Origin: Thalia democratica
Taxonomy: Eukaryota
DNA length: 64,000 bases
Reading direction: 5' to 3'
Assembly: GCA_965202585.1 (NCBI GenBank)
Contig: OZ241830.1
Coordinates: forward strand, 21,204,001 to 21,268,000
In this document: piece by piece, positions 1 through 64,000 of the stretch
How the letters are laid out: each line of letters opens with the position of its first letter
Numbering within the stretch: the stretch's first letter is position 1
Notes under the pieces: model-generated
The model's input: only the letters and a program-made list of their open reading frames with translations
Databases searched by the model: none
What the model was told of the DNA's origin: nothing
Program-made: the position numbers and the translations under genes

Positions 1-392
1 CTTAAAAGGAGTATTTGTTGCGGAAATAATTAATTTTCATACAGTATATAGTACTGCACCAGACATGTTAAAAAGCTCTGCTTTGTTTACTCGAGCGTGA
101 AATTATTAACTTAAAACAAACCAAATTTTATACGCTTCATTGCTGAATTACCATAGTAATAATTAGCATTTTAACAAGTCTGTACTGCACCTTAATTTTT
201 AAAACTTGTAACTTTTTTAAGAGGTTTTACATATAAAAAACTATTTTATAGTTAAATATATTTTGTTAAATGTGCTACTTTGACAATATTCTATACTTAC
301 ATAGTTACAGTCAGTATTCTACATCAAGTTTAACCAACCAGTTATAAACTTTAATATTAAACAAATGTCTATAAAATAATCATTTAAAACAG

Positions 393-549
393 AGTGCTGA
401 TGGCAGTGATATTCGGAGCGGTTGCAGTCGGTCAGAGTAGTTCGTACCTACCGGACATATCCGAAGCTAAAATCGCCACGAACAGATTGTTTAAGCTAAT
501 TGACAGCGTTCCTTCTATTGACAGCAGCGACAAGAGTGGGAAAACAATT
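393..549 (+). CDS. ABCB1: ABCB exon (last TM helix and linker)
   Basis: AG at 391-392, GTAAGT at 550; [21 protein letters not shown]...GKTI. Confidence 0.9.
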
Positions 550-3500
550 GTAAGTTGATTTAATAAGTTTGATGTATAGTTTATTTTAAGTTCAACTACA
601 ATAAGTGTCAATTAGATATAAATTTGTCCTTTAAACTTTGACATTTTTTTAATTTAAAGAATTACTGCAAGTAAATGATGGTATATAAAAACTTTTAATT
701 TATGTTATTAATGGGAGTAAATATTTGTTTAGAGATTATCTTTCAACCTTGTGTCCTAGTAACGATACAAACAAATATTACTATAGATTGCAACAAAACT
801 TTTTTTTCCTAAAACAAACCATCAAAAAGTGGCTGTAATACGTAGCCCTTGTGAATGTACGACATACCTTGTATAAAGCTATTTCAAAAAAACTTATAAA
901 ACTATAACTTGATTAGACATAAAAATAACATGTAAATTTTTACAACAGTAAAAAATACATTTTAAAATCTTAAAACTTATTTTTTCCTCTTTAATGTTGA
1001 TTTTCGTAACTTCTTTATTAAAGAACAAAAGAACTAACATAAACTTTTGTTATATTCCAGAATATATAATTCTAAACAGTGTTAAGTTAGCTTTTAATTT
1101 AAAAAAACTTGGTGAGCATTATTATTTATTACTGCTCACTAAATGTTAGGACACTCTAAATTTTTCTAAAAGTCGTTTAGTCCCAAAAAACAATAGTATA
1201 GTTTTGGATTATTAACTTTTTTAACTTCAATTATTTAGATGAGTAACGTATAATTAAAAAAATTAAAACAACTTGCATTTAACATACAAAGACACTAAAG
1301 TAGATAATAAAACTAAATCCCAGTAATTTCACTAAATTAAATTATTTAAGCAAATCACATTGAATTGAACATTTTAAAAATGTGTATTTACTTCATGGTT
1401 TGACAACAAAACTTTTTAAAATCTATGTATTTTCATTTAAATATAATTTACTAATTGCTTCAAAGATTTTCATCGTTTTGCAGTGTGCATAGTAAATTGT
1501 TAATAGTAAATTTATGCTAGCTAAACTTTATATTATTATTTTTTACATAAAAAGTAAGATGTTTAATGTTAATTTTTATCTAATCTATGCAATTCACTAA
1601 AATTTGCTAAGAAATGTATACAAACAGCTTTTTAAACATGGTAAAATAGGCTATATGTCTGTTTTAGAAAATTTATTCCGTTCAATTGCATTTTTTGTTT
1701 TATATATATTACAGCAGTATGAAAACATACATATTTTGCACATGTTTATTTTAAGCCTGTTTATGAAGCATGTATAAATTCAATGTGAAACTCATAACTT
1801 TATTGAAACGACACAGGAGACAACTGAAGGGAAGGTTGACTACGAGTCGATAGAGTTCAGTTATCCGACGCGTCCCGATGTGAAGGTTTTGAAGGGGTTG
1901 AACGCGAACATCAAACCCGGCCACACGGTGGCGTTTGTCGGTCAATCGGGGTGCGGAAAGTCGACCTGCGTACAGTTACTCGAGAGGTTCTACGACCCGC
2001 TGAAGGGCAGAGTTGTTAGTTTGAAGATATTTTTTTTTGATGTCGGCAAATATTTAAAGTCTTTGGTTAAGTTTAAAAGAGGTTGTAAGTACTAAAACTG
2101 TTTATTAAGTTTTAACAACTGTTTAAACTTAAAAAAAAAGAAAGCTATGATAATTAAAATAACAACGTTTTAAGTATGATTTTACTCGAAGCTTATGTTT
2201 TGAAAAACATTTTTTTAGAAACTTTTTTATATCTTAAGTATATTAGATTAAAAGCGATAAAAACAAATCTATCAAAGAAACAAAAACAACTCAAGTACTT
2301 TTAGTGTTCATGTTATATAGCAAAAGGTATATCGTTTTTGTAAAAACTTTTGGATACAATGCTTAATTTTATTTTAAATACTATGAAGTTTGAAAAAAAA
2401 AACTTAAGTCCTTGACAAGACGTTTAAAATGATTCTCGTGAACCAAGTCCAAGGACCAAATATTATGAGCGTATTTTTGTCATTCGACAATTTATAAATT
2501 ACATAAGCTTAAAACTTTACCGAGTTTAATTCACGTTTGATTAAACAATAAAAAACAGTTAACACTTTATGACTTACAATAAAAATTTTCAGATGTTGTC
2601 CGATGAGGATCTGACGACGATGCAGGTGAGCAACCTGCGCAGCCACATGGGGATCGTGTCCCAGGAACCCATACTGTTCGACACCACCATAGCGGGAAAC
2701 ATCAGGTACGGGGACAACGGCAGGGTGGCGTCGATGGAAGAAGTGGTCAAGTGCGCCAAGGACGCCAACATACACGACTTCGTTAACGGGCTACCCGAGG
2801 TTTGATATTATTTTCTGTTGTATACTAATTATTACAAAAGAAAGCACTCTGTTATAAGTTTTGTAAAAAATGTTCAAATTCATATTGAGCTCTGTTAGTA
2901 GATATTTTTTTTTTCAAGAGACAGTGTTGTGCACGGTTGTTTAACTTAATGTTGAAATTAGTCGTCCAAAACAGCAAATACTAAGTAGAAACTTATTATG
3001 AAGCCTTAAAAAGACTTTAAAGATTAAATGTTGTTCAGGGATACGAAACGAACGTGGGATCGAAAGGTGCTCAGCTGTCAGGAGGTCAGAAACAGAGAAT
3101 CGCAATTGCCAGGGCTCTGCTCAGAAATCCGAAAGTTCTGTTGCTTGATGAAGCCACCTCTGCCTTAGATACCGAAAGTGAAAAGGTAATAACTTGTCAA
3201 CATTATATTTAGTTAAGTTTCTCGTTGACTGTCTATAATATATATATACATCTATATTAGGGGTGGGCAACGTACGGCCCGCGGGCCGGATCCGGCCCGT
3301 GAAGTGAAAATAACCGGCCCCCAAACCTTTTTTAAATTTAAATGGAATCCGGCCCGCGGAAAAAATTGATCCAATATAAATATTACAAAATTTGTACAAA
3401 ACCTTTTTAGAATTAATTTAATAATACAAAAATGTAAGACTTTGACCCTGAAAAAGTTTGTAAAATTGGTTTTTTATTTGTGTGGTGATAAAAACACTTT

Positions 3501-5425
3501 TTTGTTTAAGTATCTTTTTCTGTTTCAAGTCAGTTGAAGCAATCCTTTCTCAAATTATCTAAAAACAATTGTTTGCTAAACTAACTTTGATGATCTTACC
3601 TACCATGATAATTTTCATAAAAAATGGACATGTTAAAAATTGCTGTCTTTTTTAACCAAGATTATTTTAAGTCCAAAAAACCCAGATGTGTAGTGAGTTG
3701 TTTTTTATACTTGTTTAGAAAAGTAAAAAAAGATTTTTAAACATTGACAATTATTTAAAGTAAAACTGCTCAAAATTAAATTTTAGTAAATTTTTTTAAG
3801 TTGAGACTAAAAACTGCACTCTTTTCTGCTATTATTTTTTTTTTTTATTAATGACTTTTTGATTAATTTTATGGTTAAGTTTAGTGATGACCAATTGATG
3901 ACAATAGTTTCACTTGATAATGAGTTTGGTCGTCGTTTCGCAGACTTTCAACAACTAATAGAAGAATTTGATATTGTGTCTTCATAGTTGACGTTTGACA
4001 CCGAAAATGCACCTAGTAATATACAGTTACAACTGCTAAACTTCAATGTGACAGTACACTAAAAAAAAGTTCAAACCTTAAATTTTAACAGATTTTATGC
4101 CCTACGTAACAAGTCAAAGTTTGTTAATTTAAAAAAGATGGCAATGAAGTTACTTGTTTTGTTTAGGTCTATATAAACTAAGTGTTTCATCAAGATATTT
4201 TAATTTTATTTTTTCGCTTTTTATGGTAAAACTGTTTATTATATCAAAATTATTTGTTGTTTTGTTTCTTTTATACGTGCAAAAATCTGTAATGAATCTT
4301 AAGTAGTTTGTTTAAATTTAAAGGTATTAGTTTTATTTTGTAATAGTATTTGATAGTTAACTTCTGAATAATATTATTAATGAAAACTCCAGCCAAGAAT
4401 TGCCAAAATTATATAATTTCGAATAGTTAACAATCTTTTAATGTTTTAGCTTGAAATATTAGGCTCAGGTATTTTTTAGTAAGTAAGTTATTGTTTTTAT
4501 AAGACTAACTAGTACTAATTCGATCCAGAGCTATAATAAATATATAGTTATGAATACTTCATAAAAATTAAAACAAAATTTTATACTTGAGAACCTTGGT
4601 AATTATTACATTGATTCAAAATTCTGATATACACGATAAATTAGCACCCAGCCGGATCCAAATCTTTTTCAAATAAGCTTACATTCGGATCCGGATCTTT
4701 GTCTAAAATTAGTATATAGCCGGTTCCGGATAATATTTACAAATTAGGATCCAGCTGAATCCGGTAGATCGCTAACTCGAAATACTCCGGCCCGCTGAGG
4801 ACTTTTTTTTTTGGATCCGGCCCGTCAACTATTTACGTTGCCCACCCCTAATCTATATATACATATATATGTATAAAATAAAAATCAATAAATCAAAAAA
4901 AATTTCTTAAAGAAAATGTAATAAAAGAGATAATAACCTATTACTAAAAGCATATAACTTAATTTTCGAACTTATAAAAAGTGAGAATTTAGTATAGTAA
5001 ATGTTTTTCAATAGATATACAAAGATTACCTTACTGATTACTTATTGTCTATAAAAGCTTTGATAGTTTTTTGTATTGAACTACTGAAAACTTAAAACAG
5101 TCCCATTGACTGTTGTAATACTTTAAGTTCTTAACTTTAAACCACTAATTTGGCAATTCATTTAAATAATAGCAAATGTAATCTAATCGCTAGCTGGCAT
5201 ACCGAAACTACTATTTTACTCAAACAGATCGTGCAAGCGGCCATCGATCGAGCAACGGAGGGAAGGACGTGCATCGTCATCGCGCACCGGTTGTCCACCA
5301 TTCGCAACAGTGACGTCATAATGGTGATTGAGAACGGGGTGGTAGTGGAAAGCGGAAGTCACGACAAGTTGCTTGAACTGAAGGGAAGCTACTTCTCACT
5401 GGTCAACGCGCAACTGAATCACTGA
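393..5425 (+). CDS. ABCB1: ABCB1/MDR1 (P-glycoprotein)-like transporter, 3' part: join(393..549,1817..2014,2593..2799,3039..3185,5228..5425); 5' exons lie left of the window
   Basis: Spliced translation gives last TM helix ([14 protein letters not shown]), Walker [11 protein letters not shown]-loop VSQEPILF, signature LSGGQ, Walker B/D-loop [12 protein letters not shown]-loop AHRLSTI, stop TGA. All introns GT-AG with matching phases. Exon sizes 157/198/207/147 match those I recall for human ABCB1 exons 24-27. The symbol is family-level; ABCB1 vs ABCB4/5 orthology is not resolved. Confidence 0.93.
1817..2014 (+). CDS. ABCB1: ABCB exon (NBD2 Walker A)
   Basis: CAG acceptor, GTTAGT donor; [10 protein letters not shown]...GQSGCGKST...RFYDP. 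Confidence 0.93.
2593..2799 (+). CDS. ABCB1: ABCB exon (NBD2 Q-loop)
   Basis: TTTCAG acceptor, GTTTGA donor; [16 protein letters not shown]...[12 protein letters not shown]. Confidence 0.93.
3039..3185 (+). CDS. ABCB1: ABCB exon (signature, Walker B); not in the ORF track
   Basis: [49 protein letters not shown], then GTAATA. Confidence 0.95.
3258..4850 (+). mobile_element. Non-autonomous hAT (Charlie/Spin-like) DNA transposon in the last ABCB intron
   Basis: TIRs TAGGGGTGGGCAACGTA / TACGTTGCCCACCCCTA; perfect 8-bp TSD ATCTATAT (3250-3257, 4851-4858); GGCCCG-rich subterminal motifs. Confidence 0.92.
3885..4175 (+). pseudogene. Decayed hAT transposase C-terminal (dimerisation region) fragment
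   Basis: Reads [10 protein letters not shown]...[20 protein letters not shown]...[11 protein letters not shown] with a stop and frameshifts; resembles the C-terminus of GTF2IRD2/Spin-type transposases. Confidence 0.6.
5228..5425 (+). CDS. ABCB1: ABCB terminal exon (H-loop)
   Basis: CAAACAG acceptor; [25 protein letters not shown]...NAQLNH*. Confidence 0.95.
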
Positions 5426-7234
5426 TGATAAATTAATATATGTTTGACTGTAGTAGAGAAGAAAATAATTAGTCTGAGTTTATATTTTAATTGTAGATCT
5501 AATGAATCCTTTGGAAGGATATGTTACTTTGTTTTATTTATTCTAGTACTGTGTCAAAGTTTGTCTCTTCAGCGAAAAAAAGTAGTTTGTGGTTTAAGTT
5601 TTAGCTTATTTTATTTATTCTTCATCAAGGTTTACTGTAAAGACACGTTTCATTCTTTGATCAACATAAAATAATTCAACAACTTTTTTTATCATCTTAA
5701 AAGTAATGTAACAATGTATGATCTATTTGAAAACTTTTAAAGTTCCTTCTTCACTTATTTAATCTTAGATTTTTCATGACAGTTTACTGAAGTTGTGCCA
5801 ATATTTTCAACACAAAATGACTTTATAGCTTTATATTAAGTTAATTTTTGTTAGAAACCGTTTTTTTGTGTTAAATGTGATGCAGTCTCCAAATTTAATT
5901 GATTAATTTATTTAGTTGTTTCTGCAGTGTTACAAACTTTTTTAAGCTGACACGAATTTCTTTAATACTTTTGTCGCACAAACAGAAATCATCTAAAATA
6001 TATTTGTTTAAAGATCGTTTGTATGTGGTATTTACAGCTAACTTTGATTTAGGAAACTAAAAAAACCTTCAACATATTCTTTCCGCGTAATAATTATTTA
6101 ACGTTTATATACGTCTTTAAATCATAAAAGTTAAACAACTTTCTTTATAATAAAAGCTGTGTTCTTGTACTTAAGTCTATTTACTGAGTAGAAGACAACA
6201 TTTATGAAATAGAAAGCACTTTACTTAATTTCAAAAACTTAAATCAATTTAAAGATTAATTACTTCAAATAAACAGTGTAAAAGTGTAGATTGTGTGTAC
6301 AAGTCGTATGAAAACATTAACTATTATAAGTATAATTATTTTAAAAAAACTTTGTCAAAATGTACATTTGTTTTCAATTTTTCACGGTTTTATACTACTA
6401 ATATATCAATTTAGGTTCGGACAATGTTTTTTGTGCAAAATTCTCAAACGGGCGGGATTTGTTCAAAATTGTGGTTTATAAAATTAAACTATAAAGAAAA
6501 ACTCAATAAGTCTTAATTATAATGAAATAATCATTTTATGAATACAACGGTATACTTAATATCAAATAAAAACATACTTCCGAATATTTTGATTAATTTT
6601 TTTTTTCTTGGTTTTAAGCAAGTTGACTTATGCTAAGAAATACATCGCGGACCAGACACTTTTGCTTGGCAGACCAGCCCTTAAACGGACTAAGATTAAT
6701 GCCTAATTGTCGGTTTTGAAATCAGTTTACTAAAGTAAGAAAAATTGCATTGTTTGAAAAACATCGTAAGTAAGTAAAGTTAAGTAAGTTTGTGTAGGCT
6801 AGTTTATTTTTTACAATTTTTGTAAAAGTAGTTGTAGAACTTTCGTGTGATAACTTAAAATAAAAATGTTTAGGTTTTTAAATTATAAGATTTTTATAAG
6901 GATTTCAAAAAAAAGTTGTTTTGACTCGTTTTAAAAACTTTGATACGTTGATCAAGGATCAAAAAGACAAAGAAATATCGATTTAGCCCAACAGCTTTAT
7001 ATAACTTCTTTTAATACTGATGTTTTATAATTGTTTGGCGGCTACTTGTCTGCATTATAAGCTTGCGACGGTATTAATCAATAATAGTTTTATCTCAATA
7101 TAAAAGAAGTTTTTTGACTACCAAAAATTGTTATCTAATGATAATATACACTGTTTTCAAAAAATAAAAAGTTTAAAGAAACAAGGTCGGTTGTGTTGAT
7201 TATTTGCTATAGTAATATCTAAAAACGGTATACT

Positions 7235-7844
7235 ATCAAAATCCACCCGCGTTCAAAATCCACCCGATCAAAATCCACCCGCATTCAAAATCCACCCGAT
7301 CAAAATCCACCCGGTTCAAAATCCACCCGATCAAAATCCACCCGGGTCAAAATCCACCCGATCAAAATCCACCCGAGTCAAAATCTACCCGATCAAAATC
7401 AACCCGAGTCAAAATCCACCCGATCAAAATCAACCCGGTTCAAAATCCATCCGATCAAAATCCACCCGATCAAAATCCACCCGAGTTAAAATCCACCCGA
7501 GTCAAAATCCACCCGATTAAAATCCACCCGGTTCAAAATCCACCCGATCAAAATCAACCCGACTCTAAATCCACCCGTTTCAAAATCCACCCGATCAAAA
7601 TCCACCCGGTTCAAAATCCACCCGATCAAAATCAACCCAACTCTAAATCCACCCGTTTCAAAATCCACCCGATCAAAATCCACCCGGTTTAAAATCCACC
7701 CGATCAAAATCAACCCGAGTCAAAATCCACCCGATCAAAATCCACCCGAGTCAAAATCCACCCGATCAAAATTCATCCGAGTTAAAATCAACCCGAGTCA
7801 AAATCCTACCGACACAAAATCAACCAAAGTCAAAATCCAACCGA
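7235..7844 (+). repeat. 15-16 bp minisatellite, unit (N)TCAAAATCCACCCG, roughly 39 units
   Basis: Alternating ATCAAAATCCACCCG and GTTC/AGTC variants, decaying at the inner end. Confidence 0.97.
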
Positions 7845-8484
7845 ATCGAAACAAGCACCTTGTTTATTTATTTCTTTTTAAATCAAGTATCATTTAAACA
7901 AATCTCACCACTCTAAAGTACCAATCTTAAACAAGTATTATTTAAAAAACACTTATAAAATCTTGTATTTTTGTCCCTTATAAATTGACTTAAGAATATA
8001 AAAACTGTACTACAGATTGAACTTATTTTGTGAGGTTTTTTGAGTTGTTATTTGGTATTTTTGCTTATTATAAGGAATTTTTGACAAAAATATTTTTGTT
8101 TTTTTGATTACTGAATATAATTTTGAATAGCTACAGCCGGCAAGCAGTTTTTAAAGGTACTGTTGTTTTTGATATAAGTATAACTATAAGAGCTAATAAA
8201 AGTTTAACAACGTCAGGATAAATAAATTAAAGTTTTACTATACAAATATTATTATGTTAAAACTTTTAGAAAACTAAAGGATGTGCCAGAAAAAATAATC
8301 TTGTATTATCTCAATCACAGTTACACGACAATCAATTATAATTTACTGTTTCTAGGTATAAAATTTAATAATTTAGAACTTTTAAGTAATTTTTAAACAA
8401 ATACGTCACACGATATAATTTTTATAAAAACTGAGTATTACAAGTGAAAGCTACCATTTATACTAAAAATTAATCCATTTAATT

Positions 8485-9363
8485 TAGGGGTCAGCAAACT
8501 GCGGCCCTCGAAGTGTAAATATGTGGCCCTCGAGCATGTAAATTTGGTCAATTAAACAAAACAAAATTGAAATTGAAATTTTCAAAAAAGAAAAAGAAAT
8601 TATAATAGTTTGTTTTTAAGTTTCTAAATATCATTTAAAAATCATTTATTATGCTTAAGCCTTAGATGTGAAAAAAGACAGATAGTAAATCTAGAAGTTT
8701 TTCTTTAAAGTTTAGACTTTACTTTTCCTTTTAAACAACAAAAGCTTACGTACTTGGATAATTTATTATATAATATTGCAAAGTTTTTTTAATTGGCAAT
8801 TTTACATGTTTTTAACTTTTAAAAACACGGTGACTGGGTTGAAGTAACTGTTGTACTTTTTTTGTTTCAAAAAGTTGCAACCCGAAAAACTTTAGATAAA
8901 TTATTAAGGTATTTAAAGGTTTTAAAAGAAAAACTTACACTGTTTAAAATGAAAGTATTAATATTTGTTTATATTTTAACTAGTTTAACAAAATCACTAA
9001 AATTTTAAATACGTGATATGCTGTGCATTAAATAGAAAAAGATTTTTTTTAACTACTAAAAAGAAAATACAAATAAAATAATAGAAATTGATTATAAAAA
9101 GTGTACATAATGATCTACACCTGTTTTTAATGATCTACACCTTGTAAATAATGATAGAAATAATAATATGACACAAGTTTTTAAAAAAAATAGTTTTCGA
9201 CTTTAGAAAAAAATATACATTTTAAATATGCCAGGTCTGATCCCTTTAAGTAGATAAACGTGACTAAAACAGATTAAAAACAAAAATTGAATAAAACAAC
9301 GGCTCGCGGAAAAAATTGAAACATGAAATTTGGCCCGAGATAAACAATTGTCTGCCGACTCTG
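8485..9363 (+). mobile_element. Old hAT MITE nested in the Foldback-like element
   Basis: Ends TAGGGGTCAGCAAAC / GTCTGCCGACTCTG; GGCCC subterminal motifs; degraded TSD ATTTAATT/ATTAAATC. Confidence 0.6.
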
Positions 9364-11848
9364 ATTAAATCCAACTGCATCTTCGTTACTTTTAATTACA
9401 AAAAAGTAAAAGGCAAACGTTTAAAATTCATTTAGTTTGTGTTTTTTTGTTATAATTTTTTTATGTCAAAGGTCTTAACAAGATATTTATCTATAAAAGT
9501 TCTCTTTGTTAAGAAAAGGTCACTAATTTACTTTAGATAGTTACCTTTACTGTATTGCCATTTAAAGATTTTTCAATATTAACTTTCAATTAAATATTTA
9601 TTAATTTTCGGTTTTATTTGTTAGACAAAATTTTCACGCTTTTAAAGTTAATTTGTCTACTAAACAATTTGTTATAACAATAGTTGTCTTTACCGTTTAA
9701 ATTCGTTATAACCAATATAAAATTTTGTTTAATTTTAATATTGTTTCATTTTTTATTAAATTACTTAAAATTTCTTAAGTTTTAACAAATGGACTTTTTT
9801 TATATGAAGATTATATTTAAAAAAAATAGTGGTAAATAATAACATTTTCATTTCTATGAATTAAAAAATATCAATTAACAATATAATATTGAACAGTAAA
9901 TAATAATTTATCTTACTTAATTACAATTTCTATGCAACTTTATATTTATAAAAAAAACATAAAACGTTTACAACTAATTAATTAAAAACATGCAGTTATA
10001 GCTTTTAACTTAAATTGTCGGAAATTAATTCAAGAAAATTTATCGCATGTAAATTAAAAGTTTTAGATTAGACAATTTTAAATTTAAAATTTAAACGTTA
10101 ACCAAAGGAGATTAAATTTTATAAAACCACTTAATTAATCACTTTCAAAACTGGCCTTAACCTATTAATAAAATTAATAATACGATTGTTTAAGTTGATA
10201 CAGTCTGGTACAAAAATTCATAAAAATAACTTATACTTGAATTTAAACTCTCTTGTCTGAAATACATACTTTTTTTAATGAACCTATGTAAAAATAGAAC
10301 ATTTTAATAATAAATTAAAAATGTTAAAAGTTTTTTTTTCGTAATATTTGTTATAATTATAGTGTCATTTTAAAAAAACTCATCTTATTTGTTTACTACT
10401 ACAATTCTAAAGTATATAATTTCCCTAGCTCAAGTCTAACTACTAACTTTTTTAGTTGCAATTTACAAGCTATTTGAACAAACTCAATGAATTGTAGAGT
10501 CGATATTTGTTTTATGTAAAGGACTTTAAAATTCATAGGAAAATGTTTAGCTTTTTAATTTGTACTATTAGTTAAAAACTAGCAAATTAAGTTGTTATCT
10601 AATTAAAAATAACTTATAACTTTAGTTACTTTAGACGAAAATATTTTTAGTTTTTTCAAAAATAGGTGGTTTATAAAAAAAACATTTAATAAAATAAAAT
10701 TCAATTAACTTAAACACTTTGAAAAAAAGATAATAGCAGCTAAAATTATTGTATAAATTAAAAAAAAATAACTAAAAAATATTTGTAACAAAAATTAGAT
10801 AGAAAACAATGAAATTGTTTTAAAACAGTTATTGATTTCTTACATATTCCTCATTTATATTTTTAGTAAATTAGTTTTCGTATTTTTATATTAAAACTTA
10901 TGTTCTGTTTTTAAAAATTACTAATAAAAGAAACGTCAATAAATTGTTTACTAAACGACAAATAAAAGCGCTCAAAATATTTGGTCCTAAGTCCTCTTGC
11001 ACGAACATACCTTAAAGTTATCGAGTCGCACACCAAAAATATCTTTTAACGTCTTTTCCACGTCGAAAACAATAATTTTTAAAATATAATTAATAGGTGA
11101 TAGTTTTTCTAAATTTAACAAAGGATTTTTATTTTATTATCACGTAGCAATTTTATATTATTCTTTATCTATATTTTATTTTTTATAAACACTGTTAGTT
11201 GAAATTTTTTGTATAATAAAATATTGTATGTAATACTATTTTGAAATTTAAGTAAAGCACAAAACACAAAACTTTTTACATCAAAAAAAAAAAGCTCAAA
11301 AATTTTATATTAATATTTTAATTTTCTTTTTGTAACATTTAATTAACATTTTCCATAAATTTACATTATTTGGTATTTGATTTTTGTAATTTTCTTTAGC
11401 TTAATAAATGTTATTAAAGATTCTTCTAATTTATAAACTTCTATAGTTTGATATTTTAATTTACTATGAGTTATCCTTAGTAAATATTTTTATTTAATTA
11501 TGATTGACTTTGGGAAATTAAATTAGAAGGAAGTTTAAATGGATTGAAACTGAGCGTAATTCTTTTTTTATTTTTTTTTAACTTCTTTTTTTAAAAGTAA
11601 CACCAACACTACTAACATTAATAAATTATAAACATTTTAAATACTTGTAAAGCTACTATGAATTTTTTTTTTAATGCTGTTTAATTATATTGTTTAACTT
11701 ATTTTTTTAACTATTTTATTAAATAAATTAAAATTTCTTTCTTTATAAATACTTACTCTTTTTTATACCAATAGTTGTTTAAACATATAACTTTATTCAA
11801 TATTACAAAATTCTATTAGAAATTAATTCTTATTTCGAAAAAAAATGA

Positions 11849-12366
11849 ACTCGGGTTGATTTTGATCGGGTGGATTTTGAACCGGGTGGATTTTGAACCG
11901 AGTGGAATTTGATCGGGTGGATTTTGACTCGGGTTGATTTTGATCGGGTTGATTTTAATCGGGTGGATTTTGAACCGGGTTGATTTTGATCGGGTGGATT
12001 TTGAACCGGGTTGATTTTGAACGGGTGGATTTTGACTCGGGTGGATTTTGACTCGGGTTGATTTTGATCGGGTTGATTTTAATCGGGTGGATTTTGAACC
12101 GGGTTGATTTTGAACGGGTGGATTTTGACTCGGGTGGATTTTGACTCGGATGGATTTTGATCGGGTGGATTTTGACCCGGGTGGATTTTGATCGGGTGGA
12201 TTTTGAACCGGGTAGATTTTGATCGGGTGGATTTTGACCCGGGTGGATTTTGATTGGGTGGATTTTGACTCGGGTGGATTTTGATCGGGTGGATTTTGAT
12301 CGGGTGGATTTTGATCGGGTGGATTTTGATCGCGGGTGGATTTTGATTGCGGGTGGATTTTGAACG
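11849..12366 (-). repeat. Reverse-complement array of the same minisatellite, roughly 33 units
   Basis: CGGGTGGATTTTGAT units; CCCGC-type variants at the outer end mirror the left array. Confidence 0.97.
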
Positions 12367-14544
12367 TGTCCCCTAAAAACAACCCAAAACTAATTGTGGT
12401 AAAAAATAAAATTACAAAATAGAATTCTTTTTAATGTTGAGTGGTCACATGACAATTAAAATTTCGACAAATCAGATTCTAAAAAATATTTTCAAGGGCC
12501 ACAACACAAAAAGTTATATATAATTGGAAAAATGCGTATATAAGTTTAACTAATACCTACAAATGCTTTTTTGTTGTTGAAGGTAAAAAATTACTAAAAA
12601 AGAATTTGGTAAAATACTAAAGTTACTATATTTAATACGTTTTTCAACCATATCCTCCGAAATACTTTAAATTTTTCAAATAGTATTTCTGAGTGTTAGC
12701 TAGACCTAAATACGCAAATTTATTTTTATTCGAGTATACTTTACTTTTTGATTTTTGGCCCGTTAAAAAGTATCTTAAGAAATAGAGTTGTCGGAATTAG
12801 AATAGTTCGAATTTGAATAGCTGGGCTCTGAAAACTTTTGTAGATGTTTTTTAATAAAAATTAAATTACGTAAAATAAATATTTTTTAGTTTAATTATCG
12901 ATTTAAATTTAAAATAGATTTTTTTTAAACTACACAAAGTTTTACATCTTTAAAGAACTAATTCTCACATGTTTCCTAATTTTTATCAGTAATCGAGAAA
13001 TGAAATTAATTTAACATATGTTGTTTGCTTTTTTAAGAAATGGCTTTTCAACTGGTCTTAGTAATTAATTTCGAAATAGAATTTAAAATAAATTACTATT
13101 CAATACTTTTTGAATTAACTCAAGCATCCATTTTCTTAATTTTAATTAAAAAAATCTAGAGTATTTAAAAACAATTTTTTTTGCTAAAATCAAAATTAGT
13201 GAAACTTGATGTATACAGCTGGTAATTTAAATTTATTTTAACAACCACTATACATACAAAGTTTGTTTTACACTTGGTCGGTACAATTGTGTGTTCACTA
13301 CAATTGGTAAAAAATAAAAGCTCATTCATAAGTTGTACATACACTAACCATAAAAGCAATAAAAAACATTTAAACAATTACAAAAAAAGCCATTATAGCC
13401 AAAGTAACCCTCGTAACAAATTTTTGCTGAAAAAACATTAGAGAGTTTTGTAATGGTGTATTTTATTGCATGCTTCCATTATATATTTTTAAATTTCAGA
13501 CCACAACGTATACTTTTTATATAAATCGTTTAGTACGGGAGTTTCAAAGACAGCTTCATATAATGCTAAACCAATTATTAGAACATTAAAAAAATTTGTT
13601 TAATCAAATCAAAAGCATTTTATTTAACTAGTTTGATTTTTGGCTCATTTTTAAAGTAATATAGATACATAAAAAAGACCGATGTTTATAGTCTTATGTG
13701 GCCAATTTTCTAAATTGTTCATTTTAGTAGCCTCACGTCGGTTGAAGTTTAAAATTTTTTTATTCTACCCTTTATAAGTACAAAACAATAAAAGTTCTAT
13801 AACAAATGATTGTTGTCTTAAACTAACACATTTAATGATTTTAGGCGTATATGCTGTACGTTATAAAAATACAATTCTCTACATTTTGTTGTATGTACTG
13901 TTAAATATTTAGTTTATATTTAATATTTAACAAGTTAAAACATTATAATTTAAATTTTAAAAATAAATTAAAATAAAAGTCAAAACTCTTTTTTTTGTTT
14001 GTGATTATTTAAAAGTAAAAAAAAATAGTTTATAAAATATTTTATATTTAACTAAAATCTCAATACCTTAAATTTATAAACGTCAACAAAAAATAAACAC
14101 ATACTATTTTTAAATAGTAATTATTTAAGTATTACTAAACAGTATTTATATTTATAGAATTTGTTACCTCTTCTTACACAGTTTTATAAATGAAAAAGTA
14201 TAAATTAAAACCTTATAAGTTTAGGTTTAATTTTGTTGAATAGTTTAATACATGTTTTGTGTTGATGTTTTAGTATTTAAAGAATATTAAAAAAAAAACT
14301 TTGTATTTTTTTAGCGACATTTACTTTTATAAATAAGCAACTAATTTTTGTATAAAAATTAATTTTTTTAAAATGTAATGCATCATTATTTAAGGCTTAT
14401 TAAAATAACAGAAACTAAAATTTAGTGTAAGTTGAATTGAAAAGAATTGTTTTCCTAAGCAGAAGCATTTTAGACAACTTCACATGAATATTTTATTAAA
14501 AAACATTGACAAATGTCACAGATACTTTTATAAGTTGTTTTTTT

Positions 14545-14745
14545 TACCTCGAACTCCAGCTAGTAAAACTTGAACATTAGGTTTATACAGTTGCTACCGT
14601 TAACGATTAGCGATGAGCAAGTTAATAAAAAGATTTATAAATAAAAGATTAGATAACAACGCTACATTCGCAAATAATCATTTTTTTAAGGCGAGGTGTT
14701 AAGGTAGTAATTTGATTGATAACTTGCTTGGTTTAATTTGTAATT
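14545..14745 (+). repeat. Conserved non-coding block, third copy of 51355-51550 / 42210-42420
   Basis: Shares ATTAGATAACAACGCTACATT and TTTAAGGCGAGGTGTTAAGGTAGTAATTTGATTGATAACT. Confidence 0.85.
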
Positions 14746-17669
14746 TATTATCTTGTTTACTTTTACTTGTCTTTAAAATTAAATAAGTTTAAGATATACA
14801 TTTTTACTAAAATCAATAAAGTGTTTAATAACAATGATGTGCTTTTTGTAAAAAGAATAAAGTCACACTTTAGTTGACATTTCTTTTCAAGTACTTAACG
14901 AGTTTAATTGTTCTAAAAGCCGACCAAAATCTGTAAAAAAAATCAAAAATAAGTATATTCACAATTTTTTTTACTCAAACGTATTGACTTTACATGTATC
15001 TTGTTTTTATAAAGTTCATTTAAAATTGTATTATTTTTATAGTTTAAATAAGAACAAAACTAAAATTTAGGATAAAATTATTTTAAAAAACATTAACCAC
15101 AGTATCTAAGTTCTTAAAACTGTAATAAATATTGTGAAAACACAGATCTTTCCCTTTTTTTAATAAATTCATTTATGTTTTAAATAAAAAAAACATTATA
15201 CCTTTTATGAAATTAAGAAACTTATAAAGTAAAATACGAAAATAATATTATGACTACTCAAAAAGTTTAACTCTTTTTTAAATATACAAAAAATTAGCGT
15301 AAACTTTTCTTTTCAAGGTTTTTCATTCATTAGCTATAACTACTTTGGTTTTAATTTTCACGCTTCAGAAAAATTGTCAACTCTCAATAAGTATTTTAAC
15401 AACCTAACATAATTACTGAAAAACAAACGAAAAAACATAAATTAGTCACTTTTTTGAAGTAGTTTTGTTGTCTAAATCGAGATACGATAAATTTACTCGC
15501 TAATATCGTTTTATCAGTTTTCAACAAAGGAGTTTAAGAACATGACAACTTTTATAATAGTAATGTTCAAGTGTATCTATTGTCTTTATATATTGTGAAT
15601 ATTAATTTAGAACCTTTATAGAAAATGAAAACTATGTGATTTTAAATTAATGTCTTATCTTTTAAAGTTTGTAAGTATTCGTGTATAACTATAGCTTTTG
15701 GTAAATGTATTAAAAAAATTATCAAATGTTGTATATATTAAATGGTTTAGATTGAAAATTAAAAAATAACTAAAATTTTGAACTATAATTAGATTCTAAT
15801 ACATATTATAGTAAGTTTCGTTAACAGGTAAATAGCTAGTTGTGTACGAAAAATCGGCTTTAATAACTGTACTCTTGTATATTTTTATGCAAAATGTTTT
15901 TGTTTTGAATGCATAAATGAAAAAAGATATATCTAGGTATAAACACAGGCATAAATAATGTTTCAAATACGCTTTTTTAACAACACATTTTTAACAACAG
16001 TCTATTGTAAATAAATCGAAATATATAATAAATACTCGGATGCTATTCTTAAATGTTTTGTTATTTTCACTATATATCTCCAGAAACATTACTGAAGAAT
16101 AATAAGGTATAAAAACAGTTTTTCACTAAAATAAAAAAATATTATTTAAATGCTAATACTCATCTTAAATAATCTTAATATATCTTAAATGCTAATAATA
16201 ATAAATAATAGTCAATAAAGAGACTAACAAAAGTAGAAAAAAAAAAGTCTTGTAAGAAACAAATAAATTCTACTTTTGTTAGTATCATTAATGACTGATT
16301 AGCATTATAGACAACAGTATAAGATACATATCATTGATAACTATGCTAGTCTCAGAAGTTGTAAATGATAAAACTTCATTTTTACTTGGATGTGATGAAG
16401 TTTTTAATTGATTCTTAGTTTATTAGAATATTTGTTTTTTAACCTAAATTTATGAAAAGTACTCAGATACTCAGTCTTTGAGGAGTACGGTATTATACAA
16501 TCTAAAAAACATTAATACACTAACAAAATTTAATCTGTACTAAAATTAGTCTGTTAATTTTTACTAAATAAAACATATATATGGTGACTTTGTGACATTT
16601 TTTTGATCAACTGTTATTTACAGTTATTAGTGCAAACGTATTTTTAATTCTAGAAAGTATCTATAGGTAGAAATAATATTTCTGTTTTATCAATTTAGTT
16701 ACACTGAAATTATTGAGTCATTTTATAAGACGTTTAGTAGTTATAATAAAGAAAATGCATAAAGAACAACTAGGTTGTAAGCTTTTTAGAAATAAAAATT
16801 TAAGAGAAAATAAACTTGAGTTTTTAAAAGTTTTCTGTCAACTCAAAACAATAAACTACTAAATTTGAATAGTTCATTTTAGATAAAACTAGAAATTTTT
16901 AAGTATGTTAAATACTTTTTCTTGTTTAACTAAAATTTTAACCTTAAGATTCATAATCATTATAATGTTAATTTAATTTAGGTTTCATTTTCATGATACA
17001 ACATGTAGTAATACTATTTTTTTAGGTTTTCAACAATAACATGAACTTGCTTTATTTATCGAAATTTTGAAGGGTATCACTAATTACTTTATAAGGCTTG
17101 TTCTTTTCTAACTATAACTTTTTATAACTAGCTTTTATGAAGTTTAAATGAAGTCTTTATGAATTTTAAAACTTAATGCAGTTTTATTTAAAAACAAGTA
17201 AACTAAGAAAAATAAACAAAAAGTAGACAGTATCGTTGAAATAAACTTTATTTTGATGTATAACTCTTGTTAAAATAAAAAAAATATTTTAAATATACAA
17301 TAGATTAGTTTAAAGTGATCGAAGTCACAATGCAATAGACACAAGCTAAATTTAAATAGCTAATTAGAAACAAACTTACAAACTTTTGTAAAAGTTTTAA
17401 TCTTTTTGAATTTAGTAGTTAATTAGTTTTTAAATTTTTATTAGTGATAATGGCTGTAGTAAATGTTTTTGTACTCAGTTTGCATGAACTCTTTATTATT
17501 AGGAAATATTTGTAGAAATTTAAAACGATTATATTTTTTTTATATGTATATGCTTTATAGTTTAAGCTAGTTTAATTTTTACGTTTTTCTTTAAAGTTTT
17601 TTTTAAATCTCTAACTAAGTTTAATCAGTTGATACTTTTGTATAACTGTGTAAGTAAAGAAGGAAATTA

Positions 17670-17865
17670 GGTTTAAGAAAACGAGCTTAACGTCTGCACA
17701 AAAGGAAACCTCTTTTTTAACATTAGGTCATAAATTAGCATAAACTTTTCCTTTCAAACTTTTATTATTCTTTGGCGAAACCTTTATTGATTTTATTCAA
17801 AACGCTTGAGAAAAATTGTCAACACTTCATGAATATTTTAATAACCAAGCATAATTGTCTAAATA
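17670..17865 (+). repeat. Conserved non-coding block, copy of 57355-57560 / 35680-35885; older copy at 15290-15420
   Basis: Shares AAACTTTTCCTTTCAAACTTTTATTATTCTTTGGCGAAACCTTTATTGATTT. Confidence 0.85.
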
Positions 17866-18806
17866 AACAAGTATTTTAAAACAGATATTTCAAACTGTTG
17901 CCATAAAGTAATTTAATTTGTAATATATCCATTATCAAATGTAACGTACTATATCACTTTGTTGAATAATATAGCAAAGTTATTCAAATTCAGATGCTTT
18001 TTGATACATAGTTTTAAAAGTATGCAGAAAAGGTATAACGTTTAGTTTAGTTTTAAATTAAAAAATATTCAACTTATTTTCAATAGTTAGTCTGTCTACA
18101 GCTTGATTAGTTGATTCCGCTTCTTATATTTATAATTTAATACAAAATTAAGTACTTTTATGCTTTCCTAAAATAAAAATTTAGATGTTACGTTGAAGTG
18201 TTACACGCTTTGAATATTGTTATGATCAGCAGTTTTTTAAGACTAGAAAAAAATACTACACACTCATTGTTCATGGTTTAAACTTAAACTTTAACTAAGC
18301 ATGAACAACTTTTAAGATAATACTTTCAAAACAATTTTATTGATCGTTTAAAACTGTTCAACAATGGTTTTTAGAACTATTCATTGCAAAAGGATATATT
18401 TAAATGGGTTTCAGAGCTTCCAACTTTATTTTGGAAAAAGTTCAAAAGTCATTAATAATTAGGATTCTATTTTGCAGTCAAAGAATTTTTTGTTCGATTT
18501 GAAAATAGCTACTCAACAATAATGCACGCAAAAAAATAAAACAGTAAGTTTTTAGAAGTGGATTAAAGAAAAACAATAAAGTTATTTTATAAATAAGAAA
18601 TCTCAATTGCTAAACAAACTGCATGTAAAACTTGATTCATTAAAAAATAAAAATATAAAAACTATATTTCTTGCAACTAAACTGTTATTACATCAGCGGA
18701 TGTAATTTCAAATGTCATTTTGTGTCAAAAAAAAAAACTATCCATAATATTTAAATAAGGCCAAGACAGTATTTTATTTTTCGTTTAATTGCAGCAACTT
18801 AATTGC

Positions 18807-18905
18807 AGCAACATCTAAATACTAGCCATAATTTTAATGAAATCACATCAAATTATGGGCATAATTGATTGCAGCAATTCTACTCATAAAATAGTGCCCA
18901 TAAAA
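18807..18905 (+). repeat. CCCATAA-motif piece, also found in the palindrome spacer (46727-46825)
   Basis: Gap-free alignment of about 100 bp with about 9 mismatches. Confidence 0.85.
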
Positions 18906-20602
18906 AGACCGACCCTTTTAAACTAGTCAACAATATTTAACCTAAACCTATAAGGTTTATAGTCACATTTTTTTTATAAAACTCTTTAAGAAGCGGTATA
19001 AAATTTTATAAATGTGCTTTACTGTTAATATTGTAAAAGATTACTAATTAGAAATTAAAATATTAAACTTTGCTACAAACTTCATTTTGTTAATTAGTTA
19101 ACTTTAATCTCTTCTAGGTAAGAAAAAACTCGGTGTTTGTTAGAACTACGTACATTACATATTGTTTTAAGCATTAAATAATACAATGAGTTATGGTCAA
19201 AAACTAAATGCCTTAATAAGATACTTTAAGCTACAATAAATAATTAACAGTTATATCAATGCTCTGACCAAGCAAAATAGTGGTTTTAGTAAATTGCAAT
19301 GAGTATATGGAATATAATAAGAAAATATTGTTTTTTATATTTAAATTATTTAACGACTAAAACTTTGTTTGTACAAACAATATACTACATATTTAGTACA
19401 ATTTAATACTATTGAAGTGATGCATACGATTTTTTTTGATCGAATACTAAAGGTTTTTTATCAGTCAAAAATTAACAAACTTAACAGTAAATTCAATTAT
19501 ACAATACATTTTAGAATTTATTTATTAATATAAATTTTTGATGACCAGTTTAAAACTTTTCATAAACAGTAGGAACATAAAGCATCAAAATCAAAAAACA
19601 GTTAGAGTGTTGTATGTTTTATGTAATATATACGTGATATGTAATAAAAACTAGTTTTTCATTAAGTTGCTTCTTAAATAAATGGTTGATTTTATAACTT
19701 AACGGTTTTATAGTAGACCTTAAAGTTTTTCCTAGACTTTTTAATGATTCAACAAACTGTAAAATCTAAACAGCTTAATCTTTCACATTTGTGCACGACT
19801 AACAAAATTCCGATAATTTAATTTAGATATTTTTAAACGGCCACAACTCAATAAGTAGTATATATATTTATTTTAAATTGCGAATGTAGGTTTAATTTAT
19901 ACCTATAACAACTTTTTTTTTGAAAAACATTAAGTATTTTTAGAGATATGATTATAAAAAAGTAATGATATATAGTAAATTTTAGTATCTAACCAAATTC
20001 TTTTTGAAAAAGATTCATTTTTCAAAAACAAACAAGTGTTTGTAGGTATTAGATAGACCTAGTTACGCGTTTTTTCTCAAATATATGTATATTACTTTTT
20101 AAATTGTCGCCCTTTGAACTTTTTTCAGGGTTTTGTTTGTCAGAGTTTAATTTGTCCGAATTTGAGTTGTCATGTAACCACTTGAAAAAGTTAACAAGTT
20201 CTATTTTACATGTTTATTTTAAAAAAATATTTTTTTTAATAATTTTTTAATTAATAATCAACACAACCGACCAACCGTGTTTCTTTCAACTTTTAATTTC
20301 TTAAAAAATGTGTTTAACATTATTCAGACCTTATTAATGTGTACTCAACAGTAATTCTTTAAATGAAGATTAAATCATTATTTTTAAACATCATCGGTAA
20401 TTTATGATGCAGCTAAGCAGCCGCTAAATAGTCAAAAATCCATAAAAATTAAAGAAGTTTCACTAAACTATAGCAGGGGAGTGTCTATACTTTTTCAGTG
20501 TGAATGCATAACTTTTTGTTCAATAATAAAGTACAGTAACCTGTCACTTAGATACGCCGATTGAGTTTGCACTTTTTAGCTAAAAAACAATGTGTTCAAT
20601 TA

Positions 20603-20850
20603 AAAATAAAAGTTGCAAGTTATGTAGATGATGTCCTTGCAAATCTTACTTAAAATTTTAATTTCCTCAACATTTAAGTATATTTCTTTAATAAAACAAA
20701 ATTTTATAAGTAGTTTAATCTAACAAAACTAAAATGTTATTTCAACTTCTACAGTATCATAAATATTATAAAACAATGTTATTTTAATGTGTACCTTGAT
20801 GGTGTAAGGGTCCTAATGATGGTTATTTAAATTCTCTGGGTTAATCATTT
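20603..20850 (+). pseudogene. Possible highly decayed LINE reverse-transcriptase fragment
   Basis: KIKVASYVDDVL (YxDD), later NKTKMLF and FKF/LG(L)I with frameshifts, in RT motif order. Confidence 0.4.
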
Positions 20851-21854
20851 TAATATCTAAAACCTGTCATTGGTTATTTGTATAGAAAGTATTATTTTAA
20901 CAGAAGTTTCAAGAAAATTTTGAATTTTCGCTACATTAATGTAGTGGTCAAGTTGTTAAAATATCATAGTAAGTTTCTAATAAGCTATAAGAATCAAAAC
21001 TTTAAAAAATATTGTATATGTGTTGACTTTGAAACATTCAACTCAACTTCCAGTTGCTTTGTAGTTTGAAGTGATACGGTTTGTTTCTTGAAAATTTATT
21101 TTAAACAAAAAATAAGCGTAATTAAACTTTATTTATTACATTAAACATTTTTGAAGTAAAATAGTACTTAAAAGTCTAAAATAAATGCATAGCTACTGTT
21201 TAAATACATTGAATAGCATTTTATAATGGAAATCTTAAGCACCTGAGTAAAAAGTCAAACTTTAAAACATTAATTCTTTATGACATCACAACCGAATTTC
21301 AAATTTAAATATATTTCAGCTCATGTCAGCTCAGCTTATAAAAAATCAAAACACTACAAAACAAATAGATAGCCAATTTAATTAAAAATTTGGAAACCAC
21401 ACCACAATAAATGCAAAAAGCGGGTTTCTTACATAAATTAATTTCTTATTAAAAAGCTATAAAGGTCTTTTTTTGATAAAAAGTTGGCACAATTTCAGAA
21501 ACTTTGATGAAACTTTTTAAACTTAAACATGCAAAAAAGGAACTTCTAAAGTTTTAAAATATATCATACATTGTTACATTACTTTAAAGATGATGAAAGA
21601 AAAAATTGTGATATTAATTTATGTTCATCAAAAACTGAAACATGGTTTTACAGTAATTATGGATTAACAACAACAAAAATAAGCAACAACTTAAAATACA
21701 AACTAGTTTTGTTGGTTGAAAAAAACACTTTCACACAGATTTATAATACATAATACAAAGTAACAAATCTTAAAAACGATTCGTTATACTAACAAAAAAT
21801 AGTTTTACAAGCTGTATACTTCATTATCACCTTAGTACTGTTAACTAAATTTAT

Positions 21855-22058
21855 CTATAAACAGTGGTTCAGCTGCGCGTTGACCAGTGAGAAGTAGCTT
21901 CCCTTCAGTTCCAGCAACTTTTCGTGACTTCCGCTTTCCACTACCACCCCGTTCTCAATCACCATTATGACGTCACTGTTGCGAATGGTGGACAACCGGT
22001 GTGCGATGACGATGCACGTCCTTCCCTCCGTTGCCCTGTCGATGGCCTCTTGCACGAT
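21855..22058 (-). pseudogene. Orphan duplicate of ABCB terminal exon, open frame ([12 protein letters not shown]...NAQLNHCL*)
   Basis: CTCAAACAG acceptor retained; 9 nt differences in 195 coding nt vs 5228-5422 (7 synonymous, 2 replacements) plus TGA>TGT stop loss; no intact upstream ABCB exons on this strand. Functional status uncertain. Confidence 0.8.
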
Positions 22059-22730
22059 CTGTTTGAGTATATCATTATTGTTGTTGTGACATCTTTAATA
22101 GGTTTTGCTTACTTTTAGTGAGTTAGAATTATTTAAAAAAAATTAAAAACAAAGTATTAACGGGTAAACGACAAACTTTATTGACTAAAGTTTTGTAATA
22201 GTCAGTTAGAACATTTTGATTTTCTTAACGTTTGATACAACAAAAAAGAAATTGTAATTATTAAATGTAGCTTAAAACACTGTAAACTAATCAGTTTATT
22301 TAAATAATAATAAAAGTGTGAAGTAGCTAATCTACTTTTTACCAGGTTTCAGTAAGAAAAGTGCCGACTTTGTCAAAAACTGAAAAATCGTAAACTGCAC
22401 TGAATAATATCCTTTTTTTGCAGTTTACTAAAATTTTAGTATCTGACGAGATCAGAACTTTTTTATACTGAGACCTGGTAATAAATAGAGTACTTAGTAA
22501 TTAGTTTTTTTATTTATTTTTACAACAAGCAGTTTAAAAGTTTCAAAAACTATAAGAAGTTTTAAAGTAATGTTTTATACCAACTTTATTTAATAATAAT
22601 TAAACATTAAAACTTTATAAATTTAACATTAAAAAGAAGTGTTATATAAATAGATAAATTTCTTTCAACTTGATTCCTTATAAAAAATTGCATCTGATCA
22701 AAAAAAGTTTTTAAGTTAGTTCATGTTTAA

Positions 22731-22736
22731 TTTATT
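22731..22736 (-). terminator. Candidate poly(A) signal for the left protocadherin
   Basis: First AATAAA on the minus strand after the stop at 22989; low specificity in AT-rich DNA. Confidence 0.35.
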
Positions 22737-22791
22737 GATAAAAGCTATATAAAACAATAAAAAAGAACTATATATACAGTTTACAAATTAC

Positions 22792-22920
22792 CTTTTCACC
22801 TTCGGTATCCAGCACAGAGGGAGCGTCATTCAGAAACAGAGCTTTGGGATTTCTGAGAAGAGCCTTGCCGATTGCAATTCTCAGTTTCTAACCTCCTGAT
22901 GGCTGGGCACCTTTAGATCA
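22792..22920 (-). pseudogene. Decayed duplicate of ABCB signature/Walker B exon
   Basis: [41 protein letters not shown] then GTAATT donor; 25 differences in 129 nt, no indels; 5' part of exon missing. Confidence 0.9.
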
Positions 22921-22988
22921 ATTGGGATTGAAACGTTAATCAGATTAAAACTAAGTCCTTCTGTACTCCTCCATCTACTTCACACTAT

Positions 22989-23311
22989 TCACGTGCTAGT
23001 TTTTGGCGAAACCCTGTTGTCTTCGTAGCTCGACAGCTTAGATTTCATAGCCAGCGACAAGTAGTTCTGCTGGGAAAAACTTCCGCTCGACTTGGAAGAC
23101 TGCGGGAACGAAACCTCGCTCGGGTTGGACAACCTGCCGATCGAAGTTGAGTTTGTGACGTCATAGTTGAAACGAGGGTCGTAGTAGAAGTTGTTGGGTT
23201 TGTACACTTGGGGTCGCGACTCATCGTAAGGAAGGGTTTTCGGCTCGCTGCTCGATATTGACTCTTCTGGTAAGTGTTGGAGATGAATCGTGTTTCTATG
23301 AAGCTCGTTTG
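22989..23311 (-). CDS. Left protocadherin exon 18 (Ser-rich tail, stop)
   Basis: AACAG acceptor, phase 1, open to TGA; GC-rich like genuine coding sequence. Confidence 0.8.
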
Positions 23312-26300
23312 CTGTTATTTGTTTTTATTTATTTTAAAACTCTATAATAGTCCTTATTTCTTTTATTAAATCATAAATTAAAAAAAAATATTTTTGTTTT
23401 CAAATTTATTCGTTCAAATTTATTTCATCCCTTAAAACAAAGTTTTGAGTTTAATTTAACGAAATCATAGACTAAGGCTTTTGCTTTTTTTTTTTATTTA
23501 GTCAAGTGATTCCTATCAAAAAAAGCTGTGCACAGTAAATCGTAAAAAAAATTGCACACTAAGTTAACATTAGATTTCAATTATTAAAATTTATATTAAT
23601 CTCAATATTACTGGTCATATATAGTTTAACTAAAAACAAAAATATAGAATAATCCTTTTTAGACTTCTTTTTTTAACATGTTAATTTCTATGCACACTAT
23701 TTCGATTTTGAAAAATGTCTCTTCCAAAAAAAAAAAAAGTTTATTTTTAAGCTGCTTATCAAGTAAGTAAACAATTTTCGTACCACTTTTGTTTCCAGGT
23801 AACCAACAGTTATCACTATGTCCGTAAACATTACAATCTTCAGTGCATTGTGACGTAATAATACTTTTTTGAGTTTCTTCAAACTTCATGGGAGGACAAG
23901 ATGGGATTGGTTTGTATATGTGGCCTAAAAAAATGAGACAACTTTCAGTAAGATTGTCAATAAATTAAGCATAATATTTTTTTTAAATTGTATTGTATAA
24001 GTTGAACATACCGTTGTAAGGATTTGGACTTTTTATCAACAATTCATTGCAGCCGCTAAAGTTTAAGCAAGGGTTTCTGCTTAATGGGTTTGTGTTCTGT
24101 AAAATTATTAGAAATAATTTAAATTTTATTTTGCGTGGTTTTTTCTAACTATAAGAAATTTAGGGTATAAATCACTTATATTTTGTAAAGTATAGAAACA
24201 ATATAACACAGGCAGTTATTACTGAATACAAGTAGAAATATATATAGCATAAATTTATAAACTTAATAGCTGAAAGTTTTCATCGAAATAACTTTTAGGT
24301 TAAAAAATAATTGTTTGAAGAGTAGATGTGTTTAATTCGTGAGTTGATATCATTGAAAACTTTTATTAAACGAATATTAAATTTAAAAAAACGTTCACAT
24401 AAACTTAAATTTTCTTTTATAAACTTAAAGTTCTAAAAGAGTAGAAAAGCAATAAAAATGTTTCTGTGTCCTTCAACACATGTTCATGCAGTGAAACAAT
24501 TCTGAAAAAAAATAGAAATTTTTAAAACCTGGCTTGTAAAGTTCATTGGTGGTTGAATGTTGGTGTATAAATTCGATGTGTATTCATTATCACGTGACGT
24601 CATAAGTTTTTGTGACATCATATCTTTATTTTTCAAACTTTCTTTTTCTCTAAATAATCATTTTAAGTTTTAAAACAAACCAAAACTAGTTTAGTATCAA
24701 TAAAAAGTAACAAACCTTGGAAATGTTTCGGTTTTGTATGAGGAAATAGGTGACAATTGGTTTGATTCACTTATTTCCGTTTGTTGCATTATTTTTTCGT
24801 TATTGCAATTGTAAACATGAGTTGTTTCCTAAAAGTTTAATTAAAAAATTTTATAATATAATGACGCGTATAGTAACCTTTTTAACTTTATTGAAAAAAA
24901 TTAAATGTTTAAAATATGCATTAAGGAAATATAACTTTGTCATCTTAAGTAAGCTTAGGTATCGTTTTTTTTTGTCTTAAGTCTGAAAAGTAAAAGAATA
25001 TTTTTAAAACTTAATTAGAGTTAAAGGCATTTTACAACTAGTCAAACCTTCTTTCTTTGGTTTTTGATAACACAACCAATCATAAAAACAAGAACAAGTA
25101 CAATAAGCAGTATTACGATCACCAAAATTAAATTCATTGTGTAATCGCCAACTTTCACATTTGAAGTATTTGTGTTAGCGTGTTTTATATTAACGTTTAA
25201 AACTATTATTGCTTCTTCTAAGTGACCTTTAGTATCAGTACTTGATGCCTATAAGCATAAACCGTTATAATATTTTAAACAACGATTTAAGAAATTTTAT
25301 ATGCATATGGTGATACGTAATTCGTAACTATTTATTATTTATATTAAAGGTCAAATTACTTAATGATATGTTGATTGAAAACTATAAAAAGTTAACTAGT
25401 ATATTTCTAACCTTCACCACAAGCCTATGCATTCCAACGAAAGTGTCGAGATTATTTTTATTGTGATTTATTTTCAGTTCATTATTATTTATAATCACAA
25501 AACAAGGTGAAAGATCCGGTTTATCGTCCAAACTTAAAACTTCAAAAATTGTTCTTTTATTCCAAACTTTATTGACCTGTTTACAAAACATAATAAGTAA
25601 ACTCTTAATTAAATTTTTTCGAAAAACGTAAACAAACTGTTAGTGTTAAATTCTTTTTATTATTTACCAGTATAATTTTCCAAGTTAAACATAACAAATA
25701 TCTTTTTGACTATATCTATTTTTAAACTCATATTATTACAAAACAAAATTTATTATCTTATTATTATTATTGTTAGTAAACGTTTTAAAACCTCAAACGC
25801 AATTATGACTTGTTGACTATCTATTGACGTGTTTACAGTTGAGAAGTTTTGTGAAGGCGACTTAAACATCAGTTTGTTTTCAACATTTGTTTTGTTTATT
25901 GTAACTTTTACTATTGTGTTTGATTTTAACGGTTCTGGACTTCCAAAATCCGAGGCAGTAACATTTATCTGAAATTTTTTTTCAAAATATTAGTTAGTAT
26001 TGTTTATATTTTTCGCATTTTACATTAATGATTATTAATAATGTTTGAACTAAATAACTGTAGAATTGATAACAGGCAAAATTTTAATATCAAAAATGTT
26101 ACAATTCTTATAATACCTGCCTTCTAAAATCTTGTTAAAACTACTACAAAGTTAATGCATTTAAGAATGGAGTTGTTTCAAAATTCTCTTTGTAAGGTTT
26201 TATTAATGGATTAACTACAAAAAAAGCGCATTTGAGCTACGCAAGGTTGTTACAGAACTTTGCTCTGTAAAAGCTTTAAAATGTCATGACAAATTATAAT

Positions 26301-29300
26301 CCATTAATCATAATTTTCGTGAAAAACAAAGTTCTTTCGACATTCGAAAATATTTCGAGCTTGAACATAATTACGGAAAAAGTTTAGTGCGAATCTTTGT
26401 TTCTATGACAAAAAGCCTAGAGGCATCGAAATTTGAAGAAAACTGTATCTATTAAGTTACATTATTCAAATTGATAAAAAATAATAATATGTTAGCAAGT
26501 TTCGTTAAAAAAACGCTATTATACTTAAAAGTCAGTTAGATTTGCAAATTTCATACGTCAGTAATAAAAGCATTTTTTAATTTTTCTTTAAATTTTAGTT
26601 ACTAAAACTTTATTTTTTATTAATTTTTTATAAGTTCGGGTAAGGTGGATAAGAGATAAGGGTATAAATTTAAAAAAATAAAATCGAGCTTTGATAACAT
26701 TTTCTGGCTCAGCAAATATGCAAATCAGACAGACTTTTATGTAAGCTTTCCTTTAAAATGCTTATAGTAATAATACTACCAGGTTTTTCAACTAACCAAG
26801 TTTTAATATTTGATATAGTTCCAAGCTTATTAGGTTTGCTTAGTTTAAACAAAACCTATACTAATTCAGAAAACATAGAAATATAAAGTTGGCTTTGAAA
26901 ACGTAATTTACTCTAAAAATCAACTTACCATTAAATAATTTTCGTAATATTTATCAAGTTTTGTTCGTAATGATATTTTTCCTGTACTTTTGTTAATTTT
27001 AAAATATTTTTTTGACGTTTCATCAATATCGTAGTAAATAACTCCGTTTTTGGAGATTTCTACTTTTTGTGTGTCCTGTAATTTTTCAAAAAATAGTTCA
27101 AAAGTGTTCCAAAACTTTAGTTTAGCTTTAACTTATGATATTCTCAGTACTATTTGTTTTCAATAAACAACAAGCAGTTAAACAAGTTTAACTAATCGAT
27201 CACAGTCTACCTAAAATATTTATAAAGTTTATAAATAAATTTACGTCCTAAAATAACTTTTTTCAGTAGTTTCAAATTTTATTTAATATAGCAGGTTTTA
27301 TTTAATATAGCATAAAACACACACATACATGTAAATATTTATATATATAAACAAACAAAATCTTACATCATTAATAGAATACACCGGTTCATTTATCGCA
27401 TCGTAGTCTTTTGCATTGACACTTATAATTTTTTGTCCAACTGTAAAATTTTCATTGATAGTGGTTTGATATTCGTTTTTATCAAATATTGGAGAGTGTT
27501 CGTTTACGTCCAATACGTTTATTGTGTAGTTTTCTAGTGTACACCTGTAAAATATTCAAGTTTAAATATACCTTCAGTTTGAATTATAAATTATGTTTTT
27601 TATCGTTATTAAATACACTTGAACTAACAACGAAGGTACTCCATTATCGCAAGCTTGTATTTTTATTTTATAGCTATTTGCTGTTTCTCTATTTAGATTT
27701 TTCTTTAACACAAGTAGGCTTGTATCTTGATTGTACTCGAAGTATTTTGATTTTTCGTTTGTTTCTGCATGTTTTAAACATTTATAAACTTTTATAATTT
27801 CAATGGTTTTTAAAAATATTATCAACTTTGGTGTTGTAGCTATTGATTATTAAATCGACTAAAATCTTTTAGGTACTGTAAATGTACTCCTAAGTATATA
27901 TTTAAACTAAAATGTATGCTTAGAAATAAATAAGTATTTTAGGGTATTTGTGAATAAACAAACCTTTATCAAATATTTTTATATTTGTCATGGAATTTTG
28001 ACCATTATCTGCGTCAGTAGTAGTTATATACGCTATGACGTCTCCTAATAAACTATCTTCTTTTATAAATCCTGTTTTGTTAATTTAGTTTTTTAAATAA
28101 TTTTATAGAACACTTACTTGTTTTAAGTAGTTATATTAAAAGTCCTTTATTTAGTATTAAGTTTTCAAATTTTATCTTTGAAAATTATATGCTGCAAAAT
28201 CTGTAACTAAAGCTAGTCTAATATTGTTTTGATAGCAAACTTGCTTATTTATTTTGTCAAGAACATTCCAAATTGGAAAACTCAGGTGCTAATAAAAATT
28301 ATAAGTTGTAATATGAGTACTCAATTTAGTATATAAAAGCTTTATAATAAAACTAATTAGATGTTAGTATATAGGTATGGTCTTAAAATACTTATTTGTT
28401 ATGACTTTTCGCTGTCTTCAATTATTTACATACAAAAACACTAAAAAACCTTAATTGTTTTTAAAATAAATACAAGTTACAAAGTAAAACTTAACAATTT
28501 ATTTATTATCATCTACTAACGAAATAAGTTTTGAAAAAATAAATAAAGTAGATTATAAAAATAGTTAGATACATTCTAAAACTAAATAAACAACAAAGCT
28601 TATTATTTTTAATGACCAAAATCGTTAATTAAGTAAGCTCTAATCAACTTTGTTAATAAACCAGTTTTATTTAGATTAAAAAAAAAATTTTTTTCATTTG
28701 CAAATTGTTTACTGCACATGTTAATTTGCACAATTTAATACTGAATAAATTTCGTATGCTGTCATCCAAAAACACAAATAAAAATAAAAGTGTTTTGACA
28801 GAAAAGTTTGAAAAGTATACGGTTCAATAAGTAGCATTTTAGATTTTTCAAACAAATGCACTTATTTTCGTATCAATCTTTTCTACAATGTTTACTGCGC
28901 ATAAAAGCTTTTAAAACACTGTTACTTGATATTGTAAGGCGCTTAAAATATCTGTACAAAGTTCAAGTTGCGTCTATTGCCAGTTTACTGCATAATGTTT
29001 ATAAACACTAAAAAAAATTGTAAATAAAAAAGGTTTTTAATTTTGTCTACTGTGGAGCTTTAAAGGTTATAAAGTTTAGAAACTTATTAGTTTCAGACTA
29101 TATTATATAAACTAAGACATTTTTTCCGTAAACTTATTCAAAAATAGGTAGATAAACCATTAAAAAAAACATTAAAAACTATTTGAAATATTTGTTATTT
29201 ATAGAAGTGTTTAATATTGTTTAGTACAACATTTTTAATTATAAACTCACCTGTGTTTCTATCAAAACTATCAGAAGTTGTAAAGAAATCAACATCTAGA

Positions 29301-32124
29301 ACAGGTTTGTGATCATTTACATCTTCGATATTCAGAATCACTTTTGTTGTAGCATATTGGGGTTTTTTACCGTTATCACTTGCTTCAATTATAAATGTTA
29401 TACTGAAAAATATAAGTGAGAATTAGTTTTGTAGAGATAATCTATAAAGAACTTAAAAAAACAAAAAATATACAAAGGTTTTTTTGTACATACCCGTTAT
29501 GGAGTTGCCAGTTCAGTTTCTTTTTAATGATTACGTCACCACTTTCCCTATCAACCGATAACAAATCAGGATATGTAGATTTATCAACTCTAGGTGGCGC
29601 ATCCAATTGACCCACAATTTTGTAGTGAACCTGATTGTTGTCAAGACTACCATCTTTGTCCTTAGCAACCACAGTGGTAACCAACGACCCAATCGGGGAA
29701 TCTTCTGGAACTGAGATAACAGAGTTTTCAACATCAAACTCGGGTCTGCAGTCGTTTACGTCACTGATGTGAATTGTGACGTATGTTGATGACGTCATCG
29801 GAGAATTACCCTTATCAGTTGCAGTTAATTTCAATTGAATTATCGACTTGGTTTCGTGATCTGGTAGGAATAAACTGGTAAACTAAATTTACACAGTCAC
29901 TAATTTAAAACAGTCAAAGCAACTTAAAGAAGTAGTCTTATGAATACTTTTTTTAAAAAATAATTAATTAATGAAAATTGTAAAGAGCCTTACAATATTT
30001 TGTAAAAAAATAATAAAATTTGGAAGTTAAACCGTATTCCATTTAATTTTAAATATAATTTTAATAAGTATTTATTTTTTGTAAGATTTTAGTATAATCC
30101 TTAACAAACTAATAGTTTCACACAGGGTTTAAAATTTACTTTAAAAATTTAGCATTTATAATTTGTGAAGTTATACCAACCCAGTTTTCTTTTAGTTCTT
30201 AGTTCAAGATTTTGTCTTTTTGACAACAAAAATTGAGCATTAGCTGCATAAGGATCGTAAATTTCAAAATAGTCATTAATCTGCAGTTTGTATTCAACTA
30301 CGGCGTTCTTGTCTGAAAAATTTAAAACAACTATAAAAAAAATGGTATTTCTAAATAAAACTAAGCTTCTGAAGATACATTTTATATATATATAAAACTA
30401 AGTTATACAGTTTACAGTAAGTTTCTGTCAACTTTGTAACTGTAAAATAATCTTAAATTGTTTTTTCGTTAGCCATACGATTATACTATAGATGTCGAAA
30501 TGTTTATGTGTACTATAAACTTATCACAAAGTACCTACTTATAGTAGAAACTATAGAGTAGTTTTTTGATAACAAATTTAAAAGCGTGTAAACGAGTTTT
30601 TGTCAAAAATAGAAGTCAAAAGTGACTTTAACTGTCGGATGTTTTCAGTTGTCGTAAATTTTGACAAGAAAATCAAAAAATTCATTGATAAGAAAAATAT
30701 TTTGTTGTAAAAATAACACGTTTAAACCATATGGTGAACCATTGTTACTTGATCTGACATTTATAAAAGGTTTTAGATTTATCTTATCAAAAGTCTTGAC
30801 TATTTCAAGGATAGATTTACACGTGTTTTAAAATTGAATTAAAAAAGACACAGTTTTATATACTTTTTCTAACAATCTTTTATAAAATTAAGCTTTTGTT
30901 TAGTAAGTATAACTTAAACTCAAAAACACCTACAAAACCCAACCTAAAAACTTTTAGTTAAATATAAAATAACCGTTATATGAAAGCATTGTTAAGCATT
31001 TAAAATCAATAATGTTTTGTTTATACGATTTTTTTATAAGTGGAAGCGAGTTTGTTTCTTTTGTTAAATACTTTTACTTTTATTATTTTAGTCGCATAAA
31101 ATAAATAAACTTAACTTAAAAAAAATAACTTCAAAGCCTTTATACTCTGAAGCAATTTATTATCATTAATTATATATAGATATTTTTTTAAATATAACTT
31201 ACTACAGTCTGCATCGGATGCTTTATATTGATTAATGTTAAACAGAGATCCAACTTTTGAGTCTTCAGGAATTTCGACTGGAGTTAGATTAGATGCAAAC
31301 ACGGGGAAATTATTGTTGACGTCATCAACTTTAACTCTGACAATTTTGACGGCGCGAATGTTGTCGCTGTTCAAGTTTTTTGACAAACCTACCTGTTATG
31401 TGGTCAGAACGGTTTATTTGAACGTTTTTATTGTGTTTATACTTACGTTGATACTTTTTTTTTCAGAAGTCTTGTAATACCTTAGAATTTCAATTTATTC
31501 CAAAATATTTGATATTCAAGTTTGAACTGGTTATCATATATTTTATTTTAATTCAAGTTTATATGAGAAAATTAATTTACTTATTTTTTTATATCACTTA
31601 ACAAAAAAAATAAATACTAATTTTTTTGTTTAGTAGTAATAAATAAAAGATACTAACTAGTACATTAAGAATGCAATAACAGTTATCAGCACAGTCTGAT
31701 GTGAAATTGATGTTTCTATTTATTCTTATGTTTCCAGAATAAATATCAATTAAAAACAAGTCTTTAACTTCAATCTGATTATCTTGTTTTTGATTGTAAA
31801 CTTTTTTGATTGAGTAAAACCAAGTTTCATTATTTTTTGAGCTCGTAGCTGGCATGTACTGTAACTTTTCTGCTATTGTTGAGCCTAAAGTTTTAAAAAG
31901 CTCATTTGAACTATATAAAAAATCATAGAACTTACTTGATAAACAATATTTTGTCATAAGTATTTAAACGGTTTGTAAATAATATTTATTTTGAAGTTTA
32001 TATAATAAAACAAACCTATTTTGATATCTTCTTTTATGATGACATCAGGTATTTCAACAGATCTTGTTTGTTTACAAAAACTACTTGAAAACACAAACAA
32101 AAATAAAACTAAAGCTTTTATCAT
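22989..32124 (-). CDS. Protocadherin (delta-like, CM2 motif), complete: complement join(32016..32124,31658..31884,31203..31392,30181..30312,29494..29860,29251..29402,27964..28071,27629..27764,27367..27544,26929..27075,25792..25968,25412..25576,25048..25248,24716..24828,24529..24649,24012..24096,23784..23924,22989..23311); 3072 nt, 1023 aa
   Basis: Signal peptide MIKALVLFLFVFSS; EC1 Cys-X5-Cys; linkers DVNNNFP, DVNDCRP, DVNDHKP, DVNEHSP; TM LILVIVILLIVLVLVFMIGCVI; CTEDCNVYGHSDNCWLP matches the CM2 consensus CTxECxxxGHSDxCWMP. All 17 introns GT-AG and phase-compatible with no internal stop. Confidence 0.9.
23784..23924 (-). CDS. Left protocadherin exon 17 (CM2 motif)
   Basis: CTEDCNVYGHSDNCWLP. 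Confidence 0.92.
24012..24096 (-). CDS. Left protocadherin exon 16 (cytoplasmic)
   Basis: NTNPLSRNPC...PNPYN; TTACAG acceptor, GTATGT donor. Confidence 0.75.
24529..24649 (-). CDS. Left protocadherin exon 15 (cytoplasmic)
   Basis: EKESLKN...QPPMNFTSQ; phase fit. Confidence 0.7.
24716..24828 (-). CDS. Left protocadherin exon 14 (cytoplasmic)
   Basis: ETTHVYNCN...KTETFP; AG/GT ends and phase fit. Confidence 0.75.
25048..25248 (-). CDS. Left protocadherin exon 13 (TM)
   Basis: Hydrophobic helix followed by KNQRKK. Confidence 0.9.
25412..25576 (-). CDS. Left protocadherin exon 12 (EC6, degenerate)
   Basis: Open frame with phase 0 at both ends; GMHRLVVK strand. Confidence 0.78.
25792..25968 (-). 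CDS. Left protocadherin exon 11 (EC5/EC6)
   Basis: INVTASDFGSPEPL...VKVTI; donor less certain. Confidence 0.82.
26929..27075 (-). CDS. Left protocadherin exon 10 (EC5)
   Basis: YFKINKSTGKISLRTKLD, then GTAAGT. Confidence 0.88.
27367..27544 (-). CDS. Left protocadherin exon 9 (EC4/EC5)
   Basis: VLDVNEHSPIF...INENFTVG...AKDYD. Confidence 0.92.
27629..27764 (-). CDS. Left protocadherin exon 8 (EC4)
   Basis: LLVLKKNLNRET...IQACDNGVPS; acceptor CATGCAG chosen by phase. Confidence 0.85.
27964..28071 (-). CDS. Left protocadherin exon 7 (EC4)
   Basis: FIKEDSLLGDVIAYITTTDADNGQNS. Confidence 0.88.
29251..29402 (-). CDS. Left protocadherin exon 6 (EC3/EC4)
   Basis: IEASDNGKKPQ...IEDVNDHKP. Confidence 0.92.
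29494..29860 (-). CDS. Left protocadherin exon 5 (EC2/EC3)
   Basis: DHET...ATDKGNSP...ISDVNDCRPEF...VPEDSPIGS. Confidence 0.95.
30181..30312 (-). CDS. Left protocadherin exon 4 (EC2)
   Basis: KNAVVEYKLQINDYFEI...LELRTKRKL. Confidence 0.88.
31203..31392 (-). CDS. Left protocadherin exon 3 (EC1/EC2)
   Basis: VKVDDVNNNFPVF...EIPEDSKVGS...ASDADC. Confidence 0.92.
31658..31884 (-). CDS. Left protocadherin exon 2 (EC1)
   Basis: STIAEK...LFLIDIYSGNIRI...CADNCYCILNVL; 227 nt as in paralog. Confidence 0.88.
32016..32124 (-). CDS. Left protocadherin exon 1 (signal peptide)
   Basis: MIKALVLFLFVFSSSFCKQTRSVEIPDVIIKEDIKI; 109 nt as in paralog. Confidence 0.88.
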
Positions 32125-32384
32125 TTTAAAATCTGAATAATGTAAAAATGTTTAAAAGTACGAATAAATATTTTTAAAACAAATTTCACAGTTGTATAAA
32201 TAACTTAATCATGTTTTATAAATAAATTTGACTCTAACATAGTAAATATGTGCAACCAGTATTTAATTAAAGGATTTGAAAAACAGTAATTATCAATTAA
32301 GTAGTTCGCTTAAAGACTAGATATAAAAAGTAGCGTACTTAAAGTAACATGGTGATAGATTTAAAATAGTTTCAATCAATTTAT

Positions 32385-32645
32385 CACTGAATCAAAGTAC
32401 TTTGCAAAGCTCAAACGCGTGTCATTTCACTTTTTTCAATACTTACATCAAACACACAAAAGTTTATAAGCCAAGTCAGGTGGGTATAAAGACAAAAGTA
32501 TTACAACTTATTACAACGTCACTCATAAACGTAATTATCTTCACTTTTGGCGCACTTTTAACATGTTCTTTGGTAATTGCACAAAATACACGTCTATTAC
32601 ACAAAATGACATTTGAAATTACATCCGCTGCAACTTTGAAGCCGG
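32385..32645 (-). promoter_or_regulatory. Conserved upstream block (P-block) 5' of left protocadherin ATG exon
   Basis: Highly similar to 59830-60105; contains GCGGATGT (ETS-like) and ATGAGTGACGT (CRE/AP-1-like). The regulatory role is inferred; it could be a repeat. Confidence 0.45.
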
Positions 32646-35600
32646 TTTGGTTGCATTAAAAACCAATTTTGTCAGGAGTTATTATGTGTGTAATCGAGTT
32701 TTAAATGTTTTTTTTTATTTAAAAAAAGTTTTGCTCATTTAAAATAACCTTAGTTTTTTATTCTTTGTTTCACTTTTGTTGTTTTACTTATTTTTTCTCT
32801 CCACATGCACTATTGTTTACTAGCTTTCTTTTAATCGTGGAAAAGAATTTGCTCAGAGTGTGGAAAAGAATATTAATTATGTATGATTGTTGAATGCTTT
32901 TCTAAAAAATAAGTTTTGGAAACGATAATATTATATTCAGAAACGTTAAAAACCATATTTTAAACATAAGTAGTAGTTTTGAAATATTTTAGTACAATTA
33001 ACACTAATTTAAAAAGCATTTAGTTTAAAATTAACTCGTAACAAGTTTAAACACAAAAGTTTTAGCTATAAATATCAAAAACAGACCTTTATCATGACTA
33101 TTTATAGTAAATTTACAAACGTTTAGTCAACATAGAACTTTGTGATATGGTTAAGACTTTAAGTAAAGAGTATAGTTATTTTGAGTTTTTTAAATGTATT
33201 GAAATTTGTATTTATACTCAAAGCATCATCTACTAGGTACAGTTAATGTAATTATAAATAAGATAAATGTACTGAACACTTAAAAATATATTTTTTTTTT
33301 CAAAATAGTTTTAACTAAACAGAATATAAAGTTTAAACAATACTTTAAAATTAAAATTAAAAAATAAAAATTCTGCATTCTTATATTAAAGTATCTTAAT
33401 TTAAATACCTAAATAAAAAAAAGGTTTGTTTTATTTAACACTGTTACAGTTAAAGATGAAACTTTAAAGTATAAATCATATGATAGTCATAAAACAAAAG
33501 CAATTTGTTTTTAAAGTCTAAACTATCACAAGACAATAGTAGTAAAACAAAAAATAGCTAAAACAAAATTAAATTAAGTTTAAGCACAACACACACCTTA
33601 TTGTGTTTAGCGTAAAAACAAATTGAAAATTTATTTATGAGAGAAAAGATAATTTTGAGAAAAAATACAAACCGGTTTTTTAATGAGAGAAAAACTTTGA
33701 GTTTGTATTTTGAGTTTTGTTGCAGCAAATTCTATGTAAAGATATTTTTCAAACGCATTTAAAATAATTTTAAAGTTTATAAAGTTTTTTATTGTTTCTA
33801 TATTTCAAAACAGTAAAAAAAAATTCGAAAATTGCTGAACAGTTTGGAAATAAATTTTATAAAAATCATATAACTGGTCTTACAATTTAAAACAGTTTAA
33901 AGTCACAGTACCTTCTCATTATAGAATAATAAAGCTAATAATTTTTTTTAATAATTGACATAAAAATATGAAGTTGTTTAAACAATTTAAAAATTACTTT
34001 AGCTTTCTAAAAAGGCTTTGAAAAAAATCATAAACGAATATTTTTATATGTTTGGGCTTTAAGAAAACAAATAAAGAGATCTAAACTAAAATTTATATTT
34101 ATAAAATATTTAAACACTAATGAATTTATTCTTTCAAACTATTTTTCAAGAATTCCCAAATCAAATTGTTTGTGTTGTTTTTTGATTTTGAAACTTAACT
34201 AAAATTTATATTTTACCATAAATTCAATGGTTTTAAGTAAAAAATTTGGTTTTAACTAAAAGTTTTTATAAAAAGCATTCGGTAAGGATTTTAAATTTTC
34301 ATAGCTATTACAACTACAAGATTGTTTAAATTTTCAATAGTTAAGTTTAAATTAGAATAAAGCTACGTTAAAATTCATCTCAACTTTAAGCTCACTTAGT
34401 ACTATTAGCTACATTTTTACTTAAGCAATGTTTACTTTGAAAATTAACTATAAGAAAAAACAAAGCTTAATACAGCTTTTATTATCACTATTCTTGTTGT
34501 TATATTGATTTTAAAATTTAACTAAAATTTAAACTTTACTATAAATTCAATCTTGATATTAAAATTTAAATTGTTTAGTTTTTAAGTAAAAATTTTCAGT
34601 AAACATTTGTTTTTATTTTATTGTTTAAATGCTATCTTCCATGCCTGTTACATATCTTTATAGATTTATCTAAGCACTGACGAGGTATTTGACCGAAACT
34701 TAGTTTGTAAAATAGTTCTTGAAAGAATAAATTAATTAACGATTATTTGATTGAAAACTTATTGAAAACTACGTAATATTTGCACTAAACTCAAAATTGT
34801 TTAAAAACTAAACATTTAACTTTAAATCTTTTTTTTTTAATAATTTTTAAATCTTTATAAAGTAGTTCATCTACATCTCTAGCTTTAATTAAATTTTAAA
34901 ACATATAACTCTACTAAAGTTTTAATGTATTTAAAGTACTATAAATTAATTTTCGAACATTATTCTTTTTGTTTAAATAAGTATGTTTTAAGAATATTTA
35001 CAGTTTACCAATTTATCTTGTTGATTTATTAATCTGGTTGACAAGTTTACGCAAAAAAAAAACATACACATAACAAAGTTTATGTTTTTATTTATACATA
35101 CTAAAACATCTATGTATTAATAGACTTTATCATTATTTTTGTCAATTTTAATTTATTTGAACTGCATTTTAGATAAAGGTGATCTTAAGTAAAACTATAT
35201 CGTTGCTTCATATTAAAATTTGTTGACTTTCCCACAAAAACAAAAACCAAATCCTTGTACTTGTATATTTTCGCTATAAAATATCACTATAAAACTTATT
35301 TGTTTTGTTTGTCTTTCTCAAGAAACAATAAAAAACACTTCTTTTAAACGATATTAAACGTATATTTACTTCATAAAAAATATATCTAGTTTTAGTTTTT
35401 AAACTAGTATTACAAATATACACTAAATAAAACTTAAAACTTTTTTAAGAATTTCCCATACAATACTAAAAGTTGAATCGTATGCATTATACTTTATTTA
35501 AGATATATAATGTTACTTAAAACTTGTCTACTTTTAATGGATTTTCCCACCTAGACGAGTAAAACGCTATATTTTAATCGATACCACGAAGATAAGGTTA

Positions 35601-37624
35601 AACGGTGTAGGTAGTTAAGACAAGTAAACGATATTTAAACTGAATTATTTATGTTCTGTCCGGTTTATTTGGACAATTATGCTTGGTTATTAAAATATTC
35701 ATGAAGTGTTGACAATTTTTTTAAGCGTATTGAATGAAATCAATAAAGGTTTCGCCAATGAATAATAAAAGTTTAAAAGGAAAAGTTTACGCTAATTTGT
35801 GACGTGATGTTAAAAAAAGGTTTCCTTTTTGTGTTAGACGCAAAGCATGTTTTCTTAAACTAAATTTCCTTTTGACTTAAGTAAAACTTGGGTACAATAT
35901 AAAATATTTAAAGCTTGGTTAATAATCAATATAAACAAAAACTTAAATATCAGTTACTGTTACTGAGAATGAGTAGTTAAACATGTGTCATTAGCTTTTA
36001 CAATGATAAACTAATAGTTTACTTTACATGAACAAAAAGAAAAAGTTTAGTTATTAACAGTGACTGTTGTAGAAAAAATTAAACTTTAAAAATTGTCCTA
36101 GAATTTAATACTTTTAAGTGTGAATTTATCACATGCTTTTTATCAAAACTAAAAAGTAGAAATTAAAACTTAAACAACTAATGTTTATTTCAATTGTAAT
36201 TTTGACAAGTGTGCAAAATAGATGAGTCTAATTGTACTAATTGATCACAATTTATAAACAATAAGTAAATAAACAGTTTTTTTTTCAAATAAACTGAAAA
36301 TATTAATAATTAATTTTTCATGAATTTGTAAATTTAAAGTTTTAGCCAGTTTTCTATTTACTAAATGTTAAAACTTTGTCAGCTTGATTTGGAAGCACAA
36401 TTCAAAACTTATTTACACGTCAGTCAATCAAAAAAAATTATTTGAAATTTAAAGCCAACACCAGATTTTTTTAGCTGAAAACTTTTAATTTAAGTGTTTT
36501 TTTTATAAATATTTTTTCGGATGATTGTTGTAACTTCAAACCAAACATTTTCAAAATAAAAAAGTATATGCTACAATGAACTATGTAAAAGCGCTTAAAC
36601 TTAATTCTTTAAAACACAGCTGTAATTAAAGAACATAAATTTGTGTTAACTTTGAACTGTAAACTCGTAAACAAACACTTAGCTTTTATAACAATGATCC
36701 GTCTAAAGTTTTGATATTAAACGCAAGTTCATGTTTATACTTCAAACGGTCAAACCGAATTATGTTTATCTAATTTGTAGAATTTTTAATAACTTGTTTG
36801 TATAAAAATATTGGGATTACATGTTGTATTATGTTTTGTCTTTCTATTTTAATTTGCACACAAAAAGTAGAAAAGTGGTTTTGACCTTATTTCTTTAAAA
36901 TGTTTTAGCTTAAGAATTTTTATTTGTGAAGTAATTTAATAACAGAAAAATAGTAGTTTATTTAGAAAAATAGTTTTTAAAGCTTACTAAATTAGAACTA
37001 AAAAAAGTTTTATTTTATTTTGATAATATAAAACCAGTTGTTATGTTAAAACTAATAAAATTTAACCAAAATACTAACAAAACCAAAACTCTTTTCATTC
37101 TAAAAGATTGGTTTAGATTTTTGTAAACAAAACTAAAACTAAATAAAAAACTTTTCTGCATCTACAAACTTTCAAAACACAACTTAAACTTTTTACTCAA
37201 TAAAAAACTTTGATAAAAAGACAAATAAAGTCTTAAAACTTTTGAATTCAAATATTAAAGTTACAGACGATGCTCGTAAAAATATTTTACTATCGAAGTT
37301 AAAATTTTAAAACTCAGCTTTTCAGCAATGTTCTACTACTACAAGTTGCTTGTTGTTTGTTTATGACAAAATAAACAATATACCTTCTGAAGATACTCAA
37401 AGTGTTCAAGCAAACAAAAGCACACTTAAAGTATTTATATAAAATTACTTAAAAGTGCTTTATCAAAAATACAAATTGACAAACAAATAAAAGCATATCC
37501 TTAAAATATGCTTTATCAAAACAACTAAGGGAAACATATGATTTTTTTAAAAATTAATTTTGTTTTTAAATTTATTTAATTTTGCATTTTACTTTTTTAA
37601 AATAAAAGCTTACAGCCTTTAATG

Positions 37625-37927
37625 CAGGGTTTCCCAAAGTGGGCCATGAGCAGTAAAGGAGCCACAGGGGGGCCATGAGGCCATAACTTGAAACTTACAC
37701 TAGATATTCTTGAGTTCCAGATGAAAAGCAAAAAAAAAAGTCTTATGTGTATTTTATGGTAGTTTAGAAATTTACACTAGATAATCTTGAGTTGCAGATG
37801 AAGTCAAAAAAAAAAAAGGTTTTAGGTGTTTTCTATCGTAGTTTATGAGTAATCTTGTTTTAGGGGGCCATTGTTTTTTCAATTTCTTTAAAGGGGGCCA
37901 TTTGCAAAAAAAGTTTGGGAAACCCTG
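37625..37927 (+). mobile_element. hAT MITE, left arm only
   Basis: CAGGGTTTCCCAAA / TTTGGGAAACCCTG TIRs, perfect TSD CTTTAATG; empty site near 55615-55630. Confidence 0.93.
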
Positions 37928-38773
37928 CTTTAATGTATTTAAAGTTTAAACAAAATCAAACACAACACATATACTAAAACATATTAATTTTTTTTTTTCT
38001 TAACTTTTGCACAATATAGAGGTTATGTATTCTACATAAACCTTGTAGTGCATACTGCATGGGAATAAAGAAAATGTTAAAACGAAGAGAAATATTATTC
38101 AAGAAAAACAATTGTACTAAAAGTTAAAATATGAGAGATTGTATTCATACGTTTTTTATAGCTTGTATCAGTTACAATTTTCATAAATAAGATATCTTAA
38201 ACTTACTTTGTAATATGAGTAATTCTAGTTAACGTATATAACAGATAATTTTGACAACTGCTTTTAAACTGAAAACTGATTGGTTTTAAATGTTTTGTTT
38301 GCATATAGAAAAAAAATCGTTAAATCTTGTAATAACTTGATGTACGCTAAATTAATAAAATTGTCGATAATGATAACCTAATTATGCCAATTTTTTTTTA
38401 AGTCAAAAAATTTAAAAATGTAGTTTAAGTGTTATTTATTACAACTTTGAGCTTTTAAATCATTATAGAAATAATATTTTGTCATTATAAATTGAATAAT
38501 TTAAAACAATAGTTAACAATATCAATGTATCACTAGTTTGCGCAATCAAAAAATTTTTTATTATCTAAACCTTTTACAAATAACTGCATTTTTTATGGAT
38601 AACAAGTAATATTGACAATTATCATCACTGAAGAAAATTAATAACGATAACTAAAAAAAAAGGTTAACATGACAAAAATATATACTTTAAACACTTATAT
38701 ATATTTCAAAAACAGCTTTAAAAGGTTCTTAAAATATACTAATTGGTTTTAATCTTAGAGTATTTATCGAGAT

Positions 38774-39042
38774 CAGGGCTTCTTAAATCATTTTCTTATG
38801 GCCCCTTTTGAAGAATTTAAAAAAATATGGACAATTTAATAATTTTTTTTAACAAACTACCCTTGAATACACCTAAAACCTTTTTTTGTTTTTCATTATG
38901 AACTCCATAATATTTAGTTTTAGTTTAAAAATAAGATCTCATGGCTCCCTACCAACAGCCCACTCTTTGACCCTTTTGTAGTTTATGGCCCCCTAAATTT
39001 CTAACAAGATCGTAGTGGTATGGCCCACTTTAGAAAACCCTG
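38774..39042 (-). mobile_element. hAT MITE shared by both arms (left copy)
   Basis: CAGGGCTTCTTAAA / TTTAGAAAACCCTG ends; TSD ATCGAGAT/ATCTAGAT. Confidence 0.85.
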
Positions 39043-42000
39043 ATCTAGATACTGTTTTACTTTAACTAAATGTTTGTAAAAACAGTTAAATCTAAAATAA
39101 ATTATTTCTCAATTTAATGAATTAACGTTGATACCATAGTATCATAATAATAATTTTTTTTTGTTGTTATAATTTTAAAAATATTTATTAAATTATTTTT
39201 TTCTTACATTTTTGAAGAAAAGACTAAAGAAGTTTGGTAAAAGTTCTATTTTGATTGCATGAATGAATAAACGATCGTTTGCATAAGTTTTTGGTGTATA
39301 TGTGGCAATTGTGACTAAGAGTTTATGTTTTATTTGCTGCCTTAGCAAGCAATATAATGTTCCTAAACATTAATTTGATATTGAAAATTCCTAATATCTA
39401 GTTTAATTTTTAAATAACTTGTTTTAATGGTAAACAATAGGAAAAACAATAGTTACATACAGTTTCAAAGTTTTTTTTGTTCATGATATTTTAAAAACAA
39501 ACCTGTCAAATTTTTTTCTTTAATGACAAAGTTATATTAACTGTTCTAAAACTTAACTTAAACAACAAAAACTATACTGTGTGTATTATCAAAAAAACAT
39601 TAGTTGTTATACAAAATATAACAAACAACTCAATTCTGACAACAAAAATGTGAACTATTATTTTTGTTGATCTTATAAAAATATAACTAACAAAACTAAT
39701 TTTATTTCCACAAGAACCTAATAAAATCAACCTTAAACACAACTAGTTAGCACAAGAAATAAAATTGAAGCGTAATATGATAGTAAAATGCTAGTATAAA
39801 TAAAACAAGTATACTAAGTTCAACTTGGCTCAAGGCAATTTGTATGAACTTGATAATCTGTGTGAAATGCTACTTAGGGCGACAATAAAACAGCAATATC
39901 TACTTTGTACTTTTAAGTTTTACTTTTGTTATTTGTTAAATACTAATCTAGTATTGCTTTTAATTTTTTTAACGATTCTTTAGTAATAAGTTCTTTAAAT
40001 TCAAATAGCTACTTCTTAATACTAATACATTGTTTTTTAATGAGTTTCTTAGACCTTTTACATATAAATTGATAATAAACTGTAAAGTATTCTTTTTTAA
40101 AGTTTTAGTAGAAATTTGATTAGTTCATTGAAGCTTTTAACATCGCTAAACACTACCTAAGTGAACTAAAAACTTTAATTTTTCACAATTTTTCCTAGAC
40201 TAAAACACTTTCCTTTTGCTAATTTAAATAAAAGAAATAGCTAAGTTTCAAATGTAACAGTTACAAGTTATATTTTATTCATAACGTTGCAGTTTTGTTT
40301 AGTAAACTGACGAAAAACAACTGTTTTTGTTTAAATTCGTATAAACCAAATGTTTACCTTACATCATCTGGATTTCGAAGAGATGTATTTTCTATCAACT
40401 TTTAATTTTATATTTGCCAAGAGTAAACTATTATGTGACTGAAACAATTATTAAAGTTGTATGATCTAAAGTCAAAAGTTGCACAAAAAATTAGTAAGAT
40501 AATAAACTGAAACAAATATTGTTTTACAAATTTTAACTTTTCTTAAATTTTAAGACTGATTTATTAATGTTCAACGCTATTTTACTTACAAAATATGTTT
40601 TAGAAAACTTATGTATCGCAAAAGTCTGAATAAAACTATTTTTTCTAATTTATTTATTCTTAATTGAGTCTAAGTAAAAATTTTTTATTAATTATACAAT
40701 GTAGCTCTGACAAAACTTCCAAAAAAAGTTCTTTTAATCAGATAAAATGTGTACATGCGTTGAATACGAAAGCAGTATTAATAATAGATGAACTTGCAAA
40801 AATTTTCACAACAAAAGAAATTGTTTTTATTTTTGTTTACAAACAAATTCTTAACGCAATGTATATGTTTCTTGAACAATAATCAGCATTTTCTACTTAT
40901 CCTCACTACGATAAGTTGTTTTAATAATACTTTTGATAAAGGTCATTAGTACTTTGTTTAAAAAATTAAAAGACTTCCAATAAAAATGGATACAATTTTT
41001 ATATAGTTTAAGTACAACTTACACTCAATTATTTTCTTTGATTACATAGTTAAAACAAATTATTCGAAACTTCACTACGTTTTGTTACTTTTTATTATTA
41101 TGTGTTTTTTAATACTTATTGAATTTATGCAAATTTAATACTTATTGAATGAAGAGTATTCTAATTTTGATTTATAGTATCTTCACCTGAAGGATAGTTT
41201 TAAAATCTTACTAAAACAACAAAAAAGGTCTTGCATAGAATTGTGTATATAGTCTAAATGTTTTAGCTTTTGCTTACTAGTTTATATGAGCTTGAAGAGT
41301 TTTAGACAACTCTAGAAATCTCAAAGCATTATATTTATATAGAAAATATTTTAGGGAAAAAATAGGTTTTTTAAAGTTTCCGGTTAAAATTTCCTTTTGT
41401 TAAAATTGAAAGTTTTAAAGTTTTTTTTTATTTCGGAAACTATAAAACTTTTATACGTTGTAAATTTACAAAAGCTACTTGTGTATTTTTTGAATTTTAT
41501 AAAACCTTGAAATTTCAACATTAAAATTTATGAGACAAACATAAAACAATCTGGCTAAAGATTGAACTAACATTTTTTTAATCTAACAATTACTTTTGAA
41601 TGTTTAAACTCTGCATGGAGTTGTTAATTGCAGTATCTGTTTTTGAATTTAGATTTTTCTGTTAATAAAACTAAAATATTTACAAGGTAAGTTAATTATT
41701 AAACCTTATTAAAAAAAAAGCACACAGATTTATCAGCTGTATGTATTTGAGAACGTAGAAAAATACTGACCACATTTTATTGATTTCTAATTTGAAAAAC
41801 TGAAAAATATCTTCCTAAATCGATAAACACCGCTTTACAGAGATAGTTTAAGCCAAAATTCAAATTAATAGTTTAAAATATATATCTAGGAAACGTTTAG
41901 TTGAACAGTTTATTTAAGAAAGAAGTTAAATTATAAACTAGTTATGGTGTTTTAAATTTATATGTACAAGCCTAAAACGGTCTTAAAACAACAATAGGTT

Positions 42001-45000
42001 AAAATATGAATTAAATGCGTAATATTTTTTTTACAATTATATTTGTGCAATTTTTAAGAAGCTTCTTTTATGGAAATTATTATAATATTTTTAACATCTG
42101 TTTTATATTTTATTTTAAATATAGGAATAAAAGATTAATAACACTGCAATAAACAGGTAAGATATAGTTATTCTATTTATGTTAAAAAATAAATACGTAA
42201 AACATACTGGTAATTAATTACAAATTAAACCAAGCAAGTTATCAATCAAAATACTACCTTAACTCCTCGCCTTAAAGTAATGATTATTTGTAAATGTAGC
42301 GTTGTTATCTAATCTTTTATTCATAAAGTTTTTTATTAACTTTCTCATCGCTAACTTTTAAGATTAAGAATTGTACAAACCAAATGTTCAAGTTATGTCA
42401 GCTGGAATTCGAGATTTAACTGACAGCTTATGAAAATATCTGTCACATTTTAAATAGCTGTGTTTTACAGTGCCTTTATAGAAAAAAAAGTAAATATAGT
42501 AGTACTTTAGGGAAATTTTATTTCTACAACTAAAACCAAAATCAATTAAATTTACATTAGTTCAACTACAAAAAAATGTTTTTTAACTATATATTTATAC
42601 AAAACTGTTTAACTTTCACAGTTTTTATTTGAAAACCTCGGTAAAAGGCAATCAAGTGTTTAGTTATTTTCTAATGTTTTAGTATCAATTTATTTACGGT
42701 GTAAACAAAAACTTTATAAAACATACAAAGCTATGTTCAAGTCTATACGTTCTAAACCATTTTGATGTTTATTATTTTTTGAATAAAATTTACAACTAAA
42801 CTGATTATAAAATATGTCCTTCGACAAATAATAAACGACTTTTATATTTTCATTTTTTGTTATGCGACAACATGAATACTACATATTTGTTTGATGCTTC
42901 AACTTTCAAACATAAAATCATTATGTGGTTGTAATACAAAAAGTGAAATAAAAAAATTTATGACTTCATTTTTCAAAAAAACTAGCGAAAGTTTTATAAT
43001 AACTGTTAAATTTGAACTCTTTCCTAATGTATTGAAGCTAAGACTATAAAATTCTATTTAAACTTTTTAGAATCAAAATATAACAATGTAATAATTTTAC
43101 GACAAACTTACTGAACTACTAACATATTAGTCATGGAGGTGTTTTGTTTAAATTTTAAACATCAAGCATAGCTCATAAAAATAAATTTGAAACTTTTGAT
43201 TTTCTTGAAATATTGAATACAACAAAAAAAGACACATCTGAAATGGTTTTGAAATTTTTTTTTATAAAATAAAGTGGTTTTTGTTAGAAACAGAAACTAA
43301 TTTGGTATGTTTTTAAATCACATAAAGTTAGACAGCCGTAATAAATGTTTCAAATTAGTCACTAATGATTAGTAGGTGATTTTGATACATATAACTTTAT
43401 CTATTACTAAATTTAGATTAAATTATATGTATTTTTAAGTTGAAAATTACAGGTTACTAAATTTTTTTGCCAACAACAAAAAAAGATGTTTTATATTTTT
43501 TTCATTTTCTCAAATGCTGTAAAATACAAATAGCTTTTTATTACGTACATTATATGCACTTGTTCCTATTGATTCTGTTTGCTTAAGAATACGGGCAATT
43601 ATCGAAGTAAATTTATTGATTTGATCCGTACAAAAGGTTTGAAAAAGCATATAAACTTCAATCGATGAAAACCGATTTTAATGAGCAATTTAGACAAGTG
43701 GCCGTAATAAAAACTGAACTATCGATGGTTTTATTTAGTTAGTATTTTAACATTTTGGAAAAAAAAATCTAAAAGTATCATTATGATGTGGAAACTAAAA
43801 ACTTTTAAAAGTAGTTTTAAAAAGACTTAATAACATAAGTTTACATCGCTGAATCGGTCGAATTACTTTATACATAATATTTTTAAATAATTTTCGTTTT
43901 TATCAATTTGTAAGCTACTTGGCTTTTCTAATTATAAAGTCACATAAACTAATAACTGCTTTATTTTTCCAAAGCCTGTTTAGTAAAACGTTCAAAAACT
44001 CCCTTTGTTTAAGAGCAAACTAACATATTTGTATAACATGATGAAATTTGAAAAATTTAAAACAAAAGTTTTGTTTTTTTATGATATACTTATTAAACGA
44101 AATTAGTTTATAAATGTAAAATTTGTTTGATATTCTAAGTTTGGTGACCCAATGTGAAAATATTGTATTTGATATATCCAATTAATTTTCTTTCTATCGT
44201 AAATACAACTGCGCTTAATTAATTTTTTTTTCTTAATTTTACACTTTAGTTGACCCTTGTTTACTTTATTTTCTAAGCATTTTAACATTTAAAATTCGTA
44301 CAAATTTTATAGTTTAAACGTACTTAAAATCAGAAATATTTTTCTGAACTATAGTAATTCTATAATTACATTTTAGCCATTTATTGCATTTCTATCTTAT
44401 ACATAATCACTTGTATATTTAATATTTGATACAGTTGAATAAGTGAAATTGCACAATAAGTTTCAAAGGTAAAAACATAGAGATTTTGTTAAAAAAGGCA
44501 TTTAAAAATTAAAACAATAAAAATTTAAGATTTTTCTTATTCGAAAAATTAAGTTGCTTTGTGTTTAGTATTTAAAACTGAAAAACTTAAAGTACTATAA
44601 ATTAAAAAGTAATATAAATTATACAGTACTAAATACGGTTTTTTCCATCTAGATAATTTTCTTAAAGTCCCCAGAATTTTATTCAACATTCAGTTTTAAT
44701 ATAGAAGTTTGAAATAAACCTACTCTGTTTGCTTTACAATCCTTTTAAACGGTTTCCAGATGTTATCGATTCTAATTCGACAAATTCCTTTTCAAAATTG
44801 AGAAATTGTTTTTAATCTATTAACATAAACATAAGTAAATAAGTAGTAGAGTGCAACAGTATAAAAAATCAATTGATTCTCCATTATTTTGTAAATTCAT
44901 GTAAAGAGCATTTTTGTCTGAATTTTGATAAAAGTATAATTGTAAAAATTATTTGTTTTAGGTTTGAAATAACATTTACTGTCCAATAAAATTTTAGGAT

Positions 45001-46484
45001 AAGATACATAAGAAAACAACTTTTCCATTGTTTTAATTAACGACAAAACTTCTACGTGGTTTAACATTGGTAATTAATCGCTTTATGTATTTGAATTAAA
45101 AATAACTAATAATTGTATAGTTGCAAACTAAAGTTCCTGGTAGCAATTACTAAAAGAATTTTTCAACTAAATACGTAGTTTTAAAATAATACACTTCGGA
45201 AAAAGTAAGAAAAAGTAAAATAAACTAATAAATAAAAATATAATTTTATTATCGTTGAATAAGTTTTGAATTCACTAAGTTTGAACCTAAATTAGATGTT
45301 ATTAAGATAGTAGGTTAAAATAAACATTTATAAACAAGTTTTACATATTAATAACTTTTATTATATGACACTGTCGTCTACTTTTTAAGAATGCAAAGTT
45401 TAGAGTAAAATACAGCTGATTTTAAAAACAGAAAATACTTTATTTCTTTACAAATAAACACTTACACTTTTGTTTATTTTTCGACTCTATATGTTATTGT
45501 ATTACACTAAATAACTGTTAATATATAGCACCTTTATTGTTTTTACTTATTTTTTCTAAAACTGAAATGATCTACCGCAAAAAATATTTTGTATTTGTAA
45601 AAGACAAAAAAATACACACTATCAAAAGTAAGTTAGATTTCAATAAACATAACATTAAAAAGCCTATTAGAAAAAAAACTAATGAAGTTTAAATTATAGT
45701 TAGAAAACTTGATATAATTATCTTTTTTTGTCTGATATTTATTATAAATATTTTGATTAGTATTTTTTCTTTCACTTTTAAAACAAAACTATAAACTTTA
45801 TTACAAATAGGTTATCTTCTAAAAGCAAGTACAAGATTTCTTTGTTTCTTTAGACCATTATTGTTTGGCTAAAAACTATTGGGTTACACCAATGTGTACT
45901 TTCTTTGTGGTCTAATTATGACCACTTTTTTATCTTTATGAAATTCAAAGATGTTTATTTGTCTCAGCTTGATAGCATTTCAAAATTCATTTACATCTGC
46001 TTAAATTGATAAAATTAAAACAGTATATAAATTTATCTTTGATATGTTTTTATAAGGGTTGTATTATGTAGATAATCTTTTATACAAAATAGTCGTGAAT
46101 TACTGCTTGACTTTCTTTTATTATTAGTTTTTACAAAAAAAAATATAATGTTTATTTATAAAAACTATTTATTTTTTAAAAATTTCTTTTAAATGTTTAT
46201 TAAGACAAACTATTTACACTAGTGTAATACAGGTTTGTCTTAATGAAACATAAAAGTAAGTCTACTTCATGATGTTCATTAGAGTAGTTTTAAAAACAAC
46301 AATAGCCGTGTAACAAATTAATAAACTTTATGTTACAAAGAAGAAAAAACATGTATCATGTTGAGTAATTATTTACAAGATTTTCAGCTAATGAAACCAC
46401 TAATCAGTCCAACTTAAATTCTAGAGATAAAAAAGCAAGTTAAAAAAATAGTTTCTTTTATGTTTGAAGACTTTAAAAGGACTA

Positions 46485-47005
46485 TAAATAATTTATCATT
46501 GAATCAAAGTTTTTTGCTCAGCTCTAAGGCATGTAATTTCACTTTCTTTAATATTTACATCGAACAAACAAAAAGTCGAATCTGGCGGGTATAAATACAA
46601 AAGTATTACAACTTATTACAATGTCACTCATAAACGTAATTATCTTCACTTTTGGCGCACTTTTAACATGTTCTATGGTAATTGCACAAAATACTACACA
46701 AAATGACATTTGAAATTACATCCGCTAGCAACACCTCAATACTACCCATAATTTTAATGACATCACAGCAAATTATGGGCAGAATTGTTTGCAGCAATTC
46801 TACCCATAATATAGTGCCCATAAAATACTACCCATAAAAATTCCTACCGCTTTAACACAAGTGAAAATTATTTTGTTTATGAGTGACGTGGTAACAAGTT
46901 GTAATATTCATACCTATCTGACTCAACTTATGTATAGTCGATGTTAGTATTGAAAAAAGTGAAATGACATGCTTTAGAGTTTAGCAAAGTACTTTGATTT
47001 AATGA
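46485..47005. repeat. Palindrome centre: two back-to-back P-block copies (46485-46732, 46855-47005) around a CCCATAA-motif spacer
   Basis: 46600-46728 aligns directly to 32490-32628 at over 90%; 46855-47005 aligns to 59935-60100. Confidence 0.85.
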
Positions 47006-50000
47006 GAATTGTTTATATAGTTCTGAAAGTCAAAATATTTGTTTTTAAATTTGCTGCTTTATGCCCTAGACATTAAGTCGGACTGATAAGTGGTTTCATT
47101 AGCTGGAAATCTTGTAATGATTACTCAACATGATAAATGTAGTTTTATTTTTTATTTTTGAACAAAAAGTTTATTGAATGTTATTCGGCTTTTGTTGTTT
47201 TTAAAACTATGATAATGAACACAATAAAGTAAAAAATAAGTAAAAAATACTTTTATTTTTTAACAAGACAAACCTGTATTACACTAGCGTAAATAATTTA
47301 TTATATTGTACTTTTAAAAGAACTTAAGATATTTAAACATTACAATATATTTTTTTTGTTAAAATTAATAATAAATGAAAGTCAGGTGGTAATTCACGAT
47401 TATTTTATATATAGAATTATCGATAAATACGACCCTATGAAAGATATCAAAGATAGATTAATATACTAGATTTAAAAATCATTATACCATTTGTAGAAAC
47501 AACAAAAATTAAGAATAATGTGAATATTAGATATAACTTAATCAATTTAAGCAGATGTAAATGTACTTTGAACAGCTTTCAAGCTGAGATAAATAAACAT
47601 CTTTGAATTTTCGTAAATATAAAGAAAGTGGTCATAATTAGACCACAAAGAAAGTACACATTGGTGTCACCCAATAGTTTTTAGCCAAACAATAATGATC
47701 TACTGAAACAAAGAAATCTTGTACTAGATTTTAGAAGATAACCTGATTTTAATAGAGTTTAGTGTTTAAAAAAAAAAATAATAATAATAATAATAAAAAC
47801 ATTCATAACAGAATAAAAAAGAAAAAAAAAGTTAAACATAAGAAATTTTTACACTAAGAGAAAATTTTCATTCGTTTAGTATTTATATTCTAAAAGATTT
47901 TTTCAAGTTATGGTAAACCTTGTTTTTTCCGCATATAAATGTGTTTAACTTGTCGTTTACAAATAAATATCATTTTGTTGCAAATGTTAGATTCAGTTTC
48001 ACAATAAAGTAACTTAATATAGTAAATATAGTAGATATGAAAAACTGTTTCGAACACCATAATAACATCTAAATCGATAATAAACACATGTGTTAGTTTA
48101 ATCGTATAATAAAAGTGTTTTCTGCGTTTAAATTTAGTTATATTAACCTATAGTATGCATTCTCAAAGAAGTAGATGATAGTGTCAAATAATAAAAAGTT
48201 GTAACGTATACAATTGTTTAAAAATACTTATTTTAACTTCAAGTTTAGTCTAATTTAAATTTTATCTAACTTAGCTTAAAACTTAGTATGAGATAAAAAT
48301 TTTTAACGAGAAAAATATATTACTTTTAATTATTGCTAAAGTTTATCATATTTAGATATCATATTATTCTTCCTTTTTTCCAAACTATGTTTTTAATAAG
48401 TTAAATATTTAGTTAATATTATTCTTTTAGTAATTGCTACTAGGAACTTTAGTTTGTAACTGTACAGCCATTAGTTAATTTTAGAAACATAAGTAATTAA
48501 CAATGGCAAACCACCCAGCAATTTACTCATTAGTTATGTTACTTATCCTAAATATTTTTCAAACAAGATATGTTATCAAAAAATAAAAAAAAAACAGTTT
48601 TTTAACCGTTCATATATAAAGCTTCAAACAAAAAAGTATTAAAACTACAGTCACTCAAATCAACAAATAGTTTACCATTAATTGATTTTTATACTACTGC
48701 AGCCTACTGTCTACTTGTCTATTTTTCAATCGATTAAACTTTATTCCTCGATTTTTGAAATATTTGTTGAGTAAAAATCAATAACACCTGGATAATGTTT
48801 AATAGGATTTCAAAGCAATAAGAGTAGATTTTTTCATACTCCTTTTGTAAAATTATTTTTTTTTTCTTAGGTATCATTATCTCATCAAAATTTTGTTGTT
48901 TGCCCTCGGACGAACAAAATTTTTGAGCTTCTTAACATCAGTTAAAGAACCAGTTATTAGTTTCTAAAAGACTATCTGTAGAAAATTCAATTAGCTTAAA
49001 AAATTCTGAAAAGTTATACTTTTTCGACATTTTAGTTTTTTAGCTCATGTTTAATTTCTTTATAATAACTTTATCCTATTTCTAATTAACTTTAATCAAT
49101 TGCTTTCACTTTTGTTAAAATATAAAAGCTTCATGTAAGAGTAACTATTTAAAATGCAAATTTATTTTCTTAGATGTTGTAAGAACTAGTTTTAATAAAA
49201 GAAATTATCTAGGAAAACTTCTAAATTTAAATAACATCAAGTAAAGTATTAAAACTATTTGAACTAATAAAAGTAATTAATTTGCAAAACTAAAGATTAA
49301 ATTCCTAAATTTTTAAATAGAATCAAAGAATTTATTTTATTACCTTTTACTCATTTTATAATATAAATTTACATAACTAAGGTAAAAGAAATTTTTAAAT
49401 ATTTTAAACATATTTCTAAAATTGTTTTTTATCATAAACAACTTTATGAAATATTTTTTTTAAGAACGTTGTATTATTACTAATAAAATGAAATGATTTC
49501 TTTATTGAAATGAATGCTTAGACAAACTTTTCGAATGTGCCAATAAACTTTTTTTTTAATAAAAATTATCATAAAACCTACAAAAATGATTATTCCTTTT
49601 TTTCATTTATACTTTTCTTTAAATTTCAATTGTTCTTTAATAAAACTTAATCATTTCATAAGTTTATTTAACATATTAATTTTATCCTTCAAAAATGTTT
49701 GACTGGTTAAATCAGATCTTCAGGAAGTCGGTTAAGTTGACTACAAAGTATAAGCCTAAAGTGCTTATTGAAATATAGAAAAAGTAAACTTAATAGTCTT
49801 ATTTTCAGCATTTTCTTTTAATCAAACACTTTACCACTTAGTATTTAAGTTTTTTGGTATACCATTTAAAATAATTTTAAAAAGGAATAATTTTCGAAAA
49901 CTCAAAAAACTAGTAAAAAACATCGATAGTTCAGTTTTTATTGCGGCCACTTGTCTAAATTGCTCATTTAAGTCGGTTTTTATCGATTGAAGTAAATATG

Positions 50001-51104
50001 CTTTTTCAAACCTTTTGTATAGATCAAATCAATAAACTTACTTCGACAATTGCCCGTACTCTTAAGCAAACAGAATCAATAAGAACAAGTGCATATAATG
50101 TATTAAAAAAAGCTATTTGTATTTTATAGTATTGGATAAAATGTTTAAAACATTTTATTTACGAACACTTTATTATGTCTTTTGTGAAAGCATATTAGAG
50201 TAACATGTAAACTTTAAATTAAATATAGTGATAAGTAAATATTTTATGATTTAATAAATACTTTGTAATATAGATAGTTTTGCACGATTAGTGGAGGTTT
50301 TTCATTAAAAGTACAAAGCTTACTGATTTTGACTGATTATTTTGTAGGTTATAACAGTTGTTTAATTTTTTGTAATTTCTTAGAAATTAACAGACTAATT
50401 TCTATTTCTATCAAAACTATTTTTATCTAAAAAAACTTTTTTTTAAAGCATATCTTAATTTATATTTATGTTTATAGTCCATATTTTAAGAAACTCAAAA
50501 TTTTTTAATTAATCTTTTTAAACTATTTCTTTTGTTTGAATATAAACAAGAATACCCAGTCTTCAATGTAAATTGTCCATAGTATGTTTGTAAAAAACAT
50601 ACTACATTGTTTTGTTTTTAAGCTAAAATATTCAAGTACATTTTTTTAGTTTTAGCTTGAATTTGCAATATAACAGTTCAAAATTAACAGTTGTTATGAA
50701 AGTTTTATTAGTTTATTTGAAAACCTTGGCCATAAATGTTTTATTTTACTTTCCGTATAACAACCATATAAGTATTTTATAGTATTGTTTAAAAGTTGAA
50801 GCATCAAAATAATGAATAATAGTTGTTGTCGCATAGTATGAAACAGATCATGAAAGTAATAAAAAGTTAAATATTTTTAGAGGACATATTTTATAACTAA
50901 TTCAGTTGTAAATACATACTTTAAAATTATAATACCAAACTTATTTAAACTTAAAGAATTGAAAGTGGCTTTATATGTTTAATAATTTTTTTATTTGCAC
51001 CGTAACTGAACTAATATCAAAACATACGAAATTTAGTAATTTAATTTAAAACAAGTTTTCAGTTTTACCAAAAGTTTATAGTACGTTTTTGAATGAAAAA
51101 CAAA

Positions 51105-51205
51105 AAAAAAGTTTTTTAAACCATGTATTGGTCAAAACTGTTTAGTTTTTTAAAACTTAAAAAACTAAACAGTTTTCGACCAATACATGATTTAATAAAC
51201 TTTTT
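51105..51205. repeat. Near-perfect short-loop hairpin (about 50-bp arms)
   Basis: CATGTATTGGTCAAAACTGTTTAGTTTTTTAA ... TTAAAAAACTAAACAGTTTTCGACCAATACATG. Confidence 0.85.
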
Positions 51206-54200
51206 TTGTTGTTATACTAATGCAAGTTTAATTGAAATCAGTTAAAGCTGTAGAAATGAAACTTACGTAAAGTACTACTTTAGTTGATATATAAAGGCAC
51301 TGTAAAAACAACTGTTTCAAATGTGAATAATAGTTATTCATTTTGTTATTTTTCTTCGAATTCCAGCTGATATAACTTGAACATTTGGTTAATACAATTG
51401 TTAACATCAACGGTTGACGCTGAGAAAGTTAATAAAAACTTTATGAATAAAATATTAGATAACAACGCTACATTTACAAATAATAATTTTTTTAAGGCGA
51501 GGTGTTAAGGTAGTAATTTGATTGATAACTCGTTAAGTTTAATTTGTAATTAATTACCAGTATGTTTTATGTTTTTGTTTTTTAACATAAATAGAATAAC
51601 TAATTATTACCCAATTATTGCAGTGTTATTGATCTTTTGTTCTAATATTTTAAAAGAAATATAAAACAGATGTTAAATAACTTTGTTTAAAATTTTTGCA
51701 TAAATGCACCTCGATAAAAACAGCACAAATATAACTATGTAGAAAATATTACGAACTTAACTGATATTTTAAGCCAATATTGTTCTTAAATTGTATAAGG
51801 CTTATAAGTAATAATATAAAACACTTTAACAAGTTTATAATTTAATTTTTCTCTGTAGTAAACTGTAACACTAAACGTTTCCTATATATATATATTTTGA
51901 ACTGTTTATTCAAATTTTAGCCGAAACTATCTCTGTAAAGCGGTGTTTATCGATTTAGGAAGACGTTTTTCAGTTTTTCAAATTAGAATGTGGTCAGTAT
52001 TTTTCTGCGTTCCCAAATACATACAGTTGATAAATCTTTGAACTTTTTCCTTTGATTAGGTTTAGTAATCAACAAATTTTGCAATTTTTTTAACAGAACA
52101 TTCAAAATAATAAAAACAAACAAATATTGCAGTTAATACTTTAATGTGGAGCTTAAAAAAATGTAAAGTGTTTGTTGGAGTAATAAAATGTTAGTTCAAT
52201 CTTCAACCAGATTTTTTATGTTTGTCTCATAAATTTTAATGTTGAAATTTTAAAGCTTTATTAAATTTAAAAACTAAACAGGTAGCTTCAGTAAATTTAC
52301 ATCGTATAAAAATTTTATAGTTTCCGAAATAAAAAATTAATTCAAAACTTTCAATGTAAGTTTTAATAGAAAAGGAAATTTTAACCGGAAACATTAAATA
52401 AACTTATTTTCTTCCCTGAAATAGTTTCTAGTATAAATATAATGCTTTGAGATTTCTAGAGTTGTCTAAAAATGTTTATGCTCATCTAAACTAGTAAGCA
52501 AACTAAAACATTTAGATTATTTTATGAAATCTATGCAAGACTTTTTTTGTTTTGTTTTACTAAGATTTCAAAATTATCCTTCAGTTGAAGATGCTTTAAA
52601 TAAAAACTAGAATAATTTGCATTGTAGAAGCTTAAGTTTTTATAAGTTCAATAAGCTTTGAAAACGCAGATTAAAATAAAAAATAACAAAATGTAATTAA
52701 GTTTCGAATAACTTGTTTCAGCTTTATAACGAAAGAAAAGGATTAAGTGTAAATTGTACTTAAACTTTTTTAAAAATATTTATTTGAGAAAACATTTTAA
52801 TTTTTTAAATAAAGTATTAATGAATTTTTTTTAATTAATACTTAAACCACTTATAGTGCTGGTGATAAATAGAAAATGCTGATTATTTTTCAACAAACAT
52901 ATACATTGCGTTTGAATTTGTTTGTAAAGAAAAAAAGTAATACGATTTCTTTTGTTGTGAATATTTTTGAAAATTCATCTACTATTGATACTGCTTTTGC
53001 ACTCAACGCATTTACACATTTTATCTGATTAAAAGAACTTTTTTTGAAAGTTTTGTTAGAGTTGTATTGTATAACTAATTTAAATACTTAATATATGTAT
53101 TCGATTCAAGTAATAACATATATAAAGTTAAATAAAATAAATTTTGTTTAGATCTTTGCAATACATTAGTCTTTCAAAACATATTTTGTTAATGAAATAG
53201 CGTTGAACATAATTTGAACCAGTGTTAAAAATTAAGAAAAGTGAAAATTTACATAAAATAAAAAATCTGTTTAATAACTTAATAAAATTTTTGTGCAACT
53301 TTTGACTTTAGATCATATAACTTTAAGAAACTCTTTAGTCACATAATAGTTAAATTTTGACAAATATAAAATTAAAAGTTGATAGAAATAACTACACTTC
53401 GAATTCCAGATAATGTAAGGTAAACATTTGGTTTATACGAATTCGAACAAAAACAGTTGTTGTTCGTCAGTTTACTAAACAAAACTGCAACATTATTAAT
53501 AAAATATAACTTGTAACTGTTAAATTTGAAACTTAGCTATTTTTTTTTTTAAACTAGCAAAAGGAAAGTGTTTTGGCCTAACAAAATTGAAAAAATTATA
53601 TTTTCAGTTTACTTAAGTAAATATTAGCGATGTTAAAAACTTCACTGAACAGATCAAATTGTTACTAAAACTTAAAAAAAAATTAGTTTACAGTTTATTA
53701 TCAATTTAAATTTAACTCTAAGAAACTTAATCCAAAACTATGAATTAGTATTAACCAATAGCTTATTAATTTTATGAACTTATTACTACAGTATCGTTAA
53801 AAAAAAAGCAATACTAAATTAGTGTTTAACAAATAACAAAAGTTAAACTTTAAAGTACAAAGTAAATGTTGCTGTTTTAATGTCGCCCTAAGTAGCATTT
53901 CACACAGATTATCAAGTTCATACAAATTGCCTTGAGCCAAATTGAACTTAGTATACTTATTTATACTAGCATTTTGCTATCATATTACGCTTCAGTTTTA
54001 TTTCTTGTGTTAACTAGTTGTGTTTCAGGTTAATTTTGTTCAGTTTTTGAGCAAATAAAATTAATTAGATTAGTTATATTTTTGTAATATTAACAAATGT
54101 AATAATTCACATTTTTGTTGTCAGAGTTGAGTTATTTTGTGCTATGTTGTATAATAGCAACAACTAACGTTTCTTAGTAATACACACACTAAAGACCTCT

Positions 54201-54485
54201 ATTTTATTAGTTAAGTTTTAGAACAATTAATATAACTTTTTTAGTGAATATGAAAATTTTACAAGTTTGTTTTTTAATATTATGTCGGAAAAATTAATTT
54301 CGGTTTTTTTCTGAAAAATGTAAAAGATTTGATATAACTTAATGAATATCAATTGAAGTAACAACGACAAAACAAAAGCAATTAGTAGGATACTATGGTA
54401 TCAACTTTAATTGCAATAACTATAAAGAGAATTTATTTTCAATTATTTTTACAAACATTTCGTTAAAGTAAAACAGTATCTAGAT

Positions 54486-54768
54486 CAGGGTTTTTCAAAG
54501 TGGGCCATAACATTACGATTTTTTAGAAACTTAGGGGGTTATAAACTACAAAGGGTCGAAAAAGTAGGCCGTGAGTAGTAAAGCGGTCTAAGGGGGCCAT
54601 GAGGCCTTATTTTTAACTTATACTAAATTTTATGGAGTCGATAATGAAGAGCGAAAAAAAGGTACTAGACGTATCTACGGGTAGTTTTCTGAGAAAAAGT
54701 ATTAAAGGGGGCCGTAGCTTTTTTAATTTCTTCAAAAACGACCATGAAAAAATTATTTGGAAATCCTG
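54486..54768 (+). mobile_element. hAT MITE shared by both arms (right copy)
   Basis: CAGGGTTTTTCAAA / TTTGGAAATCCTG ends; TSD ATCTAGAT/ACCTAGTT; paralogous position to 38774-39042. Confidence 0.85.
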
Positions 54769-57700
54769 ACCTAGTTAAATACTTTAACATTAAAAACAAT
54801 CAAATTATTTTAGGTAGGTATGAAAGCTGTTTTTTAAATATATAGAAGTATTTAAAATTTTTGTTTTAGTTATCGTTTAAATATTCTTCAGCACTGTTGT
54901 TTGTTGATGTTACTTGATATTTTTAAAAAAACAGTTATTTAAAAAATAAAATAGATAATAATTTATTTTTTACTTTGCAATCTAATGATAAATTGATCGT
55001 CTTAACTATTGTTTTAAATAAGTTAATGTATAATGACAGTTTGATAACTTTTTTGTGATTTAAAAAATTAAAATTTTATCAAGTAAACTTTTGAAGATAA
55101 ATGCTACTTTTATAACAGTTTTTGATCTTAAAAAATAAAATAATTGTGGCAAAAAAATTAATCATTATCGACACTTTTATTAATTAAGCGTACATCAATT
55201 TATTACAAGATTTTGAATATTATCGATCTTTTTCTTTATACAAACTTAAGATTAAAAACTAATCAGTTTTTATATTAAAAGCAGTTATCAAAGCAACCTT
55301 TTTTATACATTAACTATAATTTCTGATACTACAAAGTAAGTTTGAGACAATTTATATATAAAACTTCTAAGTGTAACAAGCTATAAAAAACGTATGAAGA
55401 CATTCTCTCATATTTTAACTTGTAATACAATTGTTTTTCTTTAGCATTATTTCTCTTCTTTTTAACATTTTCTTTATTCCCATGCAGAATGCACTACAAG
55501 ATGTATGTGGAATACATAACCTCTATGTTCTGCAAAAGTTAAGTGGAACTACTTAAAAAAAATTAATAATATGCTTTAGTTTATGTATTGTCTTTGATAT
55601 TTTTTAGAACTTTTAATACATTTAAGAGTGTAAGTTTTTGTTTTATAAAAGTCAAATGAATAACAAAATAGATTGAAAAAAAAATATAAAAAATAAAATT
55701 TTTACCTTATTTGTTTTGATGTAGCATTTTTTAAGGATATGCTTTAATTTGTTTGTCTACTAGTATTTTTGATAAAGCACTTTTAAAACAATTTTATATA
55801 AATACTTAAAGTGTGCTTTTGTTTGCTTGAACACTTTGAGTATCTTCAGAAGGTGTATTGTTTATTTTGTCATAAACAAACAACTAGCAACTTGTAGTAG
55901 TAGAACATTGCTAAAAAGCTGAATATTAAAAATTTTAACTTCGATGGTATAATACTTTTACGAGCATCGTCTGTAACTTTAATATTTGAATTCAAAAATT
56001 TTAAGACTTCATTTGTCTTTTTATTAAAGTTTTTTATTGAGCAAAAAGTTTAATTTTTGTTTTGAAAGTTTGTAATTGCAGAATTTTTTTTTATTTAATT
56101 TTAATTTTGTTTACAAAAATCTAAACTAATCTTTTAGAATGAAATGAGTTTTTGTTTTGTTAGTACTTTGGTTAAAGTTTATTAGTTTTAACATAACAGC
56201 AATTTTTTTTATATTACCAAAATATTATAAAACTATTTTTTAGTTCTAATTTAGTAAGCTTTAAAAACTATTTTTCTAAATAGACTACTATTTTTCTGTT
56301 ATTAAATATCTATATAAAATAAAAATTCTAAAGATAAAATTTGGAAAGAAATAAGGTCAAAACCATTTTTTTACTTTTTGTGTGCAAAATAATACATAGA
56401 GACAAAACATGATATAACATGTAATCCTAATATTTTTATGCAAACAAGTTATTAAAAATTCTACTACCTCGATAAACATAATTTGATTTGACTGTTTGAA
56501 GTAAAAACATGAACTTGCGTTTAATATCAAAACTTTAGACGGATAATTGTTATAAAAGCTAAGTGTTTGTTTACGAGTTTACAGTTTAAAGTTAACACAG
56601 ACTTATGTTTTTTAATTGCAGCTGTGTTTTAAAGAACTAAGTTTAAGTCATTTTACACAGTTTATTATAGCATACACTTTCTTATTTTGAAAATGTTTGA
56701 TTTAAAAATACAATAATCATCCTAAAAGTGTTTACAAAAAACATTTGAATTAAAAGTTTTCAGCTAAAAAAATCTAATGTTGATTTTCAATTTTGAATAA
56801 ATTTATTTGAGCTGACTGACGTGTAAATAAGTTTTAAATTGTGCTTCCAAAACAAGCTGACAAAATTTAAACCTTGGTTAATACAAAACTGGCTAAAACT
56901 TTAAAATTACAAATTCATGAAAAATTAATTATAAATAATTTTAGTTTATTCAATATTTTTAATTTACTTATTGTTTATAAATTGTTATCAATTAGTACAA
57001 TTATACTCATCTATTTTGCACACTTATCCCAATTACAATTGAAATAAGTTTTAGTTATTTAAGTATTAATGTCTACTTTTTAGTTTTGATAAAAAGCATG
57101 TGATAAATTCACACTTAAAAGTATTAAATTCTAGATCAATTTTTAAAGTTTAGTTTTTTCTACAACAGTCACTGTTAATAACTAAACTTTTTCTTTTTGT
57201 TCATGTAAAGTAAACTGTTAGTTTATCATTTTAAAAGCTTGTTTAACTACTCATTCTCAATAAAAGTAACTGATATTTAAGTTTTTGTTTATGTTATTTA
57301 TTAACCAAGCTTTTAATATTTTATATTGTACCCGAGTTTTACTTAAGTCAAAAGGAAATTTAGTTTAAGAAAACATGATTGCATCTAACACAAAAAGGAA
57401 ACCTCTTTTTTAACATCACGTCACAAATTAGCGTAAACTTTTCCTTTCAAACTTTTATTATTCTTTGGCGAAACCTTTATTGATTTCATTCAATACACTG
57501 AAGAAAAATTGTCAACACTTCATGAATATTTTAATAATCAAGCATAATTGTCCAAATAAACCGGACAGAACATAAATAATTCAGTTTAAATATCGTTTAC
57601 TTGTCTTAACTACCTACACCGTTTAACCTTATCTTCGTGGTATCGATTAAAATATAGCGTTTTACTCGTCTAGGTGGGAAAATCCATTAAAAGTAGACAA

Positions 57701-59829
57701 GTTTTAAGTAACATTATATATCTTAAATAGAATATAATGCATACGATTCAACTTTTTAGTATTGTATGGGAAATTACTAAAAAAGTGTTAAGTTTTATTT
57801 AGTGTATATTTGTAATACTAGTTTAAAAAATATAACTAGATATATTTTTTATGAAGTAAATATACGTTTAATATCATTTAAAAGAAGTGTTTTTTTGTTT
57901 CTTGAGAAAGACAAACAAAACAAATAAGTTTTATAGTGATATTTTATAGCGAAAATATACAAGTACAAAGATTTGGTTTTTGTTTTTGTGGGAAAGTCAA
58001 CAAATTTTTATATGAAGCAACGATATAATTTTACTTAAGATCACATTTAACCGATATGCAGTTCAATTAAATTAAAATTGACAAAAAAAAAAACAACGAT
58101 ACAGTGCATTAAATCATAGATGTTTTAGTTTATGTTTCGTTTTTTGTATAGATTTATTAACTCTATAAATAACAAGATTTACAGGTAAACTATTAACATT
58201 TTTATTTGAACAAAACGAATAATAGTCGAAAATTAAGTTATAGTATACTTTAAATACATTAACATATTAGTAGACTTATATGTTTTAATTAAAGCTAGTA
58301 GTGAAGATTAACTAGTTTAAAAAGGAGATTTTATTTTTGAAAAAGACTTTAAGGTGAATACTGAGTAATCAAACAATTTTGAGTTTAGCGCAAATATTAC
58401 GTAGTTTTGAATAAATTTTCAATCAAATATTTCGTTAATGATTTTTTAAAGCTTATTTAGAAAACTTAAGTATTTTTTAAATTATTTAATCATCTACATT
58501 ATTTTCTATCAACTATTAAAGATATTAATTAACTTAATCATTCAGTGATGATAAGGTATTACGAATTGAAACTGTTTCAAATTATAAGACGAGTCAAATG
58601 TTTTTTTTTATGAAATTTATTTCCAAACTGTTGAGGAATATTTGAATATTTGTTTTCTAATATATAAACGATCAAAAACCTTATAAGTTATTTTAAATGC
58701 ATTTGAAAAATATTTTTACATAGAATTTGCTGCAACAAAACTCAAAACACAAATTTAAAGTTTCTCTCTCATTTAAAAACCGGTTTGTATTTTTTCTCAA
58801 AATTATCTTTTCTCTCATTAATAAATTTTCAATCTGTTTTAACGCTAAACACAATAAGGTGTGTGTTGTGCTTAAACTTAATTTAATTTTTCTTTATAAT
58901 AGCTGGTTTTATTTTTACTTCTATTGAATTTTGTGCTAGTATAGAAAATAGATTATTTTTGTTTTATGACTAACATATGATTTATATTTAAAGAGTTTCA
59001 TCTTAAACTGTAACATTATTAGGTAATATAAATTTTGTTGAAACTAGTTTAGTTAAGGGATTTTAATTAGGATACTTTAATAAAAGAATGCATAACATCT
59101 TTTATATATTAAAGTTTAAAATGTAAAAGTATCATATTAACTTTAATGACTGCTTAATTAAAACTTTTACAACTTTGTTTAATTTTGTTGTTTAATTTTC
59201 AATGGTTTATTACGTTTATCTTGATTATAATTACATTTACTGCGTCTGGTAGATGATGCTTCAAGTATATATACAAATTTCAATACATTTTCGAAAATCC
59301 AATTAGCAATACTCTTTACTTAACTTAGAAACTCAAGCTTATCATAAAGTTCTATTTTGAGTAAAATTTTGTATATTTGTAAAGTACAAAATAAAGGTTT
59401 GTTTTTGATAATTTTAAGTAAAATATATATGTTTAATCTTGTTACGATTCAAATTTTAACTAGATGTTTTGAAATGAACTTTAGTTGTACTAAAATATTT
59501 CAAAACTAATACTTCTGAAAACTACTACTAATATTTCAACGTTTCTGAATATAATATTATCGTATCCAAAACTTTTTTTTTGGAAAGCATTCAACAATCA
59601 TACATTATTAATATTCTTTTCCACACTCTGAGCAAATTTTTTCCACCATGAAAAGAAAGCTAGTAAACAATAGTGCATGTAGAGAGAATAAGTAAGTAAA
59701 ACAACAAAAGTAAAACAAAGAATAAAAAAGTAAGGTTATTTTAAATGAGAAAAACTTTTTTGAAATAAAAAAACATTTAAAACTCGATTACATACATAAT
59801 AACTCCTGACAAAATTGGTTTTTAATGAA

Positions 59830-60105
59830 ACCGAACCGGCTTCAAAGTTGCAGCGGATGTAATTTCAAATGTCATTTTGTGTAATAGACGTGTATTTTGT
59901 GCAACTACCAAAGAACATGTTAAAAGTGCGCCAAAAGTGAAGATAATTACGTTTATGAGTGACGTTGTAATAAGTTGTAATACTTTTGTATTTATACCCA
60001 CCTGTCTCGGCTTATAAACTTTTGTGTGTTTGATGTAAGTATTGAAAAAAGTGAAATGACACGCGTTTGAGCTGAGCTAAGTACTTTGATTCAGTGATAA
60101 AATGA
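59830..60105 (+). promoter_or_regulatory. P-block 5' of right protocadherin ATG exon
   Basis: Paralog of 32385-32645. Confidence 0.45.
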
Positions 60106-60359
60106 TTGAAATTATTTTAAATCTACCACTATTGTTACTTTAAGTGATCGCTATTTTTTATATCTAGTCTTTAAGCGAACTATTTAATAGATAATTACTG
60201 TTTTTCAAATCCTTTATTTAAATACTGGTTGCAGATATTTACTATGTTAGAATCAAATTTGTTTATAAAACATGATTAAGTTATTTATACAACTGTGAAA
60301 TTTGTTTTAAAAATATTTATTCGTACTTTTGAACATTTTTACATTATTCAGATTTTAAA

Positions 60360-63238
60360 ATGATAAAAGTTTTAGTTTTATTTTTGTTTGTGTTTTCAAG
60401 TAGTTTTTGTAAACAAACAAGATCTGTCGAAATACCTGATGTCATCATAAAAGAAGATATCAAAATAGGTTTGTTTAATGATATAATCTTTAAAACAAAA
60501 TATTTTTTTACAAACCATTTGAATACTTTTGACAAAATATTGTTTATCAAGTAAGTTCTATGATTTTTTATATAGTTCTAATGGGCTTTATGCAACTTTA
60601 GGCTCAACAATAGCAGAAAAGTCACAGTACATGCCAGCTACGAACTCAGATAATAATGAAACTTGGTTTTACTCAATCAAAAAAGTTTACACTCAAAAAC
60701 AAGATAATCAGATTGAAGTTAAAGACTTGTTTTTAATTGATGTTTATTCTGGAAACATAAGAATAAATAGAAACATCAACTTCACATCAGACTGTGCTGG
60801 GAACTGTTATTGCATTCTTAATGTACTAGTTAGTATCTTTTATTTGTTACTACTAAACAAAAAAATAAGTATTATTTTTTTTTGATAAATGATATAATAA
60901 AAAAAGTAAATTGATTTTCTCACATAAACTTGAATTAAAAAAAATATATGATATCCAGTTCAAACTTGAATATCAAGTTTTTTAGAATAAATTGAAATTC
61001 TAAGTTATTACAAGACTTCTAAAAAAAAGTATAAACGTAAGTAAACAATAAAAACGTTCAAATAAACGGTTCTGATCACATAACAGGTAGGTTTGTCAAA
61101 AAACTTGAACAGCGACAACATTCGCGCCGTCAAAATTGTCAGAGTTAAAGTTGATGACGTCAACAATAACTTTCCCGTGTTTGCAAGAGATTTGAGTCCG
61201 CTAGAAATTCCTGAAGACTCAAAAGTTGGATCTCTGTTTAACATAAATCAATATAAAGCATCCGATGCAGACTGTAGTAAGTTATGTTTTAAAAAAAACA
61301 TATGTATACAATTAATGATAATAAATTCCTTCAGGCTTTAGAATATATGGCTTTGAAATTACTTTGCTTGAAAATTAAGTATATTTATTTTATGCGACTA
61401 AAATAATAAAAGTAAAAGTATTTAACAAAAGAAAAAAACTCGCTTCCACTTTAATAAAATTTGTACAAACAAAATATTATTTATTTTAAATGCTTAACAA
61501 TGCTTTGATATAACGGTTAGTTTTTAAGTTTGACCAAAAAAAACTAGGTTGGGTTCTACAGGTGTTTTTGAATTTATGATAACAGTAAGTTATCTACATT
61601 AGACAAAAGCTTAATTAAATAAAGGATTGTTAGAAAGTATATATAAAACTGTGTCTTTTGTAATTCAATTTTAAAACACGTGTAAATCTATCCTTGCAAA
61701 AGTCAAGTATTTTCATAAGATAAATCTAAAACCTTTTATAAATGTCAGATCAAATAACAATAGTTCACCATATGGTTTAAACGTGTTATTTTTACAACAT
61801 CATATTTTTCTTATCAATGACTTTTTGATTTTAATGTCAAAATTTACGACAACCGAAAACATCCGACAGTTAAAGTCACTTTTAACTTCTATTTTTGACA
61901 CAAACTAGCTTACATAATTTTTTTTATTCTTATCAAAAAGCTTTATAATTTTTACTATAAATAAGTATTTTGTGATAGGTGTATAGTAAACATGAGAATT
62001 ACGACATCTATAGTATTATCAAATGGCTAATTGAAGAAAATAATTTAAGATTATTTTACATTTACAAAGTTAATAGAATCTTACTGTAAACTGTATAACT
62101 TAGTTTTTTTTTATATAAATTGTATCTTCCGAAGCTTAGTTTTATTTAGAAATATTAGTTTTTTTTAATAGTTGTTTTACCTTTTTAGACAAGAACGCAG
62201 TAGTTGAATACAAACTGCAGAATAATGACTACTTTGAAATTTACGATCCTTATACAGCTAATGCTCAATTTTTGTTGTCAAAAAGACAAAATCTTGAACT
62301 AAGAACTAAAAGGAAACTTGGTTAGTATAATTTCACAAATTATAAGTTCTAAAATTTTTAAGTAAATTTTTAAAATCTGTGTGAAACTACTAGTTTGTTA
62401 AGGATTATACTTAAATTTTACAAAAAAAAACTTATTAACATTATATTTTAAATTAAATGGAAAACAATTTAACTTCAAAATATTATTCATTTTTTACAAA
62501 ATATTTTAAGGTTCTTTACAGTTTTCATTAATTATTTATTGTTAAAAAAAGTATTCATAAGACTACTTCTTTTAGTTGCTTTGACTGTTTCAAATCAGTG
62601 ACTGTGTAAATTTAGTTTACCAGTTTATTCCTACCAGATCACGAAACCAAGTCGATGATTCAATTAAGATTAACTGCAACTGATAAGGGAAAATCCCCAA
62701 TGACGTCATCAACATACGTCACAATTCACATCAGTGACGTAAACGACTGCAAACCCGAGTTTGATGTTGAAAATTCTGTTATTTCAGTTCCAGAAGACTC
62801 CCCGATTGGGTCGTTGGTTACCACTGTGGTTGCTAAGGACAAAGATGGTAGTCATGACAACAATCAGGTTCACTACAAAATTGTGGGTCAAATGGATGCT
62901 CCACCTAGAGTTGATAAATCTACATATCCTGATTTGTTATCGGTTGACAGGGAAAGTGGTGACGTAATCATTAAAAAGAAACTGAACTGGCAACTCCATA
63001 ACGGGTATGTACAAAATTAACCTTTGTATATTTTTTGGATGTTTGAGATTATCTCTACAAAACTAACTCTCACTTATATTTTTCAGCATAACATTTATAA
63101 TTGAAGCGAGTGATAACGGTAAAATACCCCAACATGCTACAACAAAAGTAATTCTGAATATCGAAGATGTAAATGATCACAAACCTGTTCTAGAAGTTTA
63201 TTTCTTTACAACTTCTGATAGTTTTAATAAAAACACAG
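60360..63238 (+). CDS. Protocadherin paralog, 5' part: join(60360..60468,60602..60828,61087..61276,62189..62320,62638..63004,63087..63238); continues beyond the window
   Basis: Exon lengths, phases and splice sites identical to exons 1-6 of the left gene; frames open; 25 amino-acid differences counted by hand. Confidence 0.9.
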
Positions 63239-64000
63239 GTGAGTTTATAATTGAAAATGTTGTACTAACAATATTAGACACTAGTATAGATAAAAAATAT
63301 TTCAAATAGTTTTTAATGTTTTTTTAATGGTTTATCTACCTATTTTTGAATAAGTTTACGGAAAAAATGTGTTAATTTATATAATATAGTCTGAAACTAT
63401 TAAGTTTCTTAACTTTATAACCTTTAAAGCTCCAATCTAGACAAAATATAAACTTTTTTTATTTACAACGTTTTTTAGTGTTTATAAACATTATGCAGTA
63501 AACTGGTAATAGACGCAACTTAAACTTTGTACAGATATTTTAAGCGCCTTATAATATCAAGTAACAGTGTTTTAAAAGCTTTTATACACAATAAACATTG
63601 TAGAAAAGATTGATACGAAAACAAGTGCATTTGTTTAAAACATCTAAAATGCTACTTATTAAACCGTATACTTTTGAAACTTTTCTGTCAAAATACCTTT
63701 ATTTATTATTTGTGTATTTGGATAACAGCAAACGAATTTTATTCAGTGTTAGATTGTGCAAATTAAGATGTGTAGTAAACAATTTGCAAAAGAAAAACAT
63801 ATTTTTATAAAACTAAATATGTATAAACTTAACTGATTTATTACAAAGTTGATTGGAGCTTACTTAATTAGCGATTTTGGTTATAAAAAATTATAAGCTT
63901 TGCTGTTTATTTAGTTTTAGAATGTATCTAACCATTTTTATAATCTACTTTATTTATTTTCTCAGAATTTATTTCGTCAATAGATGATAATAAATAAATT

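Follow-up and report, generated by a model that had tools for sequence, protein, structure and literature searches.

A mirror-image ABCB gene fragment in a Thalia democratica cadherin cluster, probably the reoriented edge of an old segmental duplication

Truncated, unprocessed gene copies are known from the edges of segmental duplications, and the ABCB fragments described here resemble them in several respects: they keep an intron and downstream DNA, start abruptly within an exon, have no promoter and lie at the joint of two duplicated units, with a first pseudo-exon that decays neutrally. Unlike typical edge copies, the fragment seems to have been copied again in inverted orientation, facing its parent, and one of its two exons is ~95% identical to the original. 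A further parallel is offered by the inverted duplications and triplications that arise by template switching, namely DUP-TRP/INV-DUP (PMC11293582, PMC4352052) and ODIRA (PMC10766183). As in these, the ABCB segments stand in the order direct, inverted, direct, and two cadherin genes lie head-to-head with almost no spacer; however, the cadherins are ordered inverted, direct, direct, and one junction (junction J, below) is used in two orientations, and hence at least two events are needed. A single-event inverted triplication of either kind does not fit, since there are four junctions (three distinct, J twice) and not two.

The window, i.e., the whole stretch of DNA that was analyzed, comprises 64,000 nucleotides of contig OZ241830.1; positions beyond its ends are given in window-equivalent coordinates. 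Its left end holds the 3' part of a real ABCB-type gene spanning -12246 to 5425, along which residues 34 to 1272 of the protein P0002 (1272 aa; Pfam ABC_membrane and ABC_tran, two of each) align collinearly by tblastn from -12246 to 5422. This one gene thus has the two transmembrane regions and two nucleotide-binding domains (NBDs) of a full transporter, and Walker A, LSGGQ, Walker B and the H-loop are all intact in NBD2. The best protein homologues are 55-60% identical, and we would place the gene in subfamily B by architecture and similarity only. The exons that matter here are the following:

3039..3185, + strand: penultimate coding exon of the real gene, with an open frame, acceptor AG at 3037-3038 and donor GT at 3186
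5228..5425, + strand: terminal coding exon of the real gene, stop codon included

The former carries the ABC signature LSGGQ and Walker B and is 82-86% identical to NBD2 of the full-length ABCB-type proteins P0001, P0002 and P0005.

Self-BLAST of the window reveals reverse-complement homology between the 3' end of this gene (+) and 18918-22919 (-), in five anchor pairs:

3058-3214 / 22919-22766: 80% identity, E 1e-33, coordinate sum 25977
5217-5950 / 22069-21331: 80%, E 1e-177, sum 27286
7003-7204 / 20459-20253: 71%, E 5e-17, sum 27462
12403-12798 / 20220-19806: 70%, E 4e-37, sum 27479 after subtraction of the transposon insertion described below
14106-14248 / 19055-18918: 77%, E 9e-22, sum 28017 after the same subtraction

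The five HSPs, all in order, form a single collinear anti-diagonal with indels, the arrangement of several collinear anchors in two reverse-complement arms that defines an inverted segmental duplication. The original prediction of homology through exon, 3' UTR and downstream DNA is thereby borne out by four genome-unique anchors and one collinear repeat, and its three coordinate pairs (exon starts at 5228 and 22058, the pair at 7.2 kb and the pair past the insertion) are reproduced. Its estimate by eye of ~70% non-coding identity, and hence of old age, agrees with the measured 69-77%; its left limit at 5228 does not hold, as the homology begins at 3058 within the penultimate exon, 19 nt past the exon start at 3039. 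The segments of the two arms are as follows:

5426..5950, + strand: left-arm segment b, ABCB 3' UTR and downstream DNA, 72% identical to 21331-21854 reverse-complemented, locus-unique
7003..7226, + strand: left-arm segment c, unique DNA up to a transposon target site, with no copies elsewhere in the genome
12403..12798, + strand: left-arm segment d, an old copy from a palindromic MITE-like family, in collinear position
14106..14248, + strand: left-arm segment e1, the last anchor in common with the inverted copy, with an identity of 77% to 19055-18918 and of about 78-79% to copy 3
18918..19665, - strand: segments e1' and k, which form the inner end of the inverted block, matching within the locus only (e1 to copy 1; k and e1 to copy 3)
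19806..20459, - strand: inverted copies of segments d (MITE) and c
21331..21854, - strand: inverted copy of the ABCB 3' UTR and downstream DNA

The presence and absence of segments fit a single ancestral order (b, b2, c, d, k, d2, e0, e1), with losses confined to single lineages. In the 802-Mb genome, the segment 5100-6000 has three homologues, all at this locus and within 66 kb: the real gene, 22069-21331 (-) and 70350-71092 (+); two weak further matches are to a paralogous ABCB terminal exon on another contig. A genome search with 20236-20470 and 18915-19400 gave no match outside the locus. Of the pairs, 12403-12798 / 19806-20220 alone comes from a dispersed family, one with at least 723 candidates, leaving four of five anchors with no copy elsewhere.

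Four transposon-derived features interrupt or border the arms:

3234..4875, no strand assigned: dispersed transposon in the real gene's last intron, with terminal inverted repeats, absent from both copies
7227..12372, no strand assigned: Foldback-type transposon, with inverted arms, a target duplication and many copies
18725..18912, + strand: partial end of a high-copy transposon, at the inverted block's left junction, lacking its last ~25 nt
46727..46855, + strand: another fragment from this high-copy family, at the inverted block's right junction, lacking its first ~82 nt

The first of these (~1.6 kb, with 63-bp inverted ends and at least 1952 candidate copies at 80-91% identity) accounts both for the shift of the anti-diagonal at the penultimate exon and for the shorter last introns of the copies (727 and 762 bp versus 2042 bp in the real gene). 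The two junction fragments lie in the same direct orientation, each ~5% from the family consensus, and read depth over 18725-18912 is ~3000 times the single-copy depth. The Foldback-type insertion, predicted at 5145 bp, is real and measures 5146 bp; its inverted arms (7235-7843 and 11851-12363) consist of a tandemly repeated 15/31-bp unit, and the element is flanked by the 8-bp target duplication CTAAAAAC at 7219-7226 and 12373-12380. Known Foldback-type transposons with internally repetitive inverted ends include Drosophila FB, Galileo (PMC3573991) and Tetris (PMC4079207). Like these, the element combines ~0.5-0.6-kb inverted arms of short tandem units and a short target duplication with many near-identical copies and no long internal ORF, its sole ORF of at least 90 aa lying in the right repeat arm. 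The target duplication of Drosophila FB, in contrast, is 9 bp, and the present element is Foldback-type by structure, not by transposase. The genome has more than 30 other full-length copies, 97-99% identical, and the empty site is preserved in the inverted arm, pointing to a very recent insertion.

The inverted arm (copy 2) contains a recognizable piece of the ABCB gene:

21855..22058, - strand: orphan terminal exon, in open frame, differing from the real exon at 11 of 201 nt, its stop shifted by two codons
22059..22791, - strand: last ABCB intron, with both splice signals (GT at 22791-22790, AG before 22058)
22792..22919, - strand: dead penultimate exon, lacking its first 19 nt

In the penultimate exon of copy 2, an in-frame TAG stands at 22890-22888, LSGGQ has become PSGG-stop and the Walker B DE has become ND; independent short-read contigs carry the same stop with no differences. 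A further copy (copy 3) lies on the + strand 5.5 kb beyond the window end, at 69460-70553, and its penultimate exon likewise has a stop codon, with LSVSQ and D-K at the two motifs. Between copies 2 and 3 this exon shows a pS of 0.30 and a pN of 0.29 (pN/pS 0.97), as in neutral decay. With a 733-bp intron copy bounded by GT and AG, homologous downstream DNA, no poly-A tract and disabling coding changes in both copies, these are unprocessed pseudogene fragments.

Their surroundings bear directly on their origin:

22920..22991, - strand: junction J, where the 3' flank of cadherin A is joined to the ABCB fragment (stop codon at 22991-22989, then 70 nt)
22989..46726, - strand: cadherin gene A, most of the inverted block (Pfam Cadherin domain, E 9e-11)
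46856..64000, + strand: cadherin gene B, extending beyond the window end and followed by fragment copy 3
14249..18724, + strand: so-called spacer, apparently ancestral ABCB-cadherin intergenic DNA, locus-unique and outside the inverted copy

Copies 2 and 3 each lie directly 3' of a cadherin gene, and J is identical base for base in both, leading from the cadherin stop plus 70 bp to a point 19 nt into the ABCB penultimate exon. Copy 3 is in direct orientation between the tandem cadherins B and C. The third gene, cadherin C, has no J; its 3' flank is common with the others up to exactly the same point and then continues unbroken as unique DNA. The direct series cadherin B, J, fragment, cadherin C, in which C keeps the distal flank, is that of a tandem duplication joint. 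As the same junction base recurs in two copies, J was formed once, most simply as such a joint, and the copy facing the ABCB gene was therefore already a fragment on its arrival there. In direct orientation, the spacer matches collinearly (74-81%) the DNA that connects copy 3 to the region upstream of cadherin C; indeed, the whole of 3058-18724 is collinear with 69460-77821, which abuts that region. The inverted copy ends at segment e1 (18918), whereas both direct copies continue through e2-f.

From these observations we infer the order and mechanism of two events, and consider it probable that the ABCB fragment was never complete but was carried along with the duplication of its neighboring cadherin. 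The ancestral locus would have consisted of ABCB (+), about 10-13 kb of intergenic DNA and a cadherin gene (+). Tandem duplication of the segment reaching from 19 nt into the penultimate ABCB exon (left) to 70 bp beyond the stop codon of the cadherin (right) would then have given the series ABCB, cadherin, J, ABCB 3' fragment with intergenic DNA, cadherin. The fragment, made up of a portion of the penultimate exon followed by the last intron, the terminal exon and downstream sequence, would have had no promoter of its own and, because the duplication ended inside an exon, would have been incomplete from the outset. Subsequently, a block of cadherin, J and the first ~4 kb of the fragment may have been placed, inverted, between the DNA downstream of ABCB and the cadherin that follows, either by inverted duplication or by inversion within a three-unit array, leaving copy 2 tail-to-tail with the real ABCB and two cadherins head-to-head. 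Thereafter, the non-coding DNA would have diverged by 25-35%, the penultimate pseudo-exons would have decayed neutrally and gained stops, transposons would have inserted (the Foldback-type element very recently), and short gene-conversion tracts would have held the terminal exon near-identical in the three copies.

Some observations sit uneasily with this history. Cadherins B and C (83-92% identical) are closer than A and B (70-88%), the reverse of what is expected if the B/C split made J and A then arose from B; later B-C homogenization, or a three-unit array before the inversion, is needed. Identity within the 3' UTR segment is 72% for copies 1 and 2 and only 61% for copies 2 and 3, which requires rate differences or conversion between the facing arms. 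Further, no model that we tried accommodates cleanly the partial transposons of one family at both junctions of the inverted block. Because the three fragment copies are about equally diverged, we order the events by structure and not by distance.

The original prediction read the same arms as a second ABCB gene that once faced the first in full and was later truncated. The inverted, tail-to-tail, old copy ending inside the penultimate exon stands; its former completeness we regard as improbable. Under that reading, copy 3 would be a later mirror of copy 2 within a cadherin palindrome, and it is true that copy 2 with cadherin A is mirrored by cadherin B with copy 3 around the 46.8-kb position, so that copy 3 may derive from copy 2, and that in the 3' UTR copies 1 and 2 resemble each other slightly more than any other pair does. 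Nevertheless, the identical junction in the direct copy, the unique flank of cadherin C from that exact point and the collinearity of the supposed spacer with the DNA leading into cadherin C all speak against a complete facing gene. Copy 3 extends 4.4 kb past the end of copy 2 (e1), collinear with the downstream DNA of the real gene, and since this stretch is absent from copy 2, it cannot owe it to copy 2. Moreover, the intergenic DNA adjoining a cadherin upstream region (A, C) implies an ancestral head-to-tail ABCB-cadherin order, from which a tandem duplication yields J in a single step.

Somewhat less improbable, though still unlikely, is a larger tandem duplication of the whole ABCB gene with the cadherin, in which J was made by a later deletion of the DNA between a point 70 bp beyond the cadherin stop and one 19 nt into the second ABCB's penultimate exon; here the second full gene would have stood in tandem, not facing. 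The shared junction, the downstream collinearity and the unique flank of cadherin C are equally expected in this case, but it calls for one extra event, a deletion of at least 17 kb given the gene span of -12246 to 5425, and tblastn with full-length ABCB-type proteins over 174 kb found nothing beyond the real gene and the two-exon fragments, with no relic of a 5' ABCB exon; nor does the 31 kb beyond cadherin C hold any ABCB-like sequence. That the anti-diagonal is an artefact, from chance dispersed-repeat hits or a fold-back misassembly, is very hard to credit. One anchor of the five is indeed MITE-like, with >700 copies, and the short-read check is of one sample's contigs; yet the other four are locus-unique and collinear with E-values from 1e-17 to 1e-177, quite unlike the isolated repeat hits by which the original prediction was to fail, the arms differ by 20-30%, unlike an assembly chimera, and the short-read contigs match with zero differences over 18878-21001 and 22188-22895. 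The history of a fragment duplicated in tandem and then inverted is hence the one we retain.

The terminal exon is ~95% identical across all three copies (7-11 differences in 201 nt, and an identical 161-nt core in copies 1 and 3) within flanks diverged by 25-50%. Its pS is 0.09-0.155, versus 0.39-0.46 for the real penultimate exon against its copies. The cadherin 3' halves are likewise homogenized (pS about 0.1, introns 85-93% identical), the identity falling sharply at J. Islands of near-identity restricted to an exon within far more diverged flanks, with synonymous sites here conserved equally with non-synonymous ones, recall the gene-pseudogene pairs CYP21A2/CYP21A1P and GBA/GBAP1, in which conversion is known, and conversion most likely maintained the exon here too. 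Unlike in those pairs, the events and their direction are read from the pattern alone, and selection on the orphan exon is conceivable. We give only a slim chance to the idea that selection, in addition to conversion, preserves the orphan exon that follows cadherins A and B; such an exon could act as a spliced 3' UTR or an alternative terminal exon in cadherin transcripts, or as an element of cadherin-ABCB regulatory coupling. The splice donor of the dead upstream pseudo-exon is retained in copies 2 and 3, and the acceptor AG is kept in copy 2, while in copy 3 an AG occurs 3 nt upstream of the corresponding site. A hairpin-RNA (endo-siRNA) locus directed against the parent gene is unlikely, because 16 kb separates the arms and copy 2 follows cadherin A in sense orientation.

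The locus is a case of ordinary gene-cluster evolution and represents neither a new element nor a new mechanism. An annotation should label 21855-22919 as a pseudogene fragment that lies within or behind the cadherin A 3' end and does not belong to an ABC transporter. Viewed through one window alone, the locus was misleading: the apparent wreck of a facing gene is more plausibly a segmental-duplication edge, later reoriented. The locus thus offers a dated series of events, probably an old tandem duplication, an inverted copy, exon-restricted homogenization and a very recent Foldback-type insertion, and it could serve studies of gene conversion and cluster growth in this AT-rich genome.

Self-comparison of the window (25% G+C, 0 gaps) yields five reverse-complement matches, which form one collinear chain between the 3' end of the ABCB gene (copy 1) and a fragment that faces it (copy 2) and which reproduce the coordinate sums of the original prediction:

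3058-3214 with 22919-22766, inverted, 80% identity
5217-5950 with 22069-21331, inverted, 80% identity (E 1e-177)
7003-7204 with 20459-20253, inverted, 71% identity
12403-12798 with 20220-19806, inverted, 70% identity
14106-14248 with 19055-18918, inverted, 77% identity

Outside the locus, four of these anchors are absent from the rest of the 802-Mb assembly that was searched (the window lies at contig positions 21204001-21268000), and the fifth, which belongs to a MITE-like family of more than 700 copies, lies in collinear position, so that the chain does not reduce to isolated dispersed-repeat hits. A fold-back misassembly is not credible, because the arms differ from each other by 20-30% and the short-read contigs, which come from one sample and do not bridge the joint J described below, agree with the assembly without differences across most of the right arm. 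The duplication of the ABCB 3' end is thus confirmed as real. An Rfam search of positions 1-24000 gave no match.

Two jumps in the coordinate sum are accounted for by transposons. At the penultimate exon, the sum shifts by about 1.3 kb because of a dispersed transposon in the last intron of the real ABCB gene; the other jump, of 5.1 kb, is an element at 7227-12372 that resembles Foldback-type transposons whose ends are internally repetitive (PMC3573991, PMC4079207). The latter is flanked by an 8-bp target duplication, has arms built of a 15/31-bp unit, and its empty site is kept in copy 2. Its internal part is 21% G+C, and its sole ORF of at least 90 aa sits in the right repeat arm. This element is young, since over 30 full-length copies of it are 97-99% identical; with at least 2844 candidate matches, the family is, to judge from these comparisons, very young and abundant.

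The following parts of the parent gene were located, coordinates outside 1-64000 lying in the flanks (40 kb on the left and 70 kb on the right) that were added to give 174 kb in all:

-5916 to -4031, upstream of the window, first nucleotide-binding domain
1880-2005, plus strand, Walker A exon of the second nucleotide-binding domain
3039-3185, plus strand, penultimate exon, carrying LSGGQ and Walker B
5228-5425, plus strand, terminal exon of the second nucleotide-binding domain

As the interval -12246 to 5422 aligns collinearly with a protein of 1272 aa containing two ABC_membrane and two ABC_tran domains, and exons of both nucleotide-binding domains are present, the parent is, on alignment evidence, a full ABCB-type transporter gene with an intact 3' end. 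The ABCB-type proteins from the representative search are just 55-60% identical, and Pfam searches with single ABCB exons gave no match, the exons being too short. Upstream of the gene there is also a 2.8-kb direct repeat with 84% identity (-30995 to -28199 and -18001 to -15198).

A whole-genome search with 5100-6000 recovered a third copy of the fragment at 70350-71092 on the plus strand (copy 3). Extended self-comparison and the Pfam Cadherin domain further delineate three neighboring genes:

22989-46726, minus strand, cadherin A
46856 to about 69421, plus strand, cadherin B
77889-102791, plus strand, cadherin C

Copy 2 lies directly behind cadherin A and copy 3 directly behind cadherin B. 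The layout is shared: after the cadherin stop come about 70 nt of 3' flank, and the sequence then switches, at the identical base in the two cases (the joint J), to an ABCB penultimate exon that lacks its first 19 nt. The 3' flank of cadherin C is the same up to this base and beyond it gives way to unrelated unique DNA, with no ABCB-like sequence within 31 kb. A short segment at 114810-114960, about 12 kb beyond cadherin C, matches a segment of cadherin B at 75%, which hints at another cadherin gene there, one that has diverged further.

The DNA between the two arms was also compared with that behind cadherin B. The stretch 3058-18724, downstream of the real ABCB gene, has its collinear counterpart, in direct orientation, at 69460-77821, which comprises copy 3 and the DNA that continues directly into the sequence upstream of cadherin C; the segments of this block are unique to the locus. 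Copy 2 stops at segment e1 (18918), and both direct copies extend 4.4 kb further. Given this direct collinearity and the end of copy 2 at e1, 14249-18724 is, on comparative grounds, old ABCB-cadherin intergenic DNA, with a cadherin head-to-tail behind ABCB, rather than the loop of a palindrome. A hairpin at 16206-16238 and 16268-16301 lies on the sum expected of a palindrome center, yet falls within the direct-orientation block and was rejected as such. The segments of the ABCB downstream DNA are distributed as follows:

c and d, missing in copy 3
k, missing in copy 1
b2 and e0, missing in copy 2

This pattern fits one original order of segments, from which individual lineages lost some. Two intergenic pieces (14511-14785 and 17651-17868) recur in this locus alone, with order and orientation kept, inside introns of all three cadherins (in cadherin B at 51343-51593 and 57344-57561), and may be what is left of an even older copy of a cadherin.

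Taking these findings together, we consider a history of two steps the probable one. In the first, a tandem segmental duplication would have copied a unit that starts in the ABCB penultimate exon, 19 nt from its beginning, and ends 70 bp beyond the stop codon of the cadherin. With J as the joint of this duplication and the unit starting inside the exon, the ABCB fragment would have been incomplete from the outset. In the second, a cadherin, J, and the fragment as far as e1 would have come to lie, inverted, where the DNA downstream of ABCB meets the next cadherin, yielding both the tail-to-tail ABCB arrangement and a head-to-head cadherin palindrome. A duplication of the whole ABCB gene in tandem, with later deletion of the 5' part of the second copy, appears unlikely; a tblastn search with full-length ABCB-type proteins found no further ABCB exon relics in the 174 kb. 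Rather less probable still is the original prediction that a complete second ABCB gene once faced the first and was later truncated. Against it stand the 4.4 kb of ABCB-downstream DNA in copy 3 that are absent from copy 2, and the head-to-tail ancestral order implied by intergenic DNA adjoining the cadherin upstream region in both A and C. Its description of the duplication as old, inverted, and cut inside the penultimate exon holds; most likely, however, copy 2 was never a complete gene at that place.

The order of events cannot be read from distances, since all three copies of the fragment have diverged to much the same degree (identity between all pairs is 77-79% for e1 and 61-72% for the 3' UTR). 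Cadherins B and C are closer to each other than A is to B, so the two-step history needs either later homogenization or a three-unit array before the inversion. Homogenization is plausible, because the 3' halves of the three cadherins are 85-95% identical, introns included (pS about 0.1), and the identity of the A and B units (compared over 22920-24400) drops exactly at J, from 82-93% on the cadherin side to 61-76% on the fragment side (copies 2 and 3). So steep a fall, introns included, implies that the cadherin 3' halves evolve in concert.

The inverted block of 27.8 kb (cadherin A, J, and copy 2) is bordered at each end by a partial copy of one high-copy transposon family, which has more than 1300 candidate copies and a read depth about 3000 times that of single-copy DNA:

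18725-18912, direct orientation, transposon end at the left junction, without its 3' end
46727-46855, direct orientation, transposon end at the right junction, without its 5' end

Each piece is about 5% from the consensus, and is thus far younger than the arms; the two have no private substitution in common. The pieces of about 100 bp at 18807-18905 and 46727-46825 were therefore not taken for relics of the rearrangement. At the left junction, 18694-18724 holds 31 bp of old intergenic DNA from immediately upstream of the cadherin in direct orientation, and the far end of the inverted block (46696-46726) has the same 31 bp inverted, as in staggered-break rearrangements. Staggered breaks are known to produce inverted duplications at inversion breakpoints (PMC1885836); considered as a source of the 31-bp piece, they leave the transposon fragments unexplained. 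Simple inversion by inverted repeats, staggered-break inversion, fold-back priming, and circle excision with re-insertion were each rejected for the second event, because none fits both the inverted 31-bp piece and the direct-orientation transposon fragments; we could not fit any single known mechanism to these junctions.

The two exons of the fragment differ in their state. The penultimate pseudo-exon of copy 2 has a TAG at 22890-22888, an altered LSGGQ, and Walker B D-E changed to N-D, and that of copy 3 has a stop, LSVSQ, and D-K; with pS 0.30 and pN 0.29 between them, both are, by these features, dead. The orphan terminal exon (21855-22058 in copy 2 and 70356-70553 in copy 3) is about 95% identical among the three copies, with 7-11 differences in 201 nt, versus 28-54% difference in the non-coding DNA beside it, and the block of identity runs from the acceptor to the stop codon. 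Its synonymous divergence is 0.09-0.155, versus 0.39-0.46 between the real penultimate exon and its two copies, and its synonymous sites are conserved as much as the rest. Copies 1 and 3, 65 kb apart, share an identical core of 161 nt, with differences at 6 of the 40 other positions. Selection at the protein level would not by itself have kept synonymous sites from diverging, so this identity is most likely owed to short gene-conversion tracts with the real exon, which is under constraint. Purifying selection on the orphan exon was not supported, the 4 synonymous and 3 non-synonymous changes in the two pseudo-lineages not departing significantly from neutral (binomial estimate about 0.05). The orphan exon might still be under selection as part of cadherin 3' ends, in that the donor GT of the dead exon persists in both copies and the acceptor AG in copy 2.

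Truncated unprocessed gene copies are common at the edges of segmental duplications. The direct-inverted-direct order of the fragments recalls the inverted triplications that arise by template switching (PMC11293582, PMC4352052, PMC10766183); a single such event, though, does not agree with the order of the cadherins or with the double use of J. We regard the locus as another case of an event type already known, of modest interest; what most deserves further attention in it is the conservation of the orphan exon and the oddity of the junctions.

Follow-up and report, generated by a model that had tools for sequence, protein, structure and literature searches.

A window of 64,000 nucleotides of the Thalia democratica genome (assembly GCA_965202585.1, contig OZ241830.1, positions 21,204,001 to 21,268,000 of the forward strand) contains an orphan terminal exon of an ABCB transporter gene that is nearly identical to the corresponding exon of an active gene, although the exon next to it upstream has heavily decayed. 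This raises the question of how a single exon can look conserved in a fragment that is otherwise dead. Three answers were put forward in the original prediction: exon-limited gene conversion between inverted copies, a flip-flop inversion that swaps the 3' end of the active gene, and continued use of the exon through cis- or trans-splicing. The analysis leads us to propose that non-allelic gene conversion among three copies of the exon (termed A, B and C) probably keeps the orphan near-identical, with the fragment being spliced in a non-coding form, probably within a protocadherin tail. Positions are those of the window, and features beyond its end are given as window-equivalent positions.

ABCB copies and protocadherin units at the locus

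The active gene (copy A) lies on the plus strand. Its last four exons encode an unbroken NBD2 with Walker A, Q-loop, LSGGQ, Walker B and H-loop; they include the LSGGQ/Walker-B exon at 3039..3185 (ABC_tran match, E=5e-13) and the terminal exon at 5228..5428, which ends NH*. The 3' UTR follows at 5429..5950 and the first NBD is located 4-7 kb upstream of the window. Database relatives of the protein are ABCB1/4/11-like, and the closest relatives of the exon translation in a protein database search are 75-76% identical, so that there is no close species to polarise synonymous sites. Transcripts of copy A are represented in contigs from three marine metatranscriptomes (X1, X4 and X5): the X1 and X5 contigs join its terminal exon to its LSGGQ exon, with loose ends that match 3154-3183 exactly, and the X4 contig continues from the terminal exon into the UTR of A, with a loose end that matches 5438-5467 exactly.

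Two further features of copy A were observed. Its last intron carries a ~1.6-kb non-autonomous transposon-like insertion (ends at 3234-3274 and 4834-4875) with GC-rich terminal inverted repeats of ~42 nt that are 88% complementary, and this insertion is absent from the introns of B and C. The A-type mRNA contigs (X1, X4, X5) show fewer mismatches to B than the assembled A predicts, the shortfall being at least three sites each. On the simplest reading, the GAT CGA of the assembled A (5248-5251, codons 7-8) would be a private or rare haplotype; the mismatch counts suggest that wild A alleles read GAC AGG at codons 7-8, as do B, C and a paralogue on chromosome 2.

The orphan copy (B) lies on the minus strand. 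Read in the direction of transcription, it consists of a dead, 5'-truncated LSGGQ/Walker-B exon (22792..22919), an intron (22059..22791; GT..AG on the minus strand, CT..AC at its ends in the genome), the terminal exon (21855..22058; 65 codons, a 2-codon extension past the lost stop and a new stop TAG) and a copy of the ABCB 3' UTR (21331..21854, homologous to 5426-5950). When 5228-5431(+) was aligned to 22058-21855(-), nine nucleotide differences were found, which reproduces the seven synonymous and two replacement changes in 65 codons noted originally: GAT/GAC, CGA/AGG (x2), GCG/GCA, CTT/CTG, CAA/CAG and AAT/AAC are synonymous (A/B), and GCG/GAG and GAC/GAA are replacements. The exon of B is thus 95.4% identical to that of A, and it is 96.4% identical to that of C. 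Its acceptor is intact, being identical to A together with the 11 nt that precede it, and a change of the stop from TGA to TGT opens the frame to ...NHCL*, as had been described. Identity drops to background directly upstream of those 11 nt and directly after the stop.

Decay of the surroundings was likewise found, with a small correction. The upstream exon had been credited with 25 changes in 129 nt; the figure is 24/128 over the ungapped core (22919-22792). Both nonsense codons are present (TAG for the Q of LSGGQ, TGA at the 5' junction) and the motifs are wrecked, LLLDEAT reading LFLNDAP and LSGGQ being hit by the TAG. The UTRs, estimated before at about 70% identity, agree at 72% of 518 aligned nt, where shuffled sequences give ~54%. 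Equal neutral decay therefore fails to give the asymmetry between the two exons, as had been argued (9/195 versus 24/128, Fisher p=6e-5).

Two parts of the original prediction need correction. The replacements had been read as A>E and D>E in the orphan, but the direction is probably the reverse, the active copy having changed E>A and E>D and the two E of B being probably ancestral: E is found at the first site in the chromosome-2 paralogue and in the wider ABCB family, and at the second site in the chromosome-2 paralogue and in one listed homologue, the wider family being variable there. Nor is B the remnant of a dead gene, since only the last 1.9 exons and the UTR were copied and it was never a whole gene. 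No remnants of upstream ABCB exons were found near B or C by tblastn, and the copied part starts no earlier than residue 143 of the query (the last four exons of A). With its intron kept at the parental position, its truncation and the two nonsense codons in its dead exon, B is an unprocessed (duplicated) pseudogene fragment.

A whole-genome search identified a third copy, C, 6 kb past the end of the window, with its terminal exon on the plus strand at window-equivalent 70356-70553 (G000:C6:21274356-21274553, L008:356-553) and a dead LSGGQ exon (L005:9460-9587). Copies A and C are in direct orientation about 65 kb apart and 97% identical, and A and B are inverted, 16.4 kb apart and 95% identical over 200 nt. 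Apart from A, B, C and the chromosome-2 paralogue (72% identical), the genome contains no other copy of the terminal exon, and no intron-less copy was found in it. Outside the exon the copies are much less alike: flanks of the terminal exon are 57-73% identical, and the intron of B is 73% identical to that of C and cannot be aligned to that of A.

Copies B and C are both part of protocadherin units. Unit U1 (21333-46654, including B) is mirrored by unit U2 (71047-46856, including C), and a third unit, U3, follows U2 in tandem from window-equivalent 77889. In U1, a Cadherin domain is found in an upstream exon at 29442-29834(-), and the last coding exon at 22989..23316 (minus; 90-97% identical to the U2 copy) has an open frame that ends ...SPKTST* with the stop at 22991-22989. 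The segment 22920..22988 (minus) contains the start of the native protocadherin 3' UTR and the junction with the ABCB fragment. Each of B and C lies ~65 nt downstream of a protocadherin stop and on the same strand as that protocadherin, the two protocadherin copies being mutually inverted. The ABCB fragment is absent from U3, whose protocadherin ends in an ordinary UTR, and homology between U3 and U1 reaches down to 22931 and stops there. As B and C have in common a junction that is absent from U3, the tree of the flanks is ((B,C),A).

The identity between U1 and U2 is a mosaic of 56-98% in 300-nt windows, AT-rich non-coding windows included, and is lowest near the centre of the palindrome (~46750) and in the ABCB-derived end (about 70-75%, the exon excepted). 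This pattern suggests patchy arm-to-arm conversion. The spacer of the ABCB palindrome (13425-18731) is collinear with window-equivalent 72662-77826, in direct orientation and at 77-81% identity; the latter stretch lies just upstream of U3, and the spacer is a relic of a protocadherin upstream region. Two satellite arrays (7191-7855 and 11820-12408), mutually inverted and with a period of 15/16 nt (31 nt), are both located in the left arm of the ABCB palindrome and have no counterpart in the right arm.

Transcription and splicing of the orphan exon

A run from the same organism and a different sample (X8, sample S5) contains a contig of 292 nt (contig 17) that covers 22896-22792 with 0 mismatches and continues at 22058-21874, skipping 733 nt with GT..AG borders on the minus strand. 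We read X8, whose record gives no library type, as RNA because its contigs lie mainly on exon-like stretches, one of them 4.6 kb long at a depth of 198, and because the genome is without an intron-less copy. Copy B is transcribed and its original intron is spliced out in cis at the original GT..AG sites, the donor of the dead exon being still in use.

On the protocadherin side, contig 17 ends inside the dead exon, at 22896. Contigs of X8 on 22986-23305 show 7-8% mismatches to U1 and have the letters of U2 at 23037 and 23040, the positions that were checked. The strand of the fragment and its adjacency to the protocadherin gene indicate that it is probably a spliced, non-coding part of the 3' UTR of the protocadherin transcript. 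In the spliced form, the ABCB frame comes behind the protocadherin stop and the TGA and TAG of the dead exon, and there is no ATG before codon 32 of the terminal exon; for these reasons the ABCB frame of B is probably not translated. A functional C-terminal coding exon of ABCB would be entered by an open frame from upstream exons, and B is not. Continued use through splicing, one of the original suggestions, is thus partly borne out: the acceptor is used in cis with the dead neighbour exon of B itself, in a non-coding form. Trans-splicing was not seen, and the splicing in cis, although real, does not account for the conservation, given its non-coding context.

We also considered a chimeric protocadherin-ABCB protein made by skipping the last protocadherin exon. 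The intron that precedes this exon is in phase 1 and the orphan acceptor in phase 0, an arrangement that would leave the ABCB frame unread. On the protocadherin side, joints in X1 contigs (24827>25047, 25247>25411 and 25574>25790; GT..AG, minus strand) outline small protocadherin exons in 24716-25881. These contigs carry 3-8 mismatches each and may derive from U2, from U3 or from other individuals.

Contig 17 is itself a mosaic. It is of B type from the dead exon to exon position 57, has the letter of A and C at position 138 (21921), and is clipped at 21873, just before position 186. As a k=31 assembly at a depth of 3.2x, it crosses an 80-nt stretch that is identical in A and B, so that a chimera formed with A mRNA during assembly and a true recombinant or conversion allele from another individual are equally likely.

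Relatedness of the three terminal exons

Under protein-level selection alone, synonymous sites are expected to diverge as far as neutral ones; synonymous divergence was therefore compared between the terminal exon and the LSGGQ exon, which lies 0.7-2 kb from it. The dS values of the terminal exon are 0.17 (A-B), 0.12 (A-C) and 0.09 (B-C), as against 0.53, 0.79 and 0.36 for the LSGGQ exon; they are thus 3-7 times lower (Fisher p=0.035, 0.0008 and 0.004, respectively). This indicates that the copies of the terminal exon are more recently related than their flanks. Per exon, the B-C comparison gives a dN of 0.39 and a dS of 0.36 for the LSGGQ exon, a ratio of 1.1 that is neutral. The dead LSGGQ exon is a good neutral control, being equally GC-rich (48%) and nearby, and at 19-30% its divergence rules out a slower mutation of GC-rich DNA as the cause.

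Lineage-specific changes, all of them small in number, show the same difference. Changes unique to B amount to 5/195 in the terminal exon and 16/128 in the dead exon (p=8e-4), and those unique to C to 2/195 and 25/128 (p=3e-9). The B- and C-specific changes of the terminal exon comprise three replacements and four synonymous changes, in addition to the lost stop of B and the lost acceptor AG of C (CAG to CAA, with another AG, in-frame, 3 nt upstream); judged from their kind, they are not biased against damage and look unconstrained.

Three observations argue for exchange between the copies. Firstly, not one difference separates A from C along 161 consecutive nt, and their six differences are confined to the first 24 and the last 13 nt (permutation p=1.3e-4); the longest identical runs of A-B and B-C are 80 nt each (p=0.076 and p=0.18, respectively, in a GENECONV-type test). 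Secondly, the 12 variable sites among A, B and C crowd towards the ends of the exon (p=4e-4; third positions only, p=0.005), which is expected if tracts are anchored inside an island of homology and unexpected under coding or splicing constraint. Thirdly, B and C have changes in common in their dead LSGGQ exons, but at positions 11, 138 and 147 of the terminal exon A and C are derived and B has the state of the chromosome-2 paralogue (E at 11 and 138), as polarised at these three informative sites by a single outgroup only 72% identical. The derived states shared by A and C contradict the flank tree ((B,C),A), so that an exchange between A and C is required. Conversion is moreover active at the locus, as indicated by the mosaic identity of the U1/U2 palindrome with its AT-rich non-coding stretches. 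Combined, the dS values, the crowding at the edges and the conflict between trees make exon-limited conversion the best supported of the three original suggestions. It had been conceived as an exchange between inverted copies; the network is wider, and the direct copy C gives the clearest tract (161 nt).

The coincidence of the borders with the exon is awkward for conversion. Identity ends within ~10 nt of the exon ends in all three pairwise comparisons, and tracts with random ends would not do so. Conversion therefore needs the additional, plausible assumption that only the island can pair, the borders being presumably set by indels that prevent pairing in the AT-rich flanks and by the position of the LSGGQ piece at the edge of the duplication. 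RNA-templated (cDNA) conversion was also considered; it fits the sharp border on the 5' side but would be expected to homogenise the LSGGQ exon and the 3' UTR as well, and these have diverged.

The conversion that we favour probably came about as follows. An old inverted duplication would have taken in the 3' end of a full-length ABCB gene, namely the terminal exon and the UTR together with the last intron and 128 nt of the LSGGQ exon in front of them. The copy would have been inserted ~65 nt past the stop of a protocadherin gene in convergent orientation, on the strand of that gene. The composite of protocadherin and ABCB fragment would then have been duplicated again to give copy C just outside the window, and the fragment would provide the protocadherin transcript with a terminator and with a non-coding 3' UTR that contains an intron. 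The GC-rich exon of 198 nt may be the sole stretch with enough similarity left for pairing; the intron and the UTR, both AT-rich, and the shorter LSGGQ piece presumably left the exchange and then decayed. With tracts anchored inside the island, the ends of the island would erode and its middle would be repeatedly reset. As the donor pool includes a copy selected for its protein, the orphans would inherit an open frame and a synonymous-looking pattern of changes and would be unselected themselves.

It is possible, though rather unlikely, that the dead fragments are partners in both directions: E>A (VQEA motif) and E>D would have arisen in the drifting orphan C and been imported into the active ABCB gene, and recombinant B/A exons like that of the mosaic contig 17, possibly along with inversion alleles of the 16-kb interval, would segregate in the population.

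Purifying selection on the orphan exon itself, either for a role in the protocadherin transcript (exon definition, 3'-end formation, an NMD-sensitive 3'-UTR intron or a regulatory RNA element) or for translation in some isoform, is an unlikely explanation, although several observations agree with it. Copy B is transcribed, splicing makes use of its original sites, its acceptor and the 11 upstream nt are those of A, and the borders of identity are exactly those of the exon. Compared with the inferred ancestor, B shows 0 replacements, 2-4 synonymous changes and the loss of the stop, and this replacement-free record also fits purifying selection. Its dead exon, furthermore, holds 48% GC with balanced changes (6 GC>AT, 5 AT>GC), whereas that of C (36% GC) decays one way towards AT (18 GC>AT, 2 AT>GC; B versus C, Fisher p=0.067); this GC retention could reflect exon-definition pressure or GC-biased conversion. 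Set against this, the synonymous sites are 3-7 times too similar for selection at the protein level and the ABCB frame is shut upstream by the protocadherin stop, the TGA and the TAG, with no ATG before codon 32. The stop of B and the acceptor AG of C have been lost, and changes crowd at the exon ends, where splicing signals are most constrained. A structured or known RNA finds no support as the cause of the conservation: no Rfam match was obtained on 20500-24000 at E<=0.1, and the exon showed no unusual RNA fold, being no better than shuffles (z=+0.70). A role at the RNA level in B and C would also leave the derived states of A and C unexplained. Scans of metagenomes with an exact 29-mer and with a degenerate codon pattern gave 0 matches.

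Flip-flop inversion is very unlikely. Recombination between A and B would flip the 16.4-kb interval and periodically place the distal half of B and its UTR in the working gene, where they would be selected. The inverted orientation, identity and spacing of A and B would allow this, and contig 17 of X8 (B-type to position 57, A/C-type at 138) has the look of a recombinant, but at its low depth, with k=31 and across the 80 nt common to A and B, a chimera is possible. Those A-type mRNA contigs that extend beyond the exon have the LSGGQ exon of A (X1, X5) or its UTR (X4), the UTR of B at 72% identity shows no sign of shared use, and an inversion leaves the same island in the direct copy C unexplained. 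An orphan exon produced by a chimeric or mis-joined assembly is extremely improbable: the nest of palindromes and tandem copies is hard to assemble, but B has differences of its own and its flanks have diverged, 82-88% of the words of 21300-23400 occur in contigs from two DNA-like runs (possibly those from which the assembly was made), and the run from the different sample (S5) has the B-specific dead exon spliced to a B-type exon.

Comparison with known systems and implications

Working genes that exchange short tracts with a nearby non-functional copy, with flow either way, are represented by the pairs CYP21A2/CYP21A1P, GBA/GBAP1 and VWF/VWFP1, and the ABCB locus resembles them in this respect. 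The pseudogenes of those pairs are whole-gene copies with broadly high identity; here, one exon of 198 nt is in exchange, the flanks have diverged, the intron is saturated with respect to A and there are two orphan partners. In the ampliconic palindromes of the primate Y, arm-to-arm conversion keeps the arms more than 99.9% identical along their whole length. The U1/U2 palindrome likewise has inverted arms on one chromosome that are kept similar, with tracts of 90-98%, but for the most part its arms have fallen to ~70% identity, exchange being now confined to patches.

Conversion between linked paralogues of Caenorhabditis occurs in direct or inverted orientation and depends on local rather than average identity, and its tracts can be shorter than 200 bp and often extend into introns (Katju and Bergthorsson, PMC3966223). 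Close linkage, both orientations, local stretches of identity and short tracts are common to the two cases, but here the tracts stop short of introns. The tandem KRTAP1 genes show coding-limited concerted evolution by short-tract gene conversion with abrupt borders (Zhou et al., bioRxiv 10.1101/282418). In both systems homogenised coding sequence gives way abruptly to ordinary divergence where it ends, the pattern is not accounted for by reverse transcription, by codon adaptation or by purifying selection, and the case is made from sequence common to the copies. In KRTAP1, however, all copies are working and selection for homogeneity was invoked for the sharp borders. At the ABCB locus two of the three partners are non-coding fragments, and the sharp borders must therefore stem from lost flanking homology or from another cause.

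The mechanism, non-allelic gene conversion, is an ordinary one and the locus is a tidy three-copy example of it. What is particular here is a single-exon island common to one live and two dead copies, the erosion of this island at its edges and the fragment spliced as a tail, probably of a protocadherin transcript. A pseudogene fragment can mimic purifying selection, with an open frame and a low dN/dS, purely via conversion from a selected donor, and such mimicry is a trap for annotation and for calls of function that are based on dN/dS. In a very AT-rich genome the conversion island has shrunk to a single GC-rich exon that is eroding from its edges, and the protocadherin next to it has apparently recruited a gene fragment as a 3' UTR with an intron. 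If exchange proceeds from orphan to gene as well, dead fragments would supply an ABCB transporter with amino-acid variation; with C as the donor in the exchange between A and C, the working transporter would owe two of its amino-acid changes to a dead fragment. Should exon-limited homogenisation be common in this genome, the dating of paralogues would be affected genome-wide.

Follow-up and report, generated by a model that had tools for sequence, protein, structure and literature searches.

The locus and its genes

The window (the whole stretch of DNA that was analysed, 64,000 nucleotides) is AT-rich eukaryotic DNA, from a genome of about 25% GC. It carries the 3' end of a transporter gene, called here the parent, and, on the opposite strand, a protocadherin gene, called L. 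The features of these two genes are:

388-5425, plus strand: last five exons of the parent ABCB-type transporter gene (P-glycoprotein-type), intact
3039-3185, plus strand: penultimate exon of the parent, with intact LSGGQ and Walker B motifs (Pfam ABC_tran, E 5e-13)
5228-5425, plus strand: terminal exon of the parent, with a TGA stop; joined to 3185 in an RNA contig
about 32150 to 22989, minus strand: protocadherin gene L
25248-25048, minus strand: transmembrane exon of L, containing a hydrophobic stretch
23311-22992, minus strand: last coding exon of L (cytoplasmic tail), an open frame seen in the RNA joint 23311>23784 and in the paralog alignment
22991-22989, minus strand: TGA stop codon of L, at a position common to the paralogs R and C3 and to an environmental ortholog

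Two exons of the parent (1778-2092 and 3039-3185) match the Pfam family ABC_tran. L is a member of the cadherin superfamily, with cadherin repeats (Pfam Cadherin matches exon 29445-29882, E 9e-13) and a transmembrane segment. Its joints 25574>25790, 24828>25047 and 23311>23784 are supported by spliced RNA contigs. An earlier sequence-only reading of the window had located the minus-strand stop of L here and had the exons that end at 25048 and 24529 close in phase 0. Both statements hold, the second in agreement with the sequence and with RNA joints that link 25047/25048 to 24828. Relative to its paralogs R, C3 and C4, L has a 12-nt in-frame deletion in the last exon.

Self-comparison reveals two inverted duplications. 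In the first, the 3' end of the parent and the sequence downstream of it (3058 to about 14250) recur inverted at 22919 to about 18918. The second is a large palindrome centred near 46755, with L in its left arm and the paralog R in its right arm. A further 120 kb past the window end were fetched, giving a total searched span of 184 kb, in which positions beyond the window are stated as window equivalents. Identity between the palindrome arms (28496-46654 versus 46856-64000 and on to about 71047) varies along their length: the protocadherin body and the 5 kb upstream of it are at about 88%, the parts near the centre and in the ABCB tail at 69-75%, which points to homogenisation of the gene region at a later time. 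The spacer that separates the parent arm from the L arm (13425-18731) recurs past the ABCB tail of R (window-equivalent 72662-77826) in an orientation opposite to that of a simple mirror copy, which would fit a flip produced by recombination of the inverted arms. Two short tandem-repeat arrays (7235-7851 and 11846-12369), inverted to each other and about 4 kb apart, are present in the parent arm only. The arrays contain long open frames (QNPPDQNPP/KSTRSKSTR type) and look like the repeat-array ends of an inserted element.

The ABCB-derived sequence behind L

The L stop is followed by a short remnant of protocadherin sequence and then by an incomplete second copy of the ABCB 3' end (ABCB'):

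22988-22931, minus strand: remnant of the native protocadherin 3' flank, homologous to C3 and to the environmental contig L013
22930-22920: rearrangement junction between protocadherin flank and ABCB fragment, about 11 nt of unassignable origin in a four-way alignment
22919-22792, minus strand: copy of the ABCB penultimate exon, truncated at its 5' end (signature and Walker B region), 128 nt corresponding to parent 3058-3185
22791-22059, minus strand: ABCB' intron, 733 nt, with GT at 22791-22790 and AG at 22060-22059
22058-21855, minus strand: ABCB' terminal exon, 67 open codons (22058-21858) and a TAG at 21857-21855, comprising D-loop, H-loop and C-terminus
21854-21331, minus strand: ABCB' 3' flank, homologous to parent flank 5435-5950 (K2P 0.35)

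A decayed ABCB exon had been described about 70 nt past the L stop on the same strand, and it is found there: similarity to the parent begins at 22919 and runs without indels to 22792. The fragment alone is 81% identical to the parent over 128 nt (tblastn E 3e-17), and with the start of the intron included blastn gives 80% over 157 nt (E about 1e-34). Its designation as a dead ABCB exon is right as to ABCB origin and needs correction as to extent, the piece being no whole exon: it is without the acceptor and the first 19 nt of parent exon 3039-3185. Alignments link parent 3058-3214 with L 22919-22766 and parent 5217-5950 with L 22069-21331, so that the homology spans intron and flank and not the exons alone.

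In the parent frame the L fragment has one in-frame TAG, at the Q of LSGGQ. The ABC signature is spoiled in both palindrome arms, L reading PSGG and then the stop and R reading LSVSQ; neither has an intact LSGGQ. Walker B (hhhhDE, with the catalytic Glu) is lost in L, where the parental LLLDEA has become LFLNDA. No Walker A, Q-loop or transmembrane domains of ABCB' were detected near L or R by tblastn with all parent open frames across the 184 kb. In the terminal exon of L the parent TGA stop is a TGT, which adds two codons, and the frame contains IAHRLSTI. Of a functional ABCB/MDR-type nucleotide-binding domain, ABCB' thus still has the H-loop and the C-terminal region.

Both splice sites of the ABCB' intron had been called intact, rightly so. 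The donor AAG/GTAATT after 22792 matches the parent exactly through +5, and the acceptor AG at 22060-22059 closes a stretch of 11 nt before the exon that equals that of the parent. A junction made from this donor would lie 197 nt past the L stop, the distance calculated before. The retained sites were inherited from the parent, whose identical sites work, and the acceptor is not conserved in R. The motif AAAAG/GTAAT around the donor is unchanged in L, R and L013; we discarded this conservation as evidence of use, since it is not significant and stems from the post-hoc choice of an A-rich 11-nt window.

The first AATAAA past the L stop (22736-22731) lies beyond the fragment, as had been noted, and inside the ABCB' intron. 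A scan for 12 common poly(A) hexamer variants from the L stop to 22800 found none, and the last bases up to the donor likewise contain none. As no canonical poly(A) signal precedes the fragment, an L transcript would have to run into it. The remnant flank of L has ATTAAC (22937-22932) where C3 has ATTAAA. Past the ABCB stop the first AATAAA comes at 723 nt in the parent and at 717 nt in L.

Paralogs, an environmental ortholog and the order of events

R is collinear with L down to 21333/71047. Its last exon (window-equivalent 69067-69420) is followed by the ABCB fragment from 69460 and by the terminal exon from 70356, which begins 936 nt past the R stop. In L as in R, the match to the parent sets in at parent 3058, which gives them one breakpoint in common. 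The 3' end of the right paralog, a comparison that the sequence-only reading had itself named as able to change its inferred order, decides against that order of events, in which the left protocadherin was the derived copy: R has the same ABCB tail and breakpoint, and so has the environmental ortholog of L. The companion idea, that L had landed inside ABCB', fails as well, tblastn with every parent open frame finding no further ABCB' exons in 184 kb. Since this span holds no other ABCB piece beyond the tails of L and R, we regard ABCB' as a 5'-truncated duplicate and not as a split gene.

Pairwise distances in the fragment are 19% between parent and L, 26% between parent and R and 30.5% between L and R, values that agree with a branch common to L and R after their split from the parent. 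Shared breakpoint and distances together argue for one truncation and fusion, later copied along with the protocadherin. The fusion would be older than the L/R duplication, because R carries the same tail and breakpoint.

The paralog C3 (plus strand, stop near window-equivalent 102727) has no ABCB tail. It matches L through the stop and 58 nt more, to 22931, and its flank past the equivalent of 22931 is unrelated to anything nearby. Given that the similarity to C3 ends at 22931 and that to the parent starts at 22919, the junction is placed within 22930-22920; the native protocadherin 3' flank of L is cut off 58-70 nt past the stop. Two further similarities were set aside. The resemblance of the C3 flank, past the junction, to the flank of a distant environmental paralog is weak (p about 0.05) and does not prove that flank to be ancestral. 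That of the L sequence after the donor to the 3' flank of this same paralog (score 37, empirical p about 0.002) is probably due to chance, the sequence being AT-rich and the similarity absent from R and C3. The last intron of C3 (L004, window-equivalent about 100880-101956) has about 1 kb of extra sequence and, in the paralog alignment, a 38-nt GC-rich perfect hairpin insert flanked by repeated AGAGAC that looks like a small foldback element.

The protein of the L last exon retrieved the ENA contig L013, which is genomic since it contains introns. L013 shares the private 12-nt deletion of L, the stop, the junction, the ABCB fragment and the donor; its fragment is open and has a 9-nt deletion. 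It is an environmental ortholog of L, and the fusion is therefore older than a species split as well. A protein prediction, P0121, was considered as a protocadherin-ABCB read-through product and rejected: the gene caller read TGA as Trp, and the ABCB part is out of frame (L013:977-1525). P0121 is an artefact of annotating AT-rich eukaryotic contigs from metagenomes.

The tree of the last intron is ((L,R),C3), with an L-R K2P of 0.14 there versus 0.35-0.5 in the ABCB tail. The gene bodies of L and R were probably homogenised later, leaving the intron tree an unclean record of duplication order. The argument for a single origin rests on the shared breakpoint, not on this tree.

Divergence of the fragment and likeness of the terminal exon

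Between L and L013, K2P is 0.11 in coding exons, 0.29-0.57 in introns, 0.39 in the protocadherin UTR stub and 0.31 in the ABCB fragment. Divergence of the fragment thus falls in the intron range, which indicates no detectable constraint and a drift at about the neutral rate. The stop codons picked up in the fragment differ between L and R. In R a G-to-A change has also created an AATAAA in the fragment, 8 nt before the old donor (L001:5579, window-equivalent 69579), and the R mRNA may end inside the relic.

The terminal exon copies of the parent, L and R are 95-96% identical. In 195 nt there are 9 differences between parent and L, 6 between parent and R and 7 between L and R, with dS of 0.17, 0.12 and 0.09, respectively; K2P in the adjoining intron and 3' flank is 0.35-0.63. 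All three copies agree fully over a central tract of 80 nt, and identity drops steeply at either edge of the exon. The L-R changes (3 nonsynonymous, 4 synonymous) show no significant departure from the neutral expectation. This near-identity is most likely the result of gene conversion among the three copies, rather than of selection on a product. Conversion is favoured over selection at the protein level alone because synonymous sites are 2-5 times too similar, and over use of the exon because the R exon is still 96% identical despite its destroyed acceptor (CAG changed to CAA, with a 2-nt insertion). Some selection on the terminal exon is compatible with the 7 L-R differences. The three copies (21858-22058, 5228-5425 and L001:6356-6550) have a GC content of 54% and a GC3 of about 0.7.

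The closest ABCB terminal exons in databases are 75-76% identical to the L-type exon. A protein-database search with it gave 76% as the best match and no gene call or transcript ORF from this organism, and two exact-pattern scans of JGI metagenome contigs gave no match.

RNA coverage of the tail and alternative readings

The RNA evidence consists of assembled contigs (X1 and X2) from one marine metatranscriptome sample, of a relative 5-8% diverged; contigs of this kind cannot show absence. X3 resembles DNA of the same organism. X5 comes from a relative with about 7% divergence and extends over the whole tail, the boundary between intron and acceptor included.

One RNA contig enters the terminal exon (21910-22060, depth 142/464). 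Its next 16 bases are those of the end of the parent penultimate exon, and it has an A where L has a G. Another runs into the parent 3' UTR. Both are parental ABCB mRNA. Among the contigs of this related organism none has the joint 22792>22058, and the only splice into this type of exon is that of the parent. RNA contigs of the protocadherin last exon carry the 12-nt segment missing in L and are hence of the R or C3 type; none of the contigs of this one sample clearly spans the L stop or documents an L 3' UTR. Contig depth in this environmental sample is 0 over 22156-22891, which includes the ABCB' intron and nearly all of the fragment. It is also 0 in two sampled protocadherin intron bins, 23444-23627 and 24180-24363. 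X2 does have two contigs in the region below the terminal exon. One lies directly below it on the L-specific flank (21686-21851, depth 10.6, similar to the 4-35 of the protocadherin exons), the other at 21205-21302 (depth 2.4), past the aligned flank, where no other copy aligns. This coverage of the L flank matches an ABCB-type 3' UTR; assembled contigs give no strand, no junction and no account of DNA carry-over, and the probability that it stems from spliced transcription is low.

Coverage below the terminal exon with none over fragment or intron is what would be seen if the ABCB' terminal exon and its flank were transcribed independently of the protocadherin, in sense or antisense direction and probably into a non-coding RNA. 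The stretch 22919-22792 would then be untranscribed intergenic DNA, and L would use a non-canonical end signal no more than about 60 nt past its stop. C3 offers a precedent for the latter in an ATTAAA 54 nt past its stop (window-equivalent 102782), just before the junction, which suggests a very short ancestral 3' UTR. We consider this reading unlikely. The hexamer is mutated in all three tailed genes (ATTAAC in L and R, GTTAAA in L013), the reading has to postulate a promoter and a transcript start, and the coverage, 2-10x in one environmental sample, could include DNA.

The same contigs could be taken to mean that the tail is a working part of L. L would either read through the fragment and splice 22792>22058, which creates a 3'-UTR intron and adds the ABCB 3' UTR, whose poly(A) site is near 21137, or join a phase-0 exon ending at 25048 or 24529 to 22058, which produces a cadherin-transmembrane protein with a 67-residue ABC tail. 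The donor and acceptor of L are identical to the parent sites used in RNA, no poly(A) hexamer lies ahead of the donor, the phases match, the terminal exon is open and conserved, and the RNA library has contigs on the L-specific flank (21205-21851), with a depth of 0 in the intron. Against these points, the contigs contain no such junction and carry no strand information, and depth over the partial exon is 0, leaving the route through the 22792 donor unseen. R is without the acceptor and its fragment contains an AATAAA, so that the paralogs do not have the splice in common; the fragment evolves neutrally, and gene conversion is the better explanation of the similarity at synonymous sites. A working tail is accordingly a rather unlikely reading. 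Its narrower version, in which L and not R uses the orphan ABCB exon as an alternative last exon (behind a 3'-UTR intron or in an in-frame cadherin-transmembrane-ABC-tail chimera), we hold to be quite improbable. If true, it would account for the intact acceptor, the open frame and the RNA coverage on the L-specific ABCB' flank, and the locus would be a young case of exon shuffling, midway between a relic and a new gene part.

The earlier history, in which a derived L inserted into ABCB' and took its 3' end while R kept the original one, is very improbable, provided that the assembly right of the window is correct: its sole point is that L lies next to the parent ABCB, in a tail-to-tail inverted duplication with it, against which stand the same tail and breakpoint in R, the tail of the L ortholog in another organism and the absence, on the other side of L, of any upstream ABCB' exons.

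A probable relic of partial gene duplication

The explanation we prefer sees in the ABCB-like stretch behind L the relic of a partial gene duplication, whose terminal exon was kept alike most likely by conversion; this we regard as the probable history of the locus. The 3' end of the neighbouring ABCB gene would have been copied and joined in inverted orientation to a protocadherin copy. The copied piece would begin in the penultimate exon, 19 nt past its start, and take in the terminal exon together with 500 nt or more of the 3' flank. The join, 58-70 nt past the protocadherin stop, would have displaced the rest of the native 3' flank. Such a fusion would have occurred once, in the common ancestor of L and R, and the block of protocadherin and ABCB tail would then have been duplicated as the two arms of the palindrome centred near 46755. 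Afterwards the partial exon would have drifted about neutrally, with the terminal exon held near-identical to the parent. By its truncation, disabling mutations and neutral divergence ABCB' is an unprocessed pseudogene fragment, with the exception of the terminal exon.

The sequence-only reading had the 3' UTR of L built from a dead ABCB exon. The ABCB origin stands, as do the loss of the native flank and the want of a canonical poly(A) signal ahead of the fragment; use as UTR is plausible from the position alone. L transcripts that do not end within about 60 nt of the stop would include the fragment in their 3' UTR. The suggested trigger of nonsense-mediated decay and the in-frame fusion are speculation.

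The locus is a well-resolved case of what nested inverted duplications leave behind: a truncated copy of one gene, attached to the 3' end of a neighbouring one. It also illustrates that gene conversion can give one exon of such a relic the look of a living one. Annotation should not treat the ABCB' exons as a gene, and an open orphan exon alone is no evidence of function. The case would matter more only if transcripts were to prove splicing of the protocadherin into the ABCB terminal exon.

Comparison with known systems

In nonsense-mediated decay that depends on the exon junction complex (EJC), 3'-UTR introns act as triggers according to a rule of 50-55 nt. The 22792>22058 junction, if used, would lie 197 nt past the L stop; no spliced read of it was found, and the EJC rule may not apply here.

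Partial and chimeric gene duplicates that recruit neighbouring sequence were reportedly catalogued in C. elegans by Katju and Lynch, and Drosophila Sdic is a gene made of parts of two adjacent genes. The locus resembles these chimeric duplicates in having its breakpoint inside a gene, a truncated copy fused to another gene, and formerly coding sequence that is now non-coding in a neighbour. It differs from them in that the ABCB' piece sits past a stop codon and decays neutrally, and in being known from DNA, with no chimeric transcript seen.

The palindromes of the human Y chromosome undergo arm-to-arm gene conversion. As in that system, inverted copies have near-identical tracts bounded by diverged sequence, and synonymous sites are homogenised. 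Unlike in the Y palindromes, the tract here is a single exon of 200 nt, the rest of the arms is 20-40% diverged, and conversion is deduced from these patterns.

ABCB' shares several features with unprocessed pseudogene fragments: truncation, an intron with its splice sites still in place, an in-frame stop, the loss of catalytic motifs and a partial exon that diverges at the neutral rate. It departs from them in its terminal exon, which is open and, at 95-96% identity to the parent, stands far above its surroundings.

Follow-up and report, generated by a model that had tools for sequence, protein, structure and literature searches.

The 64,000-nt stretch of DNA analysed here (the window) contains part of a giant palindrome, which is very probably an old inverted segmental duplication within a small, lineage-specific cadherin cluster. 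Considered together with its flanks, the palindrome would be a by-product of family growth and not a regulatory device; the locus represents an ordinary mode of gene-family growth, and introduces no new principle of adhesion-molecule diversification.

Geometry of the palindrome

Within the window, minus-strand self-BLAST yields collinear blocks extending from the pairing of 28496 with 64000 to that of 46654 with 46856 (E = 0), a giant inverted repeat far beyond chance expectation. The initial annotation had placed its start at 28496 and its length at 35 kb or more. That start is, however, simply the position that pairs with the window's right edge, and the palindrome therefore measures ~54.5 kb, not 35 kb. 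Upon inclusion of the same-assembly flanks, self-BLAST blocks pair 21333-46726 with 71047-46856, among them a 13-kb alignment of 21333-34043 with 71047-58425, and weaker collinear blocks push the arm ends out further (18918-19665 with 73470-71512). The collinear homology proposed for the arms thus holds, but their proposed length of 17-18 kb does not, as each arm is ~27 kb once the flanks are read. The principal features of the arms are as follows (coordinates past the window edge, here and below, are window-equivalent):

18918..46726, minus strand (gene-forward orientation): arm A, from self-BLAST blocks
46856..64000, plus strand: in-window part of arm B, from self-BLAST; continues to ~73470
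34040..34743, no strand: 704-nt insertion present in arm A only
22989..32124, minus strand: cadherin gene A (ATG 32124, stop 22989; 18 exons, 1032 aa)
60360..64000, plus strand: exons 1-6 of cadherin gene B (full gene 60360-69420; 18 exons, 1035 aa)
21331..22069, minus strand: relic of an ABCB transporter last exon and 3' flank, downstream of gene A (exon part 21855-22058)

Within arm A lie a relic spacer piece, the ABC-exon relic, gene A with 14 kb of DNA upstream of it, and a distal copy of a promoter-like element that we refer to as R; the mirror copy of the ABC relic lies at 70350-71047, downstream of gene B. Identity between the arms ranges from 63 to 94%, with its minimum 1-4 kb from the centre. 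Several further elements of the initial annotation are borne out: the spacer of about 200 bp (the unpaired centre is 201 bp), the duplication of about 14 kb of upstream DNA for each gene (the start codons lie at 32124 and 60360 and the centre near 46750), and the presence of arm-specific insertions, such as the 704 nt listed above. A sequence scan of the window found no N runs, and the window falls in a single 81-Mb contig, likewise free of N runs, from an AT-rich marine animal.

Gene models and the wider cadherin cluster

Gene models were built using an ad hoc splice-aware script (codon log-odds combined with projection between copies); the exon 2/3 junction was set by an RNA contig, the transmembrane exon and the stop end were set by hand, and the RNA check covers exons 1-11. 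A length-maximising splice chain, which gave 44-47 spurious exons, was discarded. The full 18-exon models of A and B have GT/AG at every splice site and one terminal stop each, in keeping with the earlier statement that both genes preserve their frames and splice sites. The end of gene B lies ~5.4 kb past the window edge, and reading of the flanking sequence shows this gene to be complete, ruling out a truncation just outside the window. In both encoded proteins a signal peptide precedes six cadherin repeats, which are followed by one membrane span and by a tail without a recognised family; the ectodomain is split over exons 1-13. The model N terminus is MIKALVLFLFVFSSSFC and the membrane span LILVIVILLIVLVLVFMIG; in gene A the span lies in exon 13 (25248-25048) and is followed by a tail of ~270 aa. 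The number of repeats was read from the model, in which the linkers DDVNNNFPVF, SDVNDCRPEF, EDVNDHKPVL and LDVNEHSPIF, together with a degenerate fifth, delimit six extracellular cadherin (EC) domains.

The flanking sequence reveals that A and B do not stand alone. To the right of B lies copy C (1036 aa, 18 exons), in direct tandem with B at a 31-kb period, followed further right by a diverged copy D and then by a decayed remnant E, such that the orientations of A, B, C, D and E are -, +, +, - and -. Exon sizes agree across A, B, C and D, each of which has its own exons 14-18, and a genome-wide census returned these four copies, one 42% match on another contig, and nothing else. In copy C, which likewise ends in one terminal stop, one candidate exon-12 donor lacks GT, while an in-frame donor 15 nt upstream is common to all copies. 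The repeated unit, of which A, B and C are the three close copies, consists of a distal R, ~13 kb of upstream DNA, a proximal R, the 18-exon cadherin gene and the ABCB last-exon relic, and the duplication encompasses the upstream DNA, the introns and the downstream relic alike. The locus accordingly has the hallmarks of a tandemly arrayed cluster with an inverted duplication, namely shared exon structure, neighbours in opposite orientations, and duplicated flanking DNA. In light of the third close copy C in tandem, along with D and the remnant E, the earlier description of a minimal head-to-head cluster has to be abandoned. The same is true of the suggestion that the palindrome exemplifies a route different from tandem arrays: the flanks show tandem copies, so that the contrast vanishes, and the locus itself is a family in tandem array, one member of which is inverted.

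Assignment to the cadherin superfamily

The encoded proteins show the features of the cadherin superfamily, including DxNDxxP-type calcium-binding linkers, a signal peptide and a single transmembrane span, and exon-wise Pfam searches match PF00028 on exon 5 (E 9e-13) and on exons 8, 9 and 10 (E 1e-5 to 5e-2). A phmmer search of a 146-aa exon ORF against 1.84 billion representatives returned 9,968 cadherin-repeat proteins; this ORF identified no orthologue, and giant multi-repeat cadherins dominate the list because scores sum over repeats. When the EC2-3 exon was compared with the PDB, all matches were cadherins, among them CELSR and protocadherin ectodomains (E 2e-50 to 1e-20). Atlas searches turned up nothing but generic cadherin clusters for exon 5 and no usable match for a tail exon, and exon-wise Pfam searches, which have reduced sensitivity, matched no family on the tail exons. 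The genes most probably specify calcium-dependent receptors for adhesion or recognition.

The initial annotation had called both genes protocadherins. The six-EC architecture supports this name, as does the combination typical of protocadherins of six or seven EC repeats, one transmembrane span and no classical catenin-binding tail (the last judged by exon-wise Pfam on the tail). At the same time, the ectodomain is spread over exons 1-13 instead of occupying one large exon, with the introns confirmed by RNA contigs; exon-wise Pfam searches found no protocadherin-specific domain (PF08266 Cadherin_2, Cadherin_tail or Protocadherin), giving a sub-threshold PF08266 match on an EC5 exon (E 0.14) and none on EC1 or the tail; and neither the single orientation nor the shared constant exons of clustered protocadherins are present. 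The name would thus fit as an architectural label only.

Transcription of the gene family

Contigs of a marine metatranscriptome (X11) aligned to gene A are confined to exons 1-10, and each of the five fully intronic bins has zero depth. Single RNA contigs bridge exons 2 to 3 and exons 9 to 10 to 11, and one runs into exon 8 of D. The cadherin family is therefore transcribed, and spliced as modelled. Of the 39 RNA contigs, only 2 resemble A at 99% or more, variants with B/C letters make up 15 of the 20 listed, and the RNA letters overall are B/C-like and D-like, so that the evidence for transcription applies at the level of the family and not to A specifically. Of the earlier claim that the two genes are divergently transcribed, expression and splicing of the family are upheld, and A-specific transcription is not.

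Divergence, selection and gene conversion

Across the arms and the tandem copy C, identities are graded, from 63 to 97%. Exons diverge by 5-6% and introns by 12-16%, and the distal upstream DNA of A and B differs by 21% (locally 30-37%); the corresponding upstream divergence of B and C is 9%. In the gene body, the distance of A to B is approximately that of A to C. Amino-acid identity among A, B and C is 91-93%, and dN/dS for the three pairs is 0.286, 0.295 and 0.289 at dS of 0.12-0.16 (for A-B, ~0.29 at dS ~0.15), with higher values in the ectodomain (0.34-0.44) than in the tail (0.13-0.20). All three copies, A, B and C, are intact and under purifying selection. With D as the root, informative sites favour different topologies in different parts of the gene (chi-square 66.2, 16 df, p = 5e-8), and this mosaic phylogenetic signal indicates patchy gene conversion among the copies.

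Junctions and the origin of the palindrome

Both the centre of the palindrome and the outer boundary of arm A retain readable junctions, built from R and from a high-copy repeat:

32349..32725, plus strand: proximal R of gene A, 225-600 nt upstream of the ATG; promoter-like; carries GGGTATAAAG
59758..60132, minus strand: proximal R of gene B, 95% identical to that of gene A
46490..46732, plus strand: distal R at the inner end of arm A (R positions 30-286)
46655..46855, no strand: unpaired centre, 201 bp, from R alignment and BLAST
46856..47008, minus strand: distal R at the inner end of arm B (R positions 33-201 only)
18694..18725, minus strand: 32-nt remnant of R (R positions 251-282), from alignment of R copies
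18726..18905, plus strand: full-length copy of a high-copy interspersed repeat of ~180 bp, bordering arm A on its outer side

R is a TATA-bearing, promoter-like element of which each gene has its own proximal copy. It has seven matches genome-wide, all within the cadherin cluster, ruling out a dispersed transposon; an Rfam search of 18-64 kb gave no match. The two distal copies at the centre point away from each other, ~125-200 bp apart. The centre itself is made up of R positions 202-282, retained by arm A only (46655-46726), a 99-nt repeat fragment (46727-46825) and 30 nt. The fragment derives from the abundant ~180-bp interspersed repeat (a first look across the genome gives more than 1,400 candidates, 92-95% identical), and since the spacer is mostly a fragment of this repeat, the notion that it is a one-off patchwork is in part rejected. 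Positions 82-180 of the repeat at 18726-18905 recur as the palindrome spacer at 91% identity and in direct orientation, such that the same 99-nt piece is found at either end of arm A. The truncated distal R of arm B and the R remnant at 18694-18725 resemble two halves of one split element; the remnant keeps the junction of spacer and R that is also seen before copy C, and would therefore mark the original position of the distal R of unit B.

We propose that an older tandem duplication gave rise to the B and C lineages, with the ABCB 3' end and a spacer, X, carried along. An inverted copy of unit B, reaching from the distal R to ~2.4 kb beyond the ABC relic, would then have been placed within B's own distal R. 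Template switching during replication, or the repair of a break, is the likely route, at a site where the ~180-bp mobile element was present, and would have left a 99-nt piece of that element on both sides of arm A. The distal R of arm A is uninterrupted whereas that of B is truncated, so that a plain copy of present-day B leaves some details unexplained. The order of events is uncertain, since the upstream divergence of 9% for B-C versus 21% for A-B fits either later homogenisation of B and C or a younger B/C duplication.

Fold-back or template switching (of the MMBIR or DUP-TRP/INV-DUP type) is known to form inverted duplications. The present locus resembles such cases in having an inverted copy beside its source, a short spacer, breakpoints at short repeats, and a small duplicated piece at both junctions; it differs in that the event is ancient and fixed, and has been reconstructed from diverged sequence, so that the mechanism is inferred. 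A related 'breakage-replication/fusion' model has also been described (PMC12807874).

Arm A could alternatively descend from the leading member of an ancestral direct array of three units, inverted in place before the spacer to B was deleted, but we consider this unlikely. This history would fit the gene bodies, in which A is about as distant from B as from C, as well as the far closer upstream DNA of B and C, which is expected if A is the oldest lineage, and inversions are common in tandem arrays (PMC3283317). It requires, however, an additional deletion of ~4.4 kb of spacer and part of R exactly at the centre, and does not account for the direct-orientation mobile-element piece on both sides of arm A, nor for the appearance of the R remnant and B's truncated distal R as a single split element. 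The reverse copying of unit B into its own distal R thus remains the reading that we favour.

Comparison with known gene clusters and palindromes

Mixed orientation is common among tandemly arrayed genes (TAGs): more than 25% of neighbouring pairs in the human, mouse and rat genomes are non-parallel, and such arrays regularly undergo inverted duplication as they evolve (PMC3283317). The present locus shares with TAG clusters its common exon structure, mixed orientation, direct and inverted segmental duplication, and patchy gene conversion; nothing essential differs, although the inverted pair here has unusually long collinear arms (~27 kb) and a very short centre. Each variable region of the vertebrate clustered protocadherins is a single large exon; all have the same orientation and are joined by splicing to a common set of constant exons (PMC3283317). 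Likenesses to the vertebrate alpha, beta and gamma clusters include six EC repeats, one membrane span, clustering on one chromosome, gene conversion, an ectodomain that evolves faster than the tail, and EC repeats that score well against protocadherin structures; unlike them, each gene here has 18 exons of its own, including tail exons, and the orientations are mixed. Octopod protocadherins have undergone a lineage-specific expansion to ~150-170 genes by local duplication on one chromosome (PMC9795677), and the present cluster is likewise invertebrate, lineage-specific, local and confined to one chromosome, but numbers only 4-5 genes.

Ampliconic palindromes of sex chromosomes have arms of tens of kb, a short spacer and genes in both arms, which are kept more than 99.9% identical by arm-to-arm gene conversion. 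Arm size, short spacer and gene content are alike here, but with arms only 63-94% identical and exchange merely patchy, the palindrome is not homogenised in the ampliconic manner.

The locus provides a well-resolved invertebrate example of how an adhesion-receptor family grows: a regulatory-plus-coding unit of ~25-30 kb was apparently copied once in tandem and once inverted, the copies have remained intact and under constraint, and the breakpoints can still be read, one element involved being promoter-like and private to the cluster and the other mobile. It is of value as a dated case of inverted segmental duplication and also for annotation, with three near-identical 18-exon genes of which one crosses the window edge.

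Regulatory readings of the palindrome

Two further features bear on possible regulation:

35379..36000, minus strand: conserved upstream block of gene A, ~3.3-3.9 kb 5' of the ATG
57240..57846, plus strand: conserved upstream block of arm B

This block (620 nt) shows 95-99% identity among A, B and C, against a background of 81-90%. The initial annotation had suggested that the palindrome forms a self-contained, two-gene head-to-head unit with shared or mutually exclusive regulation, as an alternative to tandem arrays. Both genes are divergent and intact, a promoter-like R pair stands back to back at the centre, and the upstream block is strongly conserved in all copies; even so, we regard such a unit as improbable. 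The locus holds at least four genes, including the direct tandem pair B-C, and the arms have not been homogenised as a unit. The start codons of A and B are 28 kb apart and each gene has a separate, TATA-bearing proximal R, which speaks against shared or mutually exclusive control, and each gene would most likely be driven from its own proximal R promoter. The conserved block also precedes tandem copy C, and is thus a feature of the repeated unit, not of the palindrome. More doubtful still is a scheme in which the distal R copies or the 620-nt block act as alternative promoters, enhancers or insulators, so that one of A-D is expressed per cell; if true, this would constitute an independent, small analogue of clustered-protocadherin promoter choice and a cell-surface identity code in a non-vertebrate.

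Support for the arms from independent DNA

It is hardly credible that the palindrome is an assembly artefact, produced by joining divergent haplotypes of one locus head to head or by a chimeric fold-back, even though support for the centre and outer joins comes from the assembly and from the 26-53% of centre 31-mers present in three runs, and even though B/C-type contigs accompany A-type contigs in every DNA run examined, as a heterozygous individual would give. The exonic, intronic and upstream divergence described above, together with insertions of several hundred bp, lies far above plausible heterozygosity; a fold-back chimera would yield near-identical arms, the opposite of what is seen; distinct copies C and D lie nearby; and arm A ends not in a gap but in a structured junction of R remnant and mobile-element copy. 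The dN/dS of ~0.29 for every pair suggests long independent evolution and, in combination with the dS of ~0.15 and the arm divergence, argues strongly against a haplotype join or a fresh fold-back. Divergence, selection and copy number are thus in agreement with the initial annotation in making a fresh fold-back unlikely. DNA contigs specific to arm A, from runs of two studies, differ from it at 0-1 positions, versus 14-74 expected had they come from B or C. Word depth is similar for A-specific and for B- or C-specific contigs (~40-60), and is about three times higher in collapsed stretches.

An inverted duplication within a small cadherin gene cluster

Within the window, an inverted-repeat scan and minus-strand self-BLAST recovered anti-parallel collinear blocks running from 28496 paired with 64000 inward to 46654 paired with 46856, the long BLAST blocks (E = 0) falling from 88% identity at the outside to about 69% near the centre. 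The left limit, 28496, is the mirror of the final window base. We repeated the self-comparison with 40 kb of left flank and 120 kb of right flank added (a 224-kb view; positions beyond the window are window-equivalent, from the same assembly), in which a single 13-kb alignment pairs 21333-34043 with 71047-58425, and weaker collinear blocks (19473-19665 with 71713-71512, 19048-19384 with 72054-71712, and 18918-19050 with 73470-73333) set the outer ends of the arms at 18918 and 73470. The palindrome of at least 35 kb proposed in the initial annotation is thus borne out and enlarged, to about 54.5 kb, each arm spanning some 27 kb, and the spacer put at about 200 bp measures 201 bp (unpaired centre, 46655-46855). 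The window holds no N runs and sits on an 81-Mb contig of the 802-Mb assembly.

When the final 2 kb of the window served as query against the assembly, two further copies appeared, a third (plus strand, 92%) and a fourth (minus strand).

Cadherin gene copies and orphan transporter exons at the locus (copies A to E as ordered in the 224-kb view)
22989-32124, minus strand: gene A
60360-69420, plus strand: gene B
92075-102726, plus strand: gene C
about 135.6-144.6 kb, minus strand: copy D, diverged
about 153.5-157.9 kb, minus strand: decayed remnant E, only three exon blocks still detectable, matching exons 1, 3 and 13
21855-22058, minus strand: orphan last exon of the ABCB (P-glycoprotein-type) transporter gene, downstream of gene A
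70353-70553, plus strand: mirror copy of this orphan exon, downstream of gene B

Genes B and C form direct tandem repeats with a period of 31 kb and 83-97% identity, and copy D, though diverged, matches the other copies in exon sizes. Apart from A, B, C and D, a genome-wide search with the largest exon gave a single 42% match, on a different contig. What the locus holds is a small, private gene family rather than a two-gene unit; the minimal head-to-head pair originally envisaged gives way to a cluster that also includes C, D and remnant E, with B and C in direct tandem.

Intact genes in old, diverged arms

Codon-scored, splice-aware chaining, run separately on A and B, yielded 18 common exons, and projection through a three-way alignment found the same 18 open in A, B and C, with predicted lengths of 1032, 1035 and 1036 aa, respectively, and one terminal stop each. 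All junctions of the A and B models are GT/AG, in keeping with the initial claim that both genes retain their frames and splice sites; the right-hand gene was also called intact, and, truncation just outside the window having been looked for in the flank, gene B is complete, its 3' end lying about 5.4 kb past the window edge. The candidate exon-12 donor of C (99299-99301) reads TT instead of GT; an in-frame donor (AAG/GTTAGA) 15 nt upstream of the modelled one, common to A, B and C, may be the real exon-12 donor in all copies. The junction of exons 2 and 3 was set from an RNA contig, and its splice sites (CTA/GTTAGT and AACAG/GTAGG) are kept in all copies.

Arm identity per 1-kb step ranges from 63% to 94%, with indels of 172-704 nt private to one arm. 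Divergence among A, B and C is 5-6% in exons and 12-16% in introns, and in the distal upstream DNA it reaches 21% for the A-B pair against only 9% for B-C. The argument from divergence and arm-specific insertions against a fresh assembly fold-back stands: a fold-back chimera is very unlikely, the observed divergence being the opposite of its expected pattern, and arms that are two haplotypes are likewise very unlikely, given a divergence far above heterozygosity. In independent contig sets, 26-53% of palindrome-centre 31-mers are present in three runs from two studies, and these runs yield, besides B/C-type contigs, contigs that match arm A with 0-1 differences over stretches in which B or C would show 14-74. 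Arm A is thereby supported as a sequence in its own right; the evidence bears on the sequence, not on the joins.

Amino-acid identity among A, B and C pairs is 91-93%, dS is 0.12-0.16, and dN/dS (Nei-Gojobori) is 0.286 for A-B, 0.295 for A-C and 0.289 for B-C; from the equal pairwise ratios it follows that no copy of the three is evolving neutrally. By region, dN/dS is 0.34-0.44 in the ectodomain and 0.13-0.20 in the tail.

Transcription of the family

One marine metatranscriptome run (X11) carried 8% of the 31-mers from the 5' two-thirds of gene A. Its contigs, placed on 26900-32200 at 90% likeness or more, are restricted to predicted exons 1-10, with zero depth in all five fully intronic bins; one 360-nt contig bridges exon 9 through exon 10 into exon 11, and one 456-nt contig bridges exons 2 and 3. 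Since DNA contamination cannot yield contigs without introns, it is ruled out as their source, which establishes transcription and splicing of the cadherin family. The RNA has the B/C letter, rather than that of gene A, at 15 of the 20 variant positions listed, and one contig runs on into sequence identical to exon 8 of D, so that expression is shown for B/C-like and D-like genes. Of 39 contigs, only 2 reach 99% likeness to A or more, and expression of A itself we only infer.

Exchange among copies and the upstream elements

When D (77% exon identity) serves as outgroup, the informative sites group B with C at 34 exonic positions versus 19 and 20 for the other groupings, and at 112 intronic positions versus 87 and 66. 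The favoured grouping changes by exon (B+C in 9-10, A+C in 11, A+B in 13) and is strongly heterogeneous over nine 1-kb windows (chi-square 66.2, 16 df, p = 5e-8). Such shifting along the gene is the signature of patchy gene conversion, in which the inverted copy has exchanged with the direct copies too.

Each ATG is preceded, at a distance of 225-600 nt, by a 377-nt promoter-like element, R, which includes GGGTATAAAG; a second, partial R closes each 13-kb upstream block at its far end, and a genome-wide search found R nowhere outside the cluster. The innermost arm ends are the distal R copies of A and B. A 32-nt R remnant (18694-18725), with the same spacer/R junction as before copy C (about 77.8 kb), adjoins a full-length interspersed repeat of ~180 bp (18726-18905) that looks like a SINE or MITE and has more than 1,400 first-look candidates at 92-95% identity, spread over all large contigs of the genome. 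Positions 82-180 of this repeat recur in direct orientation at 46727-46825, as most of the palindrome spacer. The ABCB-to-A spacer (5222-18731) matches the B-to-C spacer (70350-77826) in direct orientation at 70-81%.

The simplest history for these breakpoints would start from ABCB, spacer DNA (X) and a unit of R, upstream DNA, R and cadherin. A tandem duplication taking in the ABCB last exon and X would have given rise to the B and C lineages; an inverted copy of unit B, reaching 2.4 kb beyond the orphan ABCB exon, would then have been placed in B's distal R, at the mobile element, duplicating 99 nt of it; and later B-C homogenisation would have made their upstream DNA more alike. A history in which a third direct unit was inverted in place, with a subsequent deletion, is less parsimonious.

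A non-coding block private to the cluster lies 3.3-3.9 kb upstream of each gene (35379-36000, 57240-57846 and 88996-89619), where A, B and C share 95-99% identity against a background of 81-90%; its ~250-nt core persists in the relic spacers (17651-17868 and 75311-75554), and an Rfam search gave no match. The block may represent an enhancer, a 5' exon or a tract of recent conversion. That this block and the duplicated R elements mediate promoter choice among copies is speculative and, in our estimation, very improbable; the locus would gain added significance only if it were true.

Protein architecture and relation to known clusters

The gene models predict a signal peptide, six EC repeats joined by DxNDxxP-type linkers, of which the last is degenerate, one TM span and a tail of ~270 residues. 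In exon-by-exon Pfam searches, Cadherin (PF00028) is the only family matched, and no protocadherin-specific domain was found; searches of the tail exons for relatives and Pfam domains gave zero matches. The EC2-3 exon best matches CELSR1 and clustered/delta protocadherin structures (E 2e-50 to 1e-20), with classical cadherin structures weaker (1e-16 to 1e-9). At the start of EC2 (exon 3, 31203-31392), A and C read ASNLTPVEIP and B reads ARDLSPLEIP in identical surroundings, a patch that may be a conversion boundary or specificity-determining.

In the clustered protocadherins of vertebrates, each variable region is a single exon; these exons all share one orientation and are spliced to constant exons (PMC3283317). 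The present genes resemble them in six-EC architecture and clustering, but are neither single-exon nor joined to constant exons. The label protocadherin holds for architecture and clustering and not for exon organisation, and the name that can be defended is "protocadherin-like cadherin". Tandemly arrayed genes in mixed orientation, like inverted duplications, are commonplace, more than 25% of neighbouring pairs in mammals being non-parallel (PMC3283317), and octopod protocadherins expanded via tandem duplication (PMC9795677). Of the overall initial interpretation, intact genes in an old palindrome survive and the two-gene unit does not: this is a small cadherin gene cluster with an old inverted segmental duplication, of a known kind.

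The transporter neighbourhood

The 3' exons of the ABCB gene lie at 388-5422 (plus strand). Relative to the real exon (5222-5422), the orphan ABCB exon keeps its reading frame, with ~2 changes per 66 residues against roughly 10% nucleotide divergence; in the scoring script it splices in frame to the cadherin, as a candidate exon. Left of the window, a 2.8-kb direct repeat (-30995 to -28199 versus -18001 to -15198, 84%) suggests that the ABCB region is itself duplicated. Between C and D lies an isolated exon-11-like fragment (114748-114936). Two inverted short-tandem-repeat arrays (7200-7900 and 11800-12430), open in several frames (QNPPDQNPP..., KSTRSKSTR...), lie between the ABCB gene and arm A, within which related pieces occur at 19787-20459.
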